Shown here: piece by piece, positions 1-64,000 of the stretch
Position numbering within the stretch: the first letter of the stretch is position 1
Layout of the letters: every line of letters begins with the position of its first letter
From: Candidatus Marinacidobacterales bacterium
GTDB lineage: Bacteria; Acidobacteriota; Vicinamibacteria; Marinacidobacterales; DATDRI01
Length of the DNA stretch: 64,000 nucleotides
Direction of reading: 5' to 3'
Assembly: GCA_965219415.1 (NCBI GenBank)
Contig: CBDCNP010000002.1
Coordinates: 4,224,001-4,288,000, forward strand
Made by a program: the position numbers and the translations under genes
Notes under the pieces: generated by a model
What the model was told of the DNA's origin: nothing
Databases searched by the model: none
The model's input: only the letters and a program-made list of their open reading frames with translations

Positions 1-546
1 CGTGTTATATCGACGGTAGCTTTCTGAGTTGATGACGAGTCGGCCCGAGTGGGAGGCGACCTCGAACCGCTCCTCCGGTCGTAGATGCGGGAACAGACGA
101 GCCGGGCTGAGCCCTTCCGCAACGTTGGCCACGACGACCACCGCTTTGCGAACGAGCTGCTCGGTCACCACAAACGACGCCAGCACGGGATGTGCGGAGA
201 GCTTCTCGACTATCGCGCGGACGAAGTCATCGCTGGTGGACAGCGGTGGCAGAACGATCGGCGCCGCCTCGGGTAGAGCTTCCGTCTCGCCGGACGGTGG
301 CGCAGCCGACTCTGCCACGGTGCTTGTCGGCGCCTCAAGTGCGTCGGGAGCCTCCCCGGTCTCGTCGATACCTCCGCCAGTAAGGAGAAAGTACAGGACG
401 ATCCCCACGACAAAAGGAATCCCGACGACTCCGGCGGAGACGAGGAGCCAATGCCGGAGGGGCTTGCCATCGTCCGTCAGGACGGGTTCGGAAACCGCAC
501 TTTCTTCCGGCTGGTCGATGTTCCGGTCTTCCCAATCGGACGGCAT
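1..546 (-). CDS. DUF3014-like membrane-anchored protein, 5' part (runs off window)
   Basis: Hand translation from ATG at 546: MPSDWEDR...TM helix...LPPLSTSDDFVR...LVRKAVVVVANVAEG...SYRRYN; resembles DUF3014. Confidence 0.6.
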   Translation of the reverse strand, partial: MPSDWEDRNIDQPEESAVSEPVLTDDGKPLRHWLLVSAGVVGIPFVVGIVLYFLLTGGGIDETGEAPDALEAPTSTVAESAAPPSGETEALPEAAPIVLPPLSTSDDFVRAIVEKLSAHPVLASFVVTEQLVRKAVVVVANVAEGLSPARLFPHLRPEERFEVASHSGRLVINSESYRRYNT

Positions 547-646
547 TTATTAGTTCCTCGCGCGCTCGGCTCGGCCGGGCTCTTCGCCCGGCCTTCGCCC
601 TCCGGCGACAAGCGCCTGCGGGCGGGCTAGAGATCTTGCCTCTTTA

Positions 647-812
647 GGTGCTTTCGCCATTAAGTGTTGGTGAGATGACGCTAAGACTTTACGGTGCATT
701 AAATTACAGCCAAAATAGCGCTCACGACCTTCGCTGCGCGCTAAATGGAGCGTAAGCGCCTCTCTTGCAAAGGGATGCGTACACATCACCAACAGCAAAC
801 AGCGCAAGCACC
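647..812 (-). mobile_element. IS1-family-derived MITE (type B, 166 bp)
   Basis: GGTGCTT...AAGCACC termini like the IS1 element at 48507-49706; near-identical copies at 16362, 28441, 45502; no TSD. Confidence 0.85.
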
Positions 813-1143
813 AATCCTACGCAAATACGTCGACTACTATCATTCGTGCCGGACTCATTTGTCGCTTGAGAAGGGACGCGCCCCGAGCCTCGCCGGGTAG
901 AGTCACCGGCGATGGGCAAAGTGAGAGCCATTCCAAAGGTCGGTGGTCTCCATCATCATTACACTCGACGCGCTGCTTGAGCCGACCCGCTCGGAACGGC
1001 TGCCGGACTTCGCACCAGCTTACACCTCTACCCCTGAGTAGAGCCGACGCCGGCTCTTAAAACGTCCTACATGAAGACGACCAAAGCATTCCGGTTGCAG
1101 GAAGTTCGCCAATCTCATACAGCTCGAGTTTATGGAAGGGACA
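813..1143 (+). pseudogene. 3' remnant and right end of an rve (integrase core) IS
   Basis: YVDYYHSCRTHLSL...PKVGGLHHHY-like text ending ...GAGTTTATGGAAGGGACA; same end inverted at 39168. Confidence 0.75.
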
Positions 1144-1320
1144 CCCCATCCATCATTATCATGGAGAGCGCAACCATCAAGGGCTCGGGAACGTGTTGCT
1201 CGAAGTGGAAGAATGCGTCGCAGTTCCCACGGAAACGTGCGATGTCGTAAGCGACTAGGCAGCTTGCTCAGTCATTACCACCGCGACGCGGCATAGGGAC
1301 CACCCGCGTGCCCCGTCCGG

Positions 1321-1848
1321 CTATTGGCCGACAGGGCTCATGAAGCCGCCGCTCACGGCGATCAGCACGAGCATAACACCCCACCCGGCCACGCACACCA
1401 CCACCGCACGCCATGTCGTCGTGAAATCAAGCGCCTGCCGCACCGCCAGCACCATCGCGACGAGCATCCAGATCGGCACCGCCAGCAGAAACAGGTCGCC
1501 GAGCAGCCCTGGCAAGATGCCAAGCACGCGCAGCACGCCTGGGGCCGCCGCGAACCCGGTGGTCCGGAGCAACTCCCCCACATCGGCGCGCGTCTGGGGC
1601 TGCGCGAAGACCTTGGTGCCGAGGACGTAGATCAGGACGGCCCAGATGAGCCAGCCGACCAGCGCCACCAGGGTGCCGACGATGAGGTGCGCACCCTGGC
1701 CCCCCGCCAGGCCGATACCGCCGGCCACGCTCGAGAGGACAACCACACCCATCGCCTGCGCGGTGGCTCTCGGATCCGCCTCGACCTCCTCGTAGATGTC
1801 TGGTTTCAGACGGGCAGCGCCAACGACGCGTTCAGCGAAGGTATGCAT
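1321..1848 (-). CDS. YIP1-family membrane protein
   Basis: YEEVEAD...AQA, five hydrophobic helices, LLRTTGFA..PG, AVRQALD motifs. Confidence 0.7.
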   Translation of the reverse strand: MHTFAERVVGAARLKPDIYEEVEADPRATAQAMGVVVLSSVAGGIGLAGGQGAHLIVGTLVALVGWLIWAVLIYVLGTKVFAQPQTRADVGELLRTTGFAAAPGVLRVLGILPGLLGDLFLLAVPIWMLVAMVLAVRQALDFTTTWRAVVVCVAGWGVMLVLIAVSGGFMSPVGQ

Positions 1849-1876
1849 ACTCCTGCAAGAGTATGCCATGCCTCGT

Positions 1877-1970
1877 TGTGATCCGCAAAAAAGAAGATCG
1901 GCCAGAAGCAGCCGACCGTAGCAAGTCTAAAGCGCGCAATCAACGCTGGATGGACTTTTTGCGGAGCACA
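1877..1970. mobile_element. 94-bp TGT...ACA MITE (type E)
   Basis: TGTGATCCGCAAAAA...TTTTTGCGGAGCACA inverted ends; copies at 14152-14245 and 30223-30316. Confidence 0.85.
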
Positions 1971-2060
1971 ACCGGCACTGGTGACCTGACTCCCATTGCC
2001 GAAGTGAAGCAAGGTCAATCCAGAGTGGAGGGAAGCCGTGAACTCCAGGACTAGCTATGA

Positions 2061-2116
2061 TTCCGAAACGCACTGGCGCGTGGGTCTTGAGTGCGTTTGT
2101 ATTTTTGGACACGACG
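2061..2116 (-). repeat. Solo transposon end type C (CGTCGTGTCCAAAAATACAAACG)
   Basis: Recurs at 11461/12361, 16162, 29247, 31168, 47591, 56419. Confidence 0.8.
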
Positions 2117-2142
2117 CCAACGAAGATCGTCCGGTTATTTCC

Positions 2143-2566
2143 TCATGGGAGCTGCGACTTCAGATAGTTTGCGAACGATGAGCAAGATACAAGGAAGTAC
2201 CTGGCATCTGCAGCGGTGATATTCGGTTCGTCAAGCATGGCATGTCTAATGCCTTGTTTGTCGCTCGTATAGCCGTACAACTTTAGAAAGCCCTCCTTGA
2301 GAGCCCTATGCAGTTGGCCCTTCTTCTCGATGGTCCTTAGTGCGTTGCCGAGTGTTGCCTTGTCGCTCCCTGAGATCGCGCGAGCGATGCTCTCGACGGC
2401 GGAGATTGACTCCTTGATGGAATTTCGATAGTCCGGGTTCTCGCGATCCGAATAGAGCTTCAGTGCACGGTCAATGTGAGTCGAGACCCCAACAAATCTA
2501 GTGTCTTTTGCTGCCTCTTCGACCGTATTGATTTCTTCTTGGCTCAACGACATCGGTGACATACCC
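2143..2566 (-). pseudogene. C-terminal fragment of AbiJ-related/HEPN-like defence protein
   Basis: LYSDRENPDYRNSIKESISAVE...LYGYTSD..GIRHA; 5' part removed at the end at 2567. Confidence 0.65.
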
Positions 2567-2668
2567 CGTCCTGTGCCAAAACTCGGCCCTTTTGAAAGAC
2601 CATGGCTGTAATTTAATGCGCCGTAAAGTCTTAGCGTCATTTTACCAACACTTAATGGCGGAAGCACC
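2567..2668 (+). mobile_element. 102-bp hybrid mini-element: rve type-A end fused to IS1-MITE end
   Basis: CGTCCTGTGCCAAAACTC...CTTAATGGCGGAAGCACC; second copy at 26175-26276. Confidence 0.85.
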
Positions 2669-3515
2669 CCTTGATGAGTAACAACCCAGGGCGGATCGGC
2701 TTCTGTCCCGCAGTGAAGCCGACGAGACAGATCCGTCCGAGCGGTTGGATCACCGACATGAGCGCCGCCTCGAAGAGCTCTCCCTGCACCATGTCGATCA
2801 CGACGTCGACGCCCTCCGAGTGGCCGAGTTCGGTGGCCGCTTGCTTCACCTCCGTCTTGAACGTGCGGTAACTGTCGCCGTCTCGACCGTAGCAGAGCAC
2901 TCGGTCGGCGCCAGCGGCGGTCGCAAACTCTTTCTTGTCCGGGACGCTGACGCCAGCGATCACTGATGCACCCATCGCCTTCGCCAGCTCCACCGCCGCC
3001 ATCCCCACCCCCCCGGACGCTCCATCGACCAACACCAGATCTCCTGCCGTGACCTCACCGAGAATCTTCAAGGAGTAGTAGGCTGGAAAGAAGTTTCGCC
3101 CCAGATTCGCACACGCAGACAGGGGGACCCCGGTCGGCGCCGGCCAGACCGACGACGCCGGCGCAGCGGCGACCTCGGCCAGACCGCCCACGCTCATTTG
3201 CGCGAAGACCTCGTCGCCCACCGCCAACCCGTCGACACCATCGCCTAGCTCCAGGACCATGCCCGACACGTCCATCCCTGGCACATACGGAAGCCGTGGC
3301 CGCTGCTGGTAAAGGCCCTGCGCCTGCAGGGCATCCGGATACTGCACACCGGCATACCGAGTTTGAACCAACACCTGCCCCGGTTCGCAGGCCGGTGGCG
3401 GAATCTCGTCCAACGAGAGGGCCTCTCGGAGCGAAGCCGGAGTCGCCAGGGGTCGCCCCTGGTCGTCGAGACCGACGTAGCGGTGACAGCGGACGGCTTT
3501 CATCAAGCTACTCAT
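2669..3515 (-). pseudogene. NADPH:quinone oxidoreductase (MDR family), 3'-truncated
   Basis: [22 protein letters not shown]; cut at the IS1-type end at 2668. Confidence 0.85.
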
Positions 3516-3566
3516 GGCTCAAAGACGAACAGCTTTCCTCGGCTTTGGGTCATTGCCCCCTAGCGC

Positions 3567-3608
3567 TGTCTGCCCGTCAATACACGATCTTCTTTTTTGC
3601 GAATCACA
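3567..3608. mobile_element. 42-bp TGT...ACA mini-element
   Basis: TGTCTGCCCGTCAATA...TTTTTGCGAATCACA; copy at 11311-11352. Confidence 0.75.
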
Positions 3609-3667
3609 CCCGGCAGACCGGAGACTAATCAAGTTCGGTGCGCGCGGATGAATAAATAGAAGGCACA
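3609..3667 (-). repeat. Solo rve left end type R (TGTGCCTTCTATTTATTCATCCG)
   Basis: Same end precedes rve N-termini at 25704 and 31396. Confidence 0.85.
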
Positions 3668-4683
<1,016 letters not shown>

Positions 4684-4918
4684 GTGCTGGATGAGGGCCA
4701 GAGCGTGGGTCGGGTGGCCCGCGAGCTTGACCTCAAGGAAACTTCCTTCAGGAACTGGAAGTTCCGGAACTGGAAGTTCCGGTAGCACCTTTCTCTTTTA
4801 CAAAGGGCAATGGCTACCACCGCCGGGGGACCACCTGTGATACGCTTCGGCTCTGCACTGGCTCTGTTGTTTCCAGGAAGGCTGGCGCTCGTTGCGGCCT
4901 TGGCCGCGATTTCACGTC

Positions 4919-5160
4919 ATGGCGGACATCGTGGACAGTGAACGGCAAAGCGAGATCATGTCGAGGACTCGGAGACTAGACACCGCGCCTGGACTCGTCG
5001 TTCGTCGTATTGCGCACAGGCTGGGCCTCCGTTTCCGTCTGCACCGGAAAGACTCCTCGGGCCGACCTGACTTGGTCTTCCCGCGACACCGGTTGGTGGT
5101 ATTCGTGCACGGGTGTTTCTGGCATCGACACAGTGGATGCCGGTATGCGTATCGTACGGA
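4919..5160 (+). pseudogene. vsr: Very-short-patch-repair endonuclease, 3'-truncated
   Basis: MADIVDSERQSEIMS, GRPDLVFP, FVHGCFWHRH. Confidence 0.85.
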
Positions 5161-5168
5161 GGTGCGTC

Positions 5169-6872
5169 ATGAGGCATTTCTTGGTTTCCCTCGGTATCGC
5201 CCTGCCGGTCGCCATTCTTTCCGCTTGCTCCCCCGAGTCGGCAACGGAACCCTTCGATCTCATTCTGGCTGGCGGTGAGGTTGTAGACGGGACCGGCAGC
5301 TCTGCTCGTCGGGCAGATGTGGGTATCCGCAGCGATGCGATAGCCGCTGTAGGCGACCTGTCGGCGGCGAGTGCGGCGAGAAGGGTCGATGTCAGTGGTC
5401 TCGTCGTCTCTCCCGGCTTCATCGACATGCACAGCCACTCGGACTTCACCCTCCTAGTCGACGGGCGAGGACTCTCCAAGATCACGCAAGGAGTGACGAC
5501 CGAGCTTCTGGGCGAGTCCGGCTCCGCAGCGCCCGTCGAGGGAGAAGCGGTCCCTGAGATGGAGCGCCGCCTTGCGAACATAGACCTCGAGCTCGGATGG
5601 AGAAGCCTCAGCGAGTACTTCGATGTCGTGGAACAATCGGGAACCAGCGTCAATATCATCACCACGGTGGGAAGCGGCCAGCTTCGCGCCTCGGTAGTGG
5701 GATACGACAACCGACCCGCGACCGAAGGGGAAATGGCGCGGATGGAAGAGCTCGTCGACGAGGCGATGCGCGACGGTGCTATCGGCGTTTCGAGCGGACT
5801 CATCTATCCACCTAACGCCTATGCCTCGACGGAAGAGCTGATCGCTCTGGCCAGGGTTGCGGCCAAGTACGACGGCATCTATTTGACGCACATGCGGGGA
5901 GAGAGCGACAACCTGCTCAGGTCTCTGGAAGAAGCTATTCGCATCGGAAAGGAATCGGGTGCCGCCGTAGAAGTGCTTCATTTCAAGCGTTCCGGAATCC
6001 TCATCGACGATGAAACGGAGTCGCCGACTATTCAGGACGCGGTGGCTCTCATCGAGAAGGCGCGCTCCGAAGGCGTTACCATCTTCGCCAATCTCTATCC
6101 CTACGCTGCCTCGCAGACCACGCTCGGAATTCGCCTTCCCGACTGGGTGTACGACGGAGGTCGCGAGGAAATGCTGGCTCGACTGCGCGATCCCGAAACG
6201 CGCGAGCGTATCCGAAGCGAGATAGCGCAAAGCTTGTCCGAGGGCATCGCCGGGAGCACCGCCGATACGATCCTCTTTGGTTCCACGACGTACGGCAGCC
6301 ACCGCGTGTATCAAGGCAAACGGATCCGCGAGATCGCCGAAGACATGGGAGTCGAGCCCGCGGAGGCTATCATCGAGCTCATCGACAAGGCAGACGGAAG
6401 CACGCGGGCCATCTACTTCGCCATGCGCGACGAGGACGTTCGTTACCTTCTCGGGCTCGACTGGACGACGATTGGGAGCGACGGCACCGCGGTGGCGCCG
6501 GAGGGAATCCTGGCGCGCTCGCACCCTCATCCCCGCTGGTACGGAAGCTTTCCGCGGGTTCTTGGTCACTACGTCCGCGAGGAGAACGTCATTTCGCTCG
6601 CCGAAGCCGTTCGCAAAATGACGAGCCTAGCGGCGGAACGCATCGGTGTAACCGACCGGGGGGTCATCCAGGAGGGAATGAAGGCTGATGTCGTGGCGTT
6701 CGATCCCGGAACGATCATCGATCGGTCGACCTTCACGGATCCGCATCAGCTGTCGGAGGGTGTCGAATGGGTCGTCGTCAACGGAGAGGTCGTTCTGGCG
6801 GAGGGTGAGCACACCGGAGCCATGCCGGGACGGGTGCTTCGGGGCTCCGGCTTCCTCAAACCTGTGTCCTGA
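5169..6872 (+). CDS. N-acyl-D-amino-acid deacylase (amidohydrolase), lipoprotein signal
   Basis: ILSAC lipobox, PGFIDMHSHSD, THMRGE, IGSDG, HPRWYGSFPRVLG. Confidence 0.9.
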   Translation: MRHFLVSLGIALPVAILSACSPESATEPFDLILAGGEVVDGTGSSARRADVGIRSDAIAAVGDLSAASAARRVDVSGLVVSPGFIDMHSHSDFTLLVDGRGLSKITQGVTTELLGESGSAAPVEGEAVPEMERRLANIDLELGWRSLSEYFDVVEQSGTSVNIITTVGSGQLRASVVGYDNRPATEGEMARMEELVDEAMRDGAIGVSSGLIYPPNAYASTEELIALARVAAKYDGIYLTHMRGESDNLLRSLEEAIRIGKESGAAVEVLHFKRSGILIDDETESPTIQDAVALIEKARSEGVTIFANLYPYAASQTTLGIRLPDWVYDGGREEMLARLRDPETRERIRSEIAQSLSEGIAGSTADTILFGSTTYGSHRVYQGKRIREIAEDMGVEPAEAIIELIDKADGSTRAIYFAMRDEDVRYLLGLDWTTIGSDGTAVAPEGILARSHPHPRWYGSFPRVLGHYVREENVISLAEAVRKMTSLAAERIGVTDRGVIQEGMKADVVAFDPGTIIDRSTFTDPHQLSEGVEWVVVNGEVVLAEGEHTGAMPGRVLRGSGFLKPVS

Positions 6873-6919
6873 CTACAACCGGTCGGTACACAATCTGGCC
6901 TCAAGCCCATCGAGAACCC

Positions 6920-7096
6920 CGTCCTGTGCCAAAACTCAGCCCTTTTGAAATAGCCCATAAATCAGCAACTTAGAGTCTGGTTTGCGGTCGTGCCCAGGGC
7001 CGAGCACGAACAAACGACGAAATCATGCAGGCATAGTCCCGGCAGATCGGAGACCGATCAGGTTCGGGGCGCGCGGATGAATAAATAGAAGGCACA
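6920..7096 (+). mobile_element. 177-bp MITE (A + R ends), followed by a 21-bp inverted A-end stub (7097-7117)
   Basis: CGTCCTGTGCCAAAACTC...AATAGAAGGCACA; copies at 15466 and 56594. Confidence 0.85.
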
Positions 7097-7190
7097 GCCG
7101 AGTTTTGGCACAGGACGGGGTAACGGAGTCGTCGAAGGTTGCTGCTGCCTGAACTTTTCTACACACCTATTGACAAGAGCTCGGCCAAGT

Positions 7191-7463
7191 CTACTTACCT
7201 ACTTGTATGTAGTATGTTTCGGACCACAAGTACCATCCGTCATTTGCCATTGCGTGAAGAATAATTTTGCATTGGCCTTGCCTTGTGGCAATGAATCGGT
7301 ATGTGTAGCTTGTCTCGTTTCCAATTTGTCGCAGTTTCCCGCTAGGACACCAACCCTCCCATCGTGGCGTGCCTTTTGACGACCAAGGCTCTTCATTTGC
7401 CGTAACGATTTGGAGCTGGATTTCTTGGCCTGTACTTTCCTGTCCTGGCATTGGTGTCTGCAC
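7191..7463 (-). CDS. Hypothetical protein (lower-GC cargo)
   Basis: ORF only. Confidence 0.3.
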   Translation of the reverse strand: MQTPMPGQESTGQEIQLQIVTANEEPWSSKGTPRWEGWCPSGKLRQIGNETSYTYRFIATRQGQCKIILHAMANDGWYLWSETYYIQVGK

Positions 7464-7517
7464 TACGGGCTCGCCGCTCCGAGTTACCCCTATCTCGTGG
7501 TATTTCCATCGCGGTGC

Positions 7518-7874
7518 CTAGGTGTTGTTTGCTGGTGCTCTGCGTGCTTCTCTTTCTGTGCTGATGCATCTGACGTACGCATTGTACATCTCTACCGCAA
7601 CTTGCCCCCGCTTTTCCCCGAACGCAAACGTGTCAACGCCTTTCTCTTCTGTTTCTGCTTCTGTGATGATTTTACCCTTTCTTCGGCTGAGTTCCGCGGC
7701 CATCTCTCGAGTAGCACTTGTGCTGTATCCACCCGTACACAACGCAATTCTGTTTTGCGTTTCACTTGCCAGTCTGGGTAGTTGAAGGTGTACTCCGCAG
7801 CCTATTCCGAGCAATGCCGTTCCTGCTAGCAATCTAATTGTCTGCACCTTGTCTATTTTCTGGGTCCACCTCAA
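7518..7874 (-). CDS. Hypothetical lipoprotein (lower-GC cargo)
   Basis: LLGIGC lipobox-like N-terminus. Confidence 0.4.
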   Translation of the reverse strand: MRWTQKIDKVQTIRLLAGTALLGIGCGVHLQLPRLASETQNRIALCTGGYSTSATREMAAELSRRKGKIITEAETEEKGVDTFAFGEKRGQVAVEMYNAYVRCISTEREARRAPANNT

Positions 7875-8024
7875 TCTTACGTGCTAGAGTCGCCGCTTTC
7901 TATGTTCGACTGCTTGTTCGTTTCGGCGTTCTGTGAATAACCTACTAAACCGGACTACTGATCCGCCCCGGGTTTTCCGGAGACTGTTTTAGTTGAGTCT
8001 CGCCATCTCTAGCGAGCCTTCCTG

Positions 8025-9424
8025 GGTGATGTCTTAAGATTCCTGTCAAAGAAAAACGATGTATGGTTCCCCAAGCTCAAACCCGTCCCCGTCATGGGGA
8101 CAGAAAAGGAGAACCATACATCATGGGAAAGGTACTACCGAGTCAGCGATTGCTCAAGCAGTTCGAGGAACAACTGGTATTTGGGGAGATGAATCTCTCG
8201 GAGATCGTCCGGTCGGGAGCTCAGATGATGCTTCAATATGCGTTGGAGCGCGAGGTGACGGAGGCGTTGGGTCGAAACTACTATGAGAACGCTCCGGCAA
8301 CGACGAAGGAGAAGGGACGACGCAACGGGTATGAGTCGCATCGGGTCCTCACGGGCGAGGGAGCGGTGACGGTGCAAGTGCCGCGGGTACGAGAAACAGA
8401 GAAGGTGTTTCAGTCAAAGATTCTCGACGCCTACGTGAGCCGGACCGAGAAACTCGATGAACTGATCGCGCGGATGTACGTCCACGGGATGTCGACGCGT
8501 GACATTGAGGCGACGTTCGCGGACGTGCTGAGCGGCACGGGTGTCTCGAAGTCGGTGGTGAGCCGGGTCACACGGTGTCTGTCGGAGGATTTCGAGGCGT
8601 TTCGAAAACGGGATCTCTCGAACGAGAAGCTGTTGTATCTCGAGCTCGACGGCACGTACCTGCGCTACCACCAAGGAGCGGAGAGGAAAGAGCCCATCCT
8701 CGTTGCGACCGGCTATCGCGCTGATGGGACGCGAGTTCTTCTTCATATCGGTGTCGGCAACCGAGAATCCTACGAGAACTGGAAGGGGTTCTTGCAGGAG
8801 ATAGTGGCCCGAGGAATGAGGGAGCCGTTGCTCATCGTGACGGACGGGAATCCTGGAGTGCTCAAAGCGATCGCAGAGGTCTTCCCTCGAAGCCTCAAGC
8901 AACGTTGCCAGAAGCACCGCCTCGAGAACATCCTGGGCAAGGCTCCGAAGGAAGTGCGCGACGAACTCAAGGCGGCCATCCTTGAGTCGTTCCATGCGAA
9001 CAGCTACGAGCAAGGGCTGAAGAAGGGTCGGGAGGTGATCGCTCGGTACCGTCAACGATTCCCGAGCGCGATGAAGTGCATGGAAGAGACCCTCGAAGCA
9101 TGTCTTCAGGCGCTACGCCTTCCTGCGGCGCATCACAAAAGGCTTCGCACGTCGAATCTACTTGAGCGCACGTTCGGAGAGCACAAACGTCGCACAAAGG
9201 TCATTCCTCACTTCTTCACCGAGGAGGCCGCGATGAAACTCTCGTTCGCTGTGCTCTTGGCCGCCGCAAACAAATGGCGCGGCGTGAGGATGGATGTCTT
9301 CGCCGCTAGGAAAGTCGAGGAGCTTCGCAACGAGCTTCTCCCGCAAGGCACGTCGGAGGAATCAGCAGCTTAACCGAGCGCGGGGAACCGTACGGAGATT
9401 TGACAGGAAAATTAAGACTTGACC
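8025..9424 (+). mobile_element. IS256-family element, 1400 bp, 8-bp TSD CCTTCCTG
   Basis: Imperfect IRs GGTGATGTCTTAAGATTCCTGTCAAA / TTTGACAGGAAAATTAAGACTTGACC; TSD at 8017-8024 and 9425-9432. Confidence 0.95.
8063..9373 (+). CDS. IS256 transposase (start may be 8122)
   Basis: RRNGY, GMSTRD, LELDG, VTDG..G, RTSNLLER. Confidence 0.95.
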   Translation: MVPQAQTRPRHGDRKGEPYIMGKVLPSQRLLKQFEEQLVFGEMNLSEIVRSGAQMMLQYALEREVTEALGRNYYENAPATTKEKGRRNGYESHRVLTGEGAVTVQVPRVRETEKVFQSKILDAYVSRTEKLDELIARMYVHGMSTRDIEATFADVLSGTGVSKSVVSRVTRCLSEDFEAFRKRDLSNEKLLYLELDGTYLRYHQGAERKEPILVATGYRADGTRVLLHIGVGNRESYENWKGFLQEIVARGMREPLLIVTDGNPGVLKAIAEVFPRSLKQRCQKHRLENILGKAPKEVRDELKAAILESFHANSYEQGLKKGREVIARYRQRFPSAMKCMEETLEACLQALRLPAAHHKRLRTSNLLERTFGEHKRRTKVIPHFFTEEAAMKLSFAVLLAAANKWRGVRMDVFAARKVEELRNELLPQGTSEESAA

Positions 9425-9696
9425 CCTTCCTGCGACCGATAGTAGTTCATCTCGTACTCGACGGGGGAGACATTTCCGATCGGCTCCAAGAGTCGTTGCG
9501 TGTTGTACCAATGCACCCCGTCCTGTGCCAAAACTCGGCCCAGCCGGCATCGACGAAAGAACTGCGCCTCTCGAAATCAGGTAAAATTCTAGCACGCAAA
9601 CAGGTTACGCGGCGGCCACCAACACTTGACTGCGGAAGCACACATCGATGGAGCGGTTGCGTGTCCTTCATCATTATTGTAGTCATTATAGTCGGC

Positions 9697-10981
9697 TGTG
9701 CATCGTCAAAACTGCTCCGCCCACGAAATCAAGACTTACGCTCCGCTTGAATTCCGGGCCGAAGACGGCGAAACTCCGCCGCTATGCTCAACGTTGTTGT
9801 CTTCCTCGTCTCACTTGGCGTCCGTGCCATTCGGGCGATGTGTCGGCGCCGCGCCGACCTGGTGTTGGAGAACGTCGCTTTGCGGCAGCAAGTGACGGCG
9901 CTGAAGAAAGAGCGCCCACGCCCACCGCTCGACGACACGGAACGGGCTTTCTGGGTTGCTCTTCGAGGTTCGTGGCCCGTGTGGGCGAGCCGCCTGCTCA
10001 TCGTCCACGCGGACACCGTGGCCCGTTGGCATCGCGACCGATTCCGACGGTACTGGGCAAATATCTCGCAGCGCCGCCATCCCGGTCGGCCTCGGATTGA
10101 TGCCGAGATTCGTCGCCTCGTCCGCACGATGGCGCAAGACGGCTGGGGGGCGCCACGCATCCATGCTGAGCTCACCAAGCTCGGTTTCATCATCTCCGAG
10201 ATCACGGTGTCGCGATACCTGCCGCGGCGTCCCGCGGAGCCCGACCAGCTGAAACGATGGATGGCTTTCTTGCGCAACCATAAAGACGATATCGCCGCCA
10301 TGGATCTGTTCACCGTGCCCACCGCGTCGCTCCGGCTGCTGTACGGCTTCTTCGTCATCGAGCACGGTCGCCGGCACATCGTTCACTTCAACGCCACGTT
10401 CCACCCGACGTCTGCTTGGGTTATTCAGCAACTACGCGAGGCGTTTCCCTACGACACCGCTCCGAGATATCTCATCTTCGATCGCGACTTCATCTTTAGC
10501 GCTGCGGTCATCGAGTTCATCAAGGCAACGGGCACAAAACCCGTTCGCACTTCGTTTCGCAGCCCATGGCAAAACGGAACCGCGGAGCGGTGGGTCGGCA
10601 GCTGCCGTCGCGAGCTCCTTGAGCACGTCGTGGTTCTCGGTGCATGTCATCTCATCCGGCTCGTGCGAGCTTACATCAGCTACTATCATGAGGACCGTTG
10701 CCACTTGGGGCTGAACAAGGACACACCGAGCTTGAGAACGGTCACGCACCGACCGTCTCCTACGGCGAAAGTAGTCGCACTGCCGCGAGTCGGTGGACTG
10801 CACCATCGATACGAGTGGCGAGAGGCAGCCTGAGTCAGCTTGGTCGCTCGCGTTACTCGGCTGGTCGCCGAGAAGTTCGTTCTCAGCACCTTCCCTCGCG
10901 CGCTGACCACGCTCTCCAGCATGTGCTCGAGGGCGGTCCGGGCCCTAGAGTCCAGTCCCGGATTAATAATGATGATGGACA
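9697..10981 (+). mobile_element. rve/IS481-like IS, complete, TGT...ACA ends, no TSD
   Basis: TGTGCATCGTCAAAACT left, TAATAATGATGATGGACA right; inverted copy at 19926-21211. Confidence 0.9.
9784..10833 (+). CDS. Integrase-core (rve) DDE transposase, 349 aa
   Basis: [36 protein letters not shown]. Confidence 0.9.
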   Translation: MLNVVVFLVSLGVRAIRAMCRRRADLVLENVALRQQVTALKKERPRPPLDDTERAFWVALRGSWPVWASRLLIVHADTVARWHRDRFRRYWANISQRRHPGRPRIDAEIRRLVRTMAQDGWGAPRIHAELTKLGFIISEITVSRYLPRRPAEPDQLKRWMAFLRNHKDDIAAMDLFTVPTASLRLLYGFFVIEHGRRHIVHFNATFHPTSAWVIQQLREAFPYDTAPRYLIFDRDFIFSAAVIEFIKATGTKPVRTSFRSPWQNGTAERWVGSCRRELLEHVVVLGACHLIRLVRAYISYYHEDRCHLGLNKDTPSLRTVTHRPSPTAKVVALPRVGGLHHRYEWREAA

Positions 10982-11310
10982 GGCCAAATGTTTATCAATT
11001 ATGGTCAGTTCGCCGCAGATCTTTGAAGCTGAATGCCGGACGCCAAGGCAAATTCAGCTGGCAAATGCTTTCTGCCGCTATCTCGAAATGGCAGATCGAT
11101 TGGCCGATTAGATGACATCCCGTCCTGTGCGGTGCTTGGTGGGCTCCATCACGATTACCGGTTGTCACGCGTCGCCTGACGGACCTAGCTTCTCGCGGGG
11201 AACAACGCGTTCTTTCTCAAGCACGTTATTGCGTCGGTGGCCCGGCAGCGACAGAGTGCAGAACCTCCACCGAGGCGAACACGAGTTCGCAGGACCTCAA
11301 CTCCCATGGC

Positions 11311-11352
11311 TGTCTGCCCGTCAATACGCGATCTTCTTTTTTGCGGATCACA
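11311..11352. mobile_element. 42-bp TGT...ACA mini-element
   Basis: Copy of 3567-3608. Confidence 0.75.
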
Positions 11353-11462
11353 GCTCACGGCGTGCGTGCGCCGGGCAATGTTAGAGCAAGTTGGCGCGCT
11401 TGTGCTCGGTACATCGCTGCAACCGGCAACCCGGCCACTTCTCCAGCGCTTTCGTCAGCCCG

Positions 11463-12360
11463 GTAGGGTCGAGGGCTGGCGCGGTGCTCCGTAGGCGCGG
11501 CCTATCTGTTTCTCCCCGTTTCCTGTGGGAGTGCCTCACTAGCCGCACCGTAAGTCCGTTTCCAGCCCCCGCCACATCGCACGCAGCGTACGGCTTTCCC
11601 GCACTACGCGCTCCTGCACACTTCCCGCGAAGGGTTATGTGACCTATCGAGCCGGGGTGTCTTTCGGCGAATCTACGAGATATCGAACTCGGTAATCGAA
11701 CAGTCCGACAGTCGCGTACATCCATCGCCTACTCCATCGCTTCCAGCCGAAACCTTGGCGCAAGAAGCGCCAAGACTTCTCGGCCTTCGCCTTGACGTAT
11801 ATCCTTCGTCTCAGCTCCTGCAGAGTGATGGGTGATTTTGTCATCTCACCCCTGCCTCGCTTGTTGACGAAGGAGTTGTGTGCAGCAGGGCCCCTTTGCT
11901 CCACGGGCGTTGCCCCGTTTCAACGCTACTACGGACCCAGCCGCCACCGTCTCGTCTTCGACCGTTTTCCCGGGGCCTCCGGTTATGCGGTCTACCTTGC
12001 TCCGTCGATTTCTCGACGGGACGAGGACGGCTTCTCCAGTTGCTTGGCATGTCCTTGTCACCGTGCTGTCCCTACCACCCCGCCACAGGGATGTGCCTCA
12101 TCAGATAGTCTGACAACACATCCTGTTGCCTTCGTCCGACACGAGAAAACTCGGCCTCTGGGGTCTATTTTTTTGTCGGGGCCACCTATGGGTTCACTTG
12201 TGTTACGGCCCGGTGACTCGCTCACCATCCTCAAGATGGCTTTGTCAGTCAGCTTCATCCGTCTCGTTTCCTCCACGAACGTGACTCAAGCTACGGGGCG
12301 CTAACTTTTTCCCCGGTGGGACTCTCTCCCACTGAACATGCCAGCCTTCGCTGGACGCAC
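11463..12360 (-). ncRNA. Group II intron (898 nt) with internally deleted RT ORF
   Basis: 5' GTGCG at 12360, DV/DVI-like GAGCGCGTAGTGCGGGAAAGCCGTACGCTGCGTGCG...CCCTAC 3' end; ORF has only the N-terminus (LQELRRRIYVKAKAEKSWRF) joined to the C-terminus (GFGWKRWS). Confidence 0.88.
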
Positions 12361-12439
12361 TCGTGTCCAAAAATACAAACGAACCCTCGAAGACTCTATC
12401 CACCAAGGGCACAGTTTTGGCACAGGACGCGTGGCAGGG

Positions 12440-13999
12440 TTAACTGGCCCTGCCCACTGTGCTTGCGCGCAGCCCCTTCCAGGTGCTGTAGCACATGGCG
12501 ACCAGCACCAGCGCGAAGGGGAGGCCGGTGGCGAGGGTGGCTGCCTGTGCAGCCACGAGGCCGCCGCCGAGCAGCAGCGCGATGGCGATGATCCCCTCGA
12601 GAACGCACCAGAACACTCGCTGGGCGACTGGCGCATCCAGCTTGCCGCCGGCGGTGATGGTGTCGATGACCAGCGATCCAGAGTCGGAGGATGTGACGAA
12701 GAACACCACAATCAGCACGATGCCGAGGAACGACGTGATGTTCGCAAGCGGCAGCGTCTCCAGCATCGTAAACAGGGCTATCTCCGGCTGCTGCGCCTGC
12801 ACCGCCGCGATCACCTCGGGATGACCGTGGTCAACGTACTGCGATACCGCAGTCCCGCCGAAGGCGTTCATCCAGATCGCGGCAACCAGCGTCGGGATGA
12901 TCAGCATGCAGGCAGTCAGCTCGCGCACCGTCCGGCCGCGCGAGACCCGCGCGATAAACAAACCGACGAACGGGGACCATGAGATCCACCAGGCCCAGAA
13001 AAAGACAGTCCAGCCGTGCATGAAGTCGAGATCCTCTCGGCCCACCCAGTTGCTGAGGGGGCCGATCGCCGCGAGATACTGGCCGAGGCTGGTCACGGTG
13101 CCGGTGACAATGTCGAGCGTCGGTCCGACCGTCAGCATGAACGCCAGCAGTAGCAGGGCGAGCAGCAGGTTGGCCTCGCTCAGCCGCTTGACCCCCTTCT
13201 CCATCCCGCTGACAACCGACGCCAGCGCCATGCTGGTAATGCCGACGATCAGCAGCACCTGGGTGGTGGTGGTGTTGGTCGCCGGCGCGCCAAACAGGTG
13301 GGCCAGCCCCGCCGCCGCCTGTTGGGCACCCAGGCCGAGCGACGTGGCCAGCCCAAAGAGCGTGGCGAAGACGGCGAGGGTGTCGATGCCGTGGCCGAAC
13401 CGGCCCCACACCGCATCCCCCATGAGCGGATAGAACGCCGACCGTAGTGTCATCGGCAGGCCGAGGTTGTACGATGCGAAGGCAATCCCCAGCGCCACCA
13501 CTGCGTACATGGCCCACCCATGGATTCCCCAGTGGTAGATGGCGCTGGCCAAGCCGAGGTGGGCTGCCGCCGTGTCGGTCGCCTTGAGACCGAGCGGCGG
13601 TTGCAGGAAGTGCTCCACCGGCTCCGACACCCCGAAGAACATCAGGCCGATGCCTATCCCGGCAGCGAACAGCATGGCGAACCAAGCAGAGCGGGAGTAG
13701 TCCGGCCGGGCATCCGCGCCGCCCAGGCGCACGCGGCCGAGCGGCGTTACCACCAACATCAGGCAGAAGAGCACGAAGAGGTTGCCCGCGCTCATGAACA
13801 CCCAGTCGAAGGTCGACATGAGCCATGCGCGCAGCGCCCCGAAGGCGGCCGCCGCACCGGCCTGGAACACTAGCACGCCTGAAACGAACGCGATGATGGT
13901 CAGACTGGAGACGACGAAGACCGGATTGTGGATGTCGAGGCCGAGGAGTTGGACGTTGTCCTGACCCAGCTTGTAGTCGATCTTCGAGACCTCAGCCAT
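12440..13999 (-). CDS. BCCT family (betaine/carnitine/choline) transporter
   Basis: WFAMLFAAGIGIGLMF, WTVFFWAWWISWSPFVG, FFVTSSDSG. Confidence 0.95.
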   Translation of the reverse strand: MAEVSKIDYKLGQDNVQLLGLDIHNPVFVVSSLTIIAFVSGVLVFQAGAAAAFGALRAWLMSTFDWVFMSAGNLFVLFCLMLVVTPLGRVRLGGADARPDYSRSAWFAMLFAAGIGIGLMFFGVSEPVEHFLQPPLGLKATDTAAAHLGLASAIYHWGIHGWAMYAVVALGIAFASYNLGLPMTLRSAFYPLMGDAVWGRFGHGIDTLAVFATLFGLATSLGLGAQQAAAGLAHLFGAPATNTTTTQVLLIVGITSMALASVVSGMEKGVKRLSEANLLLALLLLAFMLTVGPTLDIVTGTVTSLGQYLAAIGPLSNWVGREDLDFMHGWTVFFWAWWISWSPFVGLFIARVSRGRTVRELTACMLIIPTLVAAIWMNAFGGTAVSQYVDHGHPEVIAAVQAQQPEIALFTMLETLPLANITSFLGIVLIVVFFVTSSDSGSLVIDTITAGGKLDAPVAQRVFWCVLEGIIAIALLLGGGLVAAQAATLATGLPFALVLVAMCYSTWKGLRASTVGRAS

Positions 14000-14096
14000 A
14001 TGGTGTTGCAATAGCGTTTTACCATGCGGAGGCTTTTGTTTCTACCCTCGACCGGGCCCTTCGTGAATAGTCCGGGCTAGCCGGCGCGGAACCGCA

Positions 14097-14481
14097 GGTG
14101 CTTGCTCCGTTTACTGTTGCCGGCTCGTCCACGTCGTCGTGCGAGGACAGCTGTGCTCCGCAATAAGTCTATCCAGTGTCGATTGCTCGGTTTAGACCTG
14201 CCAAGTTCGGACGCTTCTGGCCGGTTTTATTTTTTGCGGATCACAACCCCGGTGGTGCGGACATCGAGCCACATTTCCGCAGTCGGATGAGAGCGCGAAC
14301 AAATGACGAAATCATGCGGGCATGGTGCCGGCAGACCGGAGACTAATCAAGTTCGCGCGCGCGGATGAATAAATAGAAGGCACAACTCGCTCTTGCTCGA
14401 CAAAACAAACCTTTCGACGTAAGCGTTCAGATTCGGCGAACGGTACGAGCTTCTGGGCGATCTTATTTATTGCAGATCACA
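14097..14481. repeat. Cluster of nested ends: degenerate IS1-MITE end, type E MITE (14152-14245), R end (14384), rve fragment, E-like end (14481)
   Basis: Direct similarity to the other repeat copies; SPNLNAYVERFVLS fragment. Confidence 0.75.
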
Positions 14482-14734
14482 CCCATTAGACTGCACTTTA
14501 CCGGGCAAAAGAGCGAATGTTCGGTGATGCCGAAGGATACAGGTCTCCCTCCGGAGCGATGAATGTGGTCTCGCCCGATTGTAGTCGTCACGCCATTCAG
14601 TCAAGAGTCGGCGAGATGTTCCTCGTGGGAGACGGCTGTCAGGCCGTGCGCCTTGACGAACCGGCACAGCACCGCGTCGACTCGGAAAGACCAAGTTGCC
14701 CGTGGCCGAGGTCAGGGCTCCGCCGATGGCCAAG

Positions 14735-14973
14735 ATTGACCGGATGCGAGATCGGGGTGACCAGCCGTCCGGTGGACGATGATGCGGATGTCTGCGCTTA
14801 CCCTTACCGACCAGAAATTTTTGTCCTTGGACTTATCCAGCTTGTGGAAGCTCAGTCCAGGATTGGCGGAATTCAATTGGAGGTCAAACGCTGTGGTTTT
14901 GACCGCCTTCTGCTCGTCCCCGTTGAGTCGCACGAGGCTGTCAGTGAAGGTATCGGGAGATGAGAAAATCCAT
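14735..14973 (-). pseudogene. N-terminal RelE-like domain fragment of a UvrD-type helicase
   Basis: DTFTDSLVRLNGDEQKAVKTTAFDLQ...FWSVRVSADIRIIVHRT; frameshifted and truncated. Confidence 0.6.
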
Positions 14974-14986
14974 CCAATTCTTGCTC

Positions 14987-15465
14987 TCAGGTCGAAGGCA
15001 GGCGCTCTGGCCAGTAGTAGTGAACGGGCGCCAGCCACCTCGACGACGGGTTCTGTTCACTGGTCGGGAGCTTGGCGAACAGGTCCTCCGGCCAAACCCG
15101 ACGGAATCCTTCACGTGCCGCAACAGCCGCGATCAGCGCATCCCTTCGGTTGTCCTTAGGATCGTCAAGTGTCACATCTGACTGAATCGCACTGAACTTC
15201 TGCTTCCAGAAACCACGACCCAACGCCAGCAAAACGGCCTTTGGATGGGCCTCGGTTAATCCCATAGAAGGGAATCGGTCACGTAACAAGTGAGCGACGA
15301 GGACACCCTGGACAAGAACGCTTCCCCAAAGACTGTTCACCGCTAGGATGCTCCGACGCGCCGCGGGATACCGGGCAAGAAGCCGGCGGTCTGCGTCACG
15401 GAGGCCAGACGAACCCGACGACCACCAAAGCGGAGCATCGATTCCCGCAGCCTGAGGGACCTCCC
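14987..15465 (-). pseudogene. DUF429-like (RNase H-like nuclease) 5'-truncated
   Basis: GIDAPLWW, R.AD, EAHP, RRDALIAA. Confidence 0.7.
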
Positions 15466-15643
15466 CGTCCTGTGCCAAAACTCAGCCCTTTTGAAATAGA
15501 CCATAAATCAGCAACTTAGAGTCTGTGTTTGCGGCCGTGCCCAGGACCGAGCGCGAACAAACGACGAAATCATGCAGGCATAGTCCCGACAGATCGGAGA
15601 CCGATCAGGTTCGGGGCGCGCGGATGAATAAATAGAAAGCACA
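15466..15643 (+). mobile_element. 178-bp MITE (A + R ends)
   Basis: Copy of 6920-7096. Confidence 0.85.
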
Positions 15644-15734
15644 GGGTACGACACTCCGTCCTGGCGCGCAACGGCAGCCGTGGATCATCGGACAACAGCC
15701 AGAGAAACGTGCAGGTGTCGAGCAGGAGCGTCAC
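15644..15734 (-). pseudogene. VapC/PIN toxin N-terminal fragment
   Basis: LLLDTCTFLWLLSDDPRL. Confidence 0.65.
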
Positions 15735-15974
15735 GGCGACACCCCTGACCATCGCTCCGGGATGGGCCACGGGGCTCCGACCCGCTGTTCGATTGCCTGC
15801 TGGCAGCGGGTGCCGTGGCCGCCGAGCCACCGTGTGACCCGCGACGCTTTCTTATCAGTCCGCTGGTACTTTGCGCCGACCATCAATGAGCCGTCCAGCG
15901 GATAGACATCACCCGTGTGTTGCACCAACACACCGGTATCGCACAACCGCTCAACGACGCCCGAAAGGATCTCC

Positions 15975-16121
15975 CGTCCTGTGCCAAAACTCGGCCCTTT
16001 AGAAATAGACCACAAATCAGCAGCTTAGACGCCCTTGGAATCCGCGCAGAATCCAGGGTATTTCGCGCCGCAGGGCTGACTTCCGACCCATGGGCTGGCG
16101 GATGAATAAATAGAAGGCACA
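15975..16121 (+). mobile_element. 147-bp MITE (type A)
   Basis: CGTCCTGTGCCAAAACTC...GAATAAATAGAAGGCACA; eight full copies in the window. Confidence 0.9.
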
Positions 16122-16361
16122 ACCAGAGGAACAAGGGGAAAAAGCTCATTGACGGTTTACCCGTCGTGTCCAAAAACACAAACGAACTCAAGATCTGTGT
16201 CGCAAGCTAGACGGAACGGATGCTCTGGACGGCCGAGTTTTGGCAAAGGATGCCGTCAAGCGTACTCGCTAATCAGATCAAAAATATCCAGAAGAAACGT
16301 AATCTGACGACGGTCGAGCTTTTCACGCTGGGCGAGCGGGACGGCCCTGAACCATTCGTCT

Positions 16362-16527
16362 GGTGCTTCCGCCATTAAGTGTTGGTGAGATGACGCTAAG
16401 ACTTTACGGTGCATTAAGTTACAGCCAAAATAGCGCTCGTGACCTTCGCTGCGCGCTAAATAGAGCGTAAGCGACTCTTTTGCAACGGGATACGTCCACA
16501 TCATCAACAGTAAACAGCGCAAGCACC
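16362..16527 (-). mobile_element. IS1-derived MITE (type B)
   Basis: Copy of 647-812. Confidence 0.85.
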
Positions 16528-17129
16528 CCAGAAGGTCATCCGTCGCTTCTTTGGGCCAGCGTGCCTCTACGGCCAGGTCCTCAAAACGCGCAGGAACGAT
16601 CGCATCATCAAGGTCGAACGGAGAGCGCTGCACGGAGCCGCGTGGCGATTTGATGACGCGCTCAATAACTCCGAGGACTCCTCGACATTGAACACGTCGT
16701 TCATCGAGCGGTTGAATCTGACCATCCGGCAAAGCTCGGCATACCTTTCGAGACGAACGCTTTCCCACGCTCGCTCGACGGAGAAGCTCGATGAGCACAT
16801 GGAATTGCTCCGTTGCTATTACAACTTCGTCCGACCGCACGGAGCTCTGAAGTTCGGACGTGAGATCCGAACTCCGGCTATGCAAGCCGGTCTCACCACG
16901 CGACGGCTCACCTTTCGAGACATCTTCTTGGCGACGACGATTCCTTTGTGGTCGCGGATCGAGGTTTTCCTGCTCACTGGGGTGCGCAACCCGGTCTCTT
17001 CCGCACCTGTACCACTGCCCCGCAGCCGCGTAGCAACATATCTGGACTCCTCTAGTCAAGCCCCTTTCTTTCTAGTCACGCCCCTTTCTTAATAAATCTT
17101 CCATCGAAGCTGCGCATCCATCGCGTCGT

Positions 17130-17300
17130 GACGAGTGGGTCAGACTGCAAACGTATCTTCGGCCTCAGTGAGGAGCGTCTTGGGTGCTCCGGGCCATGAT
17201 GGAAAATCCGCGCGCGAGGAGCCAATCACTTTGAACGACCTCTTAGGGCCAGTGTTGCTATTGGCTTGACCCCGCGCCGGTCCGACCGGTACGCCATCAG
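17130..17300 (-). ncRNA. Putative bridge/seekRNA of the IS1111 element (boundaries approximate)
   Basis: 10-nt match to target (17251-17260) and 9-nt match to predicted circle junction (17196-17204). Confidence 0.7.
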
Positions 17301-17368
17301 TTGGATGGGTATCGTCGCAGCCTCTTTTGGAAGGGAAAAAGGAAAACACGAAAGTGGAGCCTCTAAAT

Positions 17369-18400
17369 CTAAGCGGCCACCGGCGACTGGAATTCACTCT
17401 CGCGGGTGGAGACGGCCCAGACGATCCGGGCGAGTTTGTTGGCGACAGCAATCACGGCCTTGTTGTGTCCCCGCGAGCGGTGGACCTTCCGAGCCCAGGC
17501 GCGGAGCTTGTCGGGCGGGCTCTTGCTGACGTTCGCCGCGCGGAGCACGGCGCGCCCGCCCTGGGTGAGGAGCATACGGAGGTAGGAGTCGCCACGCTTG
17601 GTGATGCGTCCGAGGCGGCGAATGTCGCCACTGGAGTTTTCCTTGGGAACTAGGCCGAGGTAGCTCGAGAAGCGGCGCCCCGATGGGAAGCGGCGAAGAT
17701 CGCCGACGAAGCCCACGATGGCGGTCGCGGCCAGAAGTCCGATGCCGGGAATGGCGAGAAGTCGTTGGACTTCAGGAAGCTGCTTGGTGAGCGCCTTGAG
17801 CTCGTGCTCGATGCTAGCGCACTTGTCCTTGAGTTCTCGAATCTCGGAGCAGGCATCACGGAGATGCGAACGGAGCACGTCGGGCAAATCAGAATCAGCG
17901 TCTTCGACGAGTTCGAAGAGGGCGGGCACGACGAAGTGAGCGCCCTTTGGGATGATGAATCCGAGTTCGCGCAGGAGCCCGCGTACGGCATTGATGCGTG
18001 CGGTCCGTGTGGAGAGCCATCCTGAGCGCAGGCGATGGAGCGCAGCGAGGGTGTGCTGGTGCACGGACTTGATGGGTACGGGAAGAAGCTCCTCGTTCCT
18101 GTAGGCCTCGAGCAACGCCTTCGTGTCGGCGCGGTCGTTCTTGCTCCCGCGTCGATACGGCCTCACGAGGTGAGGTGGGAGCAGGACGACGTCGTGTCCC
18201 AACCTTCGGAACGTCCTTGCCCAGAAGTGAGCCGAGCCGCAGGCTTCGAGAAGCACGGTGGCAGCGCTCTGTTTGGCAAAGAACGACACCAATTTGGGTC
18301 GACTCACACGGAGTTGCTTGGACACCTTCCCCGCTTCTCCCGAGATGGCAATCTCGAAGACGTTCTTTGCAAGATCCACAGCGATTGTCGTATCTTTCAT
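17369..18400 (-). CDS. IS110-family DEDD recombinase/transposase
   Basis: IAVDLAKNVF, LEACG, KNDRAD, GLVPKENSSG, KRGDSYLR. Confidence 0.95.
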   Translation of the reverse strand: MKDTTIAVDLAKNVFEIAISGEAGKVSKQLRVSRPKLVSFFAKQSAATVLLEACGSAHFWARTFRRLGHDVVLLPPHLVRPYRRGSKNDRADTKALLEAYRNEELLPVPIKSVHQHTLAALHRLRSGWLSTRTARINAVRGLLRELGFIIPKGAHFVVPALFELVEDADSDLPDVLRSHLRDACSEIRELKDKCASIEHELKALTKQLPEVQRLLAIPGIGLLAATAIVGFVGDLRRFPSGRRFSSYLGLVPKENSSGDIRRLGRITKRGDSYLRMLLTQGGRAVLRAANVSKSPPDKLRAWARKVHRSRGHNKAVIAVANKLARIVWAVSTRESEFQSPVAA

Positions 18401-18536
18401 TTGGACTCCTCCTTTTCGATGCGTATTCGACTGACTTTGGCACATCGATGCCGTCTATGTCAGTGGAGGAGTCCATTCCATCACTTGATGGCGGAAGCAC
18501 CGCCTCGCGTCCGCGCGGCAGATGCCGGGACCGCAC

Positions 18537-19853
18537 CTAGTAGTGGGAGTCCGCCGTGAGAATCGCCTCAAGCAACACAGCCGTACCGTTCGCCACGTCT
18601 TTCGGCTCAGTGAACTCCTCGGGAGAATGACTGATGCCGTTTACGCTGGGTACGAAGATCATCCCAACCGGAGCAAGAAGAGCGATACTCTGGGCATCGT
18701 GTCCTGCCCCGCTCGACATCGAGAGCGTTGATAGTTCGAGCCTTGCCGCAGCCTCTTGGACGATCTCTTGGAGCGTTTGATCAGTCGGCGTAGCGCGGCT
18801 CACGTAGTACCGGTCGAATGAGATCGTAGTGGCGTTGCGCGCTGCGACGGTTCGACTCTCCCGTTCGATCTCACCAAAGACGCTCTCGATCTTGGCCATC
18901 TCGAGGTCGCGTATCTCGAGGCTGAGCTCGACTCGACCGGACACGACGTTCGGGGCTCCGGGATGAACCTCGAGTTTCCCCACCGTGCCTACCTGACGAC
19001 CGGGCGTCTCGGTAACGACAGCGTTGACGAGCTCGATGAAGCGCCCCGCAGTCAACATTGCGTCTCGTCGTTGATTCATCGGAGTCGTTCCTGCGTGGTT
19101 GGCTAAGCCTTCGACAGTGACGTTCCAGCGGATAATCCCCACGATTCCTTCGACAACGCCGATGTCGATCCCCCGCTGATGGAGGGTCGCACCTTGCTCG
19201 ATGTGGAGTTCCAGGTAGCAGGCGATCGATCCTGGCTTCCGCTGTGCCTCGACGATCCGAGTGGGATCCCCGCCGATATAGGCGATGCCCTCCCCGATCG
19301 TCTTCTCGGTATGCGTAGGAAGCGCTAGCTCTCTGTCTTCGACTTCGCCCGAGAGAGCACGGCTTCCAGTCTTGCCGTTCTCTTCGTTCTGAAACAGGAT
19401 CACCTCAAGGGGATGCCGCGTAAGCCAACCAGCGTCGGACATCGTGTGAACGACCTCGACCGCGGCCATCGACCCGACCTGACCATCGTAGTTTCCACCG
19501 TGAGGTACCGAGTCAATGTGCGAGCCGAAGAGGATTGGGGGCAGGCTCGGCTCCTGCCCGTCACGACGACCGACCACGTTTCCAGCGACGTCGATGCTGA
19601 CGTCGAGCCCAGCCTCCTCCATGGCCGAGATGGCATAGGCTCGTCCCTCACAATCGGCTTCGCTGTAGGCGACTCGGCTGATACCGTCCTCGGCGGTCCG
19701 GCCGAAGCGTGACAGCTCGCTGAGCCGGCGGTTCACGCGATCGCCGTTGATGTTGAGGCGAAGGCGTTCTCTGGGATGTTGGACCGGACGCGGAGAGACG
19801 GGAAGCGAAAGCGCGCAAGCTCCGAGACTCAGTAAGAACTCCCGACGCTCCAT
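18537..19853 (-). CDS. Zn-dependent M20 hydrolase (allantoate amidohydrolase/N-carbamoylase family), Tat signal
   Basis: RREFL, GSHIDSVPHGGNYDG, ELHIEQG, SGAGHDA, ISHSPEE. Confidence 0.92.
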   Translation of the reverse strand: MERREFLLSLGACALSLPVSPRPVQHPRERLRLNINGDRVNRRLSELSRFGRTAEDGISRVAYSEADCEGRAYAISAMEEAGLDVSIDVAGNVVGRRDGQEPSLPPILFGSHIDSVPHGGNYDGQVGSMAAVEVVHTMSDAGWLTRHPLEVILFQNEENGKTGSRALSGEVEDRELALPTHTEKTIGEGIAYIGGDPTRIVEAQRKPGSIACYLELHIEQGATLHQRGIDIGVVEGIVGIIRWNVTVEGLANHAGTTPMNQRRDAMLTAGRFIELVNAVVTETPGRQVGTVGKLEVHPGAPNVVSGRVELSLEIRDLEMAKIESVFGEIERESRTVAARNATTISFDRYYVSRATPTDQTLQEIVQEAAARLELSTLSMSSGAGHDAQSIALLAPVGMIFVPSVNGISHSPEEFTEPKDVANGTAVLLEAILTADSHY

Positions 19854-19925
19854 AGGCGGGAGTGTAGCCGAAACTTGCGCGCTGTGGTCGCTGCGAGCTG
19901 TCCCCGTCCTGTGCCAAAACTCGGC

Positions 19926-21211
19926 TGTCCATCATCATTATTAATCCGGGACCGGACTCTAGGGCCCGGGCCGCCCTCGAGCACATGCTGGAGAGCGTGG
20001 TCAGCGCGCGAGGGAAGGTGCTGAGGACGAACTTCTCGGCGACCAGCCGAGTAACGCGAGCGACCAAGCTGACTCAGGCTGCCTCTCGCCACTCGTATCG
20101 ATGGTGCAGTCCACCGACTCGCGGCAGTGCGACGACTTTCGCCGTAGGAGACGGTCGGTGCGTGACCGTTCTCAAGCTCGGTGTGTCCTTGTTCAGTCCC
20201 AAGTGGCAACGGTCCTCATGATAGTAGCTGATGTAAGCTCGCACGAGCCGGATGAGATGACATGCACCGAGAACCACGACGTGCTCAAGGAGCTCGCGAC
20301 GGCAGCTGCCGATCCACCGCTCCGCGGTTCCGTTTTGCCATGGGCTGCGAAACGAAGTGCAAACGGGTTTTGTGCCCGTTGCCTTGATGAACTCGATGAC
20401 CGCAGCGTTAAAGATGAAGTCGCGATCGAAGATGAGATATCTCGGAGCGGTGTCGTAGGGAAACGCCTCGCGTAGTTGCTGAATAACCCAAGCAGACGTC
20501 GGGTGGAACGTGGCGTTGAAGTGAACGATGTGCCGACGACCGTGCTCGATGACGAAGAAACCGTACAGCAGCCGGAGCGACGCGGTGGGCACAGTGAACA
20601 GATCCATGGCGGCGATATCGTCTTTATGGTTGCGCAAGAAAGCCATCCATCGTTTCAGCTGGTCGGGCCCCGCGGGACGCCGCGGCAGGTATCGCGACAC
20701 CGTGCTCTCGGAGATGATGAAACCGAGCTTGGTGAGCTCAGCATGGATGCGTGGCGCCCCCCAGCCGTCTTGCGCCATCGTGCGGACGAGGCGACGAATC
20801 TCGGCATCAATCCGAGGCCGACCGGGATGGCAGCGCTGCGAGATCTTTGCCCAGTACCGTCGGAATCGGTCGCGATGCCAACGGGCTACGGTGTCCGCGT
20901 GGACGATGAGCAGGCGGCTCGCCCACACGGGCCACGAACCTCGAAGGGCAACCCAGAAAGCCCGTTCCGTGTCGTCGAGCGGTGGGCGTGGGCGCTCTTT
21001 CTTCAGCGCCGTCACTTGCTGCCGCAAAGCGACGTTCTCCAACACCAGGTCGGCGCGGCGCCGACACATCGCCCGAATGGCACGGACGCCAAGTGAGACG
21101 AGGAAGACAACAACGTTGAGCATAGCGGCGGAGTTTCGCCGTCTTCGGCCCGGAATTCAAGCGGAGCGTAAGTCCTTGATTTCGTGGGCGGAGCAGTTTT
21201 GACGATGCACA
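19926..21211 (-). mobile_element. rve/IS481-like IS, second copy, abutting a 21-bp A-end stub (19905-19925)
   Basis: Near-identical to 9697-10981; CDS 20074-21123. Confidence 0.9.
20074..21123 (-). CDS. Integrase-core (rve) DDE transposase, 349 aa
   Basis: A few substitutions relative to 9784-10833. Confidence 0.9.
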
Positions 21212-23400
21212 AGCCAGCCTTTCTCTTGTCCGCGCCCGTGAAGGCACCTCTCTCGTGGCCAAAGAGTTCGGATTCCACGAGTTCAGCTGGTATAGCGCCG
21301 CAGTTGACCGCTTTGAAGGGTTGATCCCGCCGTGGACTGGCTCTGTAGATCGACCGGGCAAGCAACTCTTTCCCTGTGCCAGACTCGCCCTCTAAAAGGA
21401 TCGGCACTGATCGCGGAGCAACACGCCGCGCCTTGGCGATCACGCGAGCCATGGCTCGACTGCGGTGAATGATGTCAGCGAATTCGGGAGCCTCGGGAGG
21501 AAGCCCGGCGGCCAACTTCTCGAGGCGTTCGTCCGAACCTCGGAGGAGATCCGGTATGAACTCGGCCGACATGTCGAAGGGCACGGATGCCGTCCGTACG
21601 CCATGCTTAAGCGAGGACTCGATCAACTCACCTGGGAAGCGCGTCTTGGCCAGGATAATCCAGACCGCCGTCATGGCGGGAGTCCCTGGGCTCAGATGAA
21701 AGGTCAGCTCGGAATCCTTGCCGTAACGCACGAGTGACTCGGTCACGACCCGAACCGCTACTTCGTATATCTCGCCGAATTGCGTGGGACCAGACAACGA
21801 CTTGTGGCATACGGCCACTTGTGCCTTGGTCTGAGGCCGGAGCCATTCTAGGGGTCAAGTCTTAATTTTCCTGTCAAATCTCCGTACGGTTCCCCGCGCT
21901 CGGTTAAGCTGCTGATTCCTCCGACGTGCCTTGCGGGAGAAGCTCGTTGCGAAGCTCCTCGACTTTCCTAGCGGCGAAGACATCCATCCTCACGCCGCGC
22001 CATTTGTTTGCGGCGGCCAAGAGCACAGCGAACGAGAGTTTCATCGCGGCCTCCTCGGTGAAGAAGTGAGGAATGACCTTTGTGCGACGTTTGTGCTCTC
22101 CGAACGTGCGCTCAAGTAGATTCGACGTGCGAAGCCTTTTGTGATGCGCCGCAGGAAGGCGTAGCGCCTGAAGACATGCTTCGAGGGTCTCTTCCATGCA
22201 CTTCATCGCGCTCGGGAATCGTTGACGGTACCGAGCGATCACCTCCCGACCCTTCTTCAGCCCTTGCTCGTAGCTGTTCGCATGGAACGACTCAAGGATG
22301 GCCGCCTTGAGTTCGTCGCGCACTTCCTTCGGAGCCTTGCCCAGGATGTTCTCGAGGCGGTGCTTCTGGCAACGTTGCTTGAGGCTTCGAGGGAAGACCT
22401 CTGCGATCGCTTTGAGCACTCCAGGATTCCCGTCCGTCACGATGAGCAACGGCTCCCTCATTCCTCGGGCCACTATCTCCTGCAAGAACCCCTTCCAGTT
22501 CTCGTAGGATTCTCGGTTGCCGACACCGATATGAAGAAGAACTCGCGTCCCATCAGCGCGATAGCCGGTCGCAACGAGGATGGGCTCTTTCCTCTCCGCT
22601 CCTTGGTGGTAGCGCAGGTACGTGCCGTCGAGCTCGAGATACAACAGCTTCTCGTTCGAGAGATCCCGTTTTCGAAACGCCTCGAAATCCTCCGACAGAC
22701 ACCGTGTGACCCGGCTCACCACCGACTTCGAGACACCCGTGCCGCTCAGCACGTCCGCGAACGTCGCCTCAATGTCACGCGTCGACATCCCGTGGACGTA
22801 CATCCGCGCGATCAGTTCATCGAGTTTCTCGGTCCGGCTCACGTAGGCGTCGAGAATCTTTGACTGAAACACCTTCTCTGTTTCTCGTACCCGCGGCACT
22901 TGCACCGTCACCGCTCCCTCGCCCGTGAGGACCCGATGCGACTCATACCCGTTGCGTCGTCCCTTCTCCTTCGTCGTTGCCGGAGCGTTCTCATAGTAGT
23001 TTCGACCCAACGCCTCCGTCACCTCGCGCTCCAACGCATATTGAAGCATCATCTGAGCTCCCGACCGGACGATCTCCGAGAGATTCATCTCCCCAAATAC
23101 CAGTTGTTCCTCGAACTGCTTGAGCAATCGCTGACTCGGTAGTACCTTTCCCATGATGTATGGTTCTCCTTTTCTGTCCCCATGACGGGGACGGGTTTGA
23201 GCTTGGGGAACCATACATCGTTTTTCTTTGACAGGAATCTTAAGACATCACCCATTCTAGGAACGGCATCACCTCTTTTTCGGGATAATCGCTTATCAGC
23301 ACGGCAGCGTCGTAGGAGCGCGTGCTGAGCGCTTGGGCGATCGGCCCTTTACCGACAAGCGGCTCTTCCTGGGGCGCTCGAAGATCAGTTTGGCCGACCC
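21212..23400 (-). pseudogene. Sigma-54 activator with RtcR-like N-terminal domain; truncated at both ends and split by IS256
   Basis: [39 protein letters not shown]. Confidence 0.85.
21853..23252 (-). mobile_element. IS256-family element, 9-bp TSD CATTCTAGG
   Basis: Same protein as 8063-9373 (CDS 21904-23214); TSD at 21844-21852 and 23253-23261. Confidence 0.95.
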
Positions 23401-23547
23401 CGTCCTGTGCCAAAACTCGGCCCTCTTGAAATAGACCACAAATCAGCAGCTTAGACGCCCTTGGAATCCGCGCAGAATCCAGGGTATTTCGCGCCGCAGG
23501 GCTGACTTCCGACCCATGGGCTGGCGGATGAATAAATAGAAGGCACA
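23401..23547 (+). mobile_element. 147-bp MITE (type A)
   Basis: Copy; no TSD. Confidence 0.9.
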
Positions 23548-23608
23548 GTTGACTGGTTGTACGCCTGGGGGTAATCTCAGTTCATAAGAGAGACAGGGTG
23601 ACCGGAAG

Positions 23609-24385
23609 GTGACTGGAGATGACGCCCCCACCAATAACGCCCCCACCAATACTGCCCTACGACTTGAACTAGACGGGCAAGTCACACTACAGCGTCTCGT
23701 TGACGCGGCCAAAGCGTGGACAGGCTTCCTGCGCGAGGTCGGGCGTGATGTTGTCGGTGCTACCGCGCGAGATGCTGTGCGCTACGTGGTTACTGAAGCG
23801 AAAGGCGGCAGTTTAACGCTTGGTGTTCGTCCACAACCTTGCAATGAGAACGTGTCAGCGGAAGCAATGCTACGCATTGCCACTGTGGTAACGTCTGGGA
23901 TTAGATTGCTAGAGCAGTCGGCGGAGCGTCCCGAAAACTTTACCGAGTCCGCCTTGCAAAGGCTACGCGAGCTCGCACTGCTCGCCGATCCTGAAACTCC
24001 TGAGGTCAGAGTCGGCAACAGCGCAGGGAACAGCGTTCCTCTTTCCAGGCGGCTTGTTCAACACGTCGAGAAAGTGTTAGCTCCGGAATTTACGAGCATC
24101 GGAACGGTTGAAGGTAGACTTAAAGGGCTCATTATTCACGGCAAGTCTCGATTCATAATAGTTGATCCTCTGACTGAGAGACAGATTAGTTGCTACTTCA
24201 CCAAACGTGTTGAATGGAAACTTGCGTTGAAACTTTTCGGAACACGTGTTGCTGCTACTGGACACATACGATCGCGCGTATCTGGAGAGAAGATGAGTAT
24301 CCAAGTGACCCATCTCCAGCCGCTATTACAGCCAGAAGAAAAATTGCCTAGCGCCAACGATGTGCTTGGGATTCTCGGAACCTAA
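23609..24385 (+). CDS. Hypothetical protein, likely PIN-toxin partner
   Basis: 258-aa ORF 6 bp upstream of a PIN gene; C-terminal GTVEGRL...RVAATG OB-fold-like region. Confidence 0.6.
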   Translation: MTGDDAPTNNAPTNTALRLELDGQVTLQRLVDAAKAWTGFLREVGRDVVGATARDAVRYVVTEAKGGSLTLGVRPQPCNENVSAEAMLRIATVVTSGIRLLEQSAERPENFTESALQRLRELALLADPETPEVRVGNSAGNSVPLSRRLVQHVEKVLAPEFTSIGTVEGRLKGLIIHGKSRFIIVDPLTERQISCYFTKRVEWKLALKLFGTRVAATGHIRSRVSGEKMSIQVTHLQPLLQPEEKLPSANDVLGILGT

Positions 24386-24391
24386 GCCTAG

Positions 24392-24880
24392 ATGGACTAC
24401 CGGTATTGGGATTCGGTTGTGTTTCTCGGATGGCTGAAAAAAGAACCGGATAAGGTTCCCTATTGTAAGCCAGTGCTTGACGCTGCTGAGCGCGGCGATG
24501 TCACAGTGATCACATCAGCACTCACAATCGCAGAGGTTTTATGGTTGAAGGGAAATCCCAAGATTGATGTGCAGGCACGTCAGATTGAGACATTCTTTCG
24601 TAATGACTGGATCGTAATCCGAGAGGTGGACCGCTTCCTTGCGGAGAGAGCGAGGGACTTGGTGTGGTCGATGGATGTGAAACCGAAAGATGCGATCCAC
24701 GTGGCCACAGCGGTGAACCAAGACGTCCGAATTGATCAACTTGACACGTTTGATGAGGGAATGATTAAACTCTCTGGATCGGTTGGGAACCCTCCTCTGG
24801 CCATCGGTTGGCCAAACTTACCTCAAAGGCTCCCATTTGAGGCAAAAGATGAAGACCCGTCAGACACAAGTGGAAATTGA
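24392..24880 (+). CDS. PIN-domain (VapC-like) protein
   Basis: YWDSVVFL, SALTIAEV, KPKDAIHVATA, TFD. Confidence 0.85.
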   Translation: MDYRYWDSVVFLGWLKKEPDKVPYCKPVLDAAERGDVTVITSALTIAEVLWLKGNPKIDVQARQIETFFRNDWIVIREVDRFLAERARDLVWSMDVKPKDAIHVATAVNQDVRIDQLDTFDEGMIKLSGSVGNPPLAIGWPNLPQRLPFEAKDEDPSDTSGN

Positions 24881-25285
24881 AGCTGACGAGCAAAAGAGCC
24901 CGCGATTCATCGCGGGTTGCATCGCTTGTCGGACAGATCGACAGTCCCATCTCATCGGCCAGAGCTGACACCGCATACGACGCCGGCGGCGTCTATGAGG
25001 CAATCGAGAATCACAGCGCTCATCGCTCGCCGAGGGTGCTGATACCGCCGCGCAAGGGCGCCCTGCTCGCATCGGGGCCGGCGAGCAGCCGACAGCGCAA
25101 TCGCAACATTGCAGCACAAGCTCGGCTCGGCAAACGAAAGTGGCACACAGAATCGGGCTACAGCAAACGGAGCAAAGTCGAGACAACGTTCCATCGCTAC
25201 AAGGCTATCGTGGGCTCAGCGATGCGAGCGAGAGGGTTGGCGGCACAGAGAGGTGAGGCAAGGATCGGGTGCAAGATTCTCAACA
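24881..25285 (+). pseudogene. IS5-family transposase C-terminal fragment
   Basis: ADTAYD, IPPRK, GYSKRSKVETTFHRYK. Confidence 0.8.
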
Positions 25286-25704
25286 CGTCTGGTCAAAATA
25301 CTCGAACGCCCAGCGGGTCAGCAGTTTGTACCTTTCCAAAGGCTGCTTGAATCCCGTCCTGTGCCAAAACTCGGCCCTTTAGAAATGGACCACAAATCAG
25401 CAGCTTAGACGCCCTTGGAATCCGCGCAGAATCCAGGGTATTTCGCGCCGCAGGGCTGACTTCCGACCCATGGGCTGGCGGATGAATAAATAGAAGGCAC
25501 AACCGAGTCCGCCGTGGCCGTTTCACCGAACGGTGGAGGACGGCGAGCTGCTGCCGAAGAGCGACATTCTCAAGAGCCAGCTCGCGACGAGCCTTGAAGG
25601 CAGAGATGAGAGCGCGAACAAACGACAAAATCACGCAAGCATGTTGCCGGCAGACCGGAGACTAATCAAGTTCAGTGCCCGCGCATGAATAAATAGAAGG
25701 CACA
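25286..25704. repeat. Nested ends: D end (25286), type A MITE (25355-25501), rve 5' remnant with R end (25502-25704)
   Basis: [29 protein letters not shown] starts ~70 bp inside the R end. Confidence 0.85.
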
Positions 25705-26166
25705 GGTGGCTGAGAACGGCGAGCCGTCGTGCCAACGTACCGGCGGCCACGGGCTCGGAACTGCCAGTGATGCGCGAAGCGAACAAACTCCGGATTCTCG
25801 ACTAACGGGCCGCCCTCCCACCGCCGGTCCTCGACGATGACCGAACGCATCCTGGTCAAACAGAATCTCCTTGGGTACTCCGTCGAGAAAACGGAACGCC
25901 TCTTCGAGTCCCTTCGAACAGCGTCCGCATGTCAACGTACTGGACCGGATTCCGAAAAGGGACTAGGCGCAGGCCAAGCCGCTGTTGACGGCGATCCCTT
26001 ACGCCACCAGCCTGCAGGAGTGCGAGACGAAGAAGGCCAAGTTCCAGGATTGGTGCTTGCGCAAGGGTCTTCCGGGGGCCGCGCACGTGCTCGACGAGAA
26101 CTGGGAGCGGATGGTGTTAGCGGCGGCTGTAAATTGCACATTTGTGGCGGACGAAAATTGCACACT
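25705..26166. pseudogene. IS21 istA fragment, IS256-like fragment and an IS21-type end
   Basis: EEAFRFLDGVPKEILFDQ; LDENWERMV; TGTTAGCGGCGG with repeated AAATTGCACA. Confidence 0.65.
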
Positions 26167-26174
26167 CGGCACCC

Positions 26175-26276
26175 CGTCCTGTGCCAAAACTCGGCCCTTT
26201 TGAAAGACCATGGCTGTAATTTAATGCACCGTAAAGTCTTAGTGTCATTTTGCCAACACTTAATGGCGGAAGCACC
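26175..26276 (+). mobile_element. 102-bp hybrid rve/IS1 mini-element
   Basis: Copy of 2567-2668. Confidence 0.85.
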
Positions 26277-26300
26277 CATGAGGTCTGTGTGAGCGGCAGG

Positions 26301-26448
26301 TGTGCCTTCTATTTATTCATCCGCCAGCCCCATGGGTCGGAAGTCAGCCCTGCGGCGCGAAATACCCTGGATTCTGCGCGGATTCCAAGGGCGTCTAAGC
26401 TGCTGATTTGTGGTCTATTTCTAAAGGGCCGAGTTTTGGCACAGGACG
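26301..26448 (-). mobile_element. Type A MITE, inverted
   Basis: Reverse complement of the 147-bp unit. Confidence 0.9.
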
Positions 26449-26567
26449 GGATCGTGAAGGATCTTTTCGGGCACACCTGGTCCATTGCGACGCTCGTCGA
26501 AGACGTACCGCTGGAGGAAATGGACAAGAGGGCCTCCGAATCCGCAAAAAAGCAGGGTAAAGGGTAG
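26449..26567 (+). pseudogene. VOC/glyoxalase family C-terminal fragment
   Basis: GIVKDLFGHTWSIAT. Confidence 0.65.
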
Positions 26568-26597
26568 TGTGGGTCGGTCTCTTTGAAGCCGTTCAGT

Positions 26598-28367
26598 CTA
26601 AAGACCGTGGCAGTTGCCGCAAACCGCGACTTTCCGAATCGGTGAGGTGCGATGCCGGTCTTCCCGGTAGGGAAAGAGCTCCCCGTGGCATTGGACGCAC
26701 TCGGCCTTCTGTTCCAAGACCACACCGTGGACCAGCTCGAAGTGGAGATAGCCGGGCCGCTCCGCGGGGACGAGTGCTTCGAGATCATGACACTTAGTGC
26801 ATTGGGCGCTATCCGCGGAGGTGAATTCCATTTCCCGGGGTGTCTCTTGAGGCGGCGCGCTCGGCGCAGCGCGGTGCGACGCTCCAAGCTCGGCCGCCGC
26901 GGTGCGGCCCGCCATCTGACCGATCACAATCGAGGGCCCGAGAAACGTCCCTTCGAGGCCGGCCTTTCCGTTGATGCCGGCGAGCCCCGATGCTTCTCCC
27001 GCGGCGTAGAGGCTGGGTATCACGTGCCCCTCTGTATCTAAAACGCGAGCCGCGGTGTCGACCGCGATACCCCCCATGCTCTTGCGAGCCAGCGGATACA
27101 AATGGATGGCGTAGAACGGCGGCACCTCGAGCGCCTTTAGGTCACGGCATCGCGGATCGTTATCCGGCGCGAGCCGATCGAAATCCTTGTCCTTCTGCTG
27201 CTTCACCATTTGGTTGAAACGGGTTACCGTTCGCCCGAGCGCGTCCTCCGGTAGACCGGTGGCTTTCGCCAACCCTTCGATCGTATCCGCGATCTTGGTG
27301 ATCGCTTCGTCGCGGAAAACCAGTTGGTCGATTCTCTCGCGACTCCAACCCGAGCCGGTGATCATGAAATCCTTCTTGCCCTCTTCGTCGAATACGGCCC
27401 AGTAACTCCCGGTCGGTTGCTCCAGGAGCGCCGGCAGGGTGTACTTGGCAGAAAGGCATTCGTTGACGAAGCGCTCCCCGCTCATATTGACGTAAATTGC
27501 GTCGTAGGCGAGCGCGTTCACACCCCGGATTCCCTCCTCGTAGCGAGGATCAGGGAGCCCCGTCACGTAGTTCCATTGATGATCGAGTCGATGGAACTCG
27601 GCACCGGCTTTTTCGGCCAGCTCCAAACCGTATCCTTGAGAGTTCCATCCTGAACCGGCGAGTATGCGCTCCGGGAAGGGCATGTCCTTGTTCCAAAGCT
27701 CCCTCACTTTCTCCAAATTGCTCTGAAACCCTCCGGTGGCGATGACGACCCCGTTGGCGCGGAGCTCGATGCTTTCACCGCTTCGAGCGTTCGTGCCCCG
27801 GACGCCCACCACGTTTCCCCCTTCGATGATGAGATCATCGACGCGCGTGTTCCATCGGAAGCCCACGTCCCCCGATTTCAAGGTGGCGAGATAGATTGGC
27901 TTGACCAGTCCCAGTCCGCGGCCCTCGATATTGTGAAACCGCATGACGCTGTTGCCCGGATGGAACATCAGATCTTCGAACCGGACTCCCAACTCTTGAA
28001 GCCAGTCGTAGATTTCTTCCCGCGAGTGCTCGACGTAGTAGCGGACCCAATCCGGGTCGGGATCCTCTCCCCAATTCAAGAAATCGGAGTAGGCGAGCTC
28101 GACGCTGTCTTCGATCCCGGCGGCCTCTTGAATGGGCGTCCCCACGATCGCGAGTCCCCCGTGCGCCATAACCGCATGTCCCCCGAAAACGGAGCCCATG
28201 TCGATCACTTCGACCCGGGCGCCACCGCGCTCGGCCTCTAGAGCGGCCGAGAGCCCCGAGATTCCAGCCCCCACCACGATGACGTCCGGCTGGGTCTCAG
28301 GTTGACAGGCCGACGAGGTGGTGAGAGCCAAGACAACGGCGAGTACGGACTTCCTAGGCGAGCTCAT
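26598..28367 (-). CDS. FAD-dependent oxidoreductase (fumarate reductase/KstD-like) lipoprotein with three C-terminal CxxCH motifs
   Basis: VVGAGISG, IATGGF, SMGGI, LYAAGE; CTKCH, CVQCH, CGNCH. Confidence 0.88.
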   Translation of the reverse strand: MSSPRKSVLAVVLALTTSSACQPETQPDVIVVGAGISGLSAALEAERGGARVEVIDMGSVFGGHAVMAHGGLAIVGTPIQEAAGIEDSVELAYSDFLNWGEDPDPDWVRYYVEHSREEIYDWLQELGVRFEDLMFHPGNSVMRFHNIEGRGLGLVKPIYLATLKSGDVGFRWNTRVDDLIIEGGNVVGVRGTNARSGESIELRANGVVIATGGFQSNLEKVRELWNKDMPFPERILAGSGWNSQGYGLELAEKAGAEFHRLDHQWNYVTGLPDPRYEEGIRGVNALAYDAIYVNMSGERFVNECLSAKYTLPALLEQPTGSYWAVFDEEGKKDFMITGSGWSRERIDQLVFRDEAITKIADTIEGLAKATGLPEDALGRTVTRFNQMVKQQKDKDFDRLAPDNDPRCRDLKALEVPPFYAIHLYPLARKSMGGIAVDTAARVLDTEGHVIPSLYAAGEASGLAGINGKAGLEGTFLGPSIVIGQMAGRTAAAELGASHRAAPSAPPQETPREMEFTSADSAQCTKCHDLEALVPAERPGYLHFELVHGVVLEQKAECVQCHGELFPYREDRHRTSPIRKVAVCGNCHGL

Positions 28368-28415
28368 ATTCGACTTTCCCCGGAATCAGGCGGTTTGCGC
28401 GGCCTAATCTTATCC

Positions 28416-28679
28416 TGTGCCTTCTATTTATTCATCCGCGGGTGCTTGCGCTGTTTGCTGTTGGTGATGTGTACGCATCCCTTTGCAAAAAAGGCGCTTA
28501 CGCTCCATTTAGCGCGCAGCGAAGGTCACGAGCGCTATTTTGGCTGTAATTTAATGCAGCGTAAAGTCTTAGCGTCATCTCACCAACACTTAATAGCGGA
28601 AGCACCCCGTCTTCGGCCCGGAATTCAAGCGGAGCGTAAGTCCTTGATTTCGTGGGCGGAGCAGTTTTGACGATGCACA
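28416..28679. repeat. R-end stub, IS1 MITE (28441-28606) and left end of the 349-aa rve IS (28607-28679)
   Basis: Direct identity to other copies. Confidence 0.85.
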
Positions 28680-28703
28680 GGCGAGGCGTTTCGGGCACGC
28701 ATC

Positions 28704-29023
28704 ATGAAAATCACGCCGACATCGCTGACTATCTCCCAACTCCTGGGATCCGATAACGAGCAGTACGTGATTCCGGCTTACCAGCGACGGTATTCGTGGA
28801 AGCAGCATCAGGTCCAGGACGTGTGGGACGACTTGACGATCCTCGAAGCCGCAGACTCGCATCTGTTAGGCACGATCGTCTGCCTCGCCGGGCACCACAC
28901 CGCCGGGGTCAACCAACTGGAGTTGGTAGACGGTCAGCAGCGGCTCACGACGATCAGCATCCTGCTGCACTGCCTCCTCGATCGCCTGAAGTCAGAGACC
29001 CAGGTCGACGACGCGCGAGACCT
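28704..29023 (+). pseudogene. DUF262 (GmrSD-type) N-terminal fragment
   Basis: YVIPAYQRRYSW, LVDGQQRLTT. Confidence 0.9.
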
Positions 29024-29171
29024 CGTCCTGTGCCAAAACTCGGCCCTTTAGAAATAGACCACAAATCAGCAGCTTAGACGCCCTTGGAATCCGCGCAGAA
29101 TCCAGGGTATTTCGCGCCGCAGGGCTGACTTCCGACCCATGGGGCTGGCGGATGAATAAATAGAAGGCACA
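29024..29171 (+). mobile_element. Type A MITE, followed by an inverted C end (to 29247)
   Basis: Copy; no TSD. Confidence 0.9.
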
Positions 29172-29399
29172 ACCAAGCCTAGACACCTCTAATCCGAAAC
29201 GTCCCGGCGCGTGGGTCTTGAGTTCGTTTGTGTTTTTGGACACGACGGGCATGGACTCTGCTGCGTTGCTGGAGACGACATCGATCGAACGGTGGAGGAG
29301 TTGCGCCGTCGGTATGAGCAAAACCACGACGATTGCAGCGTTATTGTCGTCCGATGAAACCGGTCCCTGCCGACTGGCCCGCTCGCACCAAGCGTGAGC

Positions 29400-30119
29400 C
29401 TAGCGCCTAGTAAAGGTGAAGGTCCCCACCAGAGCGACTTGGCCGCCAACCGCAAGCGGACGTCCGTCGATTCGCTGGATCGACTCGCGAGGTGAGGTGG
29501 GATCGTCGGCGGAGTTGTAAGTCGTTCCGCTGTCCGTGCCTGCGTCGTAAGCAAAGAGCTCCACTGTTAGTTCCTCGACCCATTGGCCTCCTTCGAGAAG
29601 GCTCAAGGCCGAAACCCCGGTGAACCAATCGGGGCTCGGTGCCACCATCGAGACCAACGTCACCAGAGGGTAATCGCGCCGGATCGCGAAATCGAGAGAC
29701 ACGCTTGAAGGCGATCGAGGAATGCCATCACCTGAAAGAAGCCTGTCCGCCGTTCCCTCGTCGCGAGCCGCTCGAATCTCTTCGTTGAGAGGGGTTTTAA
29801 GACCCCTTTCGGCCATGGTTTTGATCCCATCCGAAGCCTTCCTTCCGGGCATCCAGAAGCGAATGTCGTCGTTGTGCGTGCCACCGATCAATCCGGAGAA
29901 GTGTGGGTTGGGAGGAAAGTCTTCGGGATGGGTCGATTTACTCCAGGAAGCATCGAAAGTGACGGTGTACTCGGCTCTCGCCTCGGGTTCGGCAGTCTCG
30001 GCCGGTGGAGATGACTCGGGTTCCGTGGTCGAGGATGGGGACATGGAGGAACTGCAACCCACGACCCCGACCGCGGTGATAGCAAGCGTCAACCATTGAA
30101 AAGACTGCAGCATACTCAT
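29400..30119 (-). CDS. Spondin_N domain lipoprotein
   Basis: VVGC lipobox, YTVTFDASWS, HFSGLIG, SMVAPSPDWF, YDAGTDSG. Confidence 0.9.
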   Translation of the reverse strand: MSMLQSFQWLTLAITAVGVVGCSSSMSPSSTTEPESSPPAETAEPEARAEYTVTFDASWSKSTHPEDFPPNPHFSGLIGGTHNDDIRFWMPGRKASDGIKTMAERGLKTPLNEEIRAARDEGTADRLLSGDGIPRSPSSVSLDFAIRRDYPLVTLVSMVAPSPDWFTGVSALSLLEGGQWVEELTVELFAYDAGTDSGTTYNSADDPTSPRESIQRIDGRPLAVGGQVALVGTFTFTRR

Positions 30120-30222
30120 GAGGAAATTGTGTCGGGTCGATGGCCTTGGGTTGATTCATGATAGCGCAAACCGGCCTCCTTGCGGAGCTGGTAGCTGCGG
30201 AGGCGCTGCGCCACCTACCGGC

Positions 30223-30516
30223 TGTGATCCGCAAAAAAGAAGATCGACAAGAAGCAGCCGATCATAGCAGGTCTAAGACGCGCAATCAACGCTGGATAGA
30301 CTTTCTGCGGAGCACAAGGGTCGAGTTTTGGCACAGGACGCGGTCTACCGTTCCGCCGCGGGCACCTCCCGTCCTGTGCCAAAACTCGGCCCTTTAGAAA
30401 TAGACCACAAATCAGCAGCTTAGACGCCCTTGGAATCCGCGCAGAATCCAGGGTATTTCGCGCCGCAGGGCTGACTTCCGACCCATGGGCTGGCGAATGA
30501 ATAAATAGAAGGCACA
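30223..30516. repeat. Type E MITE (30223-30316), inverted A stub (30317-30340), 29-bp insert, type A MITE (30370-30516)
   Basis: Direct identity to other copies. Confidence 0.88.
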
Positions 30517-30579
30517 CCTCTACACCCACATCGAGCCGCTTTTGGCCGGTGATGTTCCATTCTTGTGAATAGCCACGAA

Positions 30580-31014
30580 CTAGGTCAGCATCTCCTCGTC
30601 GCTGTAATCCCAGGTGCGAAGTGTTCCCGGCTCGAGACGGATCATCGCAAAGTCGATTTCCTTCATACCATCGGCATAATCGTTTCCTCGAGCCTCACCG
30701 AGATAGCGGATGGCAAGGCGTCGTAGGATGTCGAGGTCGTCAGTCGGGTGCGAAACCTTAGCCTCTCCTCGTATTTCAATGCCCCGATACGGCGGCTGGC
30801 TGTCGGCTACTACGACGGATGCCATGGGGTTATGGTCGAGGTGCCTGGTCTTCACATCCTTTGCGAAGGTCATCACCGTGAACCCGCCGTCCCTGAACTC
30901 GTGCCAGACCGGCGACAACAACGAGTGGCCGTTTTGCATGTGGGTCGCGAGAATCGCCACGGTCGAGCCGGTAAGCAGGTCGCCTAGCTCTTCGGGTTTG
31001 AGGTTCTTGCGCAT
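30580..31014 (-). CDS. Pyridoxamine 5'-phosphate oxidase-like (PPOX, flavin/F420) protein
   Basis: AILAT..NG..LSPVW, K.RHLDHNP, GIEIRG, LAIRYLG; GGAGG RBS. Confidence 0.8.
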   Translation of the reverse strand: MRKNLKPEELGDLLTGSTVAILATHMQNGHSLLSPVWHEFRDGGFTVMTFAKDVKTRHLDHNPMASVVVADSQPPYRGIEIRGEAKVSHPTDDLDILRRLAIRYLGEARGNDYADGMKEIDFAMIRLEPGTLRTWDYSDEEMLT

Positions 31015-31045
31015 GTCGCACCTCCTGGAAAAAGATAATCTACTC

Positions 31046-31509
31046 TGTCCTGTGCCAAAACTCGGCTCTTTTGAAATAGACCATAAATCAGCAGCTTAGT
31101 GTTTGTGTTTGCGACCGGGCCAAGGCGGCCCAAGGGTCTTGAGTTCGTTTGTATTCTTGGACACGACGGCCACGTCAGGAACAATTCGGGCTTCATCCGA
31201 GAGCCGTGGCCGTTTCACGGAACGGCGGAGGACGACGAGCTGCTGCCGAAGAGCGACATTCTCAGGAGCCAGCTCGCGACGAGCCTTGAAGCCGGAGATG
31301 AGAGCGGGAACCAACGACGAAATCATGCCGGCATGGTGCTGGCAGACCGGAGATTATTCAAGTTTGGTGCGTGCGGATAAATAAATAGAAGGCACAGGCG
31401 CTTACGCTCCATTTAGCGCGCAGCGAAAGTCGTGAGCGCTATTTGGGCTGTAATTTAATGCACCGTAAAGTCTAGCGTCATCTCACCAACACTTAATGGC
31501 GAAAGCACC
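31046..31509. repeat. A+C hybrid element (31046-31168), rve 5' remnant with R end (to 31396), partial IS1 MITE (31397-31509)
   Basis: The A end begins TGT here rather than CGT, which helps fix the tip position. Confidence 0.8.
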
Positions 31510-31547
31510 GTTCGACGAGTTTCGTCCGTTCTTCGAGAACTATCGGG

Positions 31548-31801
31548 CTATTTCTTGCTCGTCACGCTCGTGATCTTATTCTTCATCGTCTGGCTTCGGT
31601 CGGCACGCGTTCCAAGCTTGATATTCGTATGGATGCGCGGTGCGCCCATTTCGTGGACGACTTCGTGACATCGCTTCACCACGCAAAATACTTCGTCCCA
31701 ATCCCCTTCGATGTTGGTGCCGTTTGCGTGCAGCTCGGGCGATAGCCCCGCGGCTTCTATGACGCGCTCGCAAGCGGCAACGTACTTCGACAGGGAGACC
31801 C
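31548..31801 (-). pseudogene. MTH1187/YkoF thiamine-binding family, 5'-truncated
   Basis: SLSKYVA, HANGTNIEGDWDEV, GAPRIHTNIKLGTR. Confidence 0.8.
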
Positions 31802-33230
31802 CGTCCTGTGCCAAAACTCGGCCCTTTTGAAATAGCCGATAAATCAACAGCTTAGCGTCTGTGTTTGCGACTGGGCCAAGGGCTGTAGGCTCTACAATCG
31901 TCTTGGGCGGACGGGTCGTCACCATGCAGACGACCACCGAGTCGAGAGCGAATATCGAAGCATGTTCCTGAAGCTGTTTCCACGCTACGCCGACCGAGCC
32001 CACCGAGGGGCTACCGTCGCCGGCGACAATCTACGCGGCACGGTAGTAGTAGTTGAGAATGCCCCCAAGTCGCTCTCGCGACACGATGGGGCCAGCGTCA
32101 TTCGCACTTGCCGGCAGAGGTGTGATGAGCTCGTTGCCGAGACCTTGGTGGTTCCGTTCTGTGTGATAGTGCACTACGTATTCGGTTACTGCTGTCCGTA
32201 GGTGTCGCTCACTGAGAGGTACGAAGCGGTCCAGACATTCTCGACGTATGGAGAGAACGAATCTTTCCGCGTAGGCGTTCAGATTCGGACTATTAGCGGG
32301 AAGGCGGAGGGGCTTCACGCCTGAATCTCTCAACAGCCCACGTATCGCCTCGGTGAATAGCGGGTCCCGGTCGTGGATGAGGTATCGCTTGCCAAGGAGG
32401 AAACCATCCCACATGTCAGTGAGGTTCCTTGCCACCTGCTTCATCCACTCCCCGTTTGGGTCCGAGGTTATCCCACCGATGCATACGCAGCGAGTGGCGA
32501 TATCGATGACAAACAGGACATGGTAGCGGACGAGCCCGAACGGGTTCACAACCTCGACCGTGAACAGGTCTGTCGCGGCGATAGCGCCCCAATGAGCCTT
32601 GAGGAAGGTGCTCCACGACATGCTCTTGCCCCGCTCCGGGGCAGGTGCGATACCGTGCTCGGCGAGAACCCTCTTGATGGTGTTGCGTCCGAGTTCATGT
32701 CCGAGGTTCTTGAGTGCGCCCCGCAGGCGCGTATAGCCCCACGTCGGGTTCTCCCGCGCAACACGTACAATGAGCTCACGGATGTCCTTCGCCGTCGGAG
32801 GTCGGCCTGGACTCCGGTTCTTGCTGCCATCGTACTTGGCTGCGATGAGGCAGCGGTACCAGCGCAGCAGCGTAGCGGGTGTGGCAACCGATGCAATCTG
32901 GGCCAGCACCTCGCGGCCCAAGGCCTGGGCCTTGACGGCAAGCCTGCGCCGGTCTTCGTCAGAGAGCCTGAGACGCTTGCCCCGAAGCCCGGCTCGGAGC
33001 ACACGGTTCTCCTCTCGCAGGTAATCAATCACATCCTGCTGCTGGCGGTTGACCCAGCCAGCCACAACGAGCAGTAAGAACCGCACGTGGTAGGTCATCA
33101 TGGAGCTGAAGATAACACCCTCGGTCCAGACGATTGTAGAGCCTACAGCCCTTGGCCCGGTCGCAAAACACAGACGCTAAGCTGTTGATTTATGGCCTAT
33201 TTCAAAAGGGCCGAGTTTTGGCACAGGACG
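31802..33230 (-). mobile_element. Complete rve IS with ~102-bp TIRs (type A ends); probable autonomous parent
   Basis: 31802-31903 and 33128-33230 are inverted repeats starting CGTCCTGTGCCAAAACTC; no TSD. Confidence 0.9.
32031..33101 (-). CDS. Integrase-core (rve) DDE transposase, 356 aa
   Basis: [33 protein letters not shown]. Confidence 0.9.
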
Positions 33231-33333
33231 GGATGCTCATGACGACATGGTGACCTGACGACCAACGACCGGGGCGCAGGCGCGGGCCGCCCGTGTCTGC
33301 GCTCATCAGTGCACAGGTGTCTCTTAGGTAGCG

Positions 33334-33927
33334 CTACTCGCGGTCGGGGCACTCGGACTCGGGCTCACGGTGCACCCACTCAGTACCGTTGGCGGTTAGG
33401 ACGATGACGTCGACTGGTCCACCGACCTTGGTGGGCACGCGCTCCGCTTGGCGATCAATGATCGCTACAAGCACCGCGACTATGTCCTGCCTAGACGGCC
33501 TCTCTAGGTCCCCCACACCATCGGGAATACTGACACTGGAGAGGTGGTCAACGATATCGGGCTGTCCCCTGAATATTACCTCACCCTCGGGCAGATCCTC
33601 CCGCGCCGCGATCTCCACGTCCCCACCTGAACTCCTGAACTCTCCAGTGTAAGCAACCGGTCGACCTTCCAACATGAAGCCAAGGATGTACGTGAAGAAG
33701 GCGGGGCCGGTCTCCGGCCTTCCGTTGTGGGCCTCGTTGAAGGCCACTTCCGTTCTGTGATCAAACATCCTGACCCGGTCCCAAAGAGGTACGCCCTCTT
33801 GACGTAGATCCACAGTGATTGCGTCGAGTGAGAATGGCCCCGCGGCGTGACTGACGCCGGCAGCCGCGAACACGATATCCCCGAATTCGCGGACTTTGCA
33901 CGCCGTGACCTGTTCTCGCTGGCCACG
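33334..33927 (-). pseudogene. Hypothetical protein, 5'-truncated, possible Ntn-hydrolase-like C-terminus
   Basis: VGGPVDVIVL near the C-terminus; adjoins the A-type end 33928-34009. Confidence 0.35.
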
Positions 33928-34065
33928 GCCCTTGGTCCGGTCGCAAACACAGACACTAAGCTGCTGATTTATGGTCTATTTCAAAAGGGCCGAGTTTTGG
34001 CACAGGACGGGGAACGTTTGCTCAAAAACCGTTGCTTAAGGAGAAGATTAGGGACCTTTTCATCT

Positions 34066-35805
34066 TCAGGGCTCAATCTTCCGGTATTCCACCAACGCTG
34101 ACTTGCCGACGATGTCAAGAATGCGCACCGACAACTCGAACCCGTAGGCGTCCGTGAGTCTCATCGGCTTTCCCAGTCGAAAATCTACCGGCTGCTGCCG
34201 CCCCTGATCGATGGCGATGTTGTCCGCGTACAGATACGTCCTGTCATGGGTGTCTCGTATGGGATTCAGGCGACCGCGAAGCCCCGGCAAGTGCCCAGTA
34301 CGTTCAAAAAAAATAGCCGAGCCGCCGTCCGGGAGCGGATTGAGCTCTAATAGAAGACCGCCTTGCCGCGGAATCCACTCCCGCTCGAGCTGTGAGGCAT
34401 ACCCGGCCGCAGCAGCATACACGGTTATCGGAAGATGGGTGCTGTGTAGACCGAAGGCTGCTTCGCCAGCTTCGTCGGTCGTTCCCAGCCTCCAAGTCTT
34501 GTTCGGATGTAGCACCAAAACATCCACTCCTGGCAACGGGTCTCCTTCCGCATGCACCGTGATAATGGCATCCGCCGGTGTAAGTTCCAGTTTGGCGGCG
34601 GGTATGTTCCGGACCACCAAGATGAAGCGTTCCCCCTCCTCAATCAGCTCAGGCTCCGTACCGTTGTGTTTCTGCATCCCTGCGATGATCTTTCGCGGAA
34701 TGCCCATTCCCATGTGCTCAAGATAGCGGTAGTCGCGCATGACCTCTTTAAGGAGGTGGTTCCGGTACGCCCGCGTTCCGGCGCGCATCCGCTCCGGCGT
34801 AATCCCGTTCGGTAGCCTGCCCGGCGATATGATTGCTAACCGGTCGCTATAGAGGCTCAGCTCAACACCTGTGCTAGTCAGCAGGTAGTCTCGATGAATC
34901 AGCGCGTTGACGATGCCTTCGCGAAGAGCCTCGGGGGGATAGGCAGGCTTTTCCACTCGTCTCCCGCCTTCAAGGTCAGCGGTTCCCGGTGCGTTGCGAC
35001 GTACGAACTCTAGCGTCTGCTCAACCAAGCCGTTTTCAACGATCTCGCCGTTTGCATCGAGCAAGGGTGTAATCGGCCCGCGTAAAGCTTTGTGTTCGCG
35101 TGCAGCGTAGTCCTTTTCCGTCCCAAGAAAGGCCATGGCGTCAATCCCAGCATGAGGGAGAAAGCGGTTCGGTGTCTTCCCGAACAACAGCATTCCCCCA
35201 ACGCTGACACCCTCCTCGGTCATGATCTCCGTGTTGACTAGAAGGGTTCTCCAGCCCGCTTCATCATCATCATCAGGCACTTCCTGTTCCCGAACGCGAC
35301 CGAAGTAGTCCTGAAGCCGCCGCCGGTCCAAGTCGGTCATTACAGCTCCCGAAACCGGCTGCAGCTCTGCACGGATTGCCCCGCGCTGCTGAAACAATCG
35401 CCGTAGCTCCTCTTGAGCCGCTTCCCTGCTTTGGGTGCCAACTCGGATGTAGTACTTATTGCCGTTCTGATGCCAGAGGCTGTGAACGTCGAAGCCTCGC
35501 GTCACGCGGACAATCGCCACGTCCTTGCCGGGTTCAACGCCTCGGACAACCTCATAGAACGGGATGATTGCCGGCCTGATCTTGTCACGGCATGTCGTCA
35601 TTACCCATTCTTCGAGATTGCCTCTGGTGATTCCCGATATGCTACCGTCATCTTCAATGCCTAGAAGAATCATCCCGCCTGCAAGGTTCGAGAAGGCGAC
35701 CAGCTCCTTCGCCAGATCGTGGTTTTGTACGGTGTCGCGCTTGAACTCAACACCGGAGTTTTCTCCGTTGTTGACGATTTCCAGCAATTCGGTGTGTGTT
35801 GTCAT
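34066..35805 (-). CDS. Schlafen/AlbA_2 domain + HATPase_c_4 protein with an extra C-terminal domain
   Basis: GENSGVEFK, AFSNLAGG, REGIVNALIHRDY, SPGRLP, RN..L, GMGI. Confidence 0.85.
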   Translation of the reverse strand: MTTHTELLEIVNNGENSGVEFKRDTVQNHDLAKELVAFSNLAGGMILLGIEDDGSISGITRGNLEEWVMTTCRDKIRPAIIPFYEVVRGVEPGKDVAIVRVTRGFDVHSLWHQNGNKYYIRVGTQSREAAQEELRRLFQQRGAIRAELQPVSGAVMTDLDRRRLQDYFGRVREQEVPDDDDEAGWRTLLVNTEIMTEEGVSVGGMLLFGKTPNRFLPHAGIDAMAFLGTEKDYAAREHKALRGPITPLLDANGEIVENGLVEQTLEFVRRNAPGTADLEGGRRVEKPAYPPEALREGIVNALIHRDYLLTSTGVELSLYSDRLAIISPGRLPNGITPERMRAGTRAYRNHLLKEVMRDYRYLEHMGMGIPRKIIAGMQKHNGTEPELIEEGERFILVVRNIPAAKLELTPADAIITVHAEGDPLPGVDVLVLHPNKTWRLGTTDEAGEAAFGLHSTHLPITVYAAAAGYASQLEREWIPRQGGLLLELNPLPDGGSAIFFERTGHLPGLRGRLNPIRDTHDRTYLYADNIAIDQGRQQPVDFRLGKPMRLTDAYGFELSVRILDIVGKSALVEYRKIEP

Positions 35806-35808
35806 GCC

Positions 35809-38487
35809 TCAGAATCCATACTTTGAACGCCGCATCTCGAAGGCATCCTTGCCGCCTTCGAGGATCTCCTCCACCAGCTCACACACCGGCTTCGAATCAA
35901 TAGACCCCATGTGTTCGGTCGCTATTCTGGCTCGCCCTTCTCCAGCTTCTCCCGACGCGGCTAGGCCCAGAATCAACTCCGCATCTCCGAGGACCGGGAT
36001 GTTCGCGTTATGGGTCGAGAAGACGAATTGTCGGCGCCGTTTTTCCTGCCGCATAATCGGCACCACGCCCTCGGTGATAAAGCGGTTGTCGAGATCGTCT
36101 TCCGGCTGATCGACAACAAGAGGGGCTTCAGATTCCAACAGCAACAACAGTAGCACTGCCGTCGCCTTCTGCCCCGTCGACAGGGCTTCCAGCGTCTGCC
36201 ATGTGGGCGGTTCCTCGTCCGCGGCCGTGTTCAGTTCGATCTTGGTCGTTGCAGGAAGGTCCAGTTCCTCAATTCTCATGAACAGCTCCGGGTCTGCTTG
36301 CGAAATTCTTTCGGCAGATCCGGACGGGAACGAGTAGTTTTTCATCAGCGCCTCTTTGCCTCCACGGCAGCGCTGCGCCAAGTCTGGCAGCGAGAGTTGT
36401 TCGACAGACCAGAGCCGCTCCAGAGCGGCGCTCAGATTGCCACCCACCTTACGCAATAGCCGTTCCAGTGGCTCACGATTCCCCGCCATTGTGACTTCAA
36501 CCCGCACGCGGTTACGGAGCTTGCGGGAAACCTTCTTAGCTGCGCTTTGAAATTCGCGGTACTCGCTCGCTTTCGTGTCCTCCCATTCATACAGCAACTT
36601 GCGGCGGTGCGCCTCGTGACTCACCAAGTCGCGTCCCAAGTTCTCTTTTTTCTCCTTTAGCTGCCGTAGCTCTTCAATCTGCTTCCTTAGGCGGATGAAC
36701 TCTGCGCCGTCGATCTTCGACTTCTGTAGCTCACGCAAAAGCTTTTCGTATGTTTTCTCGACGGTCTTGCGTTTCTCCTCCCAGCGGGCTTCAGCCCCTG
36801 CAACGGCACCGTCCGCTTCCGCCAGTGCCTTCTCAAGTTGGTCGGCGATCGTCTTCAGTTTCGTGCTCAGCGTCCCCAAAAACACCGCAATCTCGGCGAG
36901 AAGTTCCGCATTCGGTAGCCCTTCCAGGGCTCTCGGAGCGACAAAAGCTGCATCCACTGGAAGTATCGCGCTCAGTTCACTGTACAACGCGCGCACTGGA
37001 TCAAGACGTTCCCTGACATTGGCGAATACGCGCTCTTCTCGGATAAGGAGGCTCTTTTCCTTCAGGCGTTCTTCTAGACCGGCTTCCTGGAACCGCTTCT
37101 GCGTCTCCTCTAGGTTCGGCAGCGTCGCAAGCCGCTCATCGAACGCTTTCATCTCACGCCGGACATTGATGATGCGGCTACGCGAGCGTTCCAGTTCTAG
37201 CCGGAGCGTCGATTTCCGTCCCGAAAGGGTTGCATCTCGCTCAACGAACCGTTCCAGCAGCACAGTCAGCTTCTCCCGGCTCTTTGTCAGTTCGGAAATC
37301 TCGTGTTGCCCAAACACCTCCACATCCGGCATCACGTCTTTCGGCGAGAGCGTCAACACTTCTCCGGCTTCGTCTTTCACAATCGGGGGATTCGGGACTG
37401 ACCGTTCGATTGTGTAGCGCCGCACGGATGGTTTGTGTGACCGCACCAGCAAGGAGATTTTCGTCCCGGAGCGCAGAACGTGCCGGATAACCCCCTCATG
37501 CGCTTTCCGCGCTTCCTCCCCAAGAGGCTCAAGCCCGAGCACATAGCGCATGCTTTCGATCACGGTCGATTTGCCGGTTCCTCTCCCACCTACCAGGACA
37601 TTCAGGTTGCCGTTGAAGTGAACCGACGTATCGTCGAGAAAACCGCCTTCCCACGTCACCGCCTGGAATTCCGCATGCGGTTCCGGTTGCGGATCGCTGT
37701 TCAGCTGGATGCGAGACTCGGGGTCGAGGAAGGCCTGCCGCAACGCCTCGACCGAGACGCTCGACATCTTGATAAAACACGAGGCACCGTCTTTCTTGAG
37801 GTCCTCAGGGCTATTCACATCCGAGGCGTTTATCACTGCTACGGGGCGCGGGCGCTTGTGTTCCGCATCCTTGTTTTTAAGAATCGGCCGTATATTGTCG
37901 GGCGCGTCTGAAATCGGACCAGCGAGAGCACAAGCCAGAAGATCGGGCGATTTCCAAGCATTCGCACGAGGCTGTCCGTTGAGTTTCCTTAATAGCCCGC
38001 CATCGGCCGCCACATGTGCGGCCACACAGATCGAGCCCCACTCCTTCGCCTGCGCCAGAAGTTCAATGGAATCGAGGCTTCCCGTCGGTGAAGCCGTTTT
38101 CGTATCGTGGACACCGCACTCACCAATGAACCGTTCCAGCATGTCGTCCTTGTCTGGATCGAACAGGCACAAAAAATGCACGCCGTCCTTGGTCACGGCT
38201 TCGAAGCCGCTGAATGCAAACAAGTTCGCGGCTCGGGCAGTCTTCACCAACCCCCTGGATTCGTCAGCCCGGTAGTGGTCCGTGACCCCGATAACCTCGA
38301 TTCCTACCTCGTGGCAAGCATCAACGATGGCCGCGTTGTATTCATCCTCGTTCTTGAACGACGTCGGCTTGTTGTGCCGCCCCAAGTAGGCGAATGGGTT
38401 GACCTGCAAGGCGCAGCTGTAGAACCGTGCACCGCTGGGCAGCTCCAGAGCGGTATTCAGTCGCTCCGATACTGTCTTTATTGCCAT
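35809..38487 (-). CDS. PHP-like domain + SMC/ABC ATPase (Ppl/TrlF-like defence protein)
   Basis: GVTDHY, AAHV, ASD; Walker A GGRGTGKS, coiled coil, LSTGQK, VDQPEDDLD, STHNAN. Confidence 0.85.
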   Translation of the reverse strand: MAIKTVSERLNTALELPSGARFYSCALQVNPFAYLGRHNKPTSFKNEDEYNAAIVDACHEVGIEVIGVTDHYRADESRGLVKTARAANLFAFSGFEAVTKDGVHFLCLFDPDKDDMLERFIGECGVHDTKTASPTGSLDSIELLAQAKEWGSICVAAHVAADGGLLRKLNGQPRANAWKSPDLLACALAGPISDAPDNIRPILKNKDAEHKRPRPVAVINASDVNSPEDLKKDGASCFIKMSSVSVEALRQAFLDPESRIQLNSDPQPEPHAEFQAVTWEGGFLDDTSVHFNGNLNVLVGGRGTGKSTVIESMRYVLGLEPLGEEARKAHEGVIRHVLRSGTKISLLVRSHKPSVRRYTIERSVPNPPIVKDEAGEVLTLSPKDVMPDVEVFGQHEISELTKSREKLTVLLERFVERDATLSGRKSTLRLELERSRSRIINVRREMKAFDERLATLPNLEETQKRFQEAGLEERLKEKSLLIREERVFANVRERLDPVRALYSELSAILPVDAAFVAPRALEGLPNAELLAEIAVFLGTLSTKLKTIADQLEKALAEADGAVAGAEARWEEKRKTVEKTYEKLLRELQKSKIDGAEFIRLRKQIEELRQLKEKKENLGRDLVSHEAHRRKLLYEWEDTKASEYREFQSAAKKVSRKLRNRVRVEVTMAGNREPLERLLRKVGGNLSAALERLWSVEQLSLPDLAQRCRGGKEALMKNYSFPSGSAERISQADPELFMRIEELDLPATTKIELNTAADEEPPTWQTLEALSTGQKATAVLLLLLLESEAPLVVDQPEDDLDNRFITEGVVPIMRQEKRRRQFVFSTHNANIPVLGDAELILGLAASGEAGEGRARIATEHMGSIDSKPVCELVEEILEGGKDAFEMRRSKYGF

Positions 38488-39016
38488 TGACCTGTCTCCA
38501 TCAACGCTCTTATTCCGAGCCCGCGCTCTTCAGGCCAAGGCTCTGCGCATTCTCCGAACCCCTTCTTCATCGTGTCTTTGGCCCCCACAGGGAATTCCTC
38601 CGAAATCTCGACAGTCTCTTTCACCGAGGCTTTCGGGTCGGAAATGAATCGGAAATGAATATGACACAATCCTACAGAAAGGGTTGAAAATCATCCCTCT
38701 TGCCTTAATGCGGCGTTTGCCGTCATCAACAACAGGTCTCGTACTTCCGCTTCGAACCGTAACGGCATATTCGAACCGATCGACTCTTTCGCCAACGTCT
38801 CGACATAGTACATCAGGTCTTCGCGATCCAGAGCCACGGCGGGAACCTCTAAGAATGCGTACCGAGGTTCGTCCGGGCTCAAGCTCGAAGCTCGTCCCGG
38901 TGCGGTCGTATTGACCGAAGACACCCCCGACCCAGCGCCACGGCCCCTTTGCCGGTCGAGACTAGGCGCGTCATCCAATTTAGGCACTTTTCCCACACCT
39001 ACTCCAGCTTACACCC

Positions 39017-39164
39017 CGTCCTGTGCCAAAACTCGGCCCTTTTGAAATAGACCACAAATCAGCAGCTTAGACGCCCTTGGAATCCGCGCAGAATCCAGGG
39101 TATTGCGCGCCGCAGGGCTGACTTCCGACCCATGGGCTCAGCGGATGAATAAATAGAAGGTACA
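39017..39164 (+). mobile_element. Type A MITE
   Basis: Copy; 3 bp from the next TGT tip. Confidence 0.9.
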
Positions 39165-39167
39165 ACC

Positions 39168-39389
39168 TGTCCCTTCCATAAACTCGAGCTGTATGAGATT
39201 GGCGAACTTCCTGCAACCGGAATGCTTTGGTCGTCTTCATGTAGGACGTTTTAAGAGCCGGCGTCGGCTCTACCGACCTTTGGAATGGCACTGACTTTGC
39301 CCATCGCCGGTGACTCTACCCGGCGAGGCTCGAGCGCGTCCTTCTCAAGCGACAAATGAGTCCGGCACGAATGATAGTAGTCGACGTAT
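39168..39389 (-). pseudogene. rve IS 3' remnant and right end
   Basis: Matches 813-1143 with an internal deletion. Confidence 0.8.
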
Positions 39390-39573
39390 TTACGGCGGAT
39401 GCCTGTCCTGAAGATATCCTGTTCGGGAACGTGAATGATTTTCGCTGTAAGGCACTTGAGATAGAACTCGATAGCCATTCCGGTGGCGTTCATCAAGGGC
39501 AAGACGACACCCGTGCCAGAGGATTGACCGCTTAGGATCAGTCGGACATGCTCGTACCGATCTGCCGCGTCCT

Positions 39574-39921
39574 TTACTTGGGGATTGGAGATTTCCCGAC
39601 GACTTTTCCAATCTTGGGGGTATAGTTCGTCCGTGTCCCCCTGCTGTGCATCAACGCGCGCCTGACGGCCTCGGGTTCCTTCTGGATCACGCACAGGAGC
39701 GTCGCCGCCGGGCCGCTGACCCGGCGTGTGCCCTGCTCCCATTTCCGATAGCCGGACAGGCTCATGCCCATCAGGGGCGCCATCTGTGCCTGCGTAAGCT
39801 TCGCTTGCTTCCGAACCTCGCGTGGCACTACGGGTGCATGAACGATGGCGGGACCTCCGCCCTTTGCATGGGCCAGAGCCTCTTCGAGCGATTGAATCAA
39901 GTCCTCTCCGAACGTGCTCAT
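39574..39921 (-). CDS. HTH (Xre/HigA-like) antitoxin, C-terminus probably chimeric
   Basis: LTQAQMA, YRKWEQG.R, GPAATLL. Confidence 0.8.
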   Translation of the reverse strand: MSTFGEDLIQSLEEALAHAKGGGPAIVHAPVVPREVRKQAKLTQAQMAPLMGMSLSGYRKWEQGTRRVSGPAATLLCVIQKEPEAVRRALMHSRGTRTNYTPKIGKVVGKSPIPK

Positions 39922-40262
39922 TTCTTCTCCTTCTCCTTCCCGGCGGCCTTGATCGCCGCCACAAGCGCGGACACCGTTCGCCGCTCGTACGGTTTCAGGT
40001 CCGTCTTTGCCGACTTTGCATAGGCGAGAAGTGCATAGACCGGCATGTCTTCGCCACCATAGAAGTAGATCACTCGCGCACCGCCTTGCTTGCCACGGCC
40101 CAAGGCCCCGAAACGCAGCTTTCGAACACCGCCCGTTCCCGGTATCTCATCGCCCGCCATGGGATTTTCCGCGAGGAAGTCAATCAGTTCGCGTCTCTCT
40201 GTCTCGCTGAACAGCTTGTCGGCCTGACGGGAAAAGGTCGGGGTTTCGGCCACCGTCTGCAT
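39918..40262 (-). CDS. RelE/ParE (HigB-2-like) toxin
   Basis: GDEIPGTGGVRKLR, GKQGGARVIY, YAKS. Confidence 0.88.
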   Translation of the reverse strand: MQTVAETPTFSRQADKLFSETERRELIDFLAENPMAGDEIPGTGGVRKLRFGALGRGKQGGARVIYFYGGEDMPVYALLAYAKSAKTDLKPYERRTVSALVAAIKAAGKEKEKK

Positions 40263-40450
40263 CCGACACAATATAACCCAATGGGGCATTCACGGCAATG
40301 CTTGAACAGGATGGGGTGGCGCGCCCGTGGTCGTCTGGTCAAAATACTCGAACGCCCAGGAAGTCAGCAGTTTGCACCTTCAAGTGACTCCGGTCCTCCG
40401 CGGAAGGTGTCCGGTGCTCCGCAGAATTCCGATTTGAAACGAGGGTGTCC

Positions 40451-40668
40451 CGTCCTGTGCCAAAACTCAGCCCTTTTGAAAAGACCACAAATCAGCAGCT
40501 TAGACGCCCTTGGAATCCGCGCAGAATCCTGGGTATTTCGAGCCGCAGGGCTGGCTTCCGACCCCTGGGCTGCGGGTGGCGGGCGACAGGCCCACCGGGG
40601 GTGGTGCACACGGCTGGCTCAAATCGGCTGTGGGGCGAGCTGTAGGCAGCGACCTGCGCACCCCGGAA
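40451..40668 (+). mobile_element. Truncated 309-bp-type MITE; a separate D end lies at 40332-40383
   Basis: Matches the first ~220 bp of 62388-62696. Confidence 0.8.
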
Positions 40669-40714
40669 GTCCCCCATTGGACTGGACTTTACCGGGCAAA
40701 AGAGCGAGTGTCCG

Positions 40715-41149
40715 GTGATGCCGCAGGATACAAGAGTTGGCCGGAGGGTCGTTCTGGACGGTTTGGACCTCGCCAGCCTGCGGCGGGCCTGGGAGCAGAC
40801 CTTTGGGTCCGTTCCGCCAAGCTCGCTCTCACGCGCTCTCCTGCGCCGCGTTCTTGCGTACGAACGCCAATGTCGGACCCATGGGGGGCATTCGGCCGCA
40901 ACCCGACGCGCTCTGGCCGCCATGGCGAACGGCACACCAAAACACTCTGCTCCCGCAGGGTCCGTTTCTGCCGGCACCCATCTCGTCCGCGAGTGGAATG
41001 GCCGCACCTACCAGGTCGAGGTACTCGATAACGGCTATCGGTTCGACGGCAAAACCTACCCGTCCCTCACCGCCATCACAAAGCGAATCACCGGCACACA
41101 CTGGTCAGGACCACGCTTTTTCGGTCTGATGCCCAAGCGCAAGGCCTAA
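40715..41149 (+). CDS. DUF2924 protein (recombinase-associated)
   Basis: GTHLVREWNG, YPSLTAITKRITGTHWSGPRFFGL. Confidence 0.9.
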   Translation: MMPQDTRVGRRVVLDGLDLASLRRAWEQTFGSVPPSSLSRALLRRVLAYERQCRTHGGHSAATRRALAAMANGTPKHSAPAGSVSAGTHLVREWNGRTYQVEVLDNGYRFDGKTYPSLTAITKRITGTHWSGPRFFGLMPKRKA

Positions 41150-41150
41150 C

Positions 41151-44100
41151 ATGACGAAAATCCGTTGCGCCATCTATACCCGAAAGAGCGCTGAAGAGGG
41201 TCTCGAACAGGATTTCAACTCCCTCGATGCGCAGCGAGAGGCCTGCGCCGCGTATGTCGCGAGCCAGAAAGCGGAGGGCTGGGTGCTGCTGCCAACCGTC
41301 TACGAGGACGCGGGGATCTCGGGAGGAACCCTGGAGCGCCCGGGCCTACAGCGCTTGCTCGCCGACATCGATGCCGGTCTCGTCGAGCAGATTGTGGTCT
41401 ACAAGGTCGACCGGCTGACCCGTTCCCTCTCCGACTTTGCGAAGCTCGTCGAGCGGCTCGAGGCGGCCGGCGCGGTTTTCGTCTCGGTGACTCAGTCCTT
41501 CAACACCGCGACCAGCATGGGACGACTGACGCTACATATGCTGCTGTCCTTCGCACAATTCGAGCGGGAGGTCACGGCCGAGCGGATCCGCGATAAGGTC
41601 GCTGCCTCCAAGCGCAAGGGACTATGGATGGGCGGCCGCGTACCGCTCGGCTATGAGAAGGACGAGCGCACGCTGCGCATCAACGAGGCTGAGGCCGAAA
41701 CGGTCCGGACGCTCTATGCGCTGTACCGGCAGCACGGAACGCTCCGGCAGGTGAAGGCCGACGCGGACCGTATGGGACTGCGCACCAAGCGACGCTTCGC
41801 CGCGGATGGAACCCTAACGGGCGGGCTGCCGTTCCGTCGCGGACACCTCCACTGCCTGCTGACCAATCCTCTCTACGCCGGCCGCATCCGGCACCAGAGG
41901 CGTGTCTACGAGGGCCAGCATCCATCGATCATTGCTCCGGAGCTCTGGGACATTGAGGCCGAATTCGCGCCCGCGCGAACCGTCGTAGCCGACGCAGAGA
42001 AGCGCCTACCAAAGCACCCACTTCTGTGGCGCGGACTCCCAGTGTCCTGCGCCTTCACACTTGTTTACCCGAAGTCGCTACAAGGCATGCCCGAGAGCCG
42101 GGCACGAACAGAACTGGAAACCTGCAACGACCTGAGATTCTCACAACTATTACCAAAAGAATTAGGGACACAATACCGTCTGTTCGCTGACCTGCACAGC
42201 ACAGCGACCAGCATCGGAACAACAGGAGGGTCAATCCGGACCCTCGCCGACTGTTTACATAGTTTCTGGCTACGTGCAGAAACCAGCAGTTTTGTCGAAG
42301 ATACTATCCGCGAGGCATCCAGCGCAATCGCACGCGCGAGCGAATTCCTGAAGAATGTTGGCGCACTACACCCACATGCGGGAGAGGACAGCGACGCGGC
42401 CGCAACGAGCGCTCTGATCTGGCTGAACGCCCTCCTGTTCCAGGAACTTCTCGCACAAAACTTGGCACCAGAGTCTCTCCCCGAGGAACACCGCAACAAA
42501 CGCATCCGGCCACCGGATCCCGAGGCGGACCCGGATACGCTGAGAGGTCAGTGGAAGGACATCCTCGACATTAACTGGTGGCCAATCTTTCACTACGCAA
42601 CAGAGGCACTTCGATCAGTCCCTTCACGACCGGCTGCGCTTGCACTGTCGGAACTGCAACCTGTAGCACGAACCATCGCGAAGCGCGGCGTGATCCGCCG
42701 CCACGATATCGCCGGACGAATCTTCCATCGCCTGCTGAAGACACGGAAGTTCCTCGCCACCAACTACACGACGATTCCGGCAGCCATTCTCCTGGCGAGA
42801 CTTGCGTTCGACCGTGAAGCAGAACCTTGGAAAAAGATCGTGTGGGAGAACCCCAAGGCAATTGGCAAACTGCGAATCGCCGACCCGGCGTGCGGCACCG
42901 GCACCTTGCTGATGGCGGCCGTCCAGGAGGTGCTAAAACAACATCGGCGTCACGCCAAACAGACAGAAGAACCACAAACGGTGCGCACGTTGCTGGAACA
43001 GACAATCCATGGGTACGACGTCGTTCCGGCGGCGATCCACCTTACCGCGGCCACCCTGGCAATGGCAGAGTCTCGGCAGGTCGTGAGTGACATGCCTCTA
43101 TACTGGATGCCGCACGACGTCAAGATACGGCCGCGCCTCGGCAGCCTTGACTTCCTTGCGAGGTCAACAGGAAAAGGCCAAGCGGACCACTTGCCGATGT
43201 TCCCGGAAGCCACGGAAGCTCCTGTCCGGACAACAGGAACTGGCAAGCGCAAGCACGACGTGTTGTTCATGCCAGATTGCGACTTGGTGATAGCGAACCC
43301 GCCATACACACGCGCCGGCGGGCCGGGCAGCAGAGAAAACACTGCCTGGAACCCAATCTTCGGCTCCGTCCTGTCAAAGAAGGACGCGGACAAAATGAAC
43401 CGAGCGCTCCAGCGAACCCTCAACGGCACGCCGGCAAGCACGTACGCCGGACTCGGTTCCGCATTCATAACACTCGCCGACGAGAAACTGAAACCAGGTG
43501 GCCGACTAGCATTCGTGCTACCCGCAACAGCTCTGACCGGAAGCCGCTGGGCACCAATACGGAAACTGCTGCTCGATAAGTACAACATCGAATGGGTTGT
43601 CGTGAGTCACGACGAAAGGAACCGGGCCGCAAGGCGCGGGTTGCCAGGAAGACTATATGTAGGATTCTCTGAATCAACCCGGATCGCCGAAACGCTCATC
43701 GTCGCTACGAAGGCGGCGCACCCTGGAGACCACCGCAAGCGGAGCGGCGTTACCCGATTCGTAAACCTCCGGCGCAACCCTGACGAGCCAATCGACGCGA
43801 TTGCAATCGCACGTGCCATTCTGTCGATGAAGACGCGACCGGGATCCAGGCCAAATGTGGAAGTCTCAGTCGGATCAACTATCTGGGGAGAAATACAGTA
43901 TGTCCCACAAGCAAAGCTAAACGAGGAGGCGTGGCTACACACCGTGTTCGTGCAATCACGACTGGCCGAAGCCACCCTCGCCCTGCAGAATGGAAGAATT
44001 CTCAACATCACGAACAAGGAATTACGGATCCCGATCACTCGCCTCGGGACGAGGCACGACCTCGGACCCTACGAAATGCAGATCAAGAATCCAAAGCAAG

Positions 44101-44747
44101 GACTCTTCACAATCACGGAAACGAATGATCCGCGCAGGGCCGGGCACCCAGCGCTGTGGCATCACAGCAGCACAGAAATAACGACGCTCGAGAGGAAAGC
44201 GAACGCACGACTACATGAGCGCGACGACAAGTCATCCATAAAACAAAAGGCGATGCTGGCCAGGAGCGGCCACCTACACATCGCGCGGGAACTCCGACAC
44301 GCACCACAACGGCTCGCGGCCGTAGTGACGAAGGAAGCAATGCTCGGGGTTCGTTCCTGGATCACAGCCATCCCCAAAGAGCGGATTGCAGGAGAAGAAG
44401 AAGCGCTGTGCCTGTGGCTGAACAGCACTCCAGGACTAATGCTACGCCTCGGCCACGCCAATCGACCGTACTTGGGCCGGAGCGCAGTACCACATGAGCT
44501 TCTCTACACCTTCCCGATCCTCGCGGTCGAGCAACTCTCGAAAGAACAACGACGAGCAGCACGCGAACTATTCAGTGACCTAAAAGGGAGACCGCTACAG
44601 GGCTTCGCACAGTTGGCTGAGGATCCAGTACGCCGTGAACTAGACCACCGGCTCTTTGCAGAAGTGCTCGGTCACGATTTCGCCGATGGACTTGACAAGC
44701 TCGCAGAGGCTCTGAATCGAGAGCCGACGATCACCGCAAGGCACTAA
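41151..44747 (+). CDS. In-frame fusion: large serine recombinase N-terminal half + type IIG-like restriction-modification protein
   Basis: YTRKS, DRLTR, FERE to ~41951; then IEAEF, DPACGTG (motif I), NPPY (motif IV). Confidence 0.8.
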   Translation: MTKIRCAIYTRKSAEEGLEQDFNSLDAQREACAAYVASQKAEGWVLLPTVYEDAGISGGTLERPGLQRLLADIDAGLVEQIVVYKVDRLTRSLSDFAKLVERLEAAGAVFVSVTQSFNTATSMGRLTLHMLLSFAQFEREVTAERIRDKVAASKRKGLWMGGRVPLGYEKDERTLRINEAEAETVRTLYALYRQHGTLRQVKADADRMGLRTKRRFAADGTLTGGLPFRRGHLHCLLTNPLYAGRIRHQRRVYEGQHPSIIAPELWDIEAEFAPARTVVADAEKRLPKHPLLWRGLPVSCAFTLVYPKSLQGMPESRARTELETCNDLRFSQLLPKELGTQYRLFADLHSTATSIGTTGGSIRTLADCLHSFWLRAETSSFVEDTIREASSAIARASEFLKNVGALHPHAGEDSDAAATSALIWLNALLFQELLAQNLAPESLPEEHRNKRIRPPDPEADPDTLRGQWKDILDINWWPIFHYATEALRSVPSRPAALALSELQPVARTIAKRGVIRRHDIAGRIFHRLLKTRKFLATNYTTIPAAILLARLAFDREAEPWKKIVWENPKAIGKLRIADPACGTGTLLMAAVQEVLKQHRRHAKQTEEPQTVRTLLEQTIHGYDVVPAAIHLTAATLAMAESRQVVSDMPLYWMPHDVKIRPRLGSLDFLARSTGKGQADHLPMFPEATEAPVRTTGTGKRKHDVLFMPDCDLVIANPPYTRAGGPGSRENTAWNPIFGSVLSKKDADKMNRALQRTLNGTPASTYAGLGSAFITLADEKLKPGGRLAFVLPATALTGSRWAPIRKLLLDKYNIEWVVVSHDERNRAARRGLPGRLYVGFSESTRIAETLIVATKAAHPGDHRKRSGVTRFVNLRRNPDEPIDAIAIARAILSMKTRPGSRPNVEVSVGSTIWGEIQYVPQAKLNEEAWLHTVFVQSRLAEATLALQNGRILNITNKELRIPITRLGTRHDLGPYEMQIKNPKQGLFTITETNDPRRAGHPALWHHSSTEITTLERKANARLHERDDKSSIKQKAMLARSGHLHIARELRHAPQRLAAVVTKEAMLGVRSWITAIPKERIAGEEEALCLWLNSTPGLMLRLGHANRPYLGRSAVPHELLYTFPILAVEQLSKEQRRAARELFSDLKGRPLQGFAQLAEDPVRRELDHRLFAEVLGHDFADGLDKLAEALNREPTITARH

Positions 44748-44772
44748 AGAACGCGTTGTTCGCCGCGAGAAG

Positions 44773-45479
44773 CTAGGTGATATCGGCGACCCACAGGCGG
44801 TCGGGCCGGTCCACCTCGAAATTCCTGTCGACGAGATCGGGGGCGGGACGGGCGTCGTCACAGCGAATCGTAGTGTGCGCCCTCTTGCGCCGGTGAACAC
44901 CTTGAATGCCAGCCTCGCGCATTAGCCGCGCTACACGCTTGCGTGAGACGTGGAGCTCGTGTGTCTCTCGTAGCTCGTGGAGGATCCTCGGCGCGCCGTA
45001 CGTGCTCCGCGACGCGGTGTGAATCGCCCGGATCTTCTCAAGCAACTCCGCATCCGACACCGCGCGGGCCGACGGGGCACGCTCAAGCCACGCATAGTAG
45101 CCGCTGGCGGAGACGTCCAGCAGTCGGCACATCGTGGCAACCGGTAGTGAATCCTGGTTCGCCCTCACGAATCGGAAGGCTTCGGTGGTACCGACTCGGT
45201 CTCCCGAGCGAACCAGGCCGCGGCTTTTGAGAGGATCTCCCGCTCCAACCGTAGTTGACGGTTCTCCCGTCGCAGGCGGCGGAGCTCCGCACGCTCCTCA
45301 CTCGTCAGACCGTCCTGCCTGCGACCCTCGTCGAGATCCGCCTGGTTCACCCAGTTCCGGATCGTCTGGCCCGAGGGCTCAAACTCTCGCGCCAGCTCTT
45401 CGGAGCCGCGGCCAGCTCGCACCAGCTCTACCATTTGGCGCCGGAACTCGGCCGCGTATCTGTTTCCCTGCTTTGACAT
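44773..45479 (-). mobile_element. IS3-family remnant (orfA 45165-45479 plus truncated orfB)
   Basis: EILSKAAAWFA; SASGYYAW, YGAPRI, LWVADIT. Confidence 0.9.
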
Positions 45480-45501
45480 CGTGGACTCCTGTCTCCCAAA
45501 G

Positions 45502-45667
45502 GGTGCTTGCGCTGTTTACTGTTGGTGATGTGTACGCATCCCTTTGCAAAAGAGGCGCTTACGCTCCATTTAGCGCGCAGCGAAGGTCACGAGCGCTATT
45601 TTGGCTGTAACTTAATGCACCGTAACGTCTTAGCGTCACATCACCAACACTTGATGACGGAAGCACC
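45502..45667 (+). mobile_element. IS1-derived MITE (type B)
   Basis: Copy; replaces the IS3 left end. Confidence 0.85.
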
Positions 45668-45711
45668 CCAAGTGTTGGGGCAATCGGTAGAGATCGAATT
45701 AGATTTTTTTT

Positions 45712-46017
45712 CTAGCTCCCCGCTGCTGAGCGTAGAGGCTCATAGCGCTCGACCTCGATCTCATTCTCTCTCGCCTGCGCTTGAGTGACATCGTAGGCCG
45801 CCTGCAACCGTATCCAGCTCTCCGTTGTCGAACCGAAAGCCTTGGCCAACCGAACCGCCATGTCACCGGAAATCCGGGCACGGCAATTCACTAGGTTCGA
45901 GAGCGCTTGGCGGCTGACCCCGAGCACCTTCGCACCTTCGGTGACGGTGAGGCTGAGCGGTTCCAGACAGGATACGCGCACCACCTTGCCGGGGTGCGGC
46001 GGGTTCTTCATCGGCAT
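45712..46017 (-). CDS. higA: HigA antitoxin
   Basis: PPHPG, LGVSRQALS, W.RLQAAYD. Confidence 0.9.
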   Translation of the reverse strand: MPMKNPPHPGKVVRVSCLEPLSLTVTEGAKVLGVSRQALSNLVNCRARISGDMAVRLAKAFGSTTESWIRLQAAYDVTQAQARENEIEVERYEPLRSAAGS

Positions 46018-46033
46018 CGCGGTTCTCCCTTCA

Positions 46034-46312
46034 TCAGTGATAGTCGATCAGCTCCACATCGTAGACGTCTCCATCCTCGAAACGGAAGATGATGCGCCAG
46101 TTGGCTCTCACGGTGACCGACCAGTAGCCCTTGAGTTTTCCCTTGAGGGCATGCAACCGGTATTTCGGCAGGCGCATTGCTTTAGGTGAGCTGGCGACAT
46201 CGAGCTGGGCGAGCATCACCTCCACCCTTTCGTGCAGGTCGGACCGGATGACGCTACGGTCGTCCCGTTCGTAGAAGCGCTTGAGTCCACGATGTCGGAA
46301 GCTCCGTATCAT
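46034..46312 (-). CDS. higB: HigB toxin
   Basis: MIRSFRHRGL, LHALKG, WSVTVRANWRIIFRF, IDYH. Confidence 0.92.
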   Translation of the reverse strand: MIRSFRHRGLKRFYERDDRSVIRSDLHERVEVMLAQLDVASSPKAMRLPKYRLHALKGKLKGYWSVTVRANWRIIFRFEDGDVYDVELIDYH

Positions 46313-46656
46313 TCACAAAATGTACAGTGTCTAATGACACTTGTCAATAAACGGTTGTGCCCGTATGGTGCAAAAACTCAGCCGGTCATCTTCGGCGGCC
46401 GTAAGTAGGTGTCCACGCGGCTCCTTTTTGGACGGTGCCGGCCATGGACAACGATGTCCCTGGGAATGTCATGACGTGAACCCGCATGCGTTAACCTTGT
46501 CCACGAAACCGGGTCAACTCCACCCCGACGAGACGCGCCCGCACTGCGGGCACTCCTTCGGTCTCTCCGTCACCCACAGCGCCAGTCCAAACCCTAGTCC
46601 GAATGTTACAATCACGGCTCCCTCAACCGATCCACCAGCCGGCGGCAGTGGCACCC

Positions 46657-46915
46657 CGTCCTGTGCCAAAACTCGGCCCTTTTGAAATAGCCCATAAATC
46701 AGCAACTTAGAGTCTGTGTTTTGCGACCGAGCCAAGGGCCTGGGCTCTACAATCGTCTGGCTCGAGGGCGTCCTGTGCTAAAACTCGGCCCTTTAGAAAT
46801 AGACCACAAATCAGCAGCTTAGACGCTCTTGGAATCCGCGCAGAATCCAGGGTATTTCGCGCCGCAGGGCTGACTTCCGACCCATGGGCTGGCGGATGAA
46901 TAAATAGAAGGCACA
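46657..46915 (+). repeat. Left TIR of the 356-aa IS (46657-46768) followed by a type A MITE (46769-46915)
   Basis: Direct similarity to other copies. Confidence 0.88.
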
Positions 46916-47566
46916 GGTTTGCATCACAACTGTTTCACGCCCTTCCCGGCGAAACTCACGAGCTAGATCCTCGGCATCCGCCCGATAAACGAATTCCCCG
47001 ACCCAAACACGATAGTAGAGCCGACCGCTCGCCCGGAATCCAGAGATCTCGACCGGATGATGTCCTTCCCGCTTGATCTCATCGGCGAGCTCTTTGGCGG
47101 CCGACTCGTCGCGGAACGAGCCGAGCTGGACTCTCCAACGGGTGGCCAGACGACTTTGATCTACTTGGATGACTTCAATCTGGACCGGCGCTACGCCCTT
47201 TTGGACCATGTCGATCGCCTTCGCCGCGCCGTAGGAAAGATCCAGGACCCGTCCGTCGATAAAAGGGCCCCGGTCGTTGACCACCACCACCACGCTGCGC
47301 CCGTTATCGGGGTCGGTGACCCGCAACACGGTGCCGAAGGGAAAGGTCCGATGGGCTGCAGTGAACCGTTCAGGGTCCATCGGCTCTCCGCTCGCGGTGG
47401 CCCGACCTTCTTCTTCCAGCCCGTACCAGGAAGCAAGGCCCTCGAAAGTGGTTCCGCGAAGCGGAGCCGGGGCTGGCGTGCCGGAGGGTGTCGTCGCCGA
47501 CGGTCCGCGGCTGGCACAGGCCGCGACAAAAGAGCAAAGCAGGATTGTGGGGAAAGTCCGCTTCAC
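46916..47566 (-). CDS. rlpA: RlpA septal lytic transglycosylase with SPOR domain; native end replaced by MITE read-through (stop at 46811)
   Basis: FVAAC, GLASWYG, TAAHRTFPFG, VNDRGPF, VQLGSF. Confidence 0.88.
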
Positions 47567-47737
47567 AAACTTTGATTATACCTGCTTTGCCGTCGTGTCC
47601 GAACGGGAGAACCCGACGTGGGGATATACGCGCCTGCGGGCGCAGTCAAGAGCCTCGGACATGAACTCGGACGCAACACCATCAAGAGGGTTGTGCCTTC
47701 TATTTATTGGGGATTATATACGAAAGTCCCGAAAGCG

Positions 47738-48019
47738 ATGATTAAGGTGGACGAAGCATTTTGTCAGCGTTGCGACTCGCCAGGGGGGAGGGAAACGTTA
47801 CGGAATCAAGTATGTATGCCACTCGACGGTCGCGTGCAATGTATTGACTTCTGTATTCATAAAATCGTCGCGGCCTTGAACGCCGGCGGAATCCGTACCG
47901 TGGCTAGTTGCTGCGGGCATGGAAATATACCAGGGCGCATCGACTTAGATGATGGAAGGACGCTGGCAATAGTGAATGATTCCGCTCAGCTTGTGTGGCA
48001 GTCGTTAGAGCAGAAATAG
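47738..48019 (+). CDS. Small Cys-rich hypothetical protein
   Basis: IDFCI...LNAGGIRTVASCCGHG. Confidence 0.5.
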   Translation: MIKVDEAFCQRCDSPGGRETLRNQVCMPLDGRVQCIDFCIHKIVAALNAGGIRTVASCCGHGNIPGRIDLDDGRTLAIVNDSAQLVWQSLEQK

Positions 48020-48192
48020 CATCCGTTCACCTGCGTATAGTATTTGAGCGCTTCAACAACCGCTGGGACGCAGGAATGGAAATCGCCGAGATAAATTCGG
48101 TTCTCAGTGAACGGTAGCCAGGCGCATCCTGCCTTGTGAACTTCATGATCTCCATTCGATTGTTCGTTCCTGTTCACATAGTAGCGTGCCAT
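47986..48192 (-). CDS. Small conserved Cys/His hypothetical protein
   Basis: YYVNRNEQSNGDHEVH...NGCYFC; AGAAAGG RBS. Confidence 0.6.
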   Translation of the reverse strand: MARYYVNRNEQSNGDHEVHKAGCAWLPFTENRIYLGDFHSCVPAVVEALKYYTQVNGCYFCSNDCHTS

Positions 48193-48230
48193 TATGTGGT
48201 CCCTTTCTGGATGAGTCCTCAAACCATCGC

Positions 48231-48449
48231 CTAGTTTCGTGGGGGGCGTCGATTCCTCGGCTTGTCGATGAGCCGGACGTTGATCGGGTCTTTCAACAGT
48301 AGCTGCGCCAGTTCCTCCGGCGTCATCGGCTCCTTGAGTGCAAAGCCGTCTAGCATCTCCGCCTTGGTCGGCTGGTAGTCCGAACTCACAAACTCCACGG
48401 TCTTGGGCTTACTGTTCTTTGCCACTTCCTTTCTCCCTCCTAGTTCCAT
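48231..48449 (-). CDS. Hypothetical protein
   Basis: YQPTKAEM...TPEELA; strong RBS before the internal GTG. Confidence 0.45.
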   Translation of the reverse strand: MELGGRKEVAKNSKPKTVEFVSSDYQPTKAEMLDGFALKEPMTPEELAQLLLKDPINVRLIDKPRNRRPPRN

Positions 48450-48506
48450 AGATGAAACACCAACCTGACGAGTATTCCAATAGCGCTGGCCAGGGTTGCG
48501 ATTATC

Positions 48507-49706
48507 GGTGCTTCCGCCATCAAGTGTTGCTACGCTGCTGCGGGCAGTGGTACAGGTTCGGAAGAGACCGGGTTGCGCGCCCTACTGAGCAGGAAAACCT
48601 CGATCCGCGACCACAAAGGAATCGTCGTCGCCAAGAAGATGTCTCGAAAGGTGAGCCGTCGCGTGGTCAGACCGGCCTGCATAGCCGGAGTTCGGATCTC
48701 ACGTCCGAACTTCAGAGCTCCGTGCGGTCGGACGAAGTTGTAATAGCAACGGAGCAACTCCAGGTGCTCATCGAGCCTCTCCGTCGAGCGAGCGTGGGAA
48801 AGCGTTCGTCTCGAAAGGTATGCCGAGCTTTGCCGGATGGTCAGATTCAACCGCTCGATAAACGACGTGTTCAATGTCGAAGAGTCCTCGGAGTTATTGA
48901 GCGCGTCTTCGAATCGCCACGCGGCTCCGTGCAGCGCTCTCCGTTCGACCTTGATGATGCGATCGTTCCTGCGCGTTTTTAGGACCTGGCCGTAGAGACA
49001 CGCTGGACCGAAGAAGCGACGGATGACCTTCTGGTAGAATTCGAATCCATCCGTGACGATCAGGGGAAGACGCTCGAAATTCATCCGTCTCGAAAGGTCG
49101 CGAAACAGAGCGTGAGTGTTCCGGTAGCTTCGCCTTCCCGTCACCGTCGATGGCCAGAGCCGAGACCAGACCTCGATTGTAACGAAAACCCAACTCGGTG
49201 TCTTCTTGTTGCCCGCGAACGTGCGAATCTCGTCGGCTTGAAGCTCTTCGGCAGCGAAGCCAGCGATCCTTCTGTGATTGAATCGACGACACACTTGGGC
49301 TGCCTTCTCGAGCCAGCGGGCGACGGTGTTCCAGGCAATCCCTTTGATCCGGGAAATCGAGGAAATGCTGACACCCTCGACTCTGAGAGCGATGACCACA
49401 TCGAAAGTAGCTCTTCGATGTTGGAGACGGTAGTAGGGCGTGCCTTTCGTCGAGGAGAACGTCTTTCCGCACTCGCCGCACCGGTATCGACGGCGTTTCC
49501 CGGACCTGGTTCGGTAGAATCCGTGGCGAACGATGTTTCCGGAACTGACTTTGCCCCGCAACGGACATGCGAGATTGAGACATCTGCGATTCTTCACTTT
49601 GGCTCGGCCCTGACGATGAGAGAACTGTGTCTTCGGAATTCTGGTCCAAACTCTAGCACGCAGACGGGTTAGGGGCTGGCCGCCAACACTTAATTGCGGA
49701 AGCACC
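48507..49706 (-). mobile_element. IS1-family element, complete (1200 bp), CDS ~48530-49597, no TSD
   Basis: IRs GGTGCTTCCGC.AT.AAGTGTTG; zinc finger C..C/CGECG, QADE, VTDG, NTSFIER. Confidence 0.9.
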
Positions 49707-49948
49707 GGAAAGTCGAGGAGCTTCGCAACGAGCTTCTCCCGCAAGGCACGTCGGAGGAATCAGCAGCTTAACCGAGCGCGGGGAACCGTACGGAGATTTG
49801 ACAGGAAAATTAAGACTTGACCCTAACGGTGCATTAAATTACAGCCAAATTAGCGTTCGTGACCTTCGCTGCGCGCTAAATGGAGCGTAAGCGCCTTTTT
49901 TTGCAAAGGGATGCGTACACATCACCAACAGTAAACGGCGCAAGCACC
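49707..49948. repeat. IS256 right-end remnant (49707-49822) and partial IS1 MITE (49826-49948)
   Basis: Identity to 9309-9424 and to MITE B. Confidence 0.85.
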
Positions 49949-50011
49949 CCTCGATGGCCGGGAGGCAGCGAATCACGGGTGTTGCTGTTGGGTGTCGAGA
50001 GCACAAACCCT

Positions 50012-51415
50012 TCAGCGAGGCGTTGCTGAAAGGGCGGGTGAGGCTGACCATCCCCGACGGTTGGTATGAAAACGTCTGTAATCCTCAAAGGCGAACCAGA
50101 TTGTAATCAGAGTTGCCACTACAGCTATCACCAAAAACAATTCAATCACGCTCTGCCACCCCCACGTTACAACCATTCTGCCACCTGCAATGAGATATAG
50201 CATTGAAGCGAAATAGGCAGCAGCATCTACTAGCCCTACCAGCAGACCGCTGTGTTTTCCGCCAAATTCGTTAGAAAAGACACTCGGTGGCAGATAGTAC
50301 GTTGGAGCAAGTGTGAATCCGTAAAAAAACAGAATCACAATCGCAAGAGGAAATTTGAAGGAATCCGGAATCATTGGCAGCTCCTTCAAACACCACAGTG
50401 CTGCAACGCAAACGCTGGTAGCTCCCAACAGTCCACCTAAGAGACCGACTCTTCCCTTTCGTGAGACGCCGTCATATATGAATCCTCCCGCAACCAAGGC
50501 AAGCAAACATCCGAGTGGAAATGCGGAGGCCCAAGAAGCGGCCTGCGCAGATGATACCCCTTCAAAAGAAGCAAGATAAAGCGGCAGAAAAATAAGAAAA
50601 TCCATCAATATAGTCGTACACATGAGACTCAAGCAGATTAGCCAGAAACGTCCGCTTCTTGCGAAAGCCCATAGTGCTTCGGCTGGATTCTTGTCATCTA
50701 GAAAGTGAGGTGCGTTCTGTTCAGTATTGGGCTCGTCTTGTCTACCAGAGCCTTCTGGCGCGACTTGATCCTCCAAAGCTGGAAGCCCAACATCCTTCGG
50801 GTGCGCTTTAAGATAGAAAAAGATACCTGCTGCTACGCATAGACTCATGACCCCGGCAGTACGAAATACATTTTGCCAGGAGAACACTGTGAGCAGCGTT
50901 CCCAAAAATATCAGTGATATGGAAGCACTCAGACGAGAACTGGTTGAAAGCGCGCTCCACACTCGGCCATATTTTGTCGACGGATACCATACCGAAATGA
51001 TACTTGCCATGGAGGGCCAGCTTGCTGCCATTGCAAACAGCATAAAGAAATTTATAGTCGCAAAGAGGGTAGTAGAGGTGCCCCAGCTAAAGGTAACTGT
51101 GAGGAAGGCAGTGACAGAGAGAGCCATTAAGAATACTCTCCGTCCACCGAGCCAATCTGCAATCACTCCGGTAAGGAGTTTTCCCGCAATCATTCCCGCC
51201 ATTCCCCAGGCTGCAATATCCCCGTAGCTGGCTTCGTCAAGTTCGAGGTTGGGATCGTTTATCATTTCAGGGCTTGCGACTGCGAGAGCTGTCCTGGAGA
51301 GAATGAATGCCATATACCCGATATACATGCTACCGAGGATAGTGAACTCCCAATGTGTTCTGTTCTGAGCCAACGCATTGTTTGGGATCCGCGACTGAGG
51401 GAGCATCCACCTCAA
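50012..51415 (-). CDS. MFS transporter (GlpT/UhpC-like); termini uncertain
   Basis: About 12 hydrophobic helices, G..ADWLGGRR, WYP...GR. Confidence 0.85.
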   Translation of the reverse strand: MRWMLPQSRIPNNALAQNRTHWEFTILGSMYIGYMAFILSRTALAVASPEMINDPNLELDEASYGDIAAWGMAGMIAGKLLTGVIADWLGGRRVFLMALSVTAFLTVTFSWGTSTTLFATINFFMLFAMAASWPSMASIISVWYPSTKYGRVWSALSTSSRLSASISLIFLGTLLTVFSWQNVFRTAGVMSLCVAAGIFFYLKAHPKDVGLPALEDQVAPEGSGRQDEPNTEQNAPHFLDDKNPAEALWAFARSGRFWLICLSLMCTTILMDFLIFLPLYLASFEGVSSAQAASWASAFPLGCLLALVAGGFIYDGVSRKGRVGLLGGLLGATSVCVAALWCLKELPMIPDSFKFPLAIVILFFYGFTLAPTYYLPPSVFSNEFGGKHSGLLVGLVDAAAYFASMLYLIAGGRMVVTWGWQSVIELFLVIAVVATLITIWFAFEDYRRFHTNRRGWSASPALSATPR

Positions 51416-52305
51416 CCCAGCGGCTCGAGACAGGCCGCGAGTTCACGCGCCTCGTCGACTGATAGGTTTTGCAGCGGCGCGCGCACGCCACCGCCGTCGA
51501 AGCCACGCTGACGGGAGGCAGCCTTGACTTTGGCAACATAGTTGCCTCTCCAGATGCAGAGCAGCGACGGGATCATGCGCGACCACAGTTCCATTGCGCC
51601 CGCGATATCATTGCTGGCGACCAGTTCAAACAGGCGCACGCTCTCGCGCGGCATGTAGTTTGCGGCACCCCAGATACATCCTTGCGCCCCGGCGATGAAG
51701 CTGAAAACGGTATTGGGATCGCAACCGTTCAACACCATGTATCCGGTGGCGAGGTATTCCTGGTGGGTGGTCAGGTCGCCGGCGCTGTCCTTGATGTAGT
51801 TGAAATGCTCAAGCTGGTTCAGGCGTTTGAACAGGTCGACCGAAATACCGATGCCGGTGGTTTGCGGGATGTTATAGCCGATGATGTCGGTTTCGACCGC
51901 GGCATCGATGGCCTGGTAAAACGCAAACAACCCGTCATCGTCTTCGGGGCCTTCGAGGTAGGGCGGCAAGATCATCAACGCATCGGCGCCAAGTCCCTGA
52001 GCATGTTTGCTGCGCTCGATCACTTCGTCGAGCACCAGCGCCGAGGTCTGGCAAATCAGTTTACAGCGTCCGTCGATACGCCCGGCGCCGAGCTCGTAAA
52101 GCTGATTGCATTCCTTACGGGTCAGGTAGGGATGCTGCCCGGTGCCGGCACCGAGCACCAGCCCATGGACGCCAGCGTCGATATAGAGGTCGATTAATTC
52201 TTCCCAGCGTGCATAGTCGATGCTGCCGTCGGCATGCATCGGGGTTTGCATCGCCAGGTTGATTCCGGTCAGTTCGCTCAATGATTTCTCCGTCTGTCCT
52301 GGCAC
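51412..52305 (-). CDS. Dihydrodipicolinate synthase family lyase
   Basis: GAGTGQ, LPPY, GYNIP, IKDSAGD. Confidence 0.88.
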   Translation of the reverse strand: MPGQTEKSLSELTGINLAMQTPMHADGSIDYARWEELIDLYIDAGVHGLVLGAGTGQHPYLTRKECNQLYELGAGRIDGRCKLICQTSALVLDEVIERSKHAQGLGADALMILPPYLEGPEDDDGLFAFYQAIDAAVETDIIGYNIPQTTGIGISVDLFKRLNQLEHFNYIKDSAGDLTTHQEYLATGYMVLNGCDPNTVFSFIAGAQGCIWGAANYMPRESVRLFELVASNDIAGAMELWSRMIPSLLCIWRGNYVAKVKAASRQRGFDGGGVRAPLQNLSVDEARELAACLEPLG

Positions 52306-52356
52306 CTCTCGTGTGCCTCCAGTACCAGCTGAGGTACATCGCGTTGTAGTTGGCTT

Positions 52357-53373
52357 TCAGTTGTCATTTTTGATCTGCCGAGTGACCATCTTGGCGATCT
52401 GAATGTCCTGGATTGCGACTCCGGTCAGATCCGCCACCGTGATTTGGTCTTCGCTGGTTCGACCGATTTCGGGGTTCTTGATCACGTTGCCCAATTCAAG
52501 AATAGAAGCCTCTTCGATCTTGTTATCTTTCACCGCATGGAAGCACTCGCCGTGATCGACACATTGTGAAACGCTGTCCGCCACCACTCGATCGGCCTTT
52601 GCCAGGAGCTCGGCCTCCAGCTCCTCTTTGCCGTCTGCATCCGATCCCATGGCGGTGATGTGCGTTCCCTTTTGGACCTGATCCGATCCCATGGCGGTGA
52701 TGTGCGTTCCCTTTTGGACCTGATCGGCCCGAATCAAAGGCTCCTTAGCCGATGTTGCGGTTACGATGAGGTTGCATTGCGAAAGCAGGTCATCGATTTG
52801 CGTTGCCGCTCTTAGGTCCAGCCCCCAAGCCTGGATAGCTTCTCTCGCCTGTAGATCCTCAATCATTCCTTTCACTTTGTTCGCGTCTCTGCCCCATATG
52901 AAACAGCTTTGACAGTCAACAACATCCTTCAACAGTTCGAGTTGCATCCTCGCCTGCACGCCGGTGCCGACGATCCCTATGTGTTGGACGTTGTCGGGAG
53001 CCAGATGCTTCGCGGCTACCGCCCCGGCCGCTGCGGTGCGCATATCGGTGAGCCAGCACTCGTCGTGGAGAATAAGTTTGAGGTGCCCCGTCTTCTGACT
53101 GAATACCAGAATCACTCCGTCGGCAACCGGTAGATCCAGTTCGGCATTGTTGTAAAAGCCGGATGCCATCTTGAGAACATATAACTCATCGCCGGTTACG
53201 AAGCCGTATTTAATATGAACGTCACCTGGCGGTTCATCGAAATGTAAGAAACCTACAGGCGGAACGACCACCTTATCTTCGGAATAGAGAACGAAACCGG
53301 CTTCGATCTCCCTGATGAGCTGCGGGATATCGATCAGACGCTTGATCTCATCGAGTTTGAGTACTTTAGGCAT
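52357..53373 (-). CDS. Ornithine cyclodeaminase/mu-crystallin family protein with a 14-aa tandem duplication
   Basis: LTDMRTAAAG, GTGVQA, DLTGVAIQD. Confidence 0.9.
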   Translation of the reverse strand: MPKVLKLDEIKRLIDIPQLIREIEAGFVLYSEDKVVVPPVGFLHFDEPPGDVHIKYGFVTGDELYVLKMASGFYNNAELDLPVADGVILVFSQKTGHLKLILHDECWLTDMRTAAAGAVAAKHLAPDNVQHIGIVGTGVQARMQLELLKDVVDCQSCFIWGRDANKVKGMIEDLQAREAIQAWGLDLRAATQIDDLLSQCNLIVTATSAKEPLIRADQVQKGTHITAMGSDQVQKGTHITAMGSDADGKEELEAELLAKADRVVADSVSQCVDHGECFHAVKDNKIEEASILELGNVIKNPEIGRTSEDQITVADLTGVAIQDIQIAKMVTRQIKNDN

Positions 53374-53390
53374 TGTCGAAACCCTCCTTT

Positions 53391-53801
53391 TTAGCCTCGG
53401 TTGTCGCCGCTGAGACCGCTGTAGACTGAAATGATCACGCCTGCGATCAGCATCTTTCCGCCCCAGTCGCCGAACACGTCGGTCGCAACCGCCACCAGCG
53501 GTGCTTCGGTGTTGTTTGCAAGCTCGGGCCCGTTGAACGCATAAAATAGAAGGATCGTACTCGCACCGATGCTTGCAGCGGAGGGCCACTCGGGAATGGC
53601 GAGGTTCTCGACGTTTGTCACAAATAGCCCGGCGCCCAGCAGTAACAGTAGCGGCACCAGCTTGGCCAGCGTGTTGAAAATGTATAAACGCATTCCCGCT
53701 TTGACGCCCCGGACGTTGACAGCAGCCAGGAACGTCAACAACGCTATGACACCGGTTCCAATCACGCGTACCAGTCCTTCGTCTTGCACGCTATCCGACA
53801 C
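53391..53801 (-). pseudogene. APC amino-acid permease collapsed by in-frame deletions
   Basis: GLVRVIG | AVNVRGVK...AKLVPL...YAFNG | APLVAVA; only 136 aa. Confidence 0.7.
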
Positions 53802-53872
53802 GGCTATGAATTACCCCTTGTTGCTCTTAATTGTCGGCAGACTTTGTATCGCGTCAACGTTCTACAGGCGTT

Positions 53873-54985
53873 CTACAGGCGATCGCGCGCGGTGTGCAAA
53901 TAATAATCGACCACCTCGCCAGCGGTATCAATCACGTGGATGCCCGGGTAGCGGATCGTTGTGGGACAAATGTGACCCGGCACCGCCAGGAAATAGTCGC
54001 CCACACGAGGCAGTTCACCCGAGATCCGGAAGACTCCATGCTCTTCGTCCTGCAATATGAGTTGCGCCCCGTCCTGGCCAAGCAAGTAAGCCCTTTCCTC
54101 GACCGGAAGATCTCCACTGATTCCCTTGTATCCCAGGTCCGTGGTGATCGTCCCCGCGTCCGGATACCGGTCCACCACTTGGGTCAGGATCAGGGCAGCG
54201 CAGCGAAACGGAATGTCGGGCATCGCCGTACTAAAGCCCGCGTCCCAGTAGATAAATGTCCCCGGTGAACCGTACATGCCCTCGGTGCGCGCGTAGTAGG
54301 CAAACGAAAAGCTGCCGCCGGCGACCACGCACGGAACGGGCATCCCCGCCGACTCGATCTGCTGCTGAAACTCCCGAAGCGACTCGATGTTTCGCTGCGC
54401 TGCCGCCTCGCGTTGAACCGCGTCGCTAAAGTTATCGTGTCCGTCGTACAAGTGAAATCCGGATGGCTGTAAGAACTGGTGTGCGTCGATTTCCCGATAC
54501 AACTTTGCGGCATCCGGGCCGAATCCAATTCCCGTACGGTGCATGCCGGCATCCAGATCCAGCATCGCGCGCAGCGACTGTTTTCGGCGTGCGGCGACGG
54601 TGGCCAGCACGTCGAGGTGAAACGGGGTACTGACGATGGTGGCGATCCACGCGTCCGGGTAGGACGAGGTCAGGTCGCAGAGACGCTCGATTTTGCGCTC
54701 CTGGACCTGAGGATAGGAGAGAATCGCCTTGTGTGCTCCGGCCTGTAGCACCGTTTCCAGTTCCTTCAACGTGGCGCACTTGAACCCGTCAATGCCAGCT
54801 TCGACCTGTTTGCGCGCGACCGCCTCCGATTTATGCGTCTTGACGTGGGCGATCAGATTCTGGCCGCCACCCACCATTTCGCAGACACTTCGAATATTGT
54901 GGTCCATCATGTCCTGAAAAAGCAGCATGGTCGGCGTTTCCAACGCGTCCGGGTCGGCGACGCAATAATCCTGGTAGGTGATCAT
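53873..54985 (-). CDS. D-threonine aldolase/D-serine dehydratase family PLP enzyme
   Basis: HVKTHK, GMHRTG, YDGH, EEHG, PGHICPT. Confidence 0.9.
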   Translation of the reverse strand: MITYQDYCVADPDALETPTMLLFQDMMDHNIRSVCEMVGGGQNLIAHVKTHKSEAVARKQVEAGIDGFKCATLKELETVLQAGAHKAILSYPQVQERKIERLCDLTSSYPDAWIATIVSTPFHLDVLATVAARRKQSLRAMLDLDAGMHRTGIGFGPDAAKLYREIDAHQFLQPSGFHLYDGHDNFSDAVQREAAAQRNIESLREFQQQIESAGMPVPCVVAGGSFSFAYYARTEGMYGSPGTFIYWDAGFSTAMPDIPFRCAALILTQVVDRYPDAGTITTDLGYKGISGDLPVEERAYLLGQDGAQLILQDEEHGVFRISGELPRVGDYFLAVPGHICPTTIRYPGIHVIDTAGEVVDYYLHTARDRL

Positions 54986-55256
54986 CGATACATTCCTTAA
55001 GAGTCGATGTACTGGATTTGACTCATCTGTTGAGCGGCTTCGAAAATCGCGTCCGCCACAGCCAAGTCCTGGATTGCGGGGGATAGGGATTTTGATCGCG
55101 GGTGCTCCTCGGACGCCGGTGCGGTTTAACCCCCGTGGCTGCGTCTCCCCTCTTTTGGAAGCTGATATCCATCGGTTCTTTCTCCTCTAGAATGCTGAGT
55201 CGATTCTAGTATACCCATGCGTACGAGTAAGAGATATTGTCAAGAGTTGTGGATCA

Positions 55257-56241
55257 ACGCGGTCGGACGAAGTTGTAATAGCAACGGAGCAACTCCAGGT
55301 GCTCATCGAGCCTCTCCGTCGAGCGAGCGTGGGAAAGCGTTCGTCTCGAAAGGTATGCCGAGCTTTGCCGGATGGTCAGATTCAACCGCTCGATGAACGC
55401 CGTGTTCAATGTCGAGGAGTCCTCGGAGTTATTGAGCGCGTCTTCGAATCGCCACGCGGCTCCGTGCAGCGCTCTGCGTTCGACCTTGATGATACGATTG
55501 TTCCTGCGCGTCTTGAGGACCTGGCCGTAGAGACACGCCGGCCCGAAGAAGCGACGGATGACCTTCTGGTAGAATTCGAATCCATCCGTGACGATCAGGG
55601 GAAGACGTCCGAAATTCATCCGTCTCGAAAGGTCGCGAAACAGAGCGTGAGTGTTCCGGTAGCTTCGCCTTCCCGTCACCGTCGATGGCCAGAGCCGAGA
55701 CCAGACTTCGATCGTAACGAAGACCCAACTCGGCGTCTTCTTGTTGCCCGCGAACGTGCGAATCTCGTCGGCTTGGAGCTCTTCGGCAGCGAAGCCAGCG
55801 ATCCTTCTGTGGTTGAATCGACGACACACTTGGGCTGCCTTCTCGAGCCAGCGGGCGACGGTGTTCCAGGCAATCCCTTCGATCCGAGAAATCGCGGAAA
55901 TGCTGACACCCTCGACTCTGAGAGCGATGACCCCATCGAAAGTAGCTCTTCGATGTTGGAGACGGTAGTAGGGCGTGCCTTTCGTCGAGGAGAACGTCTT
56001 TCCGCACTCGCCGCACCGGTATCGACGGCGTTTCCCGGACCTGGTTCGGTAGAATCCGTGGCGAACGATGTTTCCGGAACTGACTTTGCCCCGCAACGGA
56101 CATGCGAGATTGAGACATCTGCGATTCTTCACTTCGGCTCGGCCCTGACGATGAGAGAACTGTGTCTTCGGAATTCTGGTCCAAACTCTAGCACGCAGAC
56201 CGGTTAGGGGCTGGCCGCCAACACTTAATTGCGGAAGCACC
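55257..56241 (-). mobile_element. IS1-family element, 3'-truncated copy
   Basis: Close match to 48507-49706; stops at YYNFVRP. Confidence 0.9.
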
Positions 56242-56418
56242 AGTCTTCATGAAACAAGTAGCGCTCGACCTTGCCGCGTTCGACGACAGCTTTCTCCGAG
56301 GCTACTCGCACCTCATCATCGACCGAGATTCGAAATACACAACGGAGTTTCGAGAAGTCCTGAAGGAAAACGACATGGACATCGTCCCGATTCCGACAAA
56401 ATCTCCGAACTGCAATCC
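56242..56418 (+). pseudogene. Fragment of a further rve transposase, followed by a C end at 56419
   Basis: MKQVA, IIDRDSKY, SPNCNP. Confidence 0.75.
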
Positions 56419-56593
56419 CGTCGTGTCCAAAAATACAAACGAACTCAAGACTCCGCTCGCCGGGCCGTTTCGTATTAGACGTGTCTACGCTTGGTTCGCC
56501 AATGGAAGCTAGAATCCTCGGTGATGAGCACGCCGAGCCAGCCCTTGACATTGTTGGTCGTCGCCATCGCTACATCCGTAGGAATCTGGACCG

Positions 56594-56771
56594 CGTCCTG
56601 TGCCAAAACTCAGCCCTTTTGAAATAGCCCATAAATCAGCGACTTAGAGTCTGTGTTTGTGGCCGTGCCCAGGGCCGGGCACGAACGAACGACGAAATCA
56701 TGCAGGCATGGTGCCGGCAGACCGGAGATCAATCAAGTTCGGTGCGCGCGGATGAATAAATAGAAGGCACA
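56594..56771 (+). mobile_element. 178-bp MITE (A + R ends)
   Basis: Copy of 6920-7096. Confidence 0.85.
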
Positions 56772-56791
56772 CCCGATTTTAGCCTCCTCCC

Positions 56792-57991
56792 TTACAGCTC
56801 TCGAAGCGCCGTTGCCACCGGCATGCGGGCGGCGCGGACAGCGGGAAAGAGCCCGCCCACCAACCCGATGGCCGAGGCGTAGACGATCCCCTGCACCAGC
56901 AGCTCCGGCGTGACATCAAAGGCAAAGGCTACTTGGGAGAAAGTTTGCCAATTGAGCGTTGCGGCGCGGAAACCGTCGAAGACAATGTAAGCCAGACCGC
57001 CACCGATCGCCCCACCCACCAGAGCCAGAACGAGAGACTCGACAAGAACCGAGATCACCACCGGAGCTCCACGGAATCCAAGCGCGCGCAGCGTCGCGAT
57101 CTCTCGTGTCCGTGAAGAAACAGCGGTGTACATCGTATTCAAGGCACTGAAGATGGCACCGATCCCCATCAACACCACCACCAGCGTGCCCAGACCGGTG
57201 ATGAGGTTGGTGACCATCGTCGACTGCTCTGCATAAAAGTCGGTCTGGCGCACCACCTTGACGTTGAGGCGCGGATCTGTGGTGAGCCGATCCTTGAAAT
57301 CCTGGAACGCGTTGGGCGAATCGAGCTTCGCATAGACCGCTTGAAAGCTGTTCCCGCGCCTGTAGGCCGGCTGCAGTACAGCCGCATCAGTCCAGATCTC
57401 GGACTCGGCGATGCCGCCGTTCGCGGCAAAGCGGCCGACCACCGACCATTCGACCTTTCCGACCGGGATCTTGTCTCCCACTTCCAGACCGGCGAACTCT
57501 AGACTTGCTCCGGAACCCACGATAACTTCGTTCTTCCCCCATTCGAACTTGCGCCCTTCGATGATTTCTAGAGCGTCGCGCACCTCGTAGGCTGCTCGCT
57601 CGACGCCTCGGAGAGGAACATTAGCATCGGAGCCGGTAGACCGCATGGGCATATTAATAATGACGAAGAGCTCCGCCGAAGCCTTCGGGCCTTCCGCACC
57701 GCGAGCCACACCCTCGGTGTCGACGATGATGCGGGTGGTCGGGCCACCGAGATCGCTCATCATCTCGCCGTCGGCGCCGCTCCGGAGAATGATCGCGGTG
57801 TCGGGAGATCCGGACACGGTCATGGCATGTTGGAACCCCTTCGCGATCGACAAAACGGCGACCAAGACCGCCACCACGCCGGCGATTCCGAAGACCGCCG
57901 CTGCGGTGGACCCTTTGCGGGAGAGGACGGTCATCAGGTTGAACGTCGAAAGCGAGAAGACCTGTCGGAGCCAATTGATGGGGCCGGTCAT
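56792..57991 (-). CDS. ABC transporter permease (FtsX/MacB type)
   Basis: RTREIATLRALGF, FPAVRAAR. Confidence 0.9.
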   Translation of the reverse strand: MTGPINWLRQVFSLSTFNLMTVLSRKGSTAAAVFGIAGVVAVLVAVLSIAKGFQHAMTVSGSPDTAIILRSGADGEMMSDLGGPTTRIIVDTEGVARGAEGPKASAELFVIINMPMRSTGSDANVPLRGVERAAYEVRDALEIIEGRKFEWGKNEVIVGSGASLEFAGLEVGDKIPVGKVEWSVVGRFAANGGIAESEIWTDAAVLQPAYRRGNSFQAVYAKLDSPNAFQDFKDRLTTDPRLNVKVVRQTDFYAEQSTMVTNLITGLGTLVVVLMGIGAIFSALNTMYTAVSSRTREIATLRALGFRGAPVVISVLVESLVLALVGGAIGGGLAYIVFDGFRAATLNWQTFSQVAFAFDVTPELLVQGIVYASAIGLVGGLFPAVRAARMPVATALREL

Positions 57992-57994
57992 GGA

Positions 57995-59145
57995 CTACAA
58001 CCTCCTGAGCGCGTCGGCAATGCGGAGTCGTCCTGCCTCGACGGCAGGCAGGATGCCCGCAGCGAAACCGAGTGCGAAGACCAGCACGACCCCCAGCACA
58101 ATGTCCCGAGGTGGAAAGAAAAAGACGGGGAGAGCCCCGTTGGTGGGATCGCCCAACGAGATCAAGAACCACCCGATGCCGAGCCCCAAGAGACCCCCCA
58201 TGGCGGCGAGTGACAGGGCCTCCGCCAGAACCAGACCCAATACCTGCCGGTCGGTAAAACCGACTGCCTTGAGGACCGCTAGCTCTCCGACCCGCTCACG
58301 CACCGAGTAAGCCATCGTATTCCCCGCCACCAATAAGATCGTGAAGAATACCGCGGCAAGTATCGCCATGATGATGGTCCCGATGTCTCCAACCTGGTTT
58401 GCGAACGCTTGGACGAATGCGCCCTCGGTCTCGGCCTTGGTCTCGAAGGGAGAATTCGCGAACTGATCGTCGATCGCCTTGGCCACGTCGACCGCTTTAT
58501 CCGGATCCTCGACGCGGACGTAGTACCAGCCGATCTGCCCTCTTCCGAAATCTCGGGCCTCGTCGAAAAAATCATGTCGAAAGAAGAAATTCGAAGTATC
58601 GGTCCCCTTCTCGGCGCCTTCGTAGATGCCCACCAGGTCGAACTCCCAGGTCTGCTTACCCCCGCCATGGGTCCAAATGGTGGCTTGAATCGGGATGCGA
58701 TCCCCCACCTTCCACCCGAAGCGATCGGCGGTGACCCGTCCGGCGATGGCACCGGTTCTCGTCTCGAGCCAGCGCGCCTTCTCCTCTTCGGTGATGAGGT
58801 ACTCCGGATACATTTCCAGAAACTCTTCCGGTTTCACCGGCATCTGCGCGAAGAAGTTCTTGGGTTCCTGGTAGATTCCGCCGAACCAGGTGGCGTGCGT
58901 GGCATCGGCGACGCTCGGTATCTGCTCGATCCGCGCCTCGTAGCTTTCGGGCAATTGTTGAATGATGGAGACCTTGTGCCGAACGATCAACCGGTCGGCG
59001 CCGGCGACATCCACGCCCGAGCTCAGCGCCACTCGAATGGCGGCAAGGTATCCGAACAGGAGAAAGGCGACCGCAATCGACAAGAGCGTGAGAAGTGTGC
59101 GGACTTTCTTGCGGTTGAGGTTGCTCCAGACCAGGTTGACGAACC

Positions 59146-59149
<4 letters not shown>
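57995..59149 (-). CDS. ABC transporter permease (FtsX/MacB type)
   Basis: RTLLT, ERVGELAVLKAVGF. Confidence 0.9.
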
Positions 59150-59840
<691 letters not shown>

Positions 59841-59844
<4 letters not shown>

Positions 59845-60699
59845 CGACTGCGCTCCTCTACCCGTTCTCCATCTGCCAGTTCGTCTGGTCCTTCTACCAC
59901 CACGCTCTCTCCGGGCGAGATCCCGGAAAGAACCAGCGCTTCCCCGTCTTCAATCGTTCCCAGCCTCACCGCGCGTCGCTCGACCTGTCCATCACAAACG
60001 ACGAAGACCACGTCTCGACCTTCGTCGCGGCTAACGGCTCCCTTCGGAATCCTCACCGCGCTGCCACCGGCTTGCTCCGCTTCGTCGCCCTGGAATGCCA
60101 CCTTGACTCCCATGTCCGGAAGAACGCGCGGATCGAGCTCGTCAAACCCAATGCGCACTCGCACGGTCGCGCGATCGCGATCGGCGGTCGGGACGATGGC
60201 GATGACGTGACTCGGAATGCGCCAGGTTGGGTAAGCGTCGAGCGTAGCTTCGACCGTTTGCCCCGCTTGAACACGATTGATGTAGCTCTCGTTGACGTCG
60301 ACCTCGATCTCGAGTGAACTCATGTCGACAACGGTCCCGATCCCGGTCCGGGTGAACCCTCCGCCGGCCGAGACCGGAGAGATCATCTCGCCCGGCTGTG
60401 CATTTTTGGTGGTGACGACGCCGTCGAAGGGCGCGCGGATGATCGTATCTTCCAGCTGTTGATTCCACACCGCAATGCGTCTCTCCGCGACCGTTTCTTC
60501 TTCGCCCTGTCTCGCCATGCGCGCCTCGATGACGTCGACGCTGGCCTGCACCCGATCGAGCTCCGCTTGACTGACCACCGAATCCGCGACGAGCGCCTTG
60601 GTCCGGTCGAGATTCAGATTCGCTTCGGCGAGCCGGACTTTCGTTTCCTCGAGTGCGGTTTTGACCGCTACCAGCTCCGCGCGAGCCAGCCGAAAGCTG
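59841..60699 (-). pseudogene. Efflux periplasmic adaptor (MFP), 5'-truncated
   Basis: IRAPFDGVV, EVDVNES, LPDMG; cut at the IR at 60700. Confidence 0.85.
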
Positions 60700-61440
60700 G
60701 GTAGTGGTCTAGTTTGGACGTTCCTCATCTCTCAGTCGCAACTCGCCTGGATCGCCGCACTAGACCCTGTCAGCTGCCAGGAGAACACGGCCGAATTTTG
60801 CCCGTACCAGGGAAGGGCCACCGCGAGAGTCTCTCCTCCCGACAACGCTGATATAGCCTGCGAGCTGTTCTTGAATATAAGGTCATTGTCGCCCCACGAC
60901 TGGATCACTCTCCAGCTGGCGGTGCTCCCTCCGTCCACACGGACAGAGACGTTGTAGGTTGTATACCCGTCGGCAATGTCACCACCAGTGAGATTGGGCG
61001 CCTCAGAGAAGCGCATCCACGCCCGATTGCAGTCGACGAACAGTCTGCTGGTTATGTCGCTGTACGGAAACGTCATAGCCCTAGATGGGCCAACGGTGTC
61101 ACTCGCAGCGCCGACACCCGTGGCATCGCCGAACTCATCGACGAAGTTAGTCGTGTCCCACGCCGGCCTAACTGGTTCTGGCGCCGGGAGGGCCGGTTCG
61201 GCTGCCGCTTCCTCAGATTCCGGTTCCGATGGATCGTCCTGCGAAAGCGACGCGCCAGCCCCGGCCAACATAAGCGACAGAATCCAGATCCCAACCGACC
61301 AGATGCGGTTCGGCAGCCTGGCCACCTGCGGGTTGACAAGTCCGACTACGGCCCACACGAAGACGGCCAGCGATACGAGTAACAGAAAATCACCCATGCG
61401 TTCCTCTTCCTCTCCGACGATACCAAACTAGACCACTACC
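60700..61440. mobile_element. Non-autonomous cassette with perfect 18-bp IRs and one passenger gene
   Basis: GGTAGTGGTCTAGTTTGG (60700-60717) / CCAAACTAGACCACTACC (61423-61440). Confidence 0.85.
60732..61397 (-). CDS. Hypothetical membrane-anchored protein (passenger)
   Basis: Two TM helices, Pro/Glu linker, VDEFGD motif; GAGG RBS. Confidence 0.7.
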   Translation of the reverse strand: MGDFLLLVSLAVFVWAVVGLVNPQVARLPNRIWSVGIWILSLMLAGAGASLSQDDPSEPESEEAAAEPALPAPEPVRPAWDTTNFVDEFGDATGVGAASDTVGPSRAMTFPYSDITSRLFVDCNRAWMRFSEAPNLTGGDIADGYTTYNVSVRVDGGSTASWRVIQSWGDNDLIFKNSSQAISALSGGETLAVALPWYGQNSAVFSWQLTGSSAAIQASCD

Positions 61441-61617
61441 TAATGTTCCGGCGTCAGAGCATAACTGTGCGTGACCTTGAACGTCGGGTCACCCGCTGAA
61501 TACAACACTCCTTCCGGGGAAATAGGCAGGAAACCTGCACTGTCACGTGCACTTTTGCCTCCTTTGCTGGTGTCCGGACACTTCTGAAACTGAGGGATCA
61601 TCTTTGAGAGAGAACTC

Positions 61618-62387
61618 CTAGATCGGTTCACCCCCTCTAAACCGGCGGGCTGCTTGACGCAACCTGATAACCATCTCTACACGTTCCCATTTGGGTTCAC
61701 ATCCAAGTTTCCGTAGGAAGGCAGCGGCTACTTCTGTGTTAGCGGCGCGTTCCTTACCACTTGGATCAATCAACGAATCCATAAATTGAATAACTTCTGA
61801 AAGCTGGCTTGCGAAAGATATAAACGCCCTTGCCCCTTCCGGATAACTAATATCGTTCACAGCATCTGTATTCATAAGGCAACCGTTTATGGCGTTCAAC
61901 GTGACATGGACTGCATCTAACGCTTCAACTGCGTTTTGCCGGCTGGCCTTAGTCAATGTGGTAGCACTGGGTGTGGTCGCTCGCTTCAGATCCGTGTGGG
62001 CGATGCGTTGATTTCTCCACTGGCGAGCGAATTCTGCGGCTTCGGTAGCTTTCTCTGACAGCCTCTCCACTTCGGAACGAAGTTCCGGAAAATCCTTACA
62101 TAATGCAGGTAGCCTTCGAACCGTGAGGTTGTCTTTTCCAGTGTTGGGATGATCTGTCATCCTGCAAATGCTCATTAGCAAGTCATCCCATAAGATGGAT
62201 TGGATCCAACCAATAAACTCACCGTTGCTGATCGCGTCTAGTAACGCAACTTTTTTGGCATCGCCGAACAACTCGCCGAACTCAAGAAGGCGCTCCTTAC
62301 ACTTTGCCCATTCATTCCACAAGGCGTAATGGATAGCCCCGAACTCTTCGCCGAGCTTGTCTTGATATTCTCGCTTCACTTCTCTCC
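61618..62387 (-). CDS. HEPN (AbiU2-like) protein, native start replaced by MITE
   Basis: ICRMTD, NLTV, RQWRNQRIAH (Rx4H). Confidence 0.7.
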
Positions 62388-62696
62388 CGTCCTGTGCCAA
62401 AACTCGGCCCTTTTGAAATAGATCGCAAATCAGCAGTTTAGACGCCCTTGGAATCCGCGCAGAATCCAGGGTATTTCGCGCCGTAGGGCTGGCTTCCGAC
62501 CCCTGGGCTGCGGGTGGCGGGCGACAGGCCCACCGGGGGTGCACACGGCTGGCTCCAATCGGCTGCGGGGCGAGCTGCAGGCAACGAACTGTGCATCCGG
62601 AAGGAATACGTATCCGACCGCGATGCCGGATTCAAGCAGCCCTTGGAAAGGTGCAAACTGCTGACCCGATGGGCGTTCGAGTATTTTGGCCAGACG
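62388..62696 (+). mobile_element. 309-bp MITE (A + D ends)
   Basis: CGTCCTGTGCCAAAAC...GAGTATTTTGGCCAGACG; copy at 63302-63610. Confidence 0.9.
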
Positions 62697-62736
62697 GCCA
62701 TTCGTAACGAAGTCGTCGGCATCTTTGGAACACTCC

Positions 62737-63141
62737 TCACTCAACGTCCTCACCCGTCAGGGCGTACTCGAACCGGTCGCACTCTTTCGCTAACGTCTCG
62801 ACATACAACTGCAGCTCTTCGCGATCCAGCGTCGCGGCGGGAACCTCGATTACGCCAATGAGCGCGTCCTGCTCGTCGAAGGAGAACGTGACCAGTTCTT
62901 TGGCCGCGTTCCGCCGCCACGCGCGGTACGCGAGGTCCCGCCAAGCCCTATCGGATGTCGTGACCTGCTTCGGTGGAAGCACTGAGGATCGAAACACGTA
63001 CCGGTCTTGCGTCCGCGCACATCGCACGACTTGCGTCCGGGAACGTTTCTTCAACTGGACTCGAATGTTGTGCCCCTCCCGACGCCACGAAACCAACGCA
63101 GACGTAATAAGCGCGTCGATTCGGGGGATCAGTCGTTCCAT
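62737..63141 (-). CDS. Hypothetical protein (possibly YbjN-like); preceded by a gene tail at 63129-63301
   Basis: LDREELQLYVETLAKECDRFEY; decayed homologue near 38760-38850. Confidence 0.55.
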   Translation of the reverse strand: MERLIPRIDALITSALVSWRREGHNIRVQLKKRSRTQVVRCARTQDRYVFRSSVLPPKQVTTSDRAWRDLAYRAWRRNAAKELVTFSFDEQDALIGVIEVPAATLDREELQLYVETLAKECDRFEYALTGEDVE

Positions 63142-63301
63142 GGCGCCCCGCCCTCAGTGTTCTCGACGAGCGTTCGTCTGATCGCAGCAGCCGCATGGAC
63201 GGTCCGTGCCACCAGCAGCTCCAACTCCTCCCATTGGGTGAGTGCAGGACTGAACGGCAGGTCGCCCTCCACCGTCACCCGGTCGAGACGACTGTCATCC
63301 C

Positions 63302-63610
63302 CGTCCTGTGCCAAAACTCGGCCCTTTTGAAATCGACCGCAAATCAGCAGCTTAGACGCCCTTGGAATCCGCGCAGAATCCAGGGTATTTCGCGCCGCAG
63401 GACTGGCTTCCGACCCCTGGGCTTCGGGGGGCGGGCGACAGGCCCACCGGGGGTGCGCACGGCTGGCTCAAATCGGCTGCGGGGCGAGCTGCAGGCAACG
63501 AACTGCGCACCCGGAAGAAATACGTATCCGACCGCGATGCCAGATTCAAGCAGCCCTCGGAAAGGTGCAAACTGCTGACCCGCTGGGCGTTCGAGTATTT
63601 TGACCAGACG
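63302..63610 (+). mobile_element. 309-bp MITE (A + D ends)
   Basis: Copy of 62388-62696. Confidence 0.9.
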
Positions 63611-64000
63611 GCGTCCGCCCGACGACATCGACCGGCTCTCCCTCGATTCGTTGCGTCCGGTTACAAGTGACGCTCTGCTCTTCACGTTCAAGCGGTGTCA
63701 TAACTACATCGCAGGTAACCAAGGACTTCAAAAGCCGGAGGCGTTTTGGGAGCTACTTAAACTTATCTTTTGCAAAATTCAAGACGAACGAAACGATGAG
63801 CTAAGTTTCTACGTCACCACGCAGGAACGGCAGAGCATGAACGGGCAACTCAAGGTCAAGAAACGAGTGCAAACCATCTTCGAAGAAGATGTGAGGAAAC
63901 GCTACTCGTCTATCTTTCGAGACAACGAAAAGATCGACCTGGAGCCGCGTGTTTTAGCCTATCTCGTTTCTCAGCTCCAATCTGCCTATTTGCTTGAGAG
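63611..64000 (+). pseudogene. N6-adenine methyltransferase (HsdM-like) fragment, 5'-truncated, runs off window
   Basis: FKRCHNYIAGNQGLQKPEAFWELLKLIFCKIQDE. Confidence 0.7.

Follow-up and report, generated by a model that had tools for sequence, protein, structure and literature searches.

In the IS26/IS6 mosaic regions of resistance plasmids, numerous copies of a single element bound unrelated, truncated segments with no target-site duplication (TSD) in cis, and the relevant parts of two accounts invoke replicative intramolecular transposition for their deletions and inversions (PMC4471558, PMC7986276). There is published precedent that TSD-less insertion sequence (IS) copies stem from adjacent deletion and recombination. 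In the portion of Ngan et al. 2024 that bears on this (PMC11708052), new IS5 and IS481 movements coincide with large deletions or duplications, with the element at the joint, no TSD and flanks from two places; these are single laboratory events. For the IS481 family, to which IS3 is related, TSDs of 2–15 bp, mostly 6 bp, are reported in a section of PMC10045372. Integron cassette arrays also contain repeated sites that part unrelated cargo without duplications. The DNA described here shares the truncated segments and missing TSDs of the IS26/IS6 mosaics, but involves other transposase families, megabases of chromosome and about 2,000 tips, most of which belong to miniature derivatives (MITEs) and solo ends, not to full elements.

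We analyze a 64,000-nucleotide stretch (the window; C3:4224001-4288000) of an Acidobacteriota genome coded G000, with contigs C1, C2 and C3, and compare it with a congener, G002. Probing with 15 tip sequences reveals 86 distinct element tips in the window, about one per 0.75 kb, the outermost at 647 and 63610. By hand tally, 65 are of the TGT/CGTC type, 16 are IS1-like (GGTGCTT...) and 5 belong to IS256; the kinds comprise about eight end types of IS481-like (rve) elements and their MITEs, plus one IS1-like family. With up to two mismatches allowed, the most frequent tip, CGTCCTGTGCCAAAAC, has 27 occurrences, a count reached by none of 100 shuffles (average 0.05). An earlier note on this DNA had counted about 70 ends between the same outer limits, which is borne out; all seven tip sequences that it quoted exist, and the differing base composition of its segments agrees with a per-kb GC content of 0.489 to 0.657. 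Its single shared YGT-N7-A-rich motif does not hold, as the tips form distinct families and the loose motif YGT-N7-AAAAY, as we wrote it, has one match against 5.8 expected, no real signal. A discrete array is not supported: a genome-wide scan shows that the ends do cluster, but as 2,014 tips filling islands that total megabases on C3 and C2. Tip-family matches per 100 kb number 66.2 on C3, which also has tip-free stretches, 89.7 on C2 and 0.5 on C1. This restriction to islands is consistent with spread over short distances or within the same molecule. The tips are also present in many genomes of the order.

The IS481-like elements resemble their family in a single ORF of about 350 aa with rve_3, TGT...ACA termini, a length of 1.2–1.4 kb, MITE derivatives and, in a by-eye reading of the pairwise alignment, a D-D-35-E pattern; they differ from IS481 and IS3 in that their transposases score far under the curated cut-offs (77.8 and 98.5 bits against 224; 83.5 and 81.3 against 160). 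IS349 (9697..10981, + strand) is 1,285 bp long, encodes a 349-aa rve_3 transposase, ends in TGTGCATCGTC...GATGATGGACA and has no TSD. Its second copy (19926..21211, − strand) lies inside a MITE whose remainder is missing on the other side and which is intact in G002. ISA (31800..33232, − strand; 1,433 bp, 356-aa rve_3 transposase) has long perfect inverted repeats, CCCGTCCTGTGCCAAAACTCGGCCC, and is present genome-wide as 11 full copies and 507 ends. A 3′ fragment of another IS481-like element (813..1143, + strand) ends at tip TGTCCCTTCCATAAAC on the reverse strand. The IS1-like element (48507..49706, − strand; 1,200 bp) is present as 31 full copies, all of which lack a TSD in cis. Its best NCBIfam match is IS1, it carries the IS1/IS1595 zinc-binding N-terminus, GGTG starts its inverted repeat and its tips adjoin truncated targets, whereas its score of 84.5 bits lies under the IS1 cut-off of 100 and its ORF has 404 aa.

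Among the MITEs, F5 (647..812; 166 nt), with IS1-like inverted repeats GGTGCTT...AAGCACC, has 148 full copies genome-wide, none with a TSD. F6 (1877..1970 and 14152..14245) is 94 nt long and bounded by TGTGATCCGC...GCGGAGCACA; F3 (6916..7117, + strand) has an ISA-type left and a C-type right end, TGTGCCTTCTATTT, after which comes a solo ISA tip of 21 nt; and an F7-type copy (12359..12431) has tips CGTCGTGTCC and CGTCCTGTGCC. Another F3 (15463-15643) and an F2 (15973-16121) occupy 15463..16121 (+ strand). At 16362..18501, an F5 (16362-16527) and an IS1-like fragment are accompanied by an IS110-family element, which begins at 17039, has a 358-aa ORF (17369-18445) and occupies a fixed position within the IS1-like inverted repeat. 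A dense run of MITEs and solo tips, with short cargo pieces in between (23401..31509), contains F2 at 23401-23547, 25355-25501, 26301-26448, 29024-29171 and 30370-30516, F4 at 26175-26276, F5 at 28441-28606, F7 at 29171-29247 and F6 at 30223-30316. Two F9 MITEs (62386-62697 and 63300-63611, + strand) each have an ISA-type left and a CGTCTGGTCAAAAT-type right tip.

Across nine families genome-wide, none of 427 unique full copies has a TSD beyond chance (k = 2–9, boundary shift ±4), as the earlier note had seen for the rve- and IS1-type elements that it checked. The absence sets the IS481-like families apart from theirs in 59 full IS copies (48 IS349, 11 ISA) and 193 MITE copies (69 F2, 32 F3, 26 F6, 56 F7, 10 F9), and the IS1-like family apart from IS1 in 30 IS and 145 F5 copies. 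The longest word common to paired 60-nt flanks is the same as in permuted pairs. IS256 and IS3-like elements behave normally in the same DNA. All eight IS256 copies in G000 have a TSD (five of 8 bp, three of 9 bp), including our internal control inside an IS3 copy (8025..9424, + strand; 8-bp TSD CCTTCCTG) and a second copy (21853..23252, − strand; 9-bp TSD CCTAGAATG) with an empty-site paralogue at C3:3.45 Mb. A 3-nt direct repeat flanks at least 17 of the 30 copies of a 1,258-bp IS3-like element, some of them simple insertions into ISA ends with both halves kept; full copies outside the window make 3–4-bp TSDs. The window holds an internal fragment of this element (44774..45502), cut by an F5 tip at 45502. 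An IS3-family fragment (3668..4683, + strand), cut on its left by a C-type tip at 3667, contains an ALIL frameshift pseudoknot at 3696-3812.

These textbook TSDs lie on the same contigs as the TSD-less copies, which argues against an assembly or binning artefact with chimeric junctions. The relatives with these elements are metagenome-assembled genomes (MAGs) labelled Candidatus Marinacidobacterales, the estimated contamination is 8.45% and short public contigs do not bridge the repeats, all of which such an artefact would accommodate. However, the MITEs of 94–181 nt are shorter than any read, so that mis-joining of their two flanks is impossible; 23 of 92 informative tip–flank junctions are identical in the separate assembly of G002; and IS3-like elements at 99–100% identity link C1, C2 and C3. 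We find an artefact hardly credible.

Both flanks can be traced to their sources in 39 copies, and none is a simple insertion (0/28 against G000 paralogues, 0/11 against G002), after removal of five segmental duplicates in G000 and one in G002 as trivial cases; for IS256 the count is 3/3, with an overlap of 8–9. In every traced case, each tip of a copy abuts DNA of different origin, as the earlier note had claimed. The 28 G000 cases comprise 12 of inversion type, 7 of deletion type, 4 of duplication type and 5 with flanks on different contigs. Nested insertions with both halves contiguous number zero among F5 (7 copies with both flanks in repeats, 53 with one), IS349 (2 and 17) and F2 (2 and 24), against 1/1 for IS256. 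Genes cut at one tip also do not resume past the element, as had been noted: this is seen for an alcohol-dehydrogenase gene, for the MITE hit by IS349 and for a related locus in a public MAG (L017), where an IS349-like copy has a cut SduA_C gene on one side and a cut TonB-receptor gene on the other. The alcohol-dehydrogenase gene (zinc type; 2669..3518, − strand) has its 3′ end cut by an IS1-like tip at 2668, is uninterrupted in G002 and has no continuation past the element in the window.

The IS1 family makes adjacent deletions, inversions and cointegrates via replicative transposition. Among 446 IS1-like end pairs with flanks in the same repeat family, the overlap is 8–9 nt in 16, and every other overlap from −15 to 20 counts 0–4. 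The 8–9-bp overlaps occur only between different copies, whose partners are all far apart. An 8-mer partner exists for 37 of 548 IS1-like flanks, against 8–23 in offset controls, and for no other family above control. No partner is found for 239 of 330 IS1-like ends and 226 of 259 ISA ends. The overlaps suggest an 8–9-bp staggered target cut like that of IS1; both ends of the IS1-like element evidently attack one target with a normal stagger, which is classical replicative behaviour and not the half-site transfer proposed earlier.

The same overlaps are compatible with ordinary, TSD-making insertions whose hundreds of copies were scrambled afterwards by homologous recombination with one another, and by decay. 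At the tip density of the window, recombination between copies would exchange flanks while leaving tip–flank joints in place, and the older families had time for it (F5 at 93–96% identity, IS1-like at 94–99.8%). Under recombination alone, however, both TSD copies should persist, yet a partner is seen for only 37 of 548 IS1-like flanks and, above control, in no other family. None of 427 copies escaped, whereas IS256 is intact in 8/8 and the IS3-like element in 17/30 within the same islands. F2 copies at 100% identity already lack a TSD. We consider such scrambling improbable.

We now compare the joints with G002, where 92 G000 ends are informative: 63 targets are uninterrupted, 23 show the same junction and 6 another tip. 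Of the 62 uninterrupted non-IS256 ends, 41 have a far side that G000 retains intact at another place, 15 have one that G000 lacks, and in 6 it is separated by other sequence. The cargo beside a tip is thus often (41/62) a truncated duplicate of sequence that the genome also has in whole form. Only 4 of the 62 far sides adjoin one of the listed tips. Were replicative inversion or recombination the main route, far sides would be expected at another tip, and this count speaks against it. The same cargo pieces occur in G002 at 97–99% identity in a fully reshuffled order, which agrees with the shuffling claimed before. A BCCT transporter segment (12436..14151, − strand) has identical boundaries in G002 with other neighbours on both sides. 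An M20 peptidase gene with the first 21 nt of an ISA-type end (18502..19925, − strand) runs on in G002 as an intact 312-nt F9 MITE, the one that the second IS349 copy has entered. Two further segments are duplicates: 50349..55234 (− strand; MFS transporter, ornithine-cyclodeaminase-like and other genes) of C3:2360362-2367843 at 98.7–99.5% identity, and 56805..60700 (− strand) of C3:3183757-3187640 at 92.6%.

Such truncated extra copies, together with the rarity of far sides at another tip, favour a reading in which the normal mode is two-site or break-associated joining: each tip joins a different duplex, or a break already present, as at a collapsed fork or between sister chromosomes, leaving the element at the new joint without a TSD. 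It would constitute a transposase-driven engine of segmental duplication and shuffling, each event making a duplication or deletion. Young F2 copies (98–100% identical, with unique flanks) already lack a TSD, as do, by eye, IS349-like copies in MAGs of other phyla (transposases 56–78% identical); G000, at 8.0 Mb, is larger than its congeners, with a marker duplication of 8.45%; and the part of PMC11708052 concerned describes a TSD-less IS481 copy in the middle of a large duplication and suggests that breaks are the sites of insertion. However, most flanks are multi-copy in G000 anyway, with 2–3 copies at the majority of traced ends; intact paralogues therefore have a high base rate, and 41/62 does not settle the matter. 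In the IS1-like family the attack on a single target has a normal 8–9-bp stagger, and duplication-type geometry is not in excess (4/28). We treat two-site joining as a rather unlikely alternative.

Another reading, related to the integron-like cargo array of the earlier note, is a dedicated integron-like system for capture and shuffling, in which transposon ends serve as recombination sites and which is selected for the cargo, such as defence genes, that it stocks. Cargo boundaries that stay constant across two genomes while neighbours differ, and the reshuffled order at high identity, are in its favour. So is a segment with two defence-like genes, for a Schlafen/AlbA_2-HATPase_c_4 protein and a Ppl-like ATPase (34066..38487, − strand), which occurs only once in the genome and lies between ISA-type tips at 34009 and 39017. 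Unlike integron arrays, however, the window contains no integron-type tyrosine recombinase (PF00589 has 12 matches genome-wide and none in C3:4224001-4288000), and its sites are genuine transposon ends. The transposases at work come from several unrelated families, much of the cargo is truncated or consists of fragments of other elements, the islands extend over megabases with no single array, and no common promoter or orientation is evident in the ORF list. There is no sign of a dedicated capture function, and we regard this reading as very unlikely.

With moderate confidence, we favour the view that the window belongs to an accessory compartment of megabase size, full of TSD-less, transposase-made joints, the products of non-canonical transposition. 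The joints fall exactly at element tips, which indicates that transposases make them. The compartment is saturated with several IS481-like (rve DDE) ISs, an IS1-like IS and their miniature derivatives, for which simple insertion is not the usual product; instead, a copy's two tips end beside DNA from two places. Replicative or intramolecular transposition would bring this about through adjacent deletions, inversions and duplications that leave the element at the joint they create. In the long run, genes and elements would be truncated, solo tips and hybrid MITEs left behind, truncated copies of host segments multiplied and segment order reshuffled. We infer this pathway, replicative or intramolecular, and an analogous route for the IS481-like families.

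Several observations weigh against this favoured view. Copy-out-paste-in, which yields simple insertions, is regarded as the route of the IS481/IS3 relatives, and speaks against a replicative reading. The near-identical F2 copies imply that the TSD-less state must arise at or soon after copying. Far sides rarely lie at another tip and few partners are found, so many deletions must be assumed. Only two split targets are traced for the TGT-type families, each with a 0-bp overlap; one is that of the F6 MITE at 14152..14245, whose far side is intact in G002 and, in G000, adjoins a different F6 tip at a distance of 1.15 Mb. A tip is missing at some cargo boundaries (3518|3519, 41951|41952, 55234|55235), among them the right boundary of a unit repeated about 15 times (40451..41951, + strand), which begins at an ISA-type tip and includes the 5′ portion of a serine-recombinase gene. 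The F4 MITE (2565..2668, + strand; 21 full copies) joins the first ~40 nt of an ISA end to the last ~66 nt of an IS1-like MITE, and such a hybrid of two unrelated families' ends lies outside the reach of the explanation.

What stands of the earlier interpretation is that flanks come from two places, that cargo includes truncated extra copies and that segments are reshuffled; the discrete array, the capture function and the one family of ends do not. What had been offered as the less exciting alternative, intramolecular transposition with adjacent deletion and recombination, is the best-supported class of explanation, and its scale here is unusual. The stretch most likely records transposase-driven deletions, inversions and duplications rather than a dedicated gene-capture device. 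In contrast to the laboratory events of Ngan et al. 2024, TSD-less joining is here apparently the only outcome to be seen in nine families, over entire compartments of the genome and also in many genomes of relatives.

We first quantified the mobile elements that delimit the window's segments. The genome under study (8.05 Mb in three contigs, C1 to C3; 59% GC) was compared with the window, and families were defined from sharp pile-ups of alignment starts and ends; repeats make up roughly half of the window, with copy numbers of up to about 390. The two TGT-ended insertion sequences are ISA (31800-33232; 1,433 bp, with long perfect inverted repeats and a 356-aa rve_3 transposase) and IS349 (9697-10981; 1,285 bp, with a 349-aa rve_3 transposase). 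They are accompanied by an IS1-like element with a 404-aa ORF (48507-49706), by MITEs of families F2, F3, F4, F5, F6, F7 and F9, and by IS256, an IS110-family element, IS3 and fragments of two other IS. The two rve transposases share 30% identity (E = 7e-35), and relatives of 1.2-1.5 kb also have TGT/ACA inverted repeats. A single rve-type DDE ORF, TGT...ACA inverted termini and a length of about 1-1.5 kb resemble the IS481 family, but both transposases fall well under the curated cut-offs: the 349-aa protein scores 77.8 bits with the NCBIfam IS481 model (cut-off 224) and 83.5 bits with IS3 (cut-off 160), and the 356-aa protein 98.5 and 81.3 bits, respectively. The IS1-like protein is just under the IS1 cut-off (84.5 versus 100 bits), with an IS1/IS1595 zinc-domain match of 19.8-20.3 against a cut-off of 28, and the IS256 transposase is well within its family (295.4 versus 150 bits). 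The IS110-family element (17039-18501; ORF 17369-18445) has 27 copies at 99.3-100% identity, which occupy one fixed position within the IS1-like inverted repeat, most of them with the left flank ...GCGTAGCAACA, a typical case of site-specific targeting of the end of another element.

A probe set of 15 tip sequences identified 86 distinct tips between 647 and 63610 of the window (by hand tally, 65 of the TGT/CGTC kind, 16 IS1-like and 5 IS256), the commonest occurring 27 times against 0.05 expected. The ends described in the earlier note are real and more general than it had recognized, but the single YGT-N7-A-rich motif it assigned to them dissolves into about eight end types. The generic pattern YGT-N7-AAAAY matches the window once against 5.8 expected, so that the apparent shared motif is a family resemblance, and a single consensus for all tips was dropped. 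Genome-wide, there are 2,014 tips (ISA-type 507, C-type 234, IS1-like 619, IS349 157, F6 159, F7 195, F9 81, T-type 39 and IS256 23). Family matches are strongly clustered, at 0.5, 89.7 and 66.2 per 100 kb on C1, C2 and C3, respectively. C3 has dense islands, above all at 4.1-5.7 Mb, and long empty stretches that include most of its first 1.8 Mb, and the families that lack target-site duplications (TSDs) are almost absent from C1 (10 matches). IS3-like elements at 99-100% identity are present on all three contigs, which ties the contigs together; the genome thus has clean and littered compartments.

No TSD above permutation was found in 427 unique full-length copies of nine families, at lengths of 2-9 bp and with boundaries shifted by up to 4 nt either way (IS349 0/48; ISA 0/11; MITEs F2, F3, F6, F7 and F9 0/193; IS1-like in cis, 0/30 IS and 0/145 MITE copies). 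The longest word common to the 60-nt flanks is distributed as in permuted pairs, which also excludes the 15-29-bp duplications known from IS481/IS1202 relatives. A TSD of 2-15 bp is reported for the IS481 family (PMC10045372), whereas IS349, ISA and their MITEs have none. The control elements behave differently. All eight IS256 copies carry a TSD (8 bp in five, 9 bp in three), and six of them have empty-site paralogues. Of the 30 copies of a 1,258-bp IS3-like element, 17 are flanked by a 3-nt direct repeat, and two of these are simple insertions into ISA ends with both halves kept; a 1,314-bp IS3 element has a direct repeat in 3/10 copies by script, with more at 4 bp by eye. The absence of target duplications, which the earlier note had observed, is consequently a trait of particular families, and not a general one of the islands or the assembly. 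Two fragments considered as extra controls (44774-45502 and 24881-25286) turned out to derive from the interior of longer elements, and their full-length parents were used instead. The parent of the second is a 1,089-bp IS with perfect inverted repeats (TGCCTTGGTGCACAACTC; copies, for example, in the C3:2305402 region), whose 15 full copies are all on C3 and show no obvious TSD.

The two flanks of a copy are unrelated. Repeats interrupted by F5, a MITE with IS1-like inverted repeats, never resume beyond the copy (7 copies with both flanks in repeats, 53 with one), and the same holds for IS349 (2 and 17) and F2 (2 and 24), while the one IS256 copy inside a repeat is contiguous across it (1/1). 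Flanks were traced to paralogues in the same genome after removing 5 trivial segmental duplicates; the 28 informative copies comprise 12 inversion-type, 7 deletion-type and 4 duplication-type arrangements and 5 with flanks on different contigs, with no simple insertion among them. None was found either among 11 informative copies compared with 1.19 Mb of a congeneric genome, G002, whereas IS256 gave 3/3 simple insertions with an 8-9-nt overlap. In agreement with the earlier note, the two ends of a unit adjoin different DNA and cut genes do not resume. The IS349 copy at 19926-21211 breaks a MITE after 21 nt, the rest being absent beyond the other tip and the MITE intact in G002; an alcohol-dehydrogenase gene cut at 2668|2669 is uninterrupted in G002; and an IS349-like copy at locus L017, from a public MAG, lies between a cut SduA_C gene and a cut TonB-receptor gene. 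Window segment 21212-21852 was not found in the related genomes G001-G003. ORF continuity across 40 IS349-like loci was set aside for its high control background (median 58 codons), and the three top-ranking loci were not continuous genes. Several elements are recurrently inserted about 21 nt inside the ISA end. Hot-spot targets are strongly asymmetric in which side survives. At F4 MITE 2565-2668, the ORF 2143-2667 (-) has its apparent start (ATGTCACCG..., by eye) beside the ISA-type tip, and the truncated dehydrogenase ORF reads in from the opposite side, so that MITE tips supply gene ends here.

Matching target halves are found on separate copies. For opposite-side IS1-like end pairs with flanks in known repeats, scanned at offsets from -15 to 20, 16 of 446 overlap by 8-9 nt, against 0-4 at every other offset, and partners invariably belong to separate copies that lie far apart. 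IS1 is expected to produce a stagger of 8-9 bp. Both IS1-like ends therefore appear to attack one target with the IS1 stagger, yet the products never lie on one copy, a pattern that fits intramolecular replicative (Shapiro-type) transposition and also insertion followed by recombination between copies. The TGT-type families yielded only two split targets, each with a 0-nt overlap, which is not enough to establish a stagger. In one, an IS349 target is divided at position 355|356, its halves being at copies 0.9 Mb from each other; in the other, at a site intact in G002, the two sides adjoin two F6 tips that are 1.15 Mb apart in the genome under study. A k-mer search for TSDs in trans gave a weak excess for IS1-like ends (k = 8; 37/548 versus 8-23 in offset controls) and nothing for the other families. 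Homologous recombination alone, acting on copies that had inserted normally, is unlikely given how few partners were found in trans. Candidate empty sites obtained by joining flanks in the non-IS256 families (spanning matches in 2/48, 1/11, 3/30, 13/145, 10/69, 0/32, 2/27, 5/57 and 1/10) resolved on inspection mostly into short overlaps or self-overlaps.

The congener G002 holds the same cargo pieces at 97-99% identity, 0.2-3 kb each, in a completely different order, and some pieces have identical boundaries in both genomes with different neighbours. At the 92 ends whose low-copy flank reaches the junction in three G002 contigs, the congener is uninterrupted in 63, has the same junction in 23 and has another tip in 6. 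For the 62 uninterrupted non-IS256 ends, the sequence that should follow is intact with its flank elsewhere in the genome under study in 41, absent or partial in 15 and behind something else in 6, and just 4 of these sequences adjoin a listed tip. Very often, then, the cargo beside a tip is an additional, truncated copy; because most of these flanks are already multi-copy, a duplication made by the event is not separable from the loss of sequence in one of two copies already present. An assembly artefact, in which the joints would be chimeric, is unlikely since a read is longer than a MITE, G002 shares 23 of the junctions and the control IS are textbook-normal. Logan contigs from public runs X15, X18, X1 and X4 are short and end within 20-30 nt of each repeat; as none of the pieces listed extends 31 nt in both directions from a tip-flank joint, they speak neither for nor against the junctions. 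Unique cargo in the X15 and X18 contigs is covered with 0 differences, and runs labelled sponge metagenome contain mainly the repeat families.

The integron-like cargo array proposed in the earlier note is not supported. The tips lie in islands with no discrete array, the cargo is truncated, and no PF00589 tyrosine recombinase occurs within C3:4224001-4288000; the genome has 12 matches, the only two on C3 being at 2.87 and 5.48 Mb. An integron has an IntI-type recombinase adjoining its array and attC sites bounding intact, promoterless cassettes, whereas the window lacks the former and its repeats are transposon termini. An Rfam scan of the window at gathering thresholds found only an ALIL pseudoknot and a group II intron D1-D4 fragment (12198-12334 (-); RF02003, 120 bits), the latter directly left of an F7-type MITE and BCCT cargo. 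A 1,198-aa open frame (41151-44747 (+)) joins a serine-recombinase N-terminus (Resolvase and Recombinase domains), part of a unit at 40451-41951 with about 15 copies and an ISA-type tip at its start, to a unique N6-methyltransferase/PglX-like C-terminal part; from its sequence, it looks like a chimera formed at the tip-less junction 41951|41952. Two unique cargo genes at 34066-38487 (-) appear defence-like, one a Schlafen/AlbA_2 and HATPase_c_4 protein with PADLOC matches to pAgo-associated proteins and the other an 892-aa ATPase that matches Ppl best in PADLOC, in the C-terminal part only (1.3e-35). The cargo also includes an older duplicate, a 589-aa FAD_binding_2 flavoprotein (26598-28367 (-)) that ends in a multihaem cytochrome c region and is 76% identical to a paralogue on C1 (1041657-1043486).

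The IS349 transposase is present in 22 of 41 related genomes (by family, 6/7, 15/17 and 0/16); one unpublished genome, on which no claim rests, is part of this count. Copies at 97-99% identity occur, again clustered, in several genera. Those at loci L002-L006 and L011-L016 (96-99% protein identity) come from different genera of the order, which suggests that the element, or entire island segments, spread horizontally in recent times. No TSD was seen by eye at the inspected IS349-like copies in other genomes. The close copies in named public records belong to MAGs with the label Candidatus Marinacidobacterales, and remoter homologues (56-78%) are in MAGs of other phyla. A plasmid collection gave one weak IS349 match (67%, on a Bradyrhizobium plasmid) and none for ISA. 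A literature search for 'Marinacidobacterales' returned no paper, and searches of article texts on IS481, TSDs and intramolecular transposition, and on sponge symbionts, Acidobacteria and IS, returned no description of these elements.

Because the joints are exact at transposon tips, the transposases make them. The best-supported explanation is a compartment shaped by replicative/intramolecular transposition and by the adjacent deletions, inversions and duplications, marked by an element at the joint, that would result from it; the TSD-less families almost never leave a simple insertion. This class includes the intramolecular transposition that the earlier note offered as its less exciting alternative. 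The hybrid MITE F4 (21 full copies), whose two ends come from unrelated families, and some cargo boundaries that carry no tip stand outside it, as do the recurrent insertions inside the ISA end and the asymmetric survival of hot-spot targets. The main rival, which we consider rather improbable, is that two-site or break-associated joining is the normal mode of these elements; the rarity of partner tips fits it, and young F2 copies are already TSD-less. It is possible, if doubtful, that this IS481-like clade and the IS1-like family normally join two ends to two sites and so act, in these uncultured Acidobacteriota, as a transposase-driven engine for building and reshuffling accessory compartments. 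Each movement would then leave the element at the joint of a new duplication, deletion or inversion, with no TSD, and megabase-scale compartments would be built from truncated copies of host and foreign DNA and continually reshuffled.

TSD-less IS copies are usually regarded as rare leftovers of later rearrangement. Here, nine IS/MITE families with about 2,000 tips have zero TSD-flanked copies, the pattern recurs in related genomes, and the same DNA contains three other IS families with normal behaviour. Explanations of this class have been published for occasional TSD-less IS copies (PMC11708052) and for IS26-type mosaics (PMC4471558, PMC7986276); the present case is unusual in its completeness (0/427) and its size (about 2,000 tips here, and many genomes). 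The mechanism is probably of this known class at an unusual extreme, and these elements have probably not been described in print before. In practice, transposon finders that rely on TSDs would overlook these elements or place their boundaries wrongly. The clade offers a natural test bed for whether deletions, inversions and duplications without TSDs can be a routine product of DDE transposases, and whether these can insert at breaks, and it bears on the origin of large, fluid accessory compartments in uncultured symbiont-like bacteria.

What the first reader, a model, noticed from the sequence alone, without database searches (positions are those of the whole stretch)
11461..12413. Group II intron programmed to home into the tip of the transposon ends
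Seen: removing 11463-12360 restores CG^TCGTGTCCAAAAATAC, the type C end, so the intron sits between bases 2 and 3 of the terminal trinucleotide. The 5' exon ends GACACGA, and the intron carries the complement UCGUGUC (12138-12144) in a small hairpin, as expected for EBS1-IBS1. Known: IIC-attC introns similarly parasitise integron attC sites. Inference: these ends are abundant and accessible enough to support a specialised intron, which probably also inactivates the end.
Basis: partly seen in the sequence, partly recalled or inferred. Interest (0 to 1): 0.8.

Follow-up and report, generated by a model that had tools for sequence, protein, structure and literature searches.

The report
Intron that homes into transposon tips
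A self-splicing group II intron that has lost its own protein gene sits two bases inside the tip of a miniature transposon, and its relatives show that this lineage base-pairs with such transposon tips in order to insert there.

Summary
Window 12360..11463, minus strand, holds an 898-nt group II intron (GUGCG...CUAC). Removing it restores CGTCGTGTCCAAAAATAC, an inverted-repeat tip found 235 times in this genome.

- **Host element.** It is a 71-bp MITE of an IS481/IS3-like insertion-sequence family.
- **EBS1.** UCGUGUC (12144..12138) lies in the loop of a conserved 4-bp hairpin. It pairs 7/7 with the exon end GACACGA.
- **Covariation.** In 64 relatives, 44 pair 7/7 with their own exon at this loop. 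Only 47 of 3924 mismatched intron-exon pairs do so. Retargeted relatives carry matching changes: UCCUGUC/GACAGGA, UGCUGUC/GACAGUA, UCCUUUC/GAAGGGA.
- **A specialised clade.** Six relatives form one clade (support 0.996). All sit in insertion-sequence or MITE ends, 2 nt from the tip where the tip could be defined.
- **This copy is not autonomous.** Residues 28-397 of the intron protein are deleted, and the genome holds no cognate protein.
- **The deleted form did move.** It occurs at 98-99% identity in four other genomes. The nine full copies lie in six host-element types.

The kind is known: RmInt2 homes into the inverted repeats of ISRm17. New here are the constant -2 position across insertion-sequence families and 5'-truncated remnants fused to transposon tips. 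Splicing and end inactivation remain untested.

The parts
11463..12360 (-). ORF-less group II intron, 898 nt: 5' GUGCG at 12360..12356, 3' ...CUAC ending at 11463.
   Evidence: Sequence read. RF02003 scores 120 bits. The same 898-nt form occurs at 98-99% identity in 4 other genomes.
12198..12334 (-). Part of domain I that matches Rfam group-II-D1D4-4.
   Evidence: 120 bits against a gathering score of 49, E = 2.6e-26, model positions 1-138 of 138.
12166..12172 (-). EBS2, AAAAAUA. It pairs with IBS2 UAUUUUU at exon positions -15..-9.
   Evidence: Alignment A1: relatives aimed at ...AAUAAAUGGAAGGGA carry AUUUA here instead. In the introns of the tip-homing group that one search printed (7 of 7), the longest helix between this loop and the exon segment is 5-7 contiguous pairs. 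The family-wide test is weak: 4.93 against 4.23.
12138..12144 (-). EBS1, UCGUGUC. It pairs with IBS1 GACACGA at exon positions -7..-1.
   Evidence: It lies in the loop of the hairpin 12150-12147/12137-12134. 44 of 64 introns pair 7/7 with their own exon, against 47 of 3924 non-self pairs. Compensatory changes are seen in L062, L041, L042 and L056.
11644..11844 (-). Remnant of the intron-encoded protein gene: 66 codons that join residues 1-27 and 398-435 of the full protein.
   Evidence: blastp against the 436-aa protein of relative L042 gives 85% identity over residues 1-27 and 76% over 398-435. Residues 28-397 are missing.
11579..11611 (-). Domain V hairpin with a 2-nt bulge. CGC stands at the positions that the Rfam consensus shows as AGC.
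   Evidence: Fold. The RF00029 alignment scores only 24.1 bits against a gathering score of 40, E = 0.051.
11467..11573 (-). Unusually long domain VI (about 105 nt). The bulged A at 11469 lies 7 nt from the 3' splice site.
   Evidence: Fold: -76.8 kcal/mol, z = -3.89 for the 158-nt D5-D6 stretch. The 3' 150 nt aligns over its full length in many relatives.
11461..11462 (-). The last two bases (CG) of the MITE's inverted-repeat tip. They form the first two bases of the 3' exon.
   Evidence: Uninterrupted ends read ...GGACACGACG and then diverge.
12361..12429 (-). The rest of the 71-bp MITE. It runs from the type C end (TCGTGTCCAAAAATAC... on +) to the far end (...GTTTTGGCACAGGACG on +). Read on the minus strand it is the 5' exon.
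   Evidence: The same MITE family without the intron is at C2:13451, C3:2680045 and C3:3455001.
12440..14011 (-). Context only: a BCCT-family transporter gene on the same strand as the intron. Its stop codon lies 80 nt upstream of the intron.
   Evidence: Pfam BCCT, E = 3.6e-170. No terminator-like site lies on the minus strand between the stop codon and the intron.

Best explanation
This is a deletion derivative of a retrohoming group II intron. Its lineage has specialised on the outermost 16-17 bases of the terminal inverted repeats of IS481/IS3-like insertion sequences and their MITEs.

How the target is read. Two loops of domain I base-pair with the strand of the element that reads outward towards the tip. 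EBS2 (AAAAAUA) pairs with exon positions -15..-9 and EBS1 (UCGUGUC) pairs with -7..-1. The intron reverse-splices between A(-1) and C(+1). Only the terminal dinucleotide (CG here, CA in other element families) is left on the far side. Almost all recognition therefore falls on conserved element sequence and almost none on the variable flank.

What is inferred. The full-length relatives encode a 436-aa reverse transcriptase/maturase without an endonuclease domain. By analogy with RmInt1 and RmInt2, priming from a nascent DNA strand at a replication fork is inferred.

The copy in the window. It lacks residues 28-397 of that protein. It must have been inserted with protein supplied in trans, because the same deleted form sits in six different host-element types in five genomes. 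With no cognate protein in this genome it is now most likely an immobile relic. It is possibly still transcribed by read-through from the BCCT gene upstream.

Effect on the host element (inferred, not shown). Separating the terminal dinucleotide from the repeat should disable that end for transposition.
For: Shown:
- Intron identity and boundaries.
- The restored site equals the consensus of 235 genomic ends.
- These ends belong to a 1348-bp insertion sequence with a 371-aa rve_3 transposase, and to MITEs of 46-400 bp.
- EBS1 lies in a conserved hairpin loop.
- EBS1-IBS1 covariation: 44 of 64 introns pair 7/7 with their own exon against 47 of 3924 non-self pairs, over 42 distinct IBS1 sequences.
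- Four retargeted EBS1/IBS1 pairs, and an EBS2 switch from AAAAAUA to AUUUA.
- In this genome, 4 of 5 intact intron 5' ends follow ...TTTTTGGACACGA.
- In this genome, 20 of 22 intron 3' ends are followed by CG, with 16 distinct flanks beyond it.
- 7 of the 8 full copies in other genomes are at the same site. Six host-element interiors are counted over all nine full copies, the window's included.
- Relatives that keep their protein sit in other end types. G008 and G022 read ...AAUGGAAGGGA|intron|C(U/A). L065 and L078 read ...GGACACUA|CG. L063, L064, L081, L083 and L088 read ...|CA.
- rve transposases lie beside the 5' exon in L064, L065 and L081.
- Inverted-repeat partners place the tip at +2 in L081 and L088.
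- Six of these introns form one clade in the protein tree with SH-like support 0.996.
- The protein of relative L042 has RVT_1 and GIIM domains, scores 343.7 bits on TIGR04416 (cut-off 300), is 436 aa long, and shows no endonuclease-domain match in Pfam.
- The internal deletion is mapped.
Against: - No cognate protein is encoded in this genome. PF08388 gives 0 matches, and tblastn finds only residues 1-27 and 398-435.
- None of the 5 other genomes searched, 4 of which hold full deleted copies, has a full-length cognate protein. The best matches are 88% identity over residues 197-403 and 68% over 1-214. The source of the trans-acting protein is therefore unknown.
- There is no evidence of splicing. 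No contig joins 11462 to 12361 in the four runs laid.
- Three of the four 5' junctions in this genome share at least 665 nt of identical upstream element, and no intron-free copy of that element exists. They may represent one event.
- One full copy (L038, G003) sits at ...ACATCCCCCGA, where only 4 of 7 EBS1 pairs form.
- Rfam's D5-D6 model is below threshold: 24.1 against 40 bits.
- The crude family-wide EBS2 test is weak: mean longest helix 4.93 for own exons against 4.23 for others.
- The transposase reaches only 93 bits against a cut-off of 224 for the NCBIfam IS481 model.
- Inverted-repeat partners were found for only 2 of 7 distant tip-homing relatives.
Confidence: 0.85

Rival explanations
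1. Transposition-coupled retrohoming. The intron sits exactly 2 nt inside the tip because it uses a transposition intermediate of copy-out-paste-in elements. That intermediate would be the flanking 3'-OH, or the replication fork that the transposase creates at the tip. It would serve as primer for reverse transcription in place of the missing endonuclease.
For: - The protein has no endonuclease domain.
- The insertion point is +2 from the tip in at least four different end families: type C, the type E-like ends, L081 and L088.
- 5'-truncated copies are fused to exact element tips.
Against: - Nothing here tests it.
- The -2 position is equally explained by the intron using the most conserved 16 nt of the repeat as its 5' exon, plus a C at +1.
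- RmInt2 homes into cloned ISRm17 repeat targets on plasmids, with no transposase mentioned in the passages read (PMC4615759).
Confidence: 0.1
2. Passenger or chimera, like an IStron. The intron is part of a composite mobile unit that is moved by the transposase. Its presence at many tips would then reflect transposition of intron-bearing elements and not retrohoming.
For: Three intron 5' junctions in this genome share at least 665 nt of identical upstream element, and no intron-free copy of that element exists.
Against: - The same intron lies in six different host-element interiors.
- EBS1 changes track changes in the tip sequence.
- In this genome only 4 intact intron 5' junctions were found, against 235 ends.
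- The binding part of the repeat is separated from the terminal CG by 898 nt.
Confidence: 0.04
3. Chance. An ordinary intron happened to land once in a repeat, and the 7-nt complement is a coincidence.
For: By my own arithmetic a single 7-mer match in 898 nt has a chance of about 0.05.
Against: - Covariation across 64 introns and 42 distinct IBS1 sequences.
- Identical position in 7 of 8 foreign full copies.
- 20 of 22 intron 3' ends are followed by CG, with 16 distinct flanks.
Confidence: 0.01
4. The copy is still mobile. A protein supplied from elsewhere mobilises it today: an unassembled part of the genome (completeness 96.33%), a plasmid, or a distantly related reverse transcriptase.
For: - The nine full copies are 98-99% identical in five genomes from two families, which suggests recent spread.
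- Contigs from RNA libraries cover parts of the intron nearly identically.
- The ribozyme features appear intact.
Against: - No GIIM domain is found in the genome.
- There is one weak RVT_1 hit of 31.3 bits.
- The other reverse transcriptases in sister genomes are 30-40% identical. Per the passages read in PMC4615759, most heterologous protein-RNA combinations abolished mobility.
- The RNA-library contigs cannot be assigned to this locus, nor shown to be RNA.
Confidence: 0.12

Closest known systems
[quoted passage not shown]
   Same: - An endonuclease-less group II intron.
- Its natural targets are the terminal inverted repeats of an insertion sequence.
- Recognition is by EBS1, EBS2 and EBS3.
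- Deleted-ORF forms are mobilised with protein supplied in trans.
   Different: - RmInt2 is class D, with a 419-aa protein carrying the motif LX3AX3PXLF[V/A]HW. The protein of this lineage has 436 aa and lacks that motif.
- RmInt2 uses a U-A EBS3/IBS3 pair and selects A+2 and A+7. Here +1 is C, and only 2 nt of the element follow the insertion site.
- Where RmInt2 sits relative to the tip is shown only in that paper's Fig. S1, which I could not see.
- Here a whole clade is retargeted across several end families.
RmInt1 in ISRm2011-2 (IS630 family) (PMC5894124; passages read)
   Same: A group II intron whose natural homing site lies in an abundant insertion sequence. Its insertion is said to block the spread of that insertion sequence.
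   Different: RmInt1's natural target site lies within ISRm2011-2; the passages read do not place it in the terminal repeats. It is class D.
Group IIC introns at transcription terminators (introduction of PMC12584367, read) and IIC-attC introns at integron attC sites (abstract of PMC7923331 in a search listing says only that IIC introns are the class reported with integrons; the rest is recalled)
   Same: An intron lineage specialised on a recurrent, harmless sequence class that belongs to, or lies beside, mobile DNA.
   Different: IIC introns recognise a DNA hairpin and form only short EBS-IBS pairings (introduction of PMC12584367, read); that they lack EBS2 is my recollection. Here there is a 7-bp EBS1 and a 5-7-bp EBS2, and no hairpin requirement is seen.
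IStrons: a group I intron fused to an IS200/605-type element (PMC4227781; abstract only)
   Same: A ribozyme physically joined to the end of an insertion sequence.
   Different: In an IStron the intron and the insertion sequence move together as one transposon. Here the intron moves on its own by retrohoming into many different elements, and probably disables the end it enters.
ORF-less bacterial group II introns served by a related protein in trans, such as the Trichodesmium dnaN introns and the RIR intron (introduction of PMC12584367, read). Simon et al. 2008 was seen only as an entry in a reference list.
   Same: An internal deletion of the protein gene with the ribozyme retained, and dependence on a protein made elsewhere.
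   Different: Here no cognate protein is found in the same genome, nor in the five sister genomes searched.

Membership tests
Group II intron (ribozyme) | 5' GUGYG and 3' AY boundaries | tested here: met
   GUGCG at 12360..12356 and ...CUAC ending at 11463.
Group II intron (ribozyme) | Domain I sequence and structure | tested here: met
   RF02003 scores 120 bits against 49. In the consensus fold of 24 relatives, 48 of 64 predicted pairs show compensatory changes.
Group II intron (ribozyme) | Domain V hairpin with a 2-nt bulge, and domain VI with a bulged A near the 3' end | tested here: inconclusive
   The fold shows both, with the bulged A 7 nt from the 3' end. Rfam RF00029 scores only 24.1 bits against 40, probably because domain VI is about 105 nt long.
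Group II intron (ribozyme) | EBS1-IBS1 and EBS2-IBS2 pairing with the 5' exon | tested here: met
   EBS1. EBS2, and weakly.
Autonomous mobile group II intron | An intact intron-encoded reverse transcriptase/maturase in domain IV | tested here: not met
   Only residues 1-27 and 398-435 remain. Relative L042 has the full 436-aa protein with RVT_1 and GIIM.
Bacterial class D introns (RmInt1 and RmInt2) | C-terminal class D motif LX3AX3PXLF[V/A]HW, as given in PMC4615759 | tested here: not met
   A regex search on the L042 protein gives no match.
Group IIC introns | No EBS2, a short IBS1, and insertion after a hairpin or terminator (partly recalled) | tested here: not met
   There is a 7-bp EBS1 and an EBS2 pairing. 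The targets are inverted-repeat tips.
IS481 family (the host element) | A single DDE (rve) transposase that reaches the curated family score | tested here: not met
   rve_3 is present, but NF033577 scores 93 bits against a cut-off of 224 and the IS3 model 79.8 against 160. I therefore call it 'IS481/IS3-like' only.
Intron lineage that homes into element tips (the grouping proposed here) | The 5' exon is the outward-reading end of an insertion sequence or MITE, and the insertion lies 2 nt from the tip | tested here: met
   Window copy. Foreign copies. L081 and L088. Transposases beside L064, L065 and L081.

The most novel reading that the evidence does not exclude
A clade of endonuclease-less group II introns is coupled mechanistically to DDE transposition. 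It would insert 2 nt inside the tips of IS481/IS3-like elements because the nick or replication fork made by the transposase at the tip supplies the primer for reverse transcription. Abortive events would stall at the boundaries of the long domain VI. The broken ends would then be sealed by strand transfer from element tips. This would leave remnants that hold only domain VI, fused to exact tips, together with adjacent deletions.
Probability: 0.1. Interest if true: 0.8.

Novelty: new variant of a known kind. Interest (0 to 1): 0.55.

Why it matters
Group II introns are known to live in other mobile DNA, and one intron (RmInt2) is known to use an insertion sequence's inverted repeats as its target.

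**What this locus and its relatives add**
- A whole intron clade has been re-aimed, by matching EBS changes, at the tips of several different element families.
- The insertion point is always just inside the terminal dinucleotide that DDE transposases need.
- That is a clean natural case of a retroelement acting as a parasite, and probably a brake, on DNA transposons. The host genome carries hundreds of such ends.

**What could be tested from here**
- The clade supplies natural retargeting data in the form of EBS/IBS covariation.
- A deleted-ORF intron has crossed genus and family borders without a resident protein.
- There is a set of 5'-truncated remnants whose junctions with transposon tips could show how failed retrohoming events are repaired.

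Tried and rejected
- **RNA evidence for splicing.** One run search and one laying of four runs (two RNA libraries, one probable DNA run, one of unknown kind) gave only short Logan contigs. No contig joins 11462 to 12361. Contigs from RNA libraries cover parts of the intron, but they can neither be assigned to this locus nor shown to be RNA. I draw no conclusion from this.
- **Rfam D5-D6 model.** It scores below threshold. I relied on folding instead.
- **Intron protein in this genome.** PF08388 gave 0 matches. PF00078 gave one weak hit at C3:3294405-3294785, which I did not examine further. tblastn gave remnants only.
- **Intron protein in five sister genomes.** Only fragments of a cognate protein were found.
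- **Target-site duplication around the MITE.** None is evident by eye in the window.
- **Inverted-repeat partners in seven distant relatives.** 0 of 7 were found with a 22-nt probe at up to 7 mismatches. 2 of 7 were found with a 16-nt probe at up to 4 mismatches.
- **The missing 5' halves of the 23 3' fragments.** 0 of 23 were found within 6 kb upstream.
- **Unit-transposition reading of the fragments.** Inspection of five loci showed no duplication flanking MITE plus fragment.
- **Family-wide EBS2 test.** It was weak.
- **Organism name.** The search for related loci returned relatives from other phyla only.
- **Position of RmInt2 within the ISRm17 repeat.** It is shown only in Fig. S1 of PMC4615759. 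Supplements are closed, and this bears on how new the -2 position is.
- **Literature searches.** I ran. None of the listed titles or abstracts, nor the passages I read, describes introns placed 2 nt from insertion-sequence tips. I did not read those papers in full.
Full report
**What is at the coordinates.** The intron lies on the minus strand. Read that way, the sequence is ...GTTTGTATTTTTGGACACGA|GTGCGTCCAGCG...CCTCGACCCTAC|CGGGCTGACG. The intron runs from 12360 down to 11463 and is 898 nt long. Rfam's group-II-D1D4-4 model matches 12334..12198 at 120 bits against a gathering score of 49. The D5-D6 model reaches only 24.1 bits against 40. A fold of the last 158 nt nevertheless shows both domains. 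Domain V is a hairpin with a 2-nt bulge at 11611..11579. Domain VI is unusually long, about 105 nt, at 11573..11467. Its bulged A (11469) lies 7 nt from the 3' end. The fold has an energy of -76.8 kcal/mol and z = -3.89.

A group II intron of 898 nt is too short to encode its protein. A 66-codon frame (11844..11644) joins residues 1-27 and 398-435 of the 436-aa reverse transcriptase/maturase found in a full-length relative. Residues 28-397 have therefore been deleted.

**The host element.** Removing the intron restores CGTCGTGTCCAAAAATAC on the + strand. Read outward, this is ...GTCTTGAGTTCGTTTGT(A/G)TTTTTGGACACGACG. It occurs at six places in the window and 235 times in the 8.05-Mb genome at up to 5 mismatches of 25. 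Similarity always ends right after ...ACG.

Pairs of such ends bound elements of 46 to about 400 bp, which are MITEs. They also bound a 1348-bp insertion sequence at G000:C3:5128244-5129591. Its single 371-aa protein has an rve_3 integrase core. It scores best on the NCBIfam IS481 and IS3 models, but below their cut-offs (93 against 224 bits and 79.8 against 160).

In the window the intron sits in a 71-bp MITE made of 11461-11462 plus 12361-12429. Intron-free copies of the same MITE family occur elsewhere in the genome. The MITE lies 10 nt downstream of the stop codon of a BCCT transporter gene on the same strand. No terminator-like site lies on that strand between the stop codon and the intron. 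Read-through transcription of the intron is therefore plausible but not shown.

**Is UCGUGUC really EBS1?** A 7-nt complement in 898 nt is weak evidence by itself. Three results settle the question.
- In a consensus fold of the first 280 nt of 24 related introns, the bases 12146..12138 form the 9-nt loop of a 4-bp hairpin (12150-12147 paired with 12137-12134). All four pairs of the stem covary.
- I took the homologous loop in 64 related introns, anchored on the conserved GAAGGC that follows it. Of these, 44 pair 7/7 (Watson-Crick or G-U) with the last 7 nt of their own 5' exon, and 55 pair at least 6/7. Against the exons of other introns, 47 of 3924 combinations reach 7/7 and the mean is 3.68. 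The set holds 42 distinct IBS1 sequences. Three further loci dropped out because the anchor was not found. The two lowest scores (L064, L096) come from a misplaced anchor.
- Close relatives aimed at variant tips carry the matching change. These are UCCUGUC with GACAGGA (L062), UGCUGUC with GACAGUA (L041), and UCCUUUC with GAAGGGA (L042, L056).

AAAAAUA (12172..12166) pairs with UAUUUUU at exon positions -15..-9. In the introns aimed at ...AAUAAAUGGAAGGGA it is replaced by AUUUA. A crude family-wide test of EBS2 is only weakly positive, at 4.93 against 4.23.

**Do homologous introns sit at such ends?**

*In this genome.* blastn finds 34 pieces of the intron, and only the window copy is complete.
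- Four of the five intact 5' ends follow ...TTTTTGGACACGA. The fifth is 90% identical and follows ...TTTATGGAAGGGA, a different tip type.
- Three of those four share at least 665 nt of upstream element and may be one event.
- Of 22 pieces that reach the last intron base, 20 are followed by CG and 2 by CA. Sixteen different flanks lie beyond the CG.

*In relatives.* 61 genomes were searched, this one included, and 16 have matches.
- The same 898-nt deleted form occurs at 98-99% identity nine times in five genomes of two families.
- Of the eight foreign copies, seven sit at ...TTTTTGGACA(C/G)GA|intron|CG.
- One (L038) sits at an unrelated 5' sequence, where only 4 of 7 EBS1 pairs form.
- The nine full copies occupy six different host-element interiors. 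This shows retrohoming of the already deleted intron, with protein supplied in trans.

*Full-length relatives.* Introns that are 84-85% identical in the ribozyme, in G008 and G022, sit in a different end type...GAATAAATGGAAGGGA|intron|C(U/A). Uninterrupted copies of that end read ...GGAAGGGACA at the tip.

*Further afield.* The protein of L042 retrieved 80 loci from named genomes. The intron boundaries could be placed in 53 of them.
- Eight sit in T-rich ends of the ...CA or ...CG type: L063, L064, L065, L078, L081, L083, L085 and L088.
- rve transposases lie next to the 5' exon in L064, L065 and L081.
- Inverted-repeat partners define the tip as two bases beyond the insertion site in L081 (an element of about 1.3 kb) and in L088 (a MITE of about 110 bp). 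No partner was found for the other five.
- I built a FastTree of 67 protein sequences. Fourteen loci were left out because their best HSP was shorter than 350 aa or held a stop; L078 and L081 were among them.
- Six tip-homing introns form a clade with no other members and SH-like support 0.996. L088 falls elsewhere.

**Mechanism.**

*Shown:* the base-pairing code and the site.

*Inferred:* the pathway. The protein of the full-length relatives has RVT_1 and GIIM domains, scores 343.7 bits on TIGR04416 (cut-off 300), and shows no endonuclease domain. Its nearest solved relatives are the GsI-IIC reverse transcriptase and similar enzymes. It lacks the class D motif given for RmInt1 and RmInt2. Priming from a nascent strand at a replication fork is inferred by analogy with those endonuclease-less introns (PMC4615759, passages read).

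Because only two element bases follow the insertion site, recognition rests on the conserved repeat (-15..-1) plus C at +1. The flank can be anything, as the 16 different flanks show. The intron separates the terminal dinucleotide from the rest of the repeat. That should disable the end, but this is an inference.

**Present state.** No GIIM domain is found in this genome. None of five sister genomes, four of which hold full copies of the deleted form, has a full cognate protein. The family therefore looks to be in decay here, or served by a protein that is not in these assemblies. No splicing evidence could be obtained.

**An unexplained pattern.** This genome holds 23 3' fragments of the intron but only three truncated 5' fragments of this intron (a fourth, 1-158 at 90% identity, belongs to a diverged relative).
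- Seventeen of the 23 start at positions 788-861, which is inside domain VI. Seven of them start at 788-795, exactly its 5' base.
- Upstream of the break there is, in most cases, the exact outward tip of a complete insertion-sequence or MITE end. Five junctions show type C tips, five type B, one type E, and three or four type A. Two more CA-ending sequences were not checked.
- The missing 5' part is not within 6 kb upstream in any of the 23.
- The same break points recur in other genomes: 826, 794/795 and 840 by coordinates, and 829 with a type A tip read directly in L061.
- Fragments in other genomes are also mostly 3' parts.

Possible readings are abortive reverse transcription at structural barriers followed by capture of the broken end by element tips. 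This would fit the proposal that insertion sequences can insert at DNA breaks (PMC11708052, abstract and passages read). Another reading is an insertion hot spot followed by recombination between element copies. None of these was tested.

**Comparison with what is known.** Bacterial group II introns commonly lie in other mobile DNA (introduction of PMC12584367). RmInt1 targets ISRm2011-2, and RmInt2 targets both inverted repeats of ISRm17 (PMC5894124, PMC4615759). The kind is therefore known. Four things are new here:
- a different intron lineage;
- clade-wide retargeting across several end families with a constant -2 position;
- a deleted-ORF form spread across genera without a resident protein;
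- the remnants fused to element tips.

My literature searches turned up no description of these points in the listings and passages I saw.

Noticed in passing
G000 genome-wide, e.g. C3:4672285-4672343, C2:21596-21654, C3:4916019-4915909: There are 23 5'-truncated intron remnants. 17 of them start inside the long domain VI, and 7 start at 788-795, its 5' base. Most are fused upstream to the exact tips of complete insertion-sequence or MITE ends of several types. 20 of the 22 intron copies that reach the last intron base (21 of these remnants plus the window copy) are followed by CG plus varied flanks. The 5' halves are nowhere nearby.
   Followed up: partly
L066, L067, L072, L074, L075, L089, L109-L113, L120, L122, L125, L126, L135 and others; L155 704-3802: About 22 of the 64 related introns are flanked by a hairpin that looks like group II domain V (...AGCCGnAUGCGGGAAAnCnGCACGUnCGGUU|intron|C...). 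They appear to be nested in another intron's domain V. A gene for a second intron protein lies upstream in 3 of the 22. A Bradyrhizobium japonicum plasmid has two ltrA genes in tandem in this arrangement.
   Followed up: partly
G018, G034, G016, G003 (L035-L038, L050, L051, L061, L062): The same 898-nt deleted-ORF intron is 98-99% identical in genomes of different genera and two families. This points to recent horizontal spread, probably together with the insertion-sequence and MITE families it lives in.
   Followed up: partly
L041 (G022:C1), intron 2078..1313: This is an independent ORF-less derivative of a related intron with a different internal deletion: query 1-579 is joined to 722-898. 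It sits in a ...TTTTTGGACAGTA|CG end and carries the matching EBS1 UGCUGUC.
   Followed up: partly
window 1-64000; genome G000: Insertion-sequence and MITE ends are extremely dense. There are 474 ends of one type (..ACACTTAATGGCGGAAGCACC) and 235 of type C in 8 Mb. The window holds transposases of the Mutator/IS256 type (8063-9373, 21904-23214), the rve_3 type (9784-10833, 20074-21123, 32031-33101) and IS110 (17369-18445), and an ALIL frameshift pseudoknot (3696-3812, 85.2 bits).
   Followed up: partly
window 8063-10833 (+) and 20074-23214 (-): Two pairs of ORFs have identical lengths (436 aa and 349 aa) in inverted orientation. This suggests two copies of the same nested pair of insertion sequences. 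I did not align them.
   Followed up: no
window 11320-11352: The tip of another rve-type insertion sequence (...CTTCTTTTTTGCGGATCACA|) lies 109 nt downstream of the intron's 3' exon. In other contexts, contigs from public runs join this tip to an uninterrupted type C end with 6 letters between them (joint 11352 to 12361).
   Followed up: no
G000:C3:1859821-1859866 and C3:4916020-4916065: These are minimal 46-bp elements made of nothing but two type C ends back to back.
   Followed up: no
G018:C1:1062084-1063214: An intron copy is split into 1-590 and 581-898 by about 220 bp of inserted DNA, with a 10-nt overlap. This looks like a simple MITE insertion with a target duplication, unlike the one-sided remnants in G000. 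I judged this from coordinates only.
   Followed up: no
G000:C3:4503992-4504403 and C3:4763003-4763414; C3:3297943, 4523670, 4938938: Internal intron pieces (76-488 and 229-343) are embedded in other repeated elements and have been copied with them, two and three times respectively.
   Followed up: no
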